The notes beneath the pieces are model-generated. The model had not been told where the DNA came from and made no database searches. It was given only the letters and a program-made list of their open reading frames with translations. A stretch of DNA of 46,868 bases, from the NCBI RefSeq assembly GCF_004010195.1, contig NC_057751.1, positions 18,477,185-18,524,052 on the forward strand. Direction: 5' to 3'. Of the stretch, positions 1-46,868 are shown piece by piece (position 1 is the stretch's first letter; every line of letters starts with the position of its first letter). The position numbers and the translations under genes are program-made. This DNA is from Chiloscyllium plagiosum (taxonomy: Eukaryota).

Positions 1-199
1 TCATACTCGTCATCGCACAACACATGTGAGATCAAAAACAACTGGACTGTAATATCCGTTCACTAGCTATTTCTGAAAACTATGTGTTCTGTTGTGAATG
101 TAAACCTAAATTTATAAATTGTTAATACGAGATTATAGTGTTCATTCGTCATCTTAAGTACTGACTGCGTATAAATTTTACCTGTAACTTGCATCCATT

Positions 200-480
200 T
201 CATAGAATGCATGCAGTACAGATGGACGCAATGCTATTTACTGACCGTTCAAAGTGCCTCCTGTCACCTTTCCATAGTTTAATCCACATGCACATTCCTG
301 GATTAGACTCGGAAATTTAGAGTGGTCAATCTACCGAAACTGTACATCTTTCCAGTGTGGGAGCAAACCAAGCACCCATGCAACCACATATAAATTCCAC
401 ACTGATACTCATGCAAAGCTGGAATTGAACCTGCATTCCTGGTATTGTAAGACAGGTAATGTGCTGCGCAGGGCACCCCG
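200..480 (-). mobile_element. Old, degraded HE1/V-SINE
   Basis: Degenerate reverse-complement match to the SINE (tgtgggagcaaaccaagcacc, ggaattgaacctg). Confidence 0.55.
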
Positions 481-536
481 TTATGAAACAACACTCCCTT
501 TCACAAGAGAAACTTTGTCAGTGATTTATAATAGGA

Positions 537-661
537 AAAAGTGAGGATTGCAGATTCTGGAGATCAGAGTCGAGAATGGGGAACTGGAAAAGCACAGCAT
601 ATCAGGCAGAATCCGAAGAGCAGGAGAATCGACGTTTCATGCACAAGCGCTTCATCAGGAT
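537..661. mobile_element. Penelope-derived pseudo-LTR fragment (family A)
   Basis: aaagtgaggattgcagattctggagatcagag...gaatcgacgtttc...cttcatcagga, homologous to the left part of 4746-4972. Confidence 0.7.
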
Positions 662-2133
662 GTTTTATATTAACCTGGGTTTGAAAATCAGGCAAACTGG
701 GTAACATTTCGTATGTTCCAACATCTTTAAATCGTATGTTGACACTGTGAACAGGGGAGTTTCATTGCCAGTGAATGTGACACATTATATACTGAATCCT
801 ATTGCATCATGTTGAAATCTGTAGTTATACAGAGCATTGATGAGACTACACTATGATACTGGGCTCATATTGTTAACATTGTTCAAGGCAGGAGTAAATG
901 CAAAGAATACCACTTAATAAGTTTTATCATATTAATACCGAAAAAGAGTGGATTATCCATTTTGGACACATCTTGTACACTAAAAACTTAATTGTTGCAG
1001 TAAGATATGATATAATTCTGAGATTTATGACATTCTGGCGTCTTGATTGAAACATGCACTATCCTTGACGGCAGTTTAGAGGAATAAAGGTGAAGAGAAT
1101 ATTTTCACTTACAGGCACTTCTGCAGCCTAAATGACTATGTTCTACAAATTAGGGTTTCACCTATTTAAAGAAAAACAAATGGTGTTAACCCTCTTAACT
1201 CGTTAATATTTGGATTTGTCTTTCTGAAGATATGGTGAAAGTGAATTCCTTAACTGTGGATAAAATCTCGTCAAACAAGTGGAGACAATAACGTTGATTT
1301 AAGTTACAACCAGATCAGCCATATACCGAATGAATGACAGAGCAGCCTGCACGATCTGAATATAATGGGGCTGATTCCGATTCCTATATCTTTAAATTCC
1401 AAGGGACAATTTGATCTCGGATCATTTTAAAAATTGACAGGATATTTTATGTTTTTTTTTATTTTCAGAACACACCTTGCAAAAATTGCTTGATATCGCA
1501 GGCAGTTGTTTCATTTTCTCTCCATGTAAAGCATCATTTCAATTTGCAAGTATCAGTTCATGTTGACAATCTGTTTCTCTGCTTTTCAGTTTCATACTGT
1601 TTATGGAACTTGCAAAGGACAATGGATTCATCGCCATTCCTTGCAGAACAGAACATCTTATTTCCTGTCAAGCAGATTGTGTACAGTTAAAGCCATTTCA
1701 CTCTGTGTTGTTTTTGGATTAACGATCAGTTCATTTTAACATATCCTTCTATCGCATATTTTTGTCATAACTCATGAAGGTTTCATAAATAAGAATAAAC
1801 TACAATCACTCTATTAGTTCTCTTCACTCATTATCATGTTCAAACAAATAAATTAAGGTGAACGCTACCTTCTACAGGCTCTCAAAACATCACCATGAAT
1901 GACCCTGAACATAAGAGAATCAGCTTTCACTGTCTAGGCCTTGTATAGTATACAATTACAATCTGAAAACGTTTCACTTTATTCTGTTAATGTGTGTTTC
2001 ATGGATGTATGACATTTCACACAGATTTTGCAAAGTGTAAGTTGTGATCAAACAGAGCCAATGAGAGTGTTGCATTGTTGTCACAGTGAGTGGTTTCACA
2101 AAGAGTTCGGTTGTTTCTCTCTTTCTTTTACAG

Positions 2134-3035
2134 TTAATTTAGTGGCGATTTTGATCTTGTCCCGTGGAAAATGTGGTCTATCAACATGTACTACTCGCTA
2201 CCTGGTGGCTATGGCAATGGCGGATTTTCTATTCATTATTACAGAGGTCATACTGTGGCGGGTCACTTATTTTTATTTCCCATCGTCTTTACTTCTCATT
2301 ACACCTGTGTGCAGTGTTGTCCATGCTCTACGTCGGGCAACTGAGGAATGGTCAGTCTGGTTCACGGTTACTTTCACCTTTGATCGATTTGTCGCCATTT
2401 GTTGTCAGTGTCTAAGGGCAAAGTATTGCACTGAGAGAACTGCAGGTCGAGTTCTAGCAATAACTGGTGTTCTCTTCTGTTTAAAAAGCATACCGCACTA
2501 CTTTATACAGGAACCGGGATATATAATTGACAATGTGCCATGGCTCTGTTACGTAAAACCAAGCTATTATACTGATCACAGTTGGATATTCTTTAATTAT
2601 TTCAATATGGTTTCAACTCCATTGCTCCCATTTGTTTTAATTTTGTTGCTGAACGCTTTGACTATTAGACACATATTAGTAAGTAATCGCATCCGCAAGA
2701 GACTGAGAGGTCAGAATAACAAAGATAAACACAATGACGCAGAAATGGAGAGCAGGAGGAGGTCTGTGGTTTTACTATTCAGCATATCGATCAGCTTCAT
2801 TTTGCTATGGTTGGTGCATGTTATAGATTTCTTATATTATAGCACAACAGGAAAAAGTACAAGAGATTATAACAATACTGAATTCATATTACAAAGAGTT
2901 GGATTCATGTTACGCAGTTTGAGTTGTTGCACGAACACATTTATTTATGGAGCAACTCAGTCCAAATTCAGAATGCAGCTCAAGAGTGCAATACAATATC
3001 CCGTGAAAGCAGTGCTTCATCTCATTAAGAAATAG
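2134..3035 (+). CDS. GPR139-like class A GPCR, paralog A, coding exon 2 (rest of TM1 to C-terminus); exon 1 not found in window, presumably upstream
   Basis: Polypyrimidine acceptor ttctctctttcttttacag|TT at 2133/2134 (phase 1). Open frame to TAG 3035 with GPCR motifs: (V)NLVAILIL, YLVAMAMAD (TM2), SVWFTVTFTFDRFVAIC (TM3), LPFVLILLLN (TM5), FILLW (TM6), NTFIY (TM7 lacking the NPxxY proline, as in GPR139/GPR142). The ORF-track start at 2028 is intronic. Confidence 0.88.
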
Positions 3036-4745
3036 AACAATTGAAAGAAGCCTAGAGACATATTCTAGTGCTTTTAGTCTATTACTTTCAAACATGTCAC
3101 AAACTCTCAATTAAATGTATGACAAAGAGTTCTGCAAATCCATTAAAATATGATTGGCGACCTGATGATACTCATCGAACCTTTCTGTGAGAACTTCCAA
3201 AAACTCCAGTAATTTTGAAGATACAAATTTCATTTTGGAAATCCATGCCATGTCTTTCTGATCAATATGTCGTTTTTTATGTGACTACTGATTCTTTCCT
3301 CAATTAAAATTTCTGTAAGTTTCTGAAGTTTATTAAATTATCCGGCCTGTAACTTATGATCTCACATTTACATTTTTTCTTGAACAAGGCAGCTGAAATA
3401 TTCCACTCTTTTGACACATCTCCCATATCTGTGGAATATCAAAAGTTCTGTGGCGTAATCCTTTCAGTCTACTTACGTTTATTCAAAATCCTTGAATGAT
3501 TGTTTCCTGAAACAAATGTGTTGTCAATTTTGCGCATATTTTTCTGTCCAACACTTCCTTCTCATCAAATTTTATCCATTCATGATAAATTGTTTCCTCC
3601 AGTTACGAGGGCTTAGTTAGCATCTCTGTCTTTGATAAGTAGTCGTGCAACAGTTCACATAGCATGAAAACGAATGGTGACATTCTTAAAAAGCAAACGT
3701 TTCTTTTCAAATCAGACAAGCACTGAATCACAGAAAAAGATAACTCTAGTTACACGCTGACCATTACAAATCTCCCTTTAAGGATAGCTGTATGCTTTTA
3801 CTGAAGTGTAAAACCATCCTTAACTGAAATCCAGCAATGCTAATCCAATCTTCTAATTGCAACTGAAAGTTTAATTTGATCCTCATGGCAGCTTCCATAC
3901 GAATTGAAATGAATCAAATGCTAAATGTAACGGCTAAAGCGAATCAAACAACAAACTTATTTGTAATTTTATCCAATATCCAAAACATAAAAACTCAGTC
4001 AACATCTTCCTGGCCCTCAACTTAACGTTTATGTTTATTCAATTGGTAATTCTAAATCTATGTGAAATGTAATGTTAACTGTGAGCAGAACTCAATTCCT
4101 AATTATTCCCCTTAAACTAGTTATTTCATTGCGCATGCATTTTGGAAGTCTAATCTGTAATTGATTATGAAACGTTAATATTTACTCTAGCCTTCACTAA
4201 ATGTGATTCATCCCTCAAGCGATCGGCCTGCAAGTCTGACTATGAACAGCAAAATTAGATTTCAGTGCAATGTACACAGACGAGATATTGAGACACTGTC
4301 ATTCAGAATAAATATGATATTTTCTCTCATCTGCCTGTCAGTTATTTGATAATGACGAGGCGAATGTGTGGTGGCTGGTAGCGACTGTGGGGATAGAGCT
4401 GGAAAAAATATGCATTGTCTGGATTTCACTTCTGTAGATGAGATCACATTGCACAGACTGCACCCTGCTCCACTCACTGCAACCCCACGTTCCGGGTTGT
4501 TTCACTTTCTCAAGGAGTGACAGGATTTTGCATGCATTGCAACATGGACTCCTTCCCATGTGAAGCAACTGAAATGCACACCATGTATATGGAACAGTGA
4601 TGAAGATGGAATGGAGTGACGGGTTAAATGTAAAATAGAATAGCTGAGGTGTTTTGAAGGTGATTGAGAAGCTTTTTAGACAAGCAACAGAGTTAGTTCT
4701 AGATTTGGCTTGAATGCCCGAGAGACGTTTGATCACGCATTATGT

Positions 4746-4972
4746 TTAGAAAGTGAGGTCTGCAGATGCTGGAGATCAGAGCTGAAAATGTGTTGCTGGA
4801 AAAGCGCAGCAGGTCAGGCAGCATCCAGGGAACAGGAGAGTCGACGTTTCAGGCATAAGCCCTTCTTCAGGGCTTATGCTTTCCTGAAGAAGGGCTTATG
4901 CCCGAAACGTCGATTCTCCTGTTCCCTGGATGCTGCCTGACCTGCTGCGCTTTTCCAGCAACACATTTTCAG
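4746..4972. mobile_element. Young palindromic Penelope-derived element (family A): inverted pseudo-LTR arms and a 12-bp TSD
   Basis: Arms about 4780-4871 and 4883-4973 are near-perfect reverse complements. Flanked by the direct repeat cacgcattatgt (4734-4745, 4973-4984). Confidence 0.8.
4882..4913 (+). ncRNA. Minimal hammerhead-ribozyme motif (Penelope type); mirror copy on the minus strand at 4841-4872
   Basis: UC-CUGAAGA-A-GGGC(UUAU)GCCC-GAAA-CGUC-GA: catalytic boxes, 4-bp stem II, palindromic ACGU stem III, very short stem I. Confidence 0.6.
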
Positions 4973-5179
4973 CACGCATTATGTGTCCAGACTACAGCAA
5001 ATATACTTGCAATGTGAGATGGAAGAGTGAAGATTTAACGGTTCCCCTTTTCCCACTCCAGTCATGTGGTCCTGCCTGAAGGACTTTGTCTGAAGGCAGA
5101 AGTTCACTTGTCATTTCTATTCTTATGGAATAAAGCAGAACAGACGATAACTTTGTGACTACCTCAATGAATTCGAATA

Positions 5180-6055
5180 AGAAATGACCTTCCCTGCATA
5201 GAGCCATATTGCCTATCACTAATAAGTTTTGTTTCCAAATGGGAGTATATCCTATCCCTCAATATCTTCTTCAGCAGCTTCCCTACCACTGCGTGAGGCT
5301 CAAGGGTTTACATTGCCTCGATTATCCCTGGTACACTTCTTAAACAGGTGGAACACTTGAGCAACCTTCCAGTCCTCGGGGACATCACACGTGTTCAATG
5401 ATGCTGCAACACACTCTGTTACGGCCTCAACCCTGTTCTCTCTGATTTCCATCAACAACTTGAAATAGTTTCTATCCAGGCCTGGAGACTTGTCCATCTT
5501 AATACCTTTTAGAACACCAACCATCTCCTTCCTCCTTAAGCCGACTTATTAAATTAATCAAACATCTATCCCTAATCTCAACATCTGCCATGTCCCACTC
5601 CTCGGCGAATACTGATGCAAAAGTATTCGTTTCGAATCTCACCAATTTTCTCTGACTTCACAGATAAGTTTCCTTCTTTGTCCTTGAGTGGGCAATGCTT
5701 TCACTACTTACCATCTTTATGCTTATGTATGAATAAAATGCTTTGCAATTTTCTTTAAACCTGTTTGCTAATGTTATTTCAGGATCCCTTTTAGGCATCT
5801 TCATTCCTCATTTCAAATTGGTCCAACATTCCTTTATTCTTCCAAAGCCTAGTCACTGTTCAGTCGCCTAGACTGTTTCCTTTTGCCTCTTGGCTAGTTT
5901 CAGAATTTAACCTGTCATCCATGGTTCCCTTACCTTACCATTTGTATTCCTCATTTTCACAGAAACGTATCTCTCCTATTCTCAAAGTAACTTCTCTTTA
6001 AAAGCCTGCACCATATCACGTGAGGATTTACCTTCTAACCGCTGCTCCCAATACT
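5180..6055 (-). mobile_element. CR1 LINE ORF2 fragment, degraded
   Basis: Translation KSPGLD...VPEDWKVAQVFHLFKK...GN is the typical CR1 pre-RT region. Confidence 0.8.
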
Positions 6056-6641
6056 GGAGACACGGATGGATGAATTGACCCATACAGCCACATTCCAGGT
6101 GTGATAGCAATTCCTCGGGAAGGAGTTATCTCCTGAAGGAGTTCAGCGCTGTCAGTTTGCTAATCTGCGATCGGGTGTGCAATAGACTCCTGCCTTCAGT
6201 TGGACAGGAGTAATTGTATTTATTGATCATTCATTTTGTTGTCAAACGCGACATTTCAAGAACTGTTGTTATTGGTTAAGTGTCAGGGCTATTCATATGG
6301 CTCTTCCACTTCTCCTGTCATTCAAAGATTTCAAGTAAAGAATTAATTCCTCTGTTTAACATGACATTTGTTCATTTGTTTGTGCCTGGACAAAGTCAGA
6401 GTGGGCATCAGGGGAATGTGAAATGGAGTCACGTTCTAATACACCTGATGAGCTGAAAAAGTGATAAGGCCTCCAAGCCAGTGTCTCAGCAGGTCATCCC
6501 CTCGATACAGTGACCGCCTGATGCAGCCACTCGCTGACATGAATTCTCTGAAATGAGTCTCACTTTGAATGAAAGAATGAAGAAGTGGTGATTCACAGTC
6601 TCATTGTCTATCACTGTGTGCATCCCTCTTGTGTTTAATAT

Positions 6642-7125
6642 GATGTGGAGGAGCCAGGTTTGGACTGGATTGGTCCAGGTTAATAATCACAACACCAGAT
6701 TATAGTCCATCAGGTTTATCTGGAAGCTCAGTAGTTTTCGAGTACTGCTCCTTCATCCCCTAAAGATTGTTCGAGAATGTGCCTTAATAGAAGTTCTGGC
6801 ATTTACATCTTAATGAACTGAAGCATGCAACCCGTTGAAAAGATGAAAGACTCGGCACAAAGCTAGATTTAGAAAAACTCAGCCGGCCAGGCAGCATCCA
6901 AGGAACAGAAAAATCGACGTTTCGGGCTAAAGCAATCTTTCAGCTCTAATTTGCAGTACTCATTTTTTTCCTGACCGACCTGGATTTGTACAATACATCA
7001 TTTCAGTTCCATGAAACTCTGTATTTTTCATATCTACTTGATGATGGAGCAGTGCTCCAAAAGCTAGTGCTTCAAAATTAACCTGCTTCACAATAATTTT
7101 GTGTTGTGTAACTTTTAACATTGTT
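6642..7125. mobile_element. Penelope-derived element (family B) with inverted termini and a nested family A fragment (about 6871-6972)
   Basis: 6642-6757 (ttggactgg...acaccagattatagtcc...gctccttcatc) is inverted relative to 7037-7125 (tgatgatggagcagtgctccaaaagctagtgc...). Nested piece ggcagcatccaaggaacag...cgacgtttcggg. Confidence 0.6.
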
Positions 7126-7314
7126 TACTGTGAAACAATGCCCTCCTCCTTCTGGCTGACAAGACCTACTGCACAAGTAAATAATATATTTTCGGCAGAG
7201 AGCATGAAAAGCAGGGAACTCTCATTGATCAACCAGTCCTCCAGTGGGTTCTTCATCAATGCCTAACTTCATTGATGAGCCACTCCCCGGGGAATGCGGC
7301 AACACCCATCAAAC

Positions 7315-7599
7315 TTTTTGCAAGGTTGTGAAGGTTTGTAGCTCAGGTTGAGGTTTAGGGTGTAGGTTTGCTCGCTGAGCTGTAGGTTTGATATCCAGAC
7401 GTTTCATTACCTGACGAGGTAACATCATCAGTGGCGACCTGCAAGTGAAGCGAAGCTGTTGTTTCCTGCTTTCTATTTATATCTTTTTATGAAAGATATC
7501 TTATTAAAGATATAAATGGAAAGCAGGAGATAACAGCTGAATATCAAACGTCTGGATATCAAACCTACAGTTCAGCGAGTAAACCTACACCCTAAACCC
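7315..7599. mobile_element. Palindromic Penelope-derived element (family C)
   Basis: ggtttagggtgtaggtttgctcgctgagctgtaggtttgatatccagacgttt is mirrored by aaacgtctggatatcaaacctacagttcagcgagtaaacctacaccctaaacc. Inner arms cagctg/ctgctttctatttatatc are also inverted. Confidence 0.7.
7395..7434 (-). ncRNA. Minimal hammerhead-ribozyme motif (family C)
   Basis: Minus strand CCA-CUGAUGA-U-GUUACCU(CGUC)AGGUAAU-GAAA-CGUC-UGG: stem I CCA/UGG, 7-bp stem II, ACGU stem III, GUC cleavage triplet. Confidence 0.7.
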
Positions 7600-8454
7600 A
7601 TAAAAATGGGTCATAATAGGCCATTAAGGATTCATGATGGGACTCAAAATAACGGGTAATAAATGAAATCGCAATGGCCAAATAACTCAACATTTCCCAT
7701 TCCAACTTTTTTTTGTCATGAGAACTATACTTAGCTCCTCTTGCAAACATTGAATGTTTTGCCCCGACTGCTTTCTATTGCTCAGAAGTCAACAGGCTCC
7801 TGCACTCTCTCTTTGGAGACATTTCCCCTCATTTCATTCCGCCCCCATATTCTTCCACTATGATCCACCAGTTCTGCACTTTCCCCTCCTGGTCATCAGG
7901 AACACCCTTCCTGCATTTACGTTTAGAACAAGTTCCATCAAACGCATGATACATTATCATTAAGGTATTTACCTGTTGGCAATATGAAAACAGCAAGAAA
8001 ACTCGGAAAGGTTAAATTAACAAATGTATTGGGTTAATAGATAAATCTGCGTAAAAGGATGTGACAGCAATTTTCTAACTATTGTCTGAGGTTAGTCTGA
8101 GTCACTGTATAAAGTACAGTAATGGTGCAGGAACTGAGAAGCTGCAGCACAAAACTCACTTCCTGCAGCTTATATGGGCAGATGCAGAGACGGTATCAGC
8201 ATGGAGTCCAACCGCCAACATTTGGAATAATACACATGCAATGAATCTAACTTGCAACATAAAAACCAGCAGAGATTTCCAAACACTGTTTCCCCTTTAC
8301 TGACTCGAATACGGTGTTTCAGTCTCACAATGCTTATATCTTACACATTATGGAATATAAGCTAATGGTCAGCGTCTACTCTGTCAGAAACCCGTGAGTA
8401 ACAGCCTCATATATTGAAACTGCCCGTGTGTATCTGGTGCAGGTTAGATTCATC

Positions 8455-8457
<3 letters not shown>

Positions 8458-8530
<73 letters not shown>

Positions 8531-8566
8531 GGAGAGAGGGAGGGAGAGAGAGAGAAAGAGAGAAAG
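8458..8566. repeat. (GT)~33 microsatellite followed by a GA-rich tract
   Basis: Directly visible. Confidence 0.97.
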
Positions 8567-9444
8567 AATTGGAAAATACAATGCATAGAATATTTAAAAT
8601 ACTTCATAATACCGAAGAAAGGGGTGAGTTTCAGTGCTCAGAGAATCAGACAGGGATTTGGGTGAAAAGGGGACTGACAGTGGAGCTGAGAGGTGGCGGA
8701 CCTGGGAGTAATTGGAAGCCAGGCTTCAGAATGGAGCAGCGTGTGACAGAGGGGCTCAGGTCAGAAATCCTGTTGTTCTGGGCGTGGTACAGGAATGTCT
8801 GGTGATAGCAGAACTGCAAATGGTAGGGGAGTACGGAGCTAGAAAAGTGTTGCAAATGCAAGCAGGGCTCTCAGCGAAGTGGATTTACAGATTGAAAATG
8901 CAGCGTGGACGAAGATAAGTAGGATTATTCAGCTATTTTATTAAGCTGCAGGGGAGAATGTAAGGAGAGGGAGTCTAGTTAAAGGGACGTTTTGAGTAGC
9001 AGAGGGAAGTGTGCAATCTTAGAAAGTTAGTTCCCTTGAATTTGCATCGCTAAGATCTCTCATACAGATGCAATGTTTCACACAGATTTTCTTGGTACAA
9101 GTTTGGGCTAATAAGGAAAGGACGTAAAGAAAATCACACCATTAATCACAAAATGAAAAAAAATATTGAGTCAAGAATTCAGACTCAGAAATGTACAGTT
9201 GGGAGACGTTATATTTCAAATCTGATCAGATTTTTCATGCTATTTCAATGAGACAAACATTGCTCTGTAGCTGACCGAGATTTAGACATTTTCCACTTAC
9301 TGACCGGCATAGCAAAAACATTCCGTGTTTTTGCACTCCCTTTGTCTAAATCCATGCATGTAACGTAGGCAGCAGACGTCAGTCCTAAAGTTTTCTTTTC
9401 ATCAATTCATAATTACACAGAGGCAGTTACTACACTATGATATC

Positions 9445-9790
9445 ATTTTAAGTCTGAATTCATGTGTAGGTCAGACCAAATAACAATGGCAGATTTCCTT
9501 CCACAAAGGACAACAGTGAATCACATGGGTTGTCATCCAACAATTGGTGATGGACTCGTAGCCATCATTAGACTCTAAATTCCTAGATTTTCATCTCGTT
9601 GAGTTCAAATCGCACTATGTGTAAAGGTAGGCCTTGAATCGTTGATGAAAAATGTGTTGCTAGAAAAGCACAGCAGGTCAGGCAGCATCCAAGGAGCAGG
9701 AGAATCGATGTTTCAGGCATAAGCCCTTCTCCAGGACCTGGGTCACAGGAACAACCATTAAGTGATATGACCACTAACACGTCATGTCCC
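9445..9790 (-). mobile_element. Degraded Deu-domain (SacSINE1-like) SINE interrupted by a family A Penelope fragment (about 9642-9737)
   Basis: ggcagatttccttccacaaaggacaacagtgaa...catcattagac...ttcaaat resembles this SINE on the minus strand. Insert aatgtgttgctagaaaagcacagcaggtcaggcagcatcc...aagcccttc. Confidence 0.55.
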
Positions 9791-10359
9791 ATTTACTAAC
9801 AAAACATAAATCGAAATTATCACTCTCCAAAGCGCACTGCAGAAGAGAGATTGCTGCCAGGCCATGGCAGTACAGATCATTGGACATCTGTCCAAATACT
9901 AAATAAATAACGTATCACATTTAAATAACTCCTGGGCATCTTTCCACAAAGTCATCTGATATCCGATGAAAGACAAATTAAATCAGAGGTCTCGTTAGTT
10001 TTTCTGACTTGCCAGTTTCATAAAGTTCACCAGAAGTATACTTCTCAACACAGGAATGCCTAATTTCCTGCTCAGTGTTCAAAAATATACATAAAACGGC
10101 ATGGAACATTGGTTGGGACAAGCGCCCAAGTATTGTTCAGAATGCCTTGACAGAAAGTTAAACACGGGAGATTGATGAGGATGGTGCACAAGACCCCAGA
10201 GTTATTGATATGAAGAGAAGTTTCAGAGACTGGACTAGTTTCTGTTTCTCGGTGTAGCAGAAGACCGGGGTATCGCCCACTGCTTAAAGAAATAACGGGA
10301 GTGAGATAGTAACTGGAATTATTAAAATATTTTCGGTTAAAATACCTACGTTTTTGATA

Positions 10360-10665
10360 GGGGGCATGGTGGCACAGTGGCAGAGTGATTAGCACTACTG
10401 CCTCACAGCGCCAGAGACCGGGGTTCAATTCCTGCCTCAGGCAACTGTCTGTGTGGAGTTTGCACATTCTCCCCGTGTCTGCGTTGGTTTCCTCCTGCAG
10501 TCCAAAGATGTGCAGGTTAGGTGAATTGGCCATGCTAAATTGCCTGTAGTGTTAGGTGAAGGCGTAAATGTAGGGGAATGGGTCTGGGTGGGTTGCTCTT
10601 CGGAGGGTTGGTGTAGACTTGTTGGGCTGAAGGGCCTTTTTCCACACTGTAAGTAATCTAATCTA
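10360..10665 (+). mobile_element. HE1-type tRNA-derived V-SINE
   Basis: Box A/B (tggcacagtgg, ggttcaattcc), V-domain tgtggagtttgcacattctccccgtgtctgcg, tail gggcctttttccacactgtaagtaatctaatc. Confidence 0.9.
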
Positions 10666-10879
10666 TTAAAATATAGTTTTTCAGCGATCAAGATAGTGAT
10701 CAAGGAATCTGTGAATAATCTGCAGATAATTTGCAAATCACACAAAGTAGTGGCGGGATTGTGGTTGGAAAAGTGGGCATGATGTGTTCATTAATGTTGA
10801 CAGAAGTATCTAGATGGGACAATTGATAAAAGCATTTAGGAAGCAGAAGGTGAAACGAAAGCGGGAGAATATCTTAATT

Positions 10880-11036
10880 CCTGAACAGGCAGCATCCGAG
10901 AGCAAGGGAGTTGGCGTTTCGGGCAGCAGCCCGAAACATTGACTCTCCTGCTCCTCTGATGCTGCCTGAATGGCTGTGCTTTTCCCAAACTGCACTTTTC
11001 AACTCTGATCTCCAGCTTCTGCTGTCCTCACTTTCT
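10880..11036. mobile_element. Family A Penelope-derived palindrome with internal deletion
   Basis: caggcagcatccgag...gtttcgggc / gcccgaaac...gatgctgcctg inverted arms; ends in ctcactttc. Confidence 0.7.
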
Positions 11037-11265
11037 AGTAATATCTTAGTTCCTGCAGAATTCATTGCCGTACCAATGTGCACCCATACGACGAGCAGAC
11101 GTTTTCTAATGCTGCAGCATGGGTTCACTGCAGAGTCAGAGAATGAGTGGAAAGAATCGAAAAATCACTGAGGCTCAATCGTATCAACACCAGCAAGGAG
11201 AGTGGCAGAACGAATGATCAGGCAAACACTATGGTTAGCAATCAATAGCTATATGGGAAACTTAC

Positions 11266-11404
11266 CAGGGACGGCAACAAAAGCCAGGATGGGAAGGAAA
11301 TGTACTGGTCAGGAAAGTAAAACTTTAGAACCAGTATTCTGATACAGGCTCCGAAGGAAGAATGTAATGAGACCAGAATTACCCCTATTCAGTTGATAGT
11401 ACAT
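11266..11404 (-). pseudogene. Orphan, disabled GPR139-like exon 1
   Basis: Minus strand reads MYYQLNRGNSGLITFFLRSLYQNTGSKVLLS*PVHFLPILAFVAVP followed by G|GTAAG. The phase-1 donor and FLPILAFVAVP match exon 1 of paralog B (FYPLLAAVGVL G|GTAAG). In-frame TGA at 11311-11309. No intact minus-strand exon 2 in the window. Confidence 0.6.
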
Positions 11405-11999
11405 TCCAAACACTTTTTCTCAGATTCGGATCTCCACTCTCCCTTTCTCTGGAGCTGCTAAAGGTGATGCTCTCGCTGTCACTCTGCGATAACACGCTGA
11501 AACCCATCTCTTAAGGAAGAGGGAAACCCTCCAGTGACACAATTAGGATCCACGGAGGCTGACATTGATCACTTACAAAAGGGGATTTCGGTCACAGCAA
11601 ACATTGCATTTCAGACCTGTATTTACATCAAAAAGCATAAAAACTCCTACTCCTGAAATACATAAAATTTCACAGCATGCAAGCAGACCGAATGGCTTAC
11701 CTGCTGGTCAACAGTTATGCCTGTATGGCAGAAAGTTCTTATCAATATATTACTAAATGAGCTTTTTATCTCTCCCTCTGTATCTTCCTTTCTCTCCCTC
11801 ACCTGTGCATGAATGTTTCTGCTGTCTCTGAAAATGTGTTACCATCATTTGATGGCAACTAAATGTCAGCTAAACCACCTCACATTAATTGGAATTATTT
11901 CTCTCTCATTGAAAACAGCAACGTACGTGTCAATTTCTTCAAAGTCAGACCTGAGTTTCATTGTAACTGTACTCGTATAATGTAGCATTTACCAGATAT

Positions 12000-12340
12000 A
12001 CGGTGATTCAATGTTCCGCACTGATACATCACAGCGCCAGAGATACGGGTTCTGAACCAGCCTTGGGTAACTATCTGCGTGGAGCTTGCACGTTTCCCCG
12101 TGTCTTTGTGGGTTACCTTTGGGTCCTCCGGTTCCATCCCTCAATCCAAAGAAGTGCAAGTTAGGTGACTTAGCCGTGCTAATTTGTCCAAAGTGTTCAG
12201 GGATAAGTAGGCTAGTTGTATTGGTCTGGGCTACATGTACAGTGACAGGGTAGGGGAAATGGGTGTGGAGGGTTTACTCTTCGATTGGTTGGTGTGGATT
12301 TGCTGGACGCGTGCCGCAAACTGTCAGGAATTCTATGTTC
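12000..12340 (+). mobile_element. Older HE1/V-SINE copy
   Basis: cacagcgccagagatacgggttc...gtggagcttgcacgtttccccgtgtc...ttggtgtgga. Confidence 0.75.
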
Positions 12341-12769
12341 AGAAGTTCACAGTCGATACAAGAAATGATTGGCACAAGGAGAGATAGCAATTGGGTTTAG
12401 AGAGAGAGAGAGAGAGAGATCTTCTCTCCTGATTCTTTCAGAGATCGATAACTGAAACATTGCTGTATCAAGCCTCCACCAATAGCACACCTGTCTCGAA
12501 AATTAAATGTGTTGCTTCTCTCTCTGGAAGAAACTTCCCCTTTCGTGAAGGGAATTCAGTTGTACTGAAGATAATGCAAACTTGATAGTTCACTCTGCTT
12601 AGATTCGCAATTTGGATTCTGCCATGGTCATTGATAGATAATATTCACAGGAGGTTGACAATTTACTCGTAAAAATGAGTATCAGTTAATATCGTCCCTT
12701 TGTTCAGCAAAAAAATGCTATTTCAACCAAAGTTAAAATTAATTGCGATGGTCTCACGAATGCACCAGC

Positions 12770-13200
12770 AATGAGCAAGAGGAAGCCTCTCGGCTCTTTA
12801 GGCCTTCTCCAGACTTCAATAAGATAGTGGCTTATCTAATTTATAACTCAATTCTGCACTCCTGCGGTGCCCAGATGACATTTCATTGCCATTGTCATTG
12901 AGACCTCACTCCCTCTGCCGTGCAAACGTTGGAAGATTTTGCTTCCACTCACGTTTGAGGAAAGAATTGCACGAGTGTTCCAGCCTGGAGAGAGAGAAGA
13001 ATGTTTCCTCGCCTCAGTCTTAAATGGTCAAGTCCTCCTTTTGAACGTGGACCCTGGTACTAGATTTCATCATAAGCGGAAATATCATCTCCCAGCCAAC
13101 ACATTCCGCTCTGCTCAGGATCATGTGCATTTCTGTTATGTCACCATTTATTTTCCTGAACCACAACGACACAGGTCCGTTTGCTTTTCCTGATATGGAA
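12770..13200 (-). mobile_element. CR1 3' end, degraded
   Basis: Reverse-complement CR1 3' UTR and ORF2-end motifs (ttcaataagatagtggct, agagagaagaatgtttcctcgcctcagtcttaaatgg). Confidence 0.6.
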
Positions 13201-13634
13201 AACAGATCATTTGATTGTTGTCACAAATATTAGATATGAAGGTGCCACAGTTTTCTTCTCAACAGCAACCACACAGATAGCCAAAGTTGTACTGCATCCA
13301 CCTTTTCCCTACTATCAACGGTTAACTTGATTCCAGTAGAAAATTTATTTTTCGGAGAACACGGCTCAAGTTGGATTGTTTTGACTCGTACCTGCATTAA
13401 ATTTATGATATTGCTTAGTTACAGTCTCGTTTCTAGACCAGTATGAATTAACATTGATGCTTGAACCCCGCTTCTACAGTCTTCGGTTCCTTCATTTTTT
13501 TCACTTAGGAATTGCTTTCGTGTGTTCAAGTGTACTGAAGACTGGCAGATTGCATTGGTTCTACATCAGCAGTCAAACCCCATGCCTGACAAATTCATAT
13601 TCTCTCTCTCTCTTTCACTGATACAATGTAAGTC

Positions 13635-13890
13635 ATTAAGGACTGAGATGGCAAGAAATATCATGACCGAGGGAATTGGTAGCCTGTGGAATTCTCTGCC
13701 AGAAAAGTTTAGAATAAGACTGCGTATGTCTTGGAGAAGGCTGAAATACGCTTCTTATGGTCTTGGAGATCGTTCGGTAAGAGGGAGAACGTGCGAACAT
13801 GGGACAGAGTTGATCGTTGAGCCAGAAACATATGGAATGGCAGAGCAGGTTTGAAGGTCTGAGGCGCTTGCGCCTATTCCTATGTTCAAT
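13635..13890 (+). mobile_element. CR1 3' end, degraded
   Basis: RTEMARNIMTEGIGSLWNSLPEK, then 3' UTR gaatggcagagcagg...cctattcctatgttc. Confidence 0.65.
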
Positions 13891-14029
13891 GTATTTGTTT
13901 CTGGTAATTGGGTATCCCAATTGTTTATCGAGTAATTAGTCTGAGTTTATTCGAAACTATCTTTGATATTGTTTTTAATCTTGTCACTAAAAAAGGTTCG
14001 AATCAATCTCAGCAAATATAAGAATCAAG

Positions 14030-14450
14030 CATACTTATGGCACTGTCCACTTACATTTTGTCAACAGGAATATAATTCTGTGAACAATTGACTGAATGCA
14101 GTAGGGCTACGGATGGATGGTTGCATTTTTCTATATTATCATAGTCCTCCATGGGTGAATGCATTTCTCTTTATTTCAGTATTCAATACCCCACTGTGTA
14201 TCCTCAGACTGTGACCCTTGGTTTGTACTCCTTGATCATTGGTAACATCCTTCCTGCATTTACCTGATTTGTTCCGATCAGAATTTTGTAACTTTCTATG
14301 AGATCACCCCTTCATTCGTATAAAGTGCAATGAATATGGTCGTCAGTGAATTCTTCATTCATTTGTCCTGCCATCGCAGGGGTCACGCTGCTAAACCTTT
14401 GTTGATCTCCACCTATCCTCCACAAATCACTCCTCAGGTAAGGGTAACAT
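14030..14450 (-). mobile_element. CR1 3' fragment, degraded
   Basis: gaatgcatttctc...ctcagactgtgaccc...tctatgagatcacccc, reverse-strand CR1 motifs. Confidence 0.55.
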
Positions 14451-14453
14451 AAT

Positions 14454-14682
14454 GTGGGCGGCACGGTGGCACAGTGGCACAGTGGTTAGCTCTGCTGCCT
14501 CGCAGCGCCAGAGACCCGGGTTCAATTCCCGACTCAGGCGACTGACTGTGTGGAGTTTGCATGTTCTCCCCGTGTCTGCGTGGGTTTCCTCCAGGTGCTC
14601 CGGTTTCCTCCCACAGTCACAAAGATGTGCAGGTTAGGTGAATTGGCCATACTAAATTGCCCGTAAATTGGCCATACTAAAT
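14454..14682 (+). mobile_element. HE1 SINE, 3'-truncated, with a short internal duplication (aattggccatactaaatt twice)
   Basis: Close match to 15439-15746 up to taaattgcccgta. Confidence 0.9.
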
Positions 14683-14774
14683 TCCACCTCCTGATCCTGC
14701 CTGGCTGTGTTCTTCCAGCCTCCTGCCTTTCTATTTGGAATGCAGCATCTGCAGTTTTTTTTGTTTCTGATCGA

Positions 14775-15780
14775 GAACTAGTTGGCAGAGTTCAGTGCTT
14801 GGATCCCAGCTGTTCACTATGCGTTAACAATTTGGACGAAGGAATTGAATGCAGCCTTTCCAAATTTGCCAATGATACTAAGCTGGGTGGCAGGGCCTCC
14901 AGTGAGGAGGATGGCAAGAGGCTGCAGGGTGACTTTGGCAGGCTGTTCAAGCGGGCAAATACTTGGCAGATGTAATATAATGTGGATAAATGTGAGGTTA
15001 TGCACTTTGGTTGCATGAAGAGGAAGGCTGATTTACTAGTTGAATGGTGGCAGTTTAGGAAAAGGTGAGGTGCAACCAGACCTGGGTGTCATGGTGAAAT
15101 AATCGCTGAAGGTTAGCATGTGGGTGAAGCAGACAGTGAGGAAAGGTAACGACATGCTGGCCCTCCTAGCAAGAGGGTCTGAGTATTGGAGTAGGGATGT
15201 TTTACTGAAGTTATACAGAGCTTTGGTGAGGCCATACCTTGAGTATTGTGTGCAGTTCTGGTCTCCTAATCTGAGGAAAAACATTCTTGCTGTTGAGGGA
15301 GCAAGTGAATGTTCACCAGACTTAGTTGCAGGATGACAGGACTGACAGATGAACAAAGACTGGATCAATTGAGCCTGTCCTCACTGGAATTTGTAAGAAT
15401 GAGGTCTATCTGATAGAAACATATATAATGGTGGAACCCGGCACGGTGGCACAGTGGTTAGCACTGTTGCCTCACAGCACCGGAGACCCGGGTTCAATTC
15501 CCGCCTCAGGCGACTGACTGTGTGGAGTTTGCACGTTCTCCCCGTGGCTGCGTGGCTTTCCTCCGGGTGCTCCGGTTTCCTCCCACAACACCAAAGATGT
15601 GCAGGGTCAGGTGAATTGGCCATACTAAATTGCCTGTAGTGTTAGGTAAGGGGTAAATGTAGGGGTATGGGTGGGTTTCGCTTCGGCGGGTCGGTGTGGA
15701 CTTGTTGGGCCGAAGGGCCTGTTTCCACACCTTAATCTAATCTAATAATTCTGATGGACCTAGACAGGCTGGATGTAGAA
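14775..15780 (+). mobile_element. CR1 RT/C-terminal fragment interrupted by an HE1 SINE
   Basis: ccaaatttgccaatgatactaagctggg (KFA.DTKL) and LLKLYRALVRPYLEYCVQFWSP. Confidence 0.85.
15439..15746 (+). mobile_element. HE1 SINE
   Basis: tRNA head, V-domain and taatc tail all present. Confidence 0.92.
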
Positions 15781-16030
15781 CATTAAAGTACAGCACAGAA
15801 CAGGCCCTTAGGCCCATGATGTTGTGCCGAGACTTTATCCTAATGTAAAATATAGTAACTTAACCGATGCAGCCTTCGACTCATTGCTGTCCATGTGCAT
15901 GTCCAGCAGTCGCTTAAATGTCGCCAATGACTTTGTTTCCATCACTTCAGCTGGCAACGCATTCCATGCATTCGCAACTCTCTGCGTAAAGAACCTACCT
16001 CTGACGTCTCCTTTATACCTTCCTCGACAT
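15778..16030 (-). mobile_element. CR1 3' tail
   Basis: gtacagcacagaacaggccctt...ccatgatgttgtgccga is the reverse complement of the CR1 3' end seen at 44780-44842. Confidence 0.75.
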
Positions 16031-16698
16031 CCCCGCTCTGTACTTTAATCCTCTTACGATGAAGGTCAACGTACCTTCATCACAACCCGCTGCTCCTATA
16101 ATGCTGACTTCAGCCCCAGATGTAAGAGGGGCATCCTGGTCTTCGTGCAGATCATTATTTCCAAAGCTATGACCGCTCAGATAATAATACGCCTTCCTGT
16201 TTTTTCATCTAAAACCTCACATTGAACCATATTATACCTTCCCCGCTGCGATGCATTCCCCCTCCTCCTCACACAAACCGGACAGAAGTATCTCTGTATC
16301 ATTCTCATAACTTTGTATTGTCTGAAAATTGGTGAAATGGTTTTGAGATCTTGCCTCTAATCATGAACGATTAATGTGAACAGTTTAGTTTCTAACACTT
16401 GCCCCGGGAAATCCGGCACTGATCCAGGCGTAATGTCACTCAAAACCAACTGCAACACAGAAAATGATTGGATCATTCCCACTCTTTGTTCCCTATGTGC
16501 CAGTCCATTCTCTACCCATGTCAGTGTACAACACGGGTTTCAATGTTAAATCCCAGCCATTTCTTGGGAACTTATCGAATACCTTCTCAAAGAAATAGCT
16601 TTCCGTTAGCATCTCTAATAGTTGCATACTTAAAATAAAGCTCCTGTGGATTGCCGTTTTGAAAATTCGTGCTGATTCTGTTGGATTCTTTAAATTTT

Positions 16699-16795
16699 AG
16701 AACATAGAACATAGAACATAGAAGAATACAGCGCAGTACAGGCCCTTGGGCCCTCGATGTTGCGCCGAACCAAGCCCACCTAAACTACACTAACC
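16699..16795 (-). mobile_element. 97-bp 5'-truncated CR1 tail flanked by a 74/88-bp direct duplication
   Basis: (agaacat)n tail. Flanks 16625-16698 and 16796-16883 are identical except for a 14-bp indel. Confidence 0.85.
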
Positions 16796-18462
16796 CATAC
16801 TTAAAATAAAGCTCCTGTGGATGTGCCAAGTGTGATTGCCGTTTTGAAAATTCGTGCTGATTCTGTTGGATTCTTTAAATTTTCAAGGTGTTCTTCTCTT
16901 AAAACATTTATCGTGGACTCTAGCCTGTTCCCTCATGACTGATATCATGAGGGATATGATATCAGGCTGTCCCCCAGCCTAACAGATCGATAATTCCCTG
17001 TTTTCAGCCTATCTTCTTTAAAAAAAGGAGTGTTTACTTGACCTCACCTCCAATATTTGGGAAACTTTCCAGAGCTTACGTCTTCTAATATGACCACCAG
17101 CACGGGATTTCCAGGACCTTAACAACTCATAAGGGGATGCAGATTAATGTGCTGACAATAATAAAAAAAAGGATAACTTGATGTTACTTGAATTGTAGAA
17201 GAACTCCATAAACAATGCGGAATAATTTCATAATGCATATTTTTACTTATGGTGTGCTCATCAAGTAAGTACACGAGTCTGAGGGGGGAATTCACTGGGA
17301 CTCATTAGACAGTTGGGACTTGTATCGATTGAATGTTGGGACCTATCCCAACTGAATAAATCTTGTCTCACACGAATTTAGAATATCGTCTTTGTGCACT
17401 AATGCTGGTGGAGGACGTTGTCCCCAAATGCCAGGAGTACTGAGGATAACAATTAGTGACCTCTGCTGGGCAGACTGAGTTAGGATTATTGTCTTACGAT
17501 ACTATCATTCAGGCATCCACTCTCATTGCATTTCCCAGTTGCACCATCACCCTCCCCAGTATTCAGGGCTAAATACCAGTTTGTTATGGAATAGACCGAA
17601 CCACACAAGATATGACAAGGAGATAGCCTGAACTAGAACTTCGACTTGAAGACACGTGCCAGGCCCTGGACTGATTTAATTGGTCCCTCACTCGTATTTA
17701 AGCAAAATACACTTCTAAACTATGTTATGATTATTCTTATCTTTCTAAATTATAGTGAGTCCAGGGCTAAACTGCTCAATCTTTCATTGAAAGGCAAGTT
17801 TTCAACTCGACAGTCAATTGTGTAACTCTTCCTCGGATTGTCTCGAACAAACAAGATGAACGCTGATGGGAATGTTGGAGACCATAATGTTTGCACAGTC
17901 TCATTAAGTTATATTAGTAACGAATGTTGCAGTCGTGTGTAGCTTCAAATTCACAAATGGATTCAGTGTTCGTGCTCACAAGGAGTGATTTGGAGGTAAT
18001 AATTAGGAAAGTGATTAAAACACTTGAAAACGGTGATCTCAGCCTCGCGAGCATTATTTTGGGGAAGACCGGTAATTATCCAGGACACCCGTCATTTTGA
18101 TAATTTACAAAGTGACAGAACAGACAGAGATGCTTGTAAGGCTCAAATTTGATCCTGGCCACTTGAAGTCAGGCGCTTTTCTATTGAATACTGACACTGA
18201 GGGAGAATTTTTAATTCAGTATCAGAAATACGACATCTCTGAGGATTGATTCCTGAGTGGGTCCACATGATCCATCACTTTATTTACATCAGAGTAAAAA
18301 TCATGATGTAGTTTTTGTTTATGTAAGCAATCGTAATGGTCAGGGGAATACTAGTGATAATAGAGTCAATAAAGAGTAGGTCTGTTTCAAGTATATCATT
18401 TCATTTACGCGGAAGGTTGGCATTGTAGGCGGGAACAGCTCCCCTTTTTTTCCCACACGGAC

Positions 18463-18532
18463 ATGGGAAGACCACTTATCCGTCAAGCAGAGGACATTTT
18501 CTACCCTCTTCTGGCAGCGGTTGGTGTTCTTG
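18463..18532 (+). CDS. GPR139-like paralog B, coding exon 1 (MGRPLIRQAEDIFYPLLAAVGVL)
   Basis: ATG 18463, 23 codons plus 1 nt, then donor G|GTAAG at 18532/18533. The phase-1 end joins in frame to the acceptor at 23559, giving a continuous TM1 (FYPLLAAVGVLVNVVAIAIL). Confidence 0.85.
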
Positions 18533-18829
18533 GTAAGCCCTGATTTCAGCAATGAATCGTATAAATTTGACATTGTGTCTGGAAGGATTCCTGCTTGTAT
18601 TCATAAACACGTTGTACATTTTTCTTTCTCTCCATTGAAAGCAGTTGCATGACACTTCCCATAGCTGTTGATTATAGAAAGAGTGCATATTTTCTTATTA
18701 GCAACCATCAATGCTTGCTTTCTCAATGTTTTATTCTGTATTACAATTTTGTGAACATGAATTCTCCAGTTTAAAACTCTGCATCAGATTCCAATGTCTA
18801 TTATAAACATTATTTTTGGAACAGATCTG

Positions 18830-19060
18830 TCTTGTCAGTGATGGAGTTAATGAATGGATGTTGATGCCGTGCCAATGAAGTAGGCTTCTTCACCCTGCAT
18901 AGTAAAATTTGTTGAGTGTTGTGGAACTGCACTCGTCCAGGCAAGTGTGAAGTATTACATCACACTCCTGGCTTATTTTTTGTTGATGGCAGACATAGTT
19001 TGTGGAGTCAGGAGTCTGTTATTCAGTGATGGATTCCAAATTTCTGATGTTCACTTTTCG
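18830..19060 (-). mobile_element. LINE (CR1/L2-clade) ORF2 C-terminal remnant in the paralog B intron
   Basis: Reverse strand resembles LLTPQ...KxxVRSVMEY..LAW motif. Confidence 0.5.
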
Positions 19061-19854
19061 TACTGGACTTTGACTTAAGAACAGAAGAAATAAGCCACTC
19101 AGCTACTTGATAAGAACATGGCTGATCCTTTTGTGGACTCAGTTCCCCTTACCCGCCCATGCACCAGAACTCGGAATTCCTGTACCCTTCAAAAGTCTAA
19201 CTTAATTTGCTTAAGAAAACAATTAACGATGTGGCCTCAATTGCCTCACTCGACATGGCAATTCCACAGGTCGAAATAATACGTGTCGTCCAGTTCAGTG
19301 TCTGACCACTGACCACCCGCAGGCCATTGATACTGGAGTAATTCAGAGAAATAACTGGGATAATGAGCTAATATGTGGATTCTCTCATACTGGACCTGGT
19401 ATTTGGCTGAGACATATGTGGTGACGATGTGTTTTCTTCTCACCTTTCATCATTGCTCAAAAAGTCATTCCTTTTGGAGAGTGTAATGACCAAAGAGAAC
19501 TCCATGATTAACTGCATTATTCTAAAGGGATACCTGATGTAATACCGTTCTCTCACCCTTTGTGTTTATCTGAGCTGCAGAATTATAGCAGGCAAAAGGG
19601 ATTCCCTCAGTTTTCAAAAATCGGCGACATGGAAGGGTTGGGGGAAAGGGCCTGTTTCCACATTGTAAATGTCTATGACTCAATGCCTGTATGAAATGTA
19701 TCGATAGATCAAGTGTCGCAAATTTGCGACGTTGACATTCATCAATAAACATTTGAAAGGCCAAAGTGTCATGAATACACCCGCTTGAGATACTTGAGGT
19801 TCGTAGGATAACGGAACTTTGTGCACAAATGATTCTGCAGGAAATGACAGCATA

Positions 19855-22800
19855 AATAATAGGAGCAACAATTGGACATCTGCCCCATTAAGCCTGCGGT
19901 GCCATTCAATCAGATCATGGTTCTTTTTTGTTCGTGGACACAGCTCCACTTACCTGCAAGCTCACCATCGCTATTCATTCAGTTACTGTTCAAACGTCCA
20001 TCTGTCTTTGCCATAAAAACATTCAAAAATGTGCCCTCAACTGTTTCACTAGGCAGGGAATTCCACAGATTCACAATCCTTTGGAGAAGAAATGTCTTCT
20101 CACTTTATTCCCCAATCTGCTTGTCCGTATTTTGAATGACTTCTCCCACTGAAAGCAACCTCCCTACCTGCTTCTATATTGTCTGTTCCCTTCCCAATAT
20201 TACATGCTTCTGTAAGATCCGACCTCATTATTTTAAATTCCAATGATTATAGATCAAGCTACTCACTTTCTGCACATAAGCCAACTCTGGAATCTTCTGA
20301 ATGAAAGTCTTCTGCACTCTTCCTGTGCCATTATGCCCTTTCTCAATTAAGGTGACCATACCTGTGCACAGTACTCCAGTTGTAGCCTCACCAGCAATCT
20401 GTACAGCTACAGCATAACCTGTTCGCTTTTAAACACCATCTTTGTAGTAATGAAGAAAAATATTCAATTTCCCTTCTTAAATTACTTGCTGTTACTGAAA
20501 ACCACCATTTTGTGATTCATGCATAGGCATGCATAGGTCCTTCAGCATAGCACTATGCTGCAATTAGTCATTTTACTCAGAAATAAATAAAGTATTTTGC
20601 CACTTTCCCGAACAAAGCGGGTGAGCTCACGTGTACCAATATTGCACTCCATTGGCGAGACAATTGCCCACTCAATCAGCATTGCCAAAACCCTCTCCTG
20701 TCTTCCACTGTCCTCTGCACATTTCTTCTACTATTCATCTTAGTGTCACCTGCGAACTTTCACACACTAGGATTGGCCCTGAAATCCCAATCATTCACGG
20801 AAATTGTGAATAATTGCGATCCAACACTGGTCCCTGAGAGAAAGCACCAGCCACTGATCTTTAACTAGGAAACACCCATTTATACCGACTCATTGCTTTC
20901 TGTTAGTTCACCAAACTTCTAACTATGCTAATCCAGTAACACACTGACTCTTGATCTTATGCAGAAGCTTTTTGTGTGGCACCTGTTGAAATCCTTCTGG
21001 ATCACCATATCCACCAGTTCCACCACACCCATAATATCTTCAAAGAATAACTGTAAAGCAGTTAAACATCACTTAACTTTCATGAACTCATGCTGCTTCT
21101 GTCAGATGGGGCAATTACGGTCCAGATGTTCGTCTATTCTTTTCCTCAATGAATGATTCGGACGTTTTCCTTGTGACAGATGTTAAGCTAACGGGACGAT
21201 GCTTTTCCCCCTTTGTCTGCCTCTTTTGTTAAACAGTGGACTCACATTTTCTATTTTACAAACTGTCAGAATCGGCCTAGAGTCCAACAGATTATTACTA
21301 AATTACTAGAAGCGCATTTGTTATTTCGCCTACTATCTCTTCTAATACCCGAGATGCATTCTGTTGGGGTGAGGAGACTTGTCTATCTTTAGCTTGACGA
21401 ACACTTCTGGTTTAGTGATAATGATCTTTTCTGCATCCTAACCTGCCATCACATCCTTATCATCAATTATTACCATTTTGTTGTGTCTTCAGCTGTGAAC
21501 ACCGACAGAAAACAACTGTTCAACCTATCGGCCATTTCTGCATTTCCCATTTTTACATCCCCACTTCTATCCTCTGAACGACAAACGCTTACCTTAGCCA
21601 GTTGCTTTTGTGTCATGTAATTGTGGGAAGTTCTGCTCACATGCTTTCGATATTCTGTGCGATTTTACTCTCGTACAATATCTGACCTTTCTTTATGCCT
21701 TTGTTTTTGTTAATTTCTGTTGACTTTTGAAGATTTACCAATCGTATAGTTTCTCAGTAATCTTAGTCACTTTGTGTGCATTAACTTTCCATTTGATACC
21801 TTCATTCATTTCTTTAGTTTTCCATATTTAATTACCGCTTTTCTGACAGTCCTTACTTTCTTTAGTATGTACTTTGTTGAGCACTGTGAAAAATTGCTTT
21901 GGAAGTCCTCCATTGTTCCTCAGTTGTCCTACCATATAGCCTTTGCTCCCATTCTGCCTTAATCAATTCCTCCCTCATCCCATTGTTATCTTCTTTGTTT
22001 AAGCACAAGGAATTGGTATTGGATTTCACCTTCTCAGCCTTCACCTGTATTTTATTTAAATTCGCTTGTGAATGCTTCTTCTGAGAGGATCCCTAACTAT
22101 GACATCGTTAATTATTCCTGCGTCATTACACATGGCCAGATCTAGGATACCTTCCTTCCTCATAGGTTCGCATCCATACTGTTCGATGAAACGAGCACGG
22201 ATGCATTCTATTAAATCTTCATAGAATACAGTCAATATGTAGATTCAAATGTCCAATGGTAATTGCCGTACCATTTTTATATTGATCAGTTATTTCTTTG
22301 TTATTGTTCGTCCGTTATGATGCTATATTTTGGTGGTCCATAGATTAAAAATCGCAAGGGATAACAGTCACTGACAAGCTAATCCACTGGCAAAGTTTCT
22401 GCCATTTTCTCCATAGAAATTGTACTGCGCTGATAGCATCCTTAAATATCAGAACTACACAACTTCTGTTTCATTCCCCTCTGTTCTTCCGAATAGTCTG
22501 ATACCTTTGAATGTTTGACTCCCAGTCATGGCCACCCTACAACCATGTCTCTGCAATGGCCACAGAATTATGCATATTCACGATGATTTATATCGTCAAC
22601 TCGTTTCCCTTGTTTAGAATGCTGTGGTGCTGCTGGATTTGATATGGCTGCGATTCCCTGAGTCATGGTCAGAACGCAACTGAGAGCACCAGTTGGATAT
22701 TGGGATAACCTTACAGGACTCCTGTTCCACCCTGCCTCGCCAAATGCTTGCATTCGCTGGGCACCCAATCACTATCCTCCTGCATCCTTTTAAACCGAGG

Positions 22801-23210
22801 ATAACTACTACCTTGTACGTGCCATTCACATAAATCCCGTCCTCCCAGGTGCTCCTCGATGCCTCCAGACCTCGCCTAAGCTCCCTAACCAGGCACTTGG
22901 GGTGTAGGCATGCAAAGAACGACCTGCACACCAGTTGATCTTCGATGCAATCAGAACGGAAAAGCTCCTAAATGTCACAGCTGGAGCATACTGCTTGAAG
23001 GAGCTAGCCTTTTGTTAACCTAAAAAATTACTCTCGAAAAATAATGAATCGTGGTATCAATGAAACATACTAACAGTTAATATTAAGTCTGGTCATTTGA
23101 GCAGGTGATTTATCTGGAATAAGAAAATGAAAGATATCTACTCAAAACTCCAAAGGCCAGTAAATTACTGACTTTCCACTCTGGATCCTCACGCTTCCTC
23201 GCACCAGAAG
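19855..23210 (-). mobile_element. Long, internally deleted CR1 (ORF1 remnant, endonuclease, RT, 3' tail), antisense in the paralog B intron
   Basis: 3' tail at about 19860. EWEQRL.GRTTEEQWRTSK and RT motifs. ORF1-like RGRVEQES..VIPISN at about 22700-22930. Confidence 0.75.
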
Positions 23211-23558
23211 CTGTTCAGGCTTGTCATTCTCTAATCGCTCCCTTGTTGTTGCCATATAGAAACTGTTGTTGTGATATCACGCAGGATCAAAGGAATTTAA
23301 ATTACTCAAGGAATATAAGGCAGGGTGGGAACTGGGAATGGTTAAACATTACTGAAGAAGAATTTGCTGGACTAGAAAAACAGTTTCTTCTCAATAGTCT
23401 GTATAAGATGAAGATCCAAAATATATGCTTAACTCTGTTCAGGTACTGCTCTCAATATAAGAAGTGAAACTGGCATTCTTAATGCAGAATCAATCAATTA
23501 CTTTGCGATTTCTTGAGCTGATCAGGAATAAAAACAAAAGTTTCTTTCTCTGTTGCAG

Positions 23559-24457
23559 TTAATGTTGTGGCTATTGCGATCTTATGCCAGGGAAGGTGTG
23601 GTCTGTCCAAGTGCATAACCAGCTACCTTGTCGGTATGGCAGTGGCAGATCTTCTCGTCGTCATCTCAGACCCCGTGTTGAACTGGATAGGTACCATTTA
23701 TTTCCCACTCTCATTCCTGAACATCACCACCGTTTGCTCTTTAGTAATATTTTTGCTATATGCGACCCGAGTGATATCTGTTTGGCTCACTGTGGCTTTC
23801 ACATTAGATCGATTTGTAGCCATATGTTGGGAGAAATTGAAAACAAAATATTGCACTGGAAAAACAGCAGCTACGATCATTGGAGCAATATGTGTTCTGG
23901 GCTGTTTGGAGGCTATCCCTTGGTACTTTGTATCTGAACCACAATACACGATTGATAATGTTCCATGGAAGTGTGTTTTTAAACTGAGTTTCTATACATC
24001 GTCGAATTGGATTGCCTTTGACATGTTCCACCTAATTTTAACACCCAGTATCCCGTTCTTTCTTATATTTCTGCTCAACGTTCTGACAGTCAGACGAATT
24101 TTAGTGGCAAGTAGAGTCCGCTCTGGATTTTCGAACAGGAAGATCGGAGAAAACCAGAAAGATCCAGAGATGGAGAGCAGAAAGAAGTCAATCATTTTGC
24201 TCTTCAGTATATCCAGTAGTTTCATACTGTTGTGGGCAACGCAGGTTCAGTTCTGCATTTATCGCAGAATTACAAAAACACATTCGTACTCCCACTCAAA
24301 TGACCTCTATGCTATCGAATCTGTGGCGACTATGCTGCAACTCCTTAGTACGTGCACTAACACATGCATTTATGTACTAACTCAGTCTAAATTCCGAGAG
24401 CAGTTGACGAATATGGTGAAATGCCCCCTTAATATAATCACTAAGTTAATGAAATAA
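23559..24457 (+). CDS. GPR139-like paralog B, coding exon 2; spliced product 322 aa
   Basis: Acceptor tttctttctctgttgcag|TT. Intact frame to TAA 24457. Motifs GRCGLSKC, YLVGMAVAD, SVWLTVAFTLDRFVAIC, IDNVPWKC, DPEMESRKKSIILL, FILLW, NTCIY. Colinear with the 2134-3035 exon. Confidence 0.9.
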
Positions 24458-24774
24458 TCAAAATCGCTCAAACGTTTCAAACACTTACACCAAGGCTTAT
24501 TTCATTCCACACCCACTGGACTAAAAATATACTTTTCAACTGAAGCCATGAGTCATGCAATGATATTATAGCTCTATCTAATACAGGTTAATCCAAATTC
24601 TCATTAAATGGTTTGCATGCCAATTCATAACATTAGGTTTTGTTAAAGATACAGCATTAACTCGGTATGCTGTGCATGAAAAAAACACTGCCCTGCGCTC
24701 AAAGTAACATCGGAAATCATCAACAACAAAAACACATCTCCGCAAAAACACAGCAGTTTTTCCTTTTCTGAGTC

Positions 24775-24895
24775 TGCAAAGAAAAAAAGAGTCAAAGTTT
24801 CTCTCGACATATCCTGCAAAAACCTGCTCTGCATTTCCAGCAATTTCTGTTTTTGATTGCTAACATCTGTAATCGTTTGGAGTTTTTTTTTGGTT
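24775..24895 (+). mobile_element. Degraded Penelope pseudo-LTR fragment
   Basis: acctgctctgcatttccagcaatttctgtttttg; reverse-complement relative of 32980-33060. Confidence 0.45.
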
Positions 24896-25184
24896 TGTTT
24901 CATGGAAACTATTCGAATTCCTAACAGCCGTGAACAATTTTGGGTGTGCGACACGATAGGAACAAAAAATACAGATGAAACTCTCGTACACATAGCAACA
25001 AGGATAAATATATTGGAGAAATCGCACAGGCATATCAGCAACCTGCACACAGGCAGGAAAAACTATTAACTAAAGAAATCGCGGGTGGAAGGAAATAGGA
25101 AAGTTTCAGGCTGAAAGTAAGATTTATAATTAGAGTTGTAGCAGAAACTGGAAGGGAATAACGAGAGGCACAAAGTTTACTGAA

Positions 25185-25702
25185 GCCAAAAGGATGTAGA
25201 CGCTTTGGAGAAGGTGCAGAGAAAGTTTACGAGAATGTTACCTGTTATGGAAGGTGCTAGCTATGAAGAGAGGTTGAGTAGGTTAGGTTTATTTTCACTC
25301 GAATAAAAGGAGATTGTGGGGGTCCTGATTGAGGTTTACAAAATCATGAAGGGTATAGACAGGATGGATAGAAACACGCTTTTTCGCGGGCTGAAGGATT
25401 CAATAAAGAGAGGTCATGCTTTCAAGGTGAGAGGTGGAACGTTTAAGGGGGATACACGCGACAAGTACTTAACACAGAGGGTGATGGGCGTTTGAAACGC
25501 GTTGCCGGCAGAGGTGGTAGAGGCAGGCACCGTAGATTCACTTAAGATGTGTCTGGACAGATGCATGAGTAGGTGGGGAGCAGAGGGATACAAATGCTTA
25601 GGAATTGACCGACAGGTTTAGACAGTACATTTGGATCGGTTCAGACTTGGAGGGCAGAAGGGCCTGTTCCTGGCCTGTAAATTTTCTTTGTTCTTTGTTC
25701 TA
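25185..25702 (+). mobile_element. CR1 3' end
   Basis: ttggagaaggtgcagaga...gaggtttacaaaatcatgaaggg...gaagggcctgttcctggcctgtaa...ttctttgttct tail. Confidence 0.85.
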
Positions 25703-25984
25703 TTATTTGAACTGCAGAAAAGATACGATATGGGGACATTCAAGCAGTTCACAATTAAGAGAAATAATAAGACAGCGTTGAAATCATATATTGATGCACA
25801 GAAATGGATGACCGAGAAAGGAACAGAAAGGTGACAGAGTAAATTAGAATGATAACTCCTCCACAAGATAACGAGGGAATGGATGTACAGAATGCATGCT
25901 CCTTCGTGACTTTCATCTCCTCTATCCAGTTGTATAATTTTGATTTTTCACTGTGATTTTCCTTGGGTTAATCTACTTATCCTA

Positions 25985-26480
25985 ACTGAGGCGCGCGTTT
26001 CTACAGCAGCGCCGAAAAGGTCTTGGAAAAGACCAGGCCAGCCCGAGCATCACAAGCCCAAAGAGGTGGTGCGAGAGACCCTTGGTGTGGATGGCCATTA
26101 TATGGAGCATCGGTGACAGCAGGAATGGTCGGCGGCGAGAGTAGGACCAGGCCGCCTCCAGCAACAGCGGGAGCAGGAACAGGTTGTCAGAGTGGTGGGG
26201 CCAAGGTTGAGACTGGAAGGGTTGGGGAGGGGGAACGGAAGCAAACCGATCATGACGAGACGCTTATGGACTACGCTGCTAAACATTTAACTATGTATCT
26301 TTGTTTTTCAACATTTTAGAGAAAAAAACCGATTACTTTTGTTTTACTTTGTTTCTTTAGTTATTTTATTTGTTCGTAAGATTCTGTGCCTCTGCATCTT
26401 TTTACCTATGAAAGCGCCAAAAGTGGCGACCTGTAAAACATTTAGAGTACTCACCTGTTTGCATATAACATTAAAACTGA
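25985..26480 (+). mobile_element. Unclassified GC-rich interspersed repeat, possibly a SINE with a Rex1/Babar-like tail
   Basis: Abrupt GC-rich block followed by a T-rich segment and ggcgacctgtaaaac...gtactcacctgtttgcatataacattaaa. Confidence 0.35.
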
Positions 26481-26899
26481 AACTAATTCTATTTTTGTAA
26501 GTATGCCTCAGTTGTATATTTCCTAAACATGAACAGAAACGCTGCCCTTGAAAGTATGTTAAAAATGAAAGGAAGTCTATGTGTCTGAGCGAAAGGAAAC
26601 CATTAAGTCATTCGAGTCCGCTCCAGCAATCATGATAATCATGGCTCATCCTATCTTCGTTAATTCTACATCTCTGCTTGTTGCAGCTGCTGAAGTCAAG
26701 TTTCCTCCTGACATTTTAGGCATGAACATGAAGAACAACGGTAAGAATGGTGGTAATACAGGTTTCTTACAGAGAGTATTGGGGCTTCTTTTGGAAATGA
26801 CACATTTCACGTGAAACACAAGAAACTGGAAGGGTTTATGAGAGAACTTTCAAGGATCGCAAACCCAACATTTTCCTTTTGTCCAAGCTCAGGTAATGA

Positions 26900-27990
26900 T
26901 GTGCTTCAGGAAATGGGATGAATTGTGTGAAGACTTGCAAGTAGAGTAAACCTAATGTAAAACTGAAGGGTGAGTTTGCGTGTTGTACAGGCTATTACAA
27001 ATACGTTTAATACAGACCGCTTAAGATACATGCACAGATATATTCAATGAATATTAACAGGAGAAAATTAAAAGAAAAATAAAGTCTGAAAATTCAACAA
27101 CTTGAGCAGGGAAAGACAAATATTTCTCATACAGTTGTGAAAGGACAGTACTGTCAATAGTTAGTGGCTCTAAGTTTTAAAGAATCGTTGTATCCAATGA
27201 GCAATATTAATTCTACTAAAAGAAATACTCACAATTATTGCATACCCTTTTTTTTTAATCCTGTGGATTCTGTCATCTACGTGGTGTGGGAATTATAACC
27301 CTTTATTAGAAGAGTCGATGCAGAGAAAAATGAAGAAATGATAGAGCAGCTATCATGACAGAAGTGTGATATGGGAAATGTGTCCATACACTGAAAAAAT
27401 AGTAAAAGGGCATGCTGCAAATTGTAACAAACTTCCGTCCAGTAGTGGCAGTTTGAAGAAATTACAATAGGAAATTATAGATACTTCAGAGTTTTGATAT
27501 TTCTACGTTGATATTTCAACAGGCCGGGCAATGGAATACCAAACCAATCGAGGTAACATATTATGGCTATGAAAACATTTAGTGAATAGTGCACATCAAC
27601 TTACTGAACATGAATACACTTCATTACTGAGGTATTATATTATCAACGATTATGGGTGGATTTCCAGACGATAAACAGGGTTTAGGAAAAAAAAGGCCAA
27701 TTCAAGCATGACAGCAAACATTTAACGTTGTGTCACAAGCTCGGGGAATTTTTACTTTAATACTTTAACTCTGTAACGATTACGGAGATTGGACTTCCTA
27801 CTGGACATTTTTCAAGTTCTACATATTAAATCAAGTGTATGTATAAGTCTTTGTTAAGGCAGTTGGCATATTTGCCTATATTAGCCATGGCACAGAATTT
27901 AAGAGCAGGGAGGTAATGTAAGGACTTATAAAAATGTTCTTAGACCACAGCTAGAATTTCATACGCACTTCTCGATTCCAAATTATAGGG
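26900..27990 (+). mobile_element. Very old CR1 ORF2 remnant
   Basis: Scattered CR1 motifs (gaatttaagagcagggaggtaatg...agaccacagctaga). Confidence 0.5.
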
Positions 27991-28172
27991 TCATCAGACC
28001 ATATATTTAGCAGCAGACTTAACCCATTTTTCTGCTCGGACATTGGCAACATTGATTGCTTTTGAAAAATTGCATTCTCCGGCGTTACCCCCTTTGTGGA
28101 GGAGCACTGGAATGCTCCACAGGAGTTTAACCAACATGTTGTCGCTCCTATAATGGTCTGTAGTGGACCAGA

Positions 28173-28275
28173 CTAAGGTGTAGTGTTCTGAAAGCTTCTG
28201 ATTTCAAATGAACCTGTCGGAAAATAATCTGCAACTTCTGACCTTGTCCATCACAGTCCAATGCCGGCATCTCCC
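28173..28275. mobile_element. Penelope family B terminus
   Basis: gaaagcttctgatttcaaatgaacctgtcgga...gaccttgtcc...agtccaatgccggcatctcc; reverse-complement relative of 6642-6757. Confidence 0.55.
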
Positions 28276-28304
28276 TAACACAAATAACATATATGAACAA
28301 ACAC

Positions 28305-29275
28305 TGGTTCATCACAGAACAGTCCAGCACAGGAACGGTGCCTTTAGCAACGAGGCTGTGCTGAACATGATGTAAACTGAACCTAATCCCGTCTGTCTGC
28401 GCTTGGTCTACATTTCTCCAAACCTTGCATATTCATGTACTTATCTCAATGTCTTTTAAATTCCCTTACTGTACCTCCCTCCACCACCACTCTGGTACTG
28501 AGTTCCACACTCCAAACACTATCAGTGCAAAATAAACTTACACTGCACTTTTCCTTTAAACTTTCTCCATCTCACCTTAAATATATGCCCCGAATACAAC
28601 AATTTTGAAATCTGGGAATAGAATTCTGTCTATTAACCCTATCAGTGCATCTCATAATTTGATAGATGTCTATCAAGTGTTAGTTTGCTCGCTGTGCTTG
28701 GACGTTCATTTCCAGGTTGAACCTCCACGCACAGCGAGCAAACTTACATCCAACACCTCAACCTGAGCTACAAATCTTCTCAAAATTCTATCAAATCTGC
28801 CACTGCCTTCACGGCTTAAGAGGAAACACCCAAGTTTTTGCAGCCTTTCTTTTCAGCTCATACCTTCTAATCCAGGCAGCATTCTGGTAAACCTCCTTTG
28901 CACAATCTCCAAGCATCCAATATGCTTCCTGTGATGTGATATGCAGAAAGATTGAATGCAATACACTAACTGTGGTCTAACCAAAGTCTTAAAGGCTCCA
29001 GCATAACATTACGATTCTTGTACTTAATTCCAAGACCAAGAAAGGCAAGCATGCGATACACCTTCCTAACCACCCTGTCTACTTACGTGGCTACGTTCAG
29101 GAAACTATGGACTTAAACACCGAAATCCTTTTGCATATTAATTCAGTTCAGAATCCTGCCATGAACAGTGTACTTATCTTTAGCATTTGATCTCCCAAGG
29201 TGCAGCACGTCACACTTACCCGGATTAAACTCTGCCTGATGTTTCTCTGTACATATCTACATCGAATCTATAACA
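28305..29275 (-). mobile_element. CR1 3' region with a nested family C Penelope remnant (28677-28785)
   Basis: Reverse-strand CR1 motifs. Insert gtttgctcgctg...cagcgagcaaac...ctcaacctgagctacaaa matches 7315-7599. Confidence 0.75.
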
Positions 29276-29385
29276 CACTATTTGGCCACAATTGCAATTT
29301 TGCGTTCAGTTCTGTTCAACAAAGTTCAAAAAGCATATAGATGCCTTGGAGAGGGTAAAGAGAAGGTTTACCAGGATGTTGTCTG

Positions 29386-29706
29386 ATTAGATTAGATTAG
29401 ATTACTTTACAGTGTGGAAACAGGCCCTTCGGCCCAACAAGTCCACACCGACCCGCCGAAGCGTAACCCATCCCTACCCCTACCCCTACATTTACCCCTT
29501 ACCTAACATTACGGACAATTTAGCATGGCCAATTCACCTGACCTGCACATCTTTGGACTGTGGGAGGAAACCGGAGCACCCGGAGGAAACCCACGCAGAC
29601 ACGGGGAGAATGTGCAAACTCTACACAGTCAGTTGCCTGAGGCGGGAATTGAACCCGGGTCTCTGGCGCTGCGAGGCAGTAGTGCTAACCACTGTGCCAC
29701 CGTGCC
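29386..29706 (-). mobile_element. HE1 SINE with a 5-bp TSD (gtctg)
   Basis: Full reverse-complement SINE; gtctg at 29381-29385 and 29707-29711. Confidence 0.92.
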
Positions 29707-29900
29707 GTCTGGTATGGAAGAGTTTGACCATTGTGACAGATTGGATATACTGTCCGTTTTATTGGAATTCAGGAGGTTGAAGGCCGACCTCATAGAAGTT
29801 GAGAAGGTTATGAATGGCATGGATACAATGGAAATCATGGGATCTTTTGGCAGGGCGGAAGGGTCAATTACTCGTGGAGACAGCTTTGATGGGCGGGGGA

Positions 29901-30168
29901 GTCTGGGTCTTGGTCAGAAGCGTAAATGAGATGTGCGAGGCACATTTTCACAGAGTGGCTAGTGCCTGGAACGCACTTCCAGAGGAGGTGGGGAATCAGC
30001 CACTATGGACAAAGACGTGAATGGAAGAGAGTGTCGTCTGGGTCTTGGTCAGAAGCGTAAATGAGATGTGCGAGGCACATTTTCAGAGTGGCTAGTGCCT
30101 GGAACGCACTTCCAGAGGAGGTGGGGAATCAGCCACTATGGACGAAGACGTGAATGGAAGAGAGTGTC
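29901..30168. repeat. Tandem duplication, 135 + 133 bp
   Basis: 29901-30035 and 30036-30168 differ by a 2-bp indel and one substitution. Confidence 0.95.
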
Positions 30169-30309
30169 AGGATAACGGATCTTGAAAATATAGACTGTTT
30201 TTGTATGGAAGTGAAAAATGTGTCAGTGATGGCTTGGAGGTTCAAAGTAATGGTTCCTGTGCTGTACTTTCTTTCTTCTTTGTAATAAATCTACAATGAC
30301 CCAAATAAG

Positions 30310-30890
30310 TGCACCAAGGACAAGGGTACTTATGCGGTGAGATAGTGAGTGAATCTTCTTTGACACTGTCCTCATCAAACTTTCCAGATCAGTATCAACG
30401 TCACATTAAAAACAGATTATATTTTCTTGACACTCACTTCATCAAATACTATTACGATACAGTGGGTTGGATACAATGTATATTACCTCTACAATGTCCT
30501 CAACGAACACTCCAATTACAGGGACAGATGTAGTTGGTATAGATAAAAGCAGTCTCATCGCCGTCCCTATCAAATACAACCAGTAGTGGATAGCACAGGG
30601 TTCGATGGACAGTAAACTTGTCTCCATGCTGATGCATTCAACCAACTGAGTACAGGGACAACACGATATTAGAAACAGAGAAAATCTCCCTCTGCACTGT
30701 CCCCATTGAAGACTGCCATTAATGGGACAGCACGGCTAAAACTGCTTCAATAATCTCCTCATCACATTCACCGAGTATAGGCAGAGTAGGAGATTACAAG
30801 CAGTGTACAATTTGGTCTACAGTGTCCTCAGTAAACATTCCCAGGATTCATGAAATGCCAGGTTAGAACCAGATAAAAGCACTTTCCAAA
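30310..30890. repeat. Decayed minisatellite, unit about 60-67 bp, about 9 copies
   Basis: Recurring ctctacactgtcc(c/t)catcaaacactccca...acagggacagcacgg...ttagatacagagtaaa variants. Confidence 0.7.
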
Positions 30891-31039
30891 ACACAACTCT
30901 TCTCGGCCTCCATTTTTGCAGCAACAGCTGTAGTGGTCAGACTGAGAAACGGGGACTGCCTTTCACAACTTATCTCGTGAATAGGCAGAGTGAACTAATC
31001 TCGGCCCTATCCCCTCCCCGATTATTATCTTAATCCTCA

Positions 31040-31750
31040 TGCAAGTGCAGAACCCTTTGATTTTTCTTTCCCTAATTCTTCCCATCAAGGCGTATTCATG
31101 TCCGCTCCTTGCTCTCCTCTGTCCATTTTTGAGTTCTTTATTAATTAAACTGTAATCCTCTAATGCTGTGCCAAATCTTTGCTCCCTGAACGTTAAGTAA
31201 GCTTTCCTCTTCCTCTTGACGAGAAGGTATTCTTATTTTATCATTCAATGCTCCTTCACCCTACGATTCCTTGCCTGTCTCAGTGAGACAAAGTTATACA
31301 ACATTCGCAATGAGCGCTCCTTAAACAGACTCCATATTTCTGTTGTGCATTTCCCGTAGAATAGTTGCCCCAAGTTTACACTCCACAGTTCCTGTCGGAT
31401 GTCAGTATAATTGCATTCCTCCAGTTAAATAACTTCCCATACTGTCTGTTTCTATTCCTCTCCTTGGCTATGGTCAAGGTTAGGCAGTTGCGGTCACTTT
31501 CACTGAACTGTCTCCCCTGAAGTGATCTGGCAACTAGCTTGGCTCGTTGTCTTGCACAAAATTCAAAATGGCCTCCCCCGAGTCGGCCTATCGACATAGT
31601 GAGTCCAGAATCCTTCCTGCCACACCTGACAAAATCGGCCCCGTCCAGACCATTTGAATGAAGGATGTTCCAAATAATTTTGGGTAAGATAAAGACATCC
31701 AGAACAACAACTCTGTTACATCGGCAGCTTTCCAATATCTGTTTTTCGAC
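31040..31750 (-). mobile_element. CR1 endonuclease-region fragment
   Basis: RVVVLDVFILPKIIWN...GLDGADFVRC...GRQFSESD.N matches the CR1 APE domain. Confidence 0.75.
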
Positions 31751-31929
31751 CGAGCACGAGTACGCTTTGTTGGGAATGATTGGTGAAAGTTCTGCACTTG
31801 CATGAGGAAGAGAAAATGATCAGAGAGAGGGTAGGGTCGGTCAGGCATAGTGGAGGGAACCTGCCCCTGCAGACTGAAGAGTTAGGTGAGGCAATAAGTG
31901 AGGATTTTTTCCTTCTGTCTTTACTAGAG

Positions 31930-33885
31930 CGAGGGAGTTTTTGATAGCAAGCACACAGTGGAACATGTTAGTATGCTTGGACAGACTGATATTAAAAACG
32001 TGGATGTGGTGGAAATTCTGGGAAGCTGAATATAGATAAGTAAACTGCAACAGAACAATATATCCAATGTGACTTCAGGAAGTGAGGAACGGGATTGCCT
32101 TTTGACTCCTCAGTCTCCACGGGAGATGATTAGATTACTTACACTGTGGAAACAGGCCCTGCAGCACAACAAGTCCACACCAACCCGCCGAAGCACAACC
32201 CACCGAGACCCATTCCCCTACATTTACCACTTCACCTAACACTACGGGCAATTAAGCATGACCAATTCACATAACCTGCACATCTTTGGACTGTGGGAGG
32301 AAACCGGAGCTCCCGGAGGAAACCCACGCAGACACGGGGAGAATGTGTAAACTCCACACAGTCAGTCGCCTGAGGCGGGAATTAAACCCGGGTCTCTGGC
32401 GCTGTGAGGTAGCAGTGCTAACCACTGTGCCACTGTGCCGCCCACAAAGTAGCAGATGATTAGAAAGAGGCGAATTTGTTCTGGAAAAGGACTAAGGAAA
32501 TTCGTGGAAATTACAGGCCATTCAAACTTACGTTTGTGGAAAGCAAAATTCTGGAAAAGATTTTGAAAGAACGGATTTTTATGACTAATTGGAAAGGCAA
32601 AGTTTGATTAAAGATAGTCAGCATGGTTTTGTGAGTGGGAGGTAATGCCTCAGGAGCTGTTCTGAGTTATTTGCGGATGTTACAAGACAACTTGATCAAG
32701 GTCGAGCAGTGAATATGGTATATTTGCATTTTAATAAGGTATTTGAAAAGGTTCCCCATGGAAGACTCATCCAGACGGTTAGGAGATATGGGATACAGGG
32801 ACATTTGGCTGTCTGCATACAGAATTGGCTGGCGTAATGAAGACTGCGCACGCTGTTGCATGGGAAGTATTCTGCCTGGACTTCGGTGACCAGTGGTGTT
32901 CAGTAGCGAGGTGTTCTCGTCGTCTGTTCTTTCCAAATTTTATAATTGACTTGGTTGGAAACGTGGAAGGTTGGGCTAGAACCAAAACAGAAAATGCTGG
33001 AAAATCTCGCAGGTCTGGCAGCATCTGTAAGCACAGAGTCCAACTGACCCTTTGTCAAAGGTTAGGCTAGTACATTTGCTGATGATGTAAAGGTCGGCAG
33101 TGTTGTAGATAGTGTCGAGGGCTGTTGCTGGCTACAACAATACTTTGAGAGGATGCAGAGCTGTGCTGTGAACTGCCTGATGGAGTTCAACTCGGATAAA
33201 TGCGATGTGATTCATTTTGGGAGGTTAAATTTGAATGCTGAATACAAGGATAAAGACAGGGTTCTTGGCAGTGTGGAGGAATCTCTTAAGGTTGCCATCC
33301 AATTTGACAGAGTTGTTAAGAGGTGGAAGATATTTTGACTGCCATTAACAGGGAGATTGAGTTTAAAGGACATGAGGTTTTGCTGCAGCTTTATAAAATC
33401 CTGGTTAGAGCAAATTTGGAGCATTGTGTCTAGTTCAGGTCGCCTCATTACAGGAGGAATGTCTATGCTTTAGATAGGGTGCAGAGGAGATTTATCAGGA
33501 TGCCGCCTGCTTTGGAGGGTTTCAATTCCGAAGAGAGATTGTGTGAACTAGGGTTTTCACCCTGGATGGAAGACGGAAGAGCGTTGACTTGATAGAGGTG
33601 TACAATGTAATGAGAGTCAGAAGCGATTGCCAGAGACTTTTCACCAGGGCAAAAAGGACTGTCACGATAGCTCATAATATTAAGATGATTTGAGGAATTT
33701 ATAGAGAGGTGATAGAGGCAGGTTCTTTCTGCAGAGTGGCCAGTGCTTGGAAGAGTCGGAGGCTTTTGGAATATGGACGGCAGCAATTTGAGGGGCATGT
33801 CGGTTAGATTGAGCCCAGATTAAGACAAATGCTCAATAAAACATCGTGGCCCAAAGGACCTGTACTGTGCTGTATTTTTTTTTTA
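31930..33885 (+). mobile_element. CR1 ORF2 (RT) to 3' end, with nested HE1 and Penelope fragment (32980-33060)
   Basis: ggaaattacaggcca, agtcagcatggttttgtg, tttgctgatgatgtaaagg, MEFNSDKCDVIHFGR, 3' tail. Confidence 0.85.
32128..32445 (-). mobile_element. HE1 SINE
   Basis: Full reverse-complement SINE; agatgattaga occurs on both sides. Confidence 0.92.
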
Positions 33886-34004
33886 TGATTGGTATGACCC
33901 TATGAAGCACCGAAGTTCGGAGGGAGCTTGGTGTGGATGTCCACCAGTGGCTTCTGGTAGTCTCACAAGGAGACAAAATGATTTACCTGGCATATGGGAT
34001 GTAA

Positions 34005-34870
34005 CATTTAAAATAGTGCATCAGAGCGCAGTGCAGGCCCTCCCACTCTCGATGTAGTGCCTCCCTGTGAAACCAAGCTGAAGCCCATCTAACTGACACT
34101 ACTCTATTCTCATCCATACGCATATCCAATGGACATTTAAATGCCCGTAGATTTGGTGAGTCTACAATTGTTGCAGGCAGTGTGTTCCATGCCCCTATGT
34201 CTCTCTGAGTAAAGACACTGTCTCCAACATCTGTCCTACATTTATCTCCCCTCAATCTGAAGCTATGCCCCCTCGTACTATCCACTACTGTCCTAGGAAA
34301 AGGTCTCTCATTGTTCACCTGATCTAAATCTCTGATCATCTTCCACTTCTCAGTTAAGTCACAATTCAACGTTCTTCTATCCGACAAAAACAGCCTCAAG
34401 TCTCTCAACCTTCCCTCCATACCAGGCAACTATGGTAAGTCTTCTCTGGACTTTTTCCAAAGCTTCCACATTCTTCCTATAATGCAGTGACCAGAACTGC
34501 ATGCAATACTCCGCGTGCGGCTGCAAAAAACGTTTGTACAGCTGCAGAATGAAACCTCATCCATCTACTATTAAAAGCTAACATACCATATGCCTTCTTA
34601 ACATCAACCTGTTTGGCAACTTTGAGGGATCAATGTACATGGATCTCTCTGCTCATCTACACTACCAAGAATCTTGTCATTCGCCCAGTACTTTGCATTC
34701 CTGTTACTGCTTAAAAAGTAAATCAACTCACACTTTTCTGCATAAAATCCATTTTCCATCTTTCAGCCCAGCTCTGCAACTTATCGCTGTCCCTTTTGTA
34801 ACCTACAACATCTTTCTGCACTATCTACAACTGTACCGAACTTAGTATCATCTGCAAATTTACTAATCAT
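34005..34870 (-). mobile_element. CR1 RT C-terminus and 3' end
   Basis: GRLRDLRLFLSDRR...TRGHSFRLRG...FTQR.IGAWNTLP; atcatctgcaaattt is the reverse of KFADD. Confidence 0.85.
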
Positions 34871-35049
34871 TTATTAGCCAAGACATCGCATTTCGCAGTG
34901 GGAACGCTTTGTTGAGCTTTGTATGAAACATTGCTTAGAAGACAAATCTAGAGTGTTACGTGCATTTCTGGAATCTATATTCTGGAGGAATGCGAGGAAG
35001 CGATGTGGGTGTGTGCTCAGGAGAATTACAATGATAGTTTGATTGAATG

Positions 35050-36175
35050 AATGGTCGATTTATAGTTATTATATTACCAAGATAGATTGAAAAGTGTTGT
35101 TCAGCTTGCTATGCAAGGAGATCATAGCATGCAAAATGCTTCACAATAGCAGGACAGAGTGCAGAATGCCATGTTATCATCACATAGAATGTGCAGAGAC
35201 AGATGGGAAAACATAAAAACGTTGCAGAAGTTCCACTAAAAGTCCGATAACAGCTGTGAAGAATCAATTCTTGAATCGATTCGTACATGTGTACAAACGT
35301 TTGTATCTTCTGCCTAACAGAAGAGGGTGGAAGAGAACAGATCGGGGAGGGCGGGGATTATAATTAATTTGGAGGAATTAAGGACCGCAGTTGCTGACTA
35401 TCAGAGTCGAGAATGTGGTGCTGGAAGAGGACAACGGGTCAGGCAGCATCTGAGGAGTTGGAGAGTCGACATTTCGGACACTCACCCTTCATCAGGAATG
35501 ACATTCAAGGACTTATGCCCGAAACGTCGTTTCTCCCGCTCCTCCAATGCTGCCTGATCTGCGATGCTTTGTCCAGCACCATAGTCTCGATATTTAATTA
35601 AATTGTTTTCTTTCCGGATGTAGCAGGAAGTATGAATGGGTTCAACAGGCAGAAGGCTGTTTTCCTGATGACCTGGACTCTGTTCATGTCTGCCTGCAAT
35701 TTAGTGCGATGTTGAGCAGACAGACTGGTTTCTTTACTGAATTTAGATAAATTCGTAAGAATCGTTGTGGACATGCCAAATTTCTTAGTCTCCAGGGAAA
35801 GTAGAGACGTTGCTATTCTTTCGAGCTTTGCTTTGACATGCTTGCACCAGGACGATTATTACTCCCAAGCTCTTGACCCATCGACCATCCCCAGCTCAGC
35901 ACCATATGTGACAACACTGGCGCTCTTCACTCTACTTCCTGAAGTCAGTCACCAGATCCTTCCCTTTGCTGATACTGATGGAGAAAATGCTGGCTTTGCA
36001 CTATGCTGCTAAGCACTCAATCATTTTTTCTGCATTCCGTCTCGTCTTTTTTTTGCTATCATCAGCAAACTGGTAAATGAAGTTAGAGCAGACACTGACC
36101 ACACATTTGAGAGTGCAGAAGAAGTATTCTTTGAGGGCGAGTTCGCAACGTTGCAGGGCATGGCTGTTAATATTA
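35050..36175 (-). mobile_element. Rex1/Babar-clade LINE 3' part
   Basis: Reverse strand SNFIYQFADD and LFHPLL.GRRYKRL..CTNRFKN.FF.AVI. Confidence 0.65.
35375..35592. mobile_element. Family A Penelope palindrome nested in the Rex1 fragment
   Basis: tcgagaatgtggtgctgga...caggcagcat...cccttcatcagga mirrored by cttatgcccgaaacgtcg...atgctgcctga...tccagcaccatagtctcga. Confidence 0.75.
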
Positions 36176-36214
36176 ATTGCGGAGGCAGTGTATTTGCATC
36201 TTCTTCCGGATTGT

Positions 36215-36810
36215 GGATTTATAGATCCAACAGCGATCACACAGGCCCTTTGGTCGAAACTGGTATTTGCCAACCAAAATGTCCACCTATGCAAACCGAA
36301 TTTCCTTACACTTATCTCATATCCTTCTAAACCTTTCTTTTTCATGCATTTGTCCAAATCCCTTTTAAAAGTTCTTTGTGTACCAGTCAACAACTTGCGC
36401 TGGCAGTTCATTCCATATGGGTACCACTCCTTGTGTAAAACCGTTTCCAATCAGGTTCACTTTTACTATTTCCCATCTAACCTTAAACTAATGTCCTGTA
36501 GTCCTTGATTCCCCAAACCTGGGGAAAAGACTGAGTGCATTCATCCTATCCATGCCTTTTATGATCTTATATACCTCTATAAGATTTCCTACGCTCTGAA
36601 GAAATAAGTCCTAACTTGTCCTAACTGTCCCTATAAGTCAGACTACTGAGACAAGATAACGTCCTTGGAAATTTGTTCTTCAGGATTTCCAGTTTAGGAA
36701 CTTCCTTCTTATAACAAGGTGATCAAAAATGAATGCAATACACCATTCAGCCTGACCAAATCCCTGCACAACTGCAACAAAACTTCTGAACTTTGACACT
36801 CAATGCCCAA
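36215..36810 (-). mobile_element. CR1 3' end
   Basis: acaggccctttggtc tail; reverse-strand WNELPAQVV-type motif. Confidence 0.75.
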
Positions 36811-36814
36811 AGAA

Positions 36815-37125
36815 AAGAATGTTTCCCCTTGATAGAGGAATTTGATAAGGTGGGTTGGGAGTGGCTTTAAGGAAAGGGATTGGCATTTTCACGGGACTGG
36901 GGAAAATGTTTCCGTTCAGTAGGAATTAGAAACTCAGTGACTGGCAGGGTGGATGAGGCAACATCCCTAAACACATTGAGGAAATATATAGATATACACT
37001 TGCGAAGCCAAGGCAATGGGCAAGGTTTTCCGAATGGAATTAGAAAAGTAAGGTGGTTGTTATTGTTTTGCACAGTCTAATAGGCTGAATGGATTAGTTA
37101 CTGTTTTACCGTGTTGTGGAGCTCT
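36815..37125 (+). mobile_element. CR1 3' end, degraded
   Basis: gaatgtttccccttgatagagg...taataggctgaatgg. Confidence 0.55.
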
Positions 37126-37842
37126 GTATCCAAAATACTTTCTCTGTCCACCTTTTGCAAGGACTTTCAAGTCTCCTCCGGCAGAGGGCGTGGTTATTTG
37201 CTGATGAAGTCAATCTCACGAAATGGATTGAAACTTGGGAAGTCTTCATCTCGTGAGATCATCTCTAATATGTACTTGAATTCGATTTTCAAGCGCCTTT
37301 ACAGATCCGGTGGCACTAGCACCACCCTCCCCCACCAAAGCATGCCATCACCAGCCCAACCCACTCCTCCCGTCTACCCCTTGTCTTCTGATCACATTCT
37401 CGAGATCGCAAAACACTTCGGATTCATCTTCATCGCTAACCAGCAGACGACAAAATGTTAGATGCAGACCCAGCGAGTCTGCTTCATCATCGAAAGGATA
37501 ATTTGACAAAGCTCAACTCACTCAACTCACTGTTTAGTCTGTACTTCTTTATTCCATTTCTGATTTGAAATAACTATCTGTATTACCCTTGAAATTGCTC
37601 CATGAACAACCTAAACTGCTCTGTACAGTAAAGACTTTCACAAATTCATTAACCTCTGAGCAACGAAATTCGTCTTCATCTCTATCTTAGAATTTGCTCA
37701 CTGCTCATCGACCTTCCATCAAGGGGAAGCAATCACTCTTTATTTTGTATGTCATACTCCCTTGTGAGAACCTCAATATTATTCTCTGTTAGTTTTCTAC
37801 ATTCCAATGACTGCACACACAAACTTTCCAAGGTATCCTCAT

Positions 37843-38786
37843 AACGAGTTCGGATTACTTCAGGCAGTGAATTGTTGAAATCCTCCAAAATAATTACCTC
37901 TCTAAGAGCATCATAGGTATGTTCGTTTTTGAAAGCTCTTGACCACCTATCGAAATTACTCTGTTTGATACTTTCAAACTCAAAATAGGTGTGACCAAGG
38001 ACCCTCCTTCGATTCCTGAAACGTTGTCTGTCGGCTTCTTGTACAAGTTCTTAAAATGGCTTTTTCCACCACCACATGTGTCCCGGATATCCCATCTGAT
38101 AGTGATGCGAATACCTCATCAGCTCTACCTCAAGTTTCGTTTGGATCAACAAAACCCACGTTGCCATTGGCCGCTATATCTGTTTAGCCACCTTTTCAAA
38201 TGAGACTAAAAAGTGTTCCACATTTTTTTCTCATCAAATTTAGGCAATGCTTGAACATACTTAAACAATTTCTCACTAGGCTTCTGACGAGCAGGGGCTT
38301 GCTCATCCTCACTCTTTTCCTCACTCAGCGTTTTATCTCCAGCCTTTTTAGCCAACTTTCCTTATTAAGTGTCAGTCTTTGAACTTCAAAAGCTCTCTCT
38401 TTTTCTTTCTCTGCTCTCTCTTGATTCCCTCTCTGCTGCTCTCTCTTTTTCCTTCTGTTCTGTTGCTCTCTCATTTTCCCTCTCTTCTGCTTTTAATCAT
38501 AACTCAAACTGTTTCATTTCTGCCGCCCTTTCACTACCTCTCGCCTCAAACGCAAGCTACTTCATTTGCAATCAAATTCTTGCCATCTCTATAGATTCTG
38601 ATGGTTTCTCCGGCAAGTTTAAATGCTGAGGTACTGTAATTATCTCTCCTTTCCTCACAAAAGCCGACAGTTCCAATTCCAGCTTCTCTGCTAATTTCTG
38701 CAGCTTGGTCTTATATTCACTTTTTCCAAAACTTCCAAAGTCACCGCATTCACATCCAGAAAACCTTTGGCGACTGAAACAGCCAT
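37843..38786 (-). pseudogene. Ty3/Gypsy (Gmr1-like) gag remnant with coiled-coil and SCAN-like capsid region
   Basis: ATG 38786. Pieces LAEKLELEL..VRKGEII, KYVQALPKFDEK, SFEKVAKQ, RQRFRN, KQSNFDRW, YDALREVIILEDFNNSLP. Many stops and frameshifts. Confidence 0.75.
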
Positions 38787-38865
38787 TGCTATCCCAAACT
38801 TTGTCTACCCAACCAAACAACCACCCGAAATAAAGATACTAGCACCTACCTCTCGCTGTTTAATG

Positions 38866-38883
38866 TCCTGAAAAGAGCCCCCA
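38866..38883 (-). other. Primer-binding site (tRNA-Pro-like)
   Basis: Minus strand TGGGGGCTC(TTTTCAGGA) 3 nt after the LTR end; tRNA-Pro PBS consensus is TGGGGGCTCGTCCGGGAT. Confidence 0.65.
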
Positions 38884-38886
38884 ATC

Positions 38887-39463
38887 TGTTAAAGACTAGG
38901 CCAGACCACTCAAAAAGTTCGTAAACTGATAGCCCAGACCATGGCTTTGCAATTTGTTTCATTAAGCGTACAGTGAAAATTACCCTGTTAAGATAGCGAG
39001 CTTAACCACCAGGCCTAAAATAGACAAATATGTATTCACAAAACTGTTTCATGAAACACGAAGAACAGAATAAAGAACCCCTTCAGAACCCCATCCAACC
39101 AAACTCGACTTAAGTATGCTGTTCTGAATTTCCCCAACAGTCCATATAAGAAAACCTCATTTAAACAGAGTACAAAAAAGGTTCAGATGCTTACAGGATG
39201 AAGTTAGAAGGGCAGAACAGAATGTTTCCACACAGCTCACTGCTGAACTCCCAACCGTCACTTCTAAAACATGACGACTTTGGCCTGAAGTTTCATCTGC
39301 TTACACATAACCAGAAGGCCTCTCAAAACCATTTATATCTCTGTTCCAAACCAGCCTGATCGGAACTTGTCCTGGTTTATTACGCATCTGAAAAATCATC
39401 AAGTACAGAGTATCCTTGAGGCAAGGAACAGCTTTTAGGAAATGTATCACTAGCTTTGCGACA
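38887..39463 (-). mobile_element. 5' LTR of the Gypsy element
   Basis: TG...CA termini (tgttaa at 38887, gcgaca at 39463) adjacent to PBS and gag. The PBS-proximal end is better supported than the 39463 end. Confidence 0.65.
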
Positions 39464-39989
39464 GACTGAAGTTAATTCCTTTGAATGCTCAGAAATTCTA
39501 CTTTATATCTCACAAGGTAAGGAACTAACATGCAAACAAATAAATGATATTGCATCTTGTTCAAATGCAAAAGGAGTAGTGATATTGCACACCAAGAAAG
39601 ATTGCACATGAATGTTTCTTCGAAAGGAATTGAATAAGTGCGTTAAACATAATTATTTTGAATAGATACCTTTGAGCTGGCAACTATGAATCAGAGAAAG
39701 TGATAACTAACCTATTACAACGGGGCTCTTCTGCAAATGTTACAGTGTTAGAGATATGCATTGGAGTAAAATGGAATTCCAGCCTATCGAGTCTTCTGAA
39801 ATCATTAAAAAAGATACACCGAAAACTACCTAATCCCGTTTCCAGCTTCTCGTCACAGCCTGGTCTGTCTTGATCTTGGAGAACTGAAAGCTTTTAAGTT
39901 AAAGCGTAATTACGTTTGTTATATAGGAGCAAACTTAGTGCATTCGCCCCATTGAAGGAATTTTCAGAACTGAAAGAGAACAGAGATCC

Positions 39990-40600
39990 AGTGAGGGGCG
40001 GGCCGGTGAGGTCAAAGATGGCTGCTCCTGGTCTAAGTGCAGAAATCCGGGAATTTTTTATTCTGTGCTTGCGACCTAGCACGCCAGTAATATGTATCTC
40101 CATTTCAAACTCCTGGTAGGGCGAGGATTCGGAACGGTGCTGGGACACAGAGGGACGTCAATGAGAGCAAGGAATCATGGGTGAAACAGACGGAGAGGAC
40201 GTATTGGTGAAACCACGGTGGAATAATTCTAGTGCAGCAAAGGAAATGGCAGAATGAGCTGACTAGCGGGAACACAGACCCGTTGTGGCCATTCCCCACA
40301 GAAATAGAGACACCGTTTTTGATCCTGGTCGAGTTCCAAAGGACTATGGGTGTGTGTGTATGCGTGTGTGAGTGGGCGGGGGGCGGCGGGGGGAGTGGTG
40401 ACGAGCAGCAACCGCCCATAAAGATCCGCCTCATCTTCCGTTCTGCTGCACGGGGAGAAGTGCAAAAAAGTTTGAAAAAGGTGATCCAAATGTATTGGGA
40501 ACAGATAGGCATTTCCATGCTTACAAACTGGATCCCAGCAAGTTATAATGCCTCCTTGGTAATAAGGTCAAGGTGGTCTCAGAGAAGTTACAGGATATTC
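39990..40600 (+). mobile_element. Possible L1-like 5' end / ORF1 remnant
   Basis: GC-rich start ggggcgggccggtgaggtCAAGATGGCTGC (GC box plus YY1 motif); weak ORF1-like segment PPIKIRLIFR. Confidence 0.3.
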
Positions 40601-41639
40601 TAAGGGAGTGGGGAGTTGGGGGGACGGTGTGAGATGAATAGCCAGTGGTGGGGGGAACGCATTAGCATTGACAATACGTTTAGAAATTCAAGGACGAGGC
40701 CGCAAAAGCGTGTTAGCAACGTCGACCAACAGTTGCATCCCAAAGGGTGTGATCTCAGATGCCTCCTTTCCATTTCTCAAACAGTGCCTCCTTCTGAATT
40801 TCCTCAAGTGAAACTGCCATCCCCACATGTCCAGGCTGTACACTCCAAATCATAATCCTCGCCTCGACATCCATTAAAAATCCTTATAAATCGAGCTGTT
40901 TCATTCCTCTTTCGTGCACTGGATGTGGAGACAGCATTTCCCTGGCTTTTATGTGCCGAGACTTCATGGTGTTGGAAATCTCAATCTAATGTCCACTTGC
41001 CTTTCAGCCTCCCACCCCCCACCCCCAAGTTAAACAGTGCCTCATTTTCCAATCTCTCTTTTGGCACGTTCTCTTAATCCGCTAATGGACTTTCTCTCCA
41101 ATATCATTCCAAAAAAGCCTTACCCAGAACTGCACATAGAATTGCCAGAAGAACGGATTGGTATGGAGAGTTCGGGCGAGGCAATAATCTTTGTTCGTAA
41201 TCTATCTTCACTGCAAATGTCACAATAGCAATTAATCACAAAGTGTAAGCACATGCAAATGAAAATAAATAAAAGTGTACAAAGGACAATTCGACTGAAC
41301 TATTCATGTTGATTCTTTATGACAGTCCGAATATATATAAATTTGATTCAATGCCGTTCTGATACATTGTGAGAGAGATGTATTTTTAAATTTGCAGTAT
41401 GCTGTTAGTTGCAGCCTTGCCACTCACAAAAAGAAGCTTTCTGAAAGAGAAAGGAAAGGTCAAAATGCAGACAGTTGTGAAAAATGCAGAACTGATTTGC
41501 GAATGACAAATGTTCTCTGAAATGCTTGCTTTTGAGAATAATGTAAAGATTGGAAAACTGGGCTGGGAGGTGCAATAATTTCGAAGCAATGGGCAGTTTA
41601 AGTGACCCAAAGAGATTGAAAAGTCACTTCAGACGTGGG

Positions 41640-42420
41640 TTTAAAACGAGCCACTCCTCATCCACATCTGTGGTATCAATGTCATTGGGAACTGTTTTCG
41701 CCGTGGGTTACCCATTCGGGTGAAGCTTTTACCAATTCTTATCCTTGGGATGAACACATGAGATTCATAGTGATCATGTTGAGATGATGCGCAGTTCTCC
41801 GTCAGAGCGATGGTTGAGGTGAATGCAGTGGCACGGGAAGGAGATGCGTGGGTGTGTTAGAGGCAGACAATTTGATATTCTGATCCTGGGCTTAGTGAAG
41901 AACGGCAATCACAGGGTTGAAGAGTAGGGAAGGGGGCTGTGCTTTTCTGGGGTCCGGGGTGAGGGGCAAGTTAGCAGAAGGGACAGAGGTGCTGAACGAG
42001 AGTCTGCGCAAAGGTTTGCGTTGTCAAGGTTCGGGGCTCCCATATGTCGGATTTGAGGGGCAGTCACAAAGTCGGAGGGTGAGGTGGTGGATTCATTTGG
42101 AAGACACAGTCGAGAGCTAGGGTATGTCTAATGGGATGGACATAAAAACGCATGCAGGAGGCAGTCGGGACAGTTCAATGTTTGAGTTGGCATAGGGATA
42201 GCCACAGGAAGAGTCTCAAAGATGGAGAATGGCAAAGGGAATTGTGAGAGAGTCCAGAGTGCTTCGGGGTTTTAGGTACATAAAAAGAAGGCGTAAAGTG
42301 GATTCAAAAGTCAAAGTTGATGGTGGGGTCAGAGTACTGAGGGCGAAGAGACAGGAACCCATCTCAAAGGCCAAAAGCTCCATGTTGAGTGGTTTGATGC
42401 AAATGCTGGGGTAGTTCCTG
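41640..42420 (-). mobile_element. Degraded Penelope-like ORF 5' region
   Basis: Strongly C/T-rich minus strand; cacgcatctccttcc resembles the HISFL N-terminal motif. Confidence 0.35.
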
Positions 42421-43122
42421 TAGTAACCCACATCCAATGGGTTTCCATTGACCTAAGATTTCTGCAAGAGACAAAGCGAAAGGAAAGAGGCAAATGCAGG
42501 CAGCTTCACTGACGATTTTCTGGGAGACGGTTTGCACTGGTGATGAGGGGGAGCAAAGGCTCCTGCAGATGTCACAGAAGTGGGACCATCAGCGCCAGAG
42601 GGAATGACCATGGAGATATGCCAATACAGAACTTGTTGGTGACCACGATGCTCAACTGTGGGTTTGTTAGCAATGCCTGGAAACATCACATTTCTACAGC
42701 TATCATGTGTGAAGTTATCACCAGTGTCCACTTTCATTGTGCCCATTAACTGATTTTGCCCATTTCACCAGGAAGGGAGGGCAGTCGGGAGGTGACAAGA
42801 CAAGTTCACGTGCTACACTGTTCCTCGGTTTCCGAGTACCAATTGTCACTGACTGGACTCCTAAATATGAGCGCCCCCTTGGAATGATCCAATCACTTTT
42901 AAATAGTGATGGATTTCCCCTTCCGAAGGTAGAAACTGTTGCACAGCCGCAGAAGATTGATGCTGATCTGTTTTCCTTATTCAGAGATTGATTGCACCAA
43001 TCATGGCTCTTATTGCTGAAATGTCAAGTCCAATGAATATATCCTAGAGTTATACAGCAAACGAACAGGCTGTTCAGCCAATCTCATCCATGGCAAAATA
43101 GTTTCTTAATTACAACCAAGTT

Positions 43123-43461
43123 ATTGGCCATGCTAAATTGCCCCTAGTGTTAGGTGAAGGGGTAAACATTAGGGAATGGACCTGGGTGGGTTGCCCTTCG
43201 GAGGGTCGGTGTGGACTTGTTGGGCCGAAGGACCTGTTTCCATACTGTAAGTAATCTAATCTAATCTAATCTAATCTGCCTGTAGCTAGCATGTAACATT
43301 TTAACCCTTTCCTAATAAATACCGTATCAGATCGTACAGTAAATTTTGGTGTCAGGCTGCAGCCCATAACTATTCCATATTCTACACAATGAATGGTAGT
43401 GAATTACTTCACACTGGGTTTGCCTTCCATCGATGAAATTCATGAGGAAAGTCTCCATTTT
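43123..43461 (+). repeat. Left arm of inverted duplication (HE1 3' half plus 185-bp flank)
   Basis: Reverse complement of 45081-45444. Confidence 0.93.
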
Positions 43462-44842
43462 TAAGAATGGAAATAGGGAAATCCCCGGCAATTACAGACC
43501 AGTAAGTCTCACGTCTGTCATCTGCAAAGTGTTAGAAAGATAGGATTTATGACCACCTGGAAGAGCATGGCTTGATTAAATGCAGTCAACATGGCTTTGT
43601 GAGGGGCAGGTCATGCCTCACAAACCTTATCGAGTTCTTTCAGGATGTGATTAGAAAAGTTGATGAGGGTCGAGCTGTGGATGTGGTGAATATGGACTTC
43701 AGCAAGGCATTTGATAAGGTTCCCCATGGTAGGCTCATTCAGAAGGTCAGGAGGAATGGGATTCAGGGGTACATAACTGTCTGGATACAGACTTGGCTGG
43801 CCAACAGTAGACAGCGAGTGGTAGTAGAAGGAAAATATTCTGCCTGGAAGTCTGTGGTGAATGGTATTCCACAGGGCTCTGTCCTTGGGCCTCTATTGTT
43901 TGTAATTTTTATTAATGACTTGGATGAGGGGATTGAAGGATGGGTCAGCATGTTTGCAGATGACACAAAGGTTGGAGGTGTCATTGACAGTATAGAGGAC
44001 TGTTGTAGGCTGCAGTGTGACATTGACAGGATGCAGAGATGGGCTGAGAGGTGGCAGATGGAGTTCAACCTGGATAAATGCGACGTGATGCATTTTGGAA
44101 GGTCGATTTGAAAACTGAGTATAGGATTAAGGTTAGAATTCTTGGCAGCATGTAGGAACAGAGGGATCTTGGTGTGCAGGTACATAGATCCCTTAAAATG
44201 GCCTCCCACGTGGACAGGGTTGTTAAGAAAGCATGTGGTGTTTTGGCTTTCATTAACAGGGGTATTGAGTTTAAGAGTCGTGAGATCTTTTGCAGCTCTA
44301 TAAAACTTTGGTTAGACCGCACTTGGAATACTGCGTCCAGTTCTGGTCGCCCTATTATAGGAAAGATGTGGATGCTTTGGAGAGGGTTCAGAGGATGTTT
44401 ACCAGGATGCTGCCTGGACTGGAGGGCTAATCTTATGAAGAGAGGTTGACTGAGCTCGGACTTTTTTCATTGGAGAAAAGGAGGAGGAGAGGGGACCTAA
44501 TTGAGGTATACAAGATAATGAGGGGCATAGATAGATTCAATAGCCAGAGACTATTTCCCAGGGCAGAAATGACGAACACGAGGGGTCATAGATTTAAGCT
44601 GGTTGGAGGAAAGTATAGAGGGGATGTCAGAGGCGGGTTCTTTACACAGAGAGTTGCGAGAGCATGAAATGCGTTGCCAGCACCAGTTGTGGAAGCAAGG
44701 TCATTGGGGACATTTAAGAGACTACTGGACATGCATATGGTCATAGACATTTGAGGGTGCATACATGAGGATCAGTGGTCGGCACAACATCGTGGGCTGA
44801 AGGGCCTGTTCTGTGCTGTACTGTTCTATGTTCTATGTTCTA
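43462..44842 (+). mobile_element. Young 5'-truncated CR1 (RT domain to 3' tail), frameshifted
   Basis: QHGFVRGRSCLTNLIEFF...DFSKAFDKVPH...GIPQGSVLGP...FADDTK; tail gttctatgttctatgttcta; frameshift and stop at about 44105-44111. Confidence 0.95.
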
Positions 44843-45080
44843 ATACTCTAAAATAGACACAGGTTCAAAAAAGATTGAAAGCATGTTCACTGAAAGTTCA
44901 ACAGTTGAATGCAGAGACTCTAGCCCACAGATACTCCCTGTCCTGGGAAAGCGTGCCATTTGCTCTGTGTGGTTGACTACACAGTTGTGTTTCTTTTCTT
45001 GTCACCTTTGTGGGCTTGCTCACAGAAATTGGAATTCAGTGCTTTGATAGAGTACGCAGGTATGATTGGACATATCAAGG

Positions 45081-45487
45081 AAAATGGAGACTTTCCTCAT
45101 GAATTTCATCGATGGAAGGCAAACCCAGTGTGAAGTAATTCACTACCATTCATTGTGTAGAATATGGAATATTTATGGGCTGCAGCCTGACACCAAAATT
45201 TACTGTACGATCTGATACGGTATTTTTTAGGAAAGGGTTAAAACGTTAAATGCTAGCTACAGGCAGATTAGATTAGATTAGATTAGATTAGATTAGATTA
45301 GATTAGATTAGATTACTTACAGTAAGGAAACAGGTCCTTCGGCCCAACAAGTCCACACTGACTCTCCGAAGGGCAACCCATCCAGACCCATTCCCCTACA
45401 TTTACCCCTTCACCTAACACTACGGGCAATTTAACATGGCTAATTCACCTAACCTGTACATGTTTGTACTGTGGGAGGAAACCAGAG
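45081..45487 (-). repeat. Right arm of inverted duplication, including (GATTA)10 and an HE1 3' portion
   Basis: Reverse complement of 43123-43461; the SINE extends about 45 bp further here. Confidence 0.93.
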
Positions 45488-45576
45488 CTGAAAATGTGTT
45501 GCTGGAAAAGCGCAGCAGGTCAGGCAGCATCCAAGGAACAGGAGAATCGACGTTTCTGGCATAAGCCCTTCTTCAG
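45485..45576. mobile_element. Young family A Penelope pseudo-LTR fragment
   Basis: Near-identical to 4778-4870. Confidence 0.8.
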
Positions 45577-46330
45577 ATTTGCAGATGCAGCAAAGCAAAT
45601 TGAAAATTGTCCTTCATTGTGAGAGGGCTATATTCACAGGAGTCCAGAACAATAAGATCGGGGATTCTTCTAACAATGTCTAATGTTAAAACAGGATATT
45701 TATTCTAATGTGAACAATATTTCAGAAGACGGGGGAAGTCCAGATGTTGGGATCACGGTTTATTAATCGTGGGAAGAGATTTTGTACTGAGCTGAGGAGC
45801 AGTTTCTTCAACCAGAGAGAGGTAGATCTTTCAAATCCCTTCACACAGACAGCGGTTCAGGTCAAAACATTGAATGTGTTCAAGAAAGAGGAATGAACAA
45901 TGAAGCAGTGTAAAGAAGGAATATGGAACTGATTTGAATGATCAGCCTTGATCACATTGAATGGGTTTGAGGATCAAATTGACTATTGCTGCATTCATTT
46001 TCTATGTTTCTGCCAGGAAATGTTGCTTTCACAACATTTACTGCCTCCTGCATCTGAATGTTGAATGTGAAGCTTTGAGGCTGGTGTATCGCAGTGTGTG
46101 CCATGATATTTATCTTGCCTTGCCAAACTGCAAATTAGTAATTAAGCCGAATTCTCTGTTTCACGTCAGATAGTCTGAATTCGACCCAATGTGACGTTTG
46201 CCTCCCAACATCATAGATTGTTTTCTGAAGGAACTGCTTACTTGGCATCTTGTTGAGTGCTTCTTTTCAAAAATCCAAATGCACACTTCACCCCAATATC
46301 CACTGTGATAAACAACATTCTCAATAGTGT
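45577..46330. mobile_element. Degraded CR1 fragments (+ 45577-46010; - about 46100-46330)
   Basis: actgagctgaggagcagtttcttcaaccagag and 3' UTR on +; minus-strand tttggattt...gcactcaacaagatgcca (LDF..AFNKVP-like). Confidence 0.55.
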
Positions 46331-46719
46331 CGGGTTTCAAATGTATTCCAAGTGACATCAGTTTTAGAAAGCATTTTGCATCTACCTCATGGCAGTCTAA
46401 CGTTTCAAACATCAAGCATCAATCACCAATAATTTAAATGCTTTGCGTTTTTGGATTTAATTTAATACTTCAAAGGATCAGGCTTGAAGCAAAATAAACT
46501 TTCTTCATGCACTGTAATTAAAATGCAGATGGAATAAAATAAAACAAATGAGCAGCTTAGCTGCAGTTCTATAGAAATACTTAGCGAAATAAGTAAGGAA
46601 ATAATTCCACAGAGGCCTGTTTCTGTCACCAAGCCACACTTAATTCTCATTTCCACGGCACTTGCCACTGATCTGGCGTCCTCAGAACCAGCTTTCAGAA
46701 TGCACAGATCCTCTGACAC

Positions 46720-46868
46720 CCCTCAAACATTCCAGAAGATTCCCCTGGCCTCGGAAACGCCATTAGCCATGCGACTGATGCAGCTACCACCCCCACGCTG
46801 ATTGATGATGTCACTTCTGCCCCCATCATGGCCACTAGCACAGACACTTCCGGCCCTCACATCATCGC
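46720..46868 (+). mobile_element. Probable Penelope ORF fragment running off the window end
   Basis: Abrupt switch to C-rich, low-complexity coding-like sequence (ctcaaacattccagaagattcccctggcctcggaaacgcc); assignment by resemblance only. Confidence 0.35.

What the first reader, a model, noticed from the sequence alone, without database searches (positions are those of the whole stretch)
2134..24457. Tandem cluster of divergent GPR139-like receptors: candidate receptor repertoire
Seen: two intact paralogs about 21 kb apart with the same phase-1 intron in TM1, roughly half identical by eye. Cytoplasmic and structural motifs are conserved (G.CGLS.C, DRFVAIC, KYCT, D.EMESR..S..LL, FILLW, NT.IY, TQSKFR). 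Extracellular-half helix residues differ strongly (TM3 VVHALRRATEEW vs LVIFLLYATRVI; TM2 EVILWRV vs DPVLNWI). Established: mammalian GPR139/GPR142 are single-copy aromatic amino-acid sensors with a non-NPxxY TM7. Inference: conserved signalling face, variable pocket, clustering and a pseudogenic relic resemble birth-and-death chemosensory or immune receptor families. This could be an uncharacterised elasmobranch amino-acid/peptide-sensing repertoire.
Basis: partly seen in the sequence, partly recalled or inferred. Interest (0 to 1): 0.75.

Follow-up and report, generated by a model that had tools for sequence, protein, structure and literature searches.

The report
Thousand-copy hidden shark receptor family
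The two intact receptor genes here belong to a family with about 1,400 or more copies in this shark genome, distant cousins rather than copies of GPR139, whose predicted ligand pocket varies strongly between copies, so they likely form an undescribed set of chemical sensors in animals thought to have few, although tissue and ligand are untested.

Summary
Confirmed: two intact two-exon class A GPCR genes (322 aa each, 49% identical over exon 2, phase-1 intron in TM1) and a broken antisense relic. They are a small part of a very large family: single exact motifs match 1,317 and 1,399 places in this genome (reversed controls 0), 40 of 40 sampled hits are family members and 18 of 40 have an intact main exon. 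The family is shared across sharks and rays and is auto-named 'GPR139', but the shark's true GPR139 and GPR142 are separate genes (AU test p=0.0004). Its sister is an apparently single-copy amphibian/sturgeon gene whose pocket is invariant, whereas the shark pocket is hypervariable. Positive selection was found in 1 of 6 subfamilies tested (612+ copies; outer loops), not in gene A's clade. Family promoters carry a positioned O/E-like site (30 of 35 vs 41 of 168 controls). Best reading: a birth-and-death sensor repertoire, likely chemosensory (0.5); immune sensing is the main rival. Tissue and ligand are unknown. Ten paper searches found no description; this scan noted the same family before on other DNA.

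The parts
2134..3035 (+). Gene A exon 2 (TM1 second half to C-terminus and stop), intact; exon 1 is about 2.9 kb upstream of the window (L031:7107-7173)
1..2133 (+). 3' part of gene A's phase-1 intron, ending in a polypyrimidine tract and AG
8049..8174 (-). Pseudogene relic: TM7-helix 8 fragment of a family member, one in-frame stop, antisense to A and B
   Evidence: (HMM E 2e-8)
18235..18348 (+). Putative proximal promoter of gene B; two weak (2-mismatch) O/E-like sites at about -228 and -126 from the ATG, individually at background level
18463..18532 (+). Gene B exon 1 (ATG, 23 codons plus one base, short N-terminus and first half of TM1), GT donor
18533..23558 (+). Gene B phase-1 intron, 5,026 bp
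23559..24457 (+). Gene B exon 2, intact; predicted 7TM fold with a beta-hairpin ECL2

Best explanation
Genes A and B are intact members of an elasmobranch GPCR family with about 1,400 or more copies in this genome that expanded from one GPR139/142-related gene, and the family likely works as a repertoire of chemical sensors in which each copy would bind a different outside molecule and signal through a shared intracellular face. Shown: gene structure, copy number, phylogeny, variable pocket against an invariant pocket in the amphibian sister gene, purifying selection in five subfamilies, positive selection on outer loops in one, and a positioned O/E-like promoter element. Inferred: expression in chemosensory (olfactory or other) neurons under EBF/homeodomain control, a few genes per cell; ligands carrying an amino group that pair with the conserved acid at position 3.37; coupling to Gq/11 as for GPR139 or to Go as in shark microvillous neurons.
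For: Copy number: 1,317, 735, 521 and 1,399 exact matches for four motif patterns, reversed controls 0, 4, 0, 0; 40 of 40 sampled hits are family members, 18 of 40 intact. 1,910 and 2,018 database proteins at E<=0.001, the listed named top hits all sharks and rays. Pocket entropy: extracellular half 2.14 bits vs intracellular 1.20 in 124 intact copies (P 3e-15), the reverse in 20 amphibian sister proteins (0.34 vs 0.60; ten pocket positions identical in 20 of 20). D/E at 3.37 in 112 of 124. omega 0.19-0.45 in five subfamilies, so the ORFs are under selection. One subfamily: M2a vs M1a 2dL=330, omega2=9.1, 16 of 17 selected sites extracellular; its N-terminal exon also selected (2dL=40, 20 copies); null simulations gave 2dL 0.8-9.2 in 6 of 6. 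O/E consensus from PMC3247239 matched with <=2 mismatches at -170..-50 in 30 of 35 promoters vs 41 of 168 control windows (P 1e-11), <=1 mismatch 8 of 35 vs 4 of 168, followed by a TATA-like TAAAT (22 of 35 vs 47 of 168). Reads of the selected subfamily rise over exon 2 and its 3' end in a single-cell polyA run. Known shark olfactory repertoires are tiny: OR 6-13, TAAR 3-5, V1R 2-4, V2R 8-43 (PMC10116579).
Against: No tissue is known for any run laid; gene B itself had no read at 95% likeness or more in the 2% of run X5 that was read, and none over exon 1. The O/E matches are mostly 2-mismatch, paralog promoters are not independent, and genes A and B have only background-level sites; strict O/E pattern 0 of 34; TAATGA only weakly enriched (15 of 34 vs 22 of 89, P 0.03). 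EBF factors also act in B cells and other neurons (recalled). Positive selection in only 1 of 6 subfamilies and on loops rather than the deep pocket, which fits large ligands or a host-pathogen race. Catshark olfactory neurons are reported as microvillous with expression dominated by V2Rs (PMC10116579), and no GPCR was among the top 50 genes of a brain-plus-nose library (PMC11979771). More than half of the sampled hits (22 of 40) are broken.
Confidence: 0.5

Rival explanations
1. Immune surveillance repertoire: the receptors sit on leukocytes or barrier epithelia and detect microbial or damage-derived peptides or proteins, working like formyl-peptide or MRGPR receptors.
For: Selected sites in the 612+-copy subfamily lie on ECL1, ECL2, the TM6-ECL3-TM7 rim and the N-terminus, with frequent W/Y/R swaps. 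Subfamily contigs appear over exon 2 in three contig sets from three studies (RNA status is a guess). Cartilaginous fishes are reported to lack MAS1 and related receptors (PMC8455134). EBF1 is a B-cell factor (recalled).
Against: Five of six subfamilies, including gene A's, show only purifying selection; the O/E-like site next to a TATA-like element matches the layout of odorant receptor promoters; known immune GPCR families are far smaller (recalled).
Confidence: 0.22
2. Receptors for the animal's own or conspecific signals (peptide hormones, seminal or pheromonal peptides, individual recognition), expressed in gonad, brain or gut endocrine cells.
For: The clan is peptide-receptor-like: ESM Atlas neighbours are named FMRFamide-receptor-like, fold matches are peptide receptors, and GPR139 responds to L-Trp, L-Phe and ACTH/MSH-related peptides (PMC7318219). 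Gene B has a 74% identical catshark counterpart that groups with it at 99 support.
Against: Receptors for fixed endogenous ligands are usually conserved, as the amphibian sister gene is; about 1,400+ copies with heavy gene death do not fit a small ligand set.
Confidence: 0.15
3. Mostly passive amplification: the genes were multiplied in segmental duplications, most copies are redundant or decaying, and counts are inflated by a fragmented assembly.
For: 22 of 40 sampled hits are broken; the selected subfamily's copies share 8 kb or more of flank at about 83% identity; many of its exon-1 copies lie on small unplaced contigs and exon 1 was not found within 8.5 kb of exon 2 in 7 of 7 copies examined; the assembly has 101,977 contigs.
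Against: omega well below 1 in five subfamilies and strong site-specific positive selection in one; exon 1 with a donor found in 32 of 40 other loci (27 including L037 by the strict filter, six more accepted by eye); no pair above 96.3% nucleotide identity among the 30 nearest neighbours of gene A; independent genomes of many sharks and rays hold large numbers of members.
Confidence: 0.13

Closest known systems
GPR139 / GPR142 (class A orphans activated by L-Trp and L-Phe; PDB 7VUG, 9M42)
   Same: Best PDB sequence hit for a full-length family member (E 4e-14); same phase-1 intron position in TM1 in the shark's own GPR139 and GPR142; N at 5.58 and non-NPxxY TM7.
   Different: Separate clade (AU p=0.0004); one copy each found in this genome against about 1,400+; ligand residues E3.32 and R6.51 (PMC12775434) are not kept; P6.50 is kept in only 11 of 124; the family has the TM3-ECL2 cysteine pair, which the shark GPR139 lacks.
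Unnamed amphibian/sturgeon 'probable GPR139' gene (P0219, P0279-P0298)
   Same: Direct sister clade, 100/99 support; shares the DPEM-x-x-RR-x-S motif at the ICL3-TM6 junction.
   Different: One cluster per species among the 21 amphibian and sturgeon hits, with an invariant pocket and P6.50 kept; the shark family is multiplied with a hypervariable pocket.
Fish GPR139/142-like subtypes (GPR210A, GPR210B and an unnamed set in PMC6504862)
   Same: Next-nearest clades; three such genes were found in this genome (L041, L042, L043). Matching them to the GPR210 names is my inference.
   Different: Low-copy; the paper covers Ensembl genomes and has no occurrence of 'shark' in its main text.
Vertebrate chemoreceptor repertoires (OR, TAAR, V1R/ORA, V2R/OlfC, T2R) and FPR/MRGPR sensor families
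   Same: Works like them in genome behaviour: clustered birth-and-death, many pseudogenes, short N-terminus in most subfamilies, variable pocket, O/E-like promoter element.
   Different: No homology beyond class A (Pfam gives only 7tm_1 and a sub-threshold Srx hit); coding region split by one TM1 intron; expression and ligands unshown.
Nematode Srw and molluscan Srw-like chemoreceptors
   Same: Chemoreceptor expansions thought to derive from peptide-type rhodopsin receptors (PMC3963977, abstract and passages); Atlas neighbours of the family carry Srw.
   Different: Independent protostome expansions; no orthology tested here.

Membership tests
Class A (rhodopsin-like) GPCR | Pfam 7tm_1 above cut-off; seven helices; R3.50, C3.25-ECL2 disulfide, W6.48, Y7.53 | tested here: met
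   82.6 and 77.1 bits vs cut-off 30.5; model pLDDT 84.7, 7TM; TM about 0.7 to peptide GPCRs; residues kept in 120-124 of 124
GPR139 or GPR142 (orthology) | Groups with GPR139/GPR142 in a tree | tested here: not met
   Shark GPR139 (L163) and GPR142 (L164) are separate; joint clade rejected, p-AU 0.0004, LG+G4, 30 rows
GPR139 or GPR142 (orthology) | Ligand pocket E3.32, R6.51 and P6.50 | tested here: not met
   3.32 is R in A and L in B, 6.51 H and Q, 6.50 V and T; hypervariable in 124 copies
GPR139/GPR142 clan (wider) | Nearest human relative is GPR139; shared phase-1 TM1 intron; N5.58; non-NPxxY TM7 | tested here: met
   for gene A's exon 2 alone the best PDB hit was CXCR4 and GPR139 ranked 11th
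GPR139/GPR142 clan (wider) | Activation by L-Trp/L-Phe | not testable with these tools
   needs a cell assay
OR / TAAR / V1R / V2R / T2R families | Sequence membership (family-specific Pfam profile or clade) | tested here: not met
   only 7tm_1 and a sub-threshold Srx hit at E<=0.01
Chemosensory receptor repertoire (functional class) | Large, clustered, birth-and-death family with pseudogenes | tested here: met
Chemosensory receptor repertoire (functional class) | Variable ligand pocket on a conserved signalling face | tested here: met
   positive selection in 1 of 6 subfamilies only
Chemosensory receptor repertoire (functional class) | O/E and homeodomain sites near the start | tested here: inconclusive
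   O/E-like site enriched family-wide (30 of 35 vs 41 of 168) but mostly with two mismatches; homeodomain weak; A and B at background
Chemosensory receptor repertoire (functional class) | Sparse expression in sensory neurons; activation by external chemicals | not testable with these tools
   runs are coded with no tissue

The most novel reading that the evidence does not exclude
Sharks and rays independently invented a mammal-sized olfactory receptor repertoire from a GPR139-related orphan: hundreds to about a thousand intact genes, chosen sparsely in olfactory neurons through O/E-type promoters, a further vertebrate odorant receptor family that overturns the view that the shark nose runs on a few dozen V2Rs.
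Probability: 0.35. Interest if true: 0.95.

Novelty: new variant of a known kind. Interest (0 to 1): 0.82.

Why it matters
Published work describes a 'relative paucity' of GPCRs in cartilaginous fishes (PMC8455134) and olfactory repertoires of a few dozen genes despite a renowned sense of smell (PMC10116579). A family of about 1,400 or more copies hidden under the automatic name 'GPR139' contradicts the first statement whatever its function, and makes the second paradox directly testable with existing tissue RNA and in situ probes. It also gives a natural experiment: one conserved amphibian/sturgeon orphan with a fixed pocket against a shark radiation with a hypervariable pocket.

Tried and rejected
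No RNA holder was listed for gene B's exon 2; laying four runs gave only paralog-level reads on exon 2 and none on exon 1, run X6 laid nothing (no test). No spliced joint could be seen for the selected subfamily because exon 1 was not in the stretch. A first motif search for the shark GPR139 found nothing; a second found it. A joint two-motif pattern for an exact overlap count did not run, so totals rest on capture-recapture from listed places. One search's exon-1 profile failed to build and was redone. The 69-row tree finished only as a quick tree; a 30-row careful tree without the long rows P0189 and P0266 was used for the test. The idea that the A-B pocket difference itself reflects positive selection was rejected: gene A's clade has omega 0.35 (outer) and 0.26 (inner) and no selected sites; gene B's clade was not tested. 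V1R-type CNTCTGG/TCTGGR motifs (PMC3247230) were not enriched (4 of 35 vs 6 of 168; 6 of 35 vs 17 of 168). A weak match at 35287-35349 (E 0.03-0.23) was treated as chance. Fold search did not single out GPR139 (rank 8). Search of earlier findings by sequence returned nothing.
Full report
Observation. Six-frame translation finds both reading frames and every quoted motif. Gene A exon 2 runs 2134-3035 and gene B exon 2 23559-24457, both on +, each opening at a phase-1 AG acceptor in TM1; they are 49% identical (146 of 298) and score 82.6 and 77.1 bits on Pfam 7tm_1. A profile of relatives' N-termini finds gene B's exon 1 at 18463-18532 with a GT donor and gene A's exon 1 2.9 kb upstream of the window; both genes give 322-aa proteins. 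A TM7-helix 8 relic with one stop lies antisense at 8174-8049. One further intact exon 2 was found in the 100 kb of flank examined (L037). AlphaFold2 on a 44-row alignment gives a 7TM model for B (pLDDT 84.7) that matches peptide-type class A receptors at TM about 0.7, GPR139 at rank 8.

Family size. Gene A finds 132 matches in the own genome, the listing capped at 54% identity or more so that gene B itself is absent; they lie on 22 large contigs and many small ones. Exact degenerate patterns give whole counts: DRFVAIC 1,317 (control 0), CTNT[CF]IY 735 (control 4), two SVWxTV patterns 521 and 1,399 (controls 0), and a subfamily-specific pattern 612 (control 0). I fetched 40 of the first 100 listed DRFVAIC hits (contigs C4-C8): 40 of 40 match the family HMM and 18 of 40 have an intact exon 2 (at least 270 stop-free codons; 95% interval 29-62%); 31 of the 40 belong to one subfamily, so this sample is not genome-wide. 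Overlap of listed places (67 of 100) gives about 1,800-2,050 loci; the two motifs are adjacent and the region is dominated by one subfamily, so this is rough and probably low. Several hundred to about a thousand intact exon-2 copies is my inference. Uncollapsed alleles are not evident among gene A's 30 nearest neighbours (highest pair 96.2%) but may inflate the large subfamily, many of whose exon-1 copies are on small contigs.

Distribution and ancestry. Database searches return 1,910 and 2,018 proteins; the 120 listed in each are, where named, from sharks and rays (Heptranchias, Heterodontus, Pristiophorus, Scyliorhinus, Rhincodon, Stegostoma, Chiloscyllium, Mobula, Rhinoraja, Leucoraja and others), nearly all auto-named 'probable GPR139'. 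The unfiltered HMMER search drops from family members to a salamander protein at 34%, coelacanth 32%, silverside 33%, then amphioxus and protostomes. The salamander gene has one cluster per species in 20 amphibian hits plus one sturgeon hit; its best match in this genome is a family member at 37%. The shark genome also holds three other fish-type relatives (L041-L043) and true GPR139 and GPR142, with the same TM1 intron position. Trees place the family as one clade (100/98), sister to the amphibian/sturgeon gene (100/99), inside the fish and amphioxus relatives, with GPR139/142 outside; holding family and GPR139/142 together is rejected (p-AU 0.0004). Chimaeras were not examined.

Pocket and selection. 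In 124 intact copies the extracellular half has 2.14 bits mean entropy and the intracellular half 1.20; in 20 amphibian sister proteins the order is reversed (0.34, 0.60) and ten pocket positions are identical in all 20. Positions equivalent to GPR139's E3.32 and R6.51 (PMC12775434, passages) are hypervariable; 3.37 is D or E in 112 of 124 (E in A, V in B); P6.50 is mostly lost. Numbering is by my own count from C3.25, R3.50, P5.50, W6.48 and Y7.53. Six null simulations gave 2dL up to 9.2. Gene conversion was not modelled; coding-proximal DNA is about 90% identical between these copies against about 83% in the distal intron, so conversion is possible.

Promoters. Following a lead from earlier scan notes, I fetched 8 kb upstream of 40 exon-2 loci and located exon 1 in 32 of 40 (26 by a strict filter, six more by eye, two of them with GC donors); with A, B and L037 this gave 35 promoters. 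A site resembling the O/E consensus printed in PMC3247239 (passages) sits mostly near -110 from the ATG, about 20 bases before a TATA-like word: 30 of 35 vs 41 of 168 control windows at two mismatches, 8 vs 4 at one, 2 vs 0 exact; a recalled palindromic consensus gave 26 of 35 vs 41 of 168 and a shuffle mean of 6.2. TGTTTGT was also enriched (8 of 35 vs 4 of 168). Homeodomain words were weakly enriched. A and B carry only two-mismatch sites. The element is real as a conserved promoter feature; its binding factor is inferred.

Expression. No RNA run holding gene B was listed. On gene B's locus, no read from single-cell run X5 reached 95% likeness and exon 1 had no cover; only about 2% of the run was read. 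On a member of the large subfamily (L165, exon 2 at 8561-9460) X5 depth per direction rose from about 0.2-5 in the preceding 3.3 kb to 9-15 over the exon and 32 on one direction at the 3' end, and contigs of X7, X8 and X11 (RNA status guessed) also peaked there. This indicates transcription of the subfamily in some tissue; no tissue label is given and no splice joint was seen.

Literature. Ten searches (one search was for promoter motifs) found no description of this expansion; one search was swamped by general papers. Term searches in the main text of PMC11979771, PMC8455134, 10.1101/2022.10.17.512540, PMC7677710, PMC10115646 and PMC12294341 showed no mention of it (passages only); all 24 supplements of PMC8455134 were term-searched with one plain GPR142 orthogroup line (one file was cut when stored); the supplement of PMC11979771, which holds tissue expression lists, could not be read and may bear on both novelty and tissue. 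PMC8455134 states a relative paucity of GPCRs in cartilaginous fishes. PMC10116579 (abstract, sections 5 and 13) gives the small known repertoires. PMC6504862 (passages) names fish GPR139/142-like subtypes. PMC7318219, PMC3247230 and PMC3963977 were seen as passages. Subscription journals are largely outside the library.

Verdict. The genes are not GPR139 but members of an undescribed, very large elasmobranch receptor family that behaves like a sensor repertoire. A chemosensory role is the most likely (0.5), immune sensing the main rival (0.22); tissue expression decides. The scan had noted the family on other windows of this and other genomes; those notes are unchecked and were used as leads only.

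Noticed in passing
L165-L181, L222-L241 (G000:C8 and many small contigs): One subfamily (612 exact motif hits) has an extended N-terminus starting with a 14-residue unit repeated a variable number of times, an aromatic-rich variable segment, and strong positive selection; its exon 1 was not within 8.5 kb of exon 2 in 7 of 7 copies, and copies are scattered along C8 in both orientations, which may partly reflect scaffolding.
   Followed up: partly
P0219, P0279-P0298: An unnamed, apparently single-copy orphan GPCR in amphibians and sturgeon, auto-named GPR139, with an invariant pocket and N in place of D at 2.50 in the two sequences aligned; it is the sister of the shark family.
   Followed up: partly
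L041, L042, L043: Three further GPR139/142-like orphan genes in this shark genome, two with clear bony-fish counterparts (45% and 63% identity), L042 more divergent.
   Followed up: partly
L037:7014-7897 (about 17 kb past the window end): Third intact exon 2 of the family on the same strand, with a candidate exon 1 at about L037:1800-1868.
   Followed up: partly
window 43536-44108 (+), also 32493-33736 and 34413-34858: Fragments of a LINE reverse transcriptase (Pfam RVT_1, E 2e-26) and related degraded copies.
   Followed up: no
window 10368-10665, 14457-14666, 15439-15749, 29393-29707, 32126-32442, 43123-43461, 45081-45489: Copies of a roughly 315-bp interspersed repeat (81-93% alike), several ending in TAATC/AGATT repeats; SINE-like.
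   Followed up: no
window 4781-4973 and 7352-7598: Palindromic elements (94% and 64% self-complementary) with shorter copies elsewhere in the window; MITE-like.
   Followed up: no
window 29901-30168; 8458-8567: A 133-bp direct duplication (97%) and a GT/GA microsatellite.
   Followed up: no
L165:7220-7800; L177:1-4400: A roughly 65-bp minisatellite of very variable length just upstream of exon 2 in the large subfamily.
   Followed up: no
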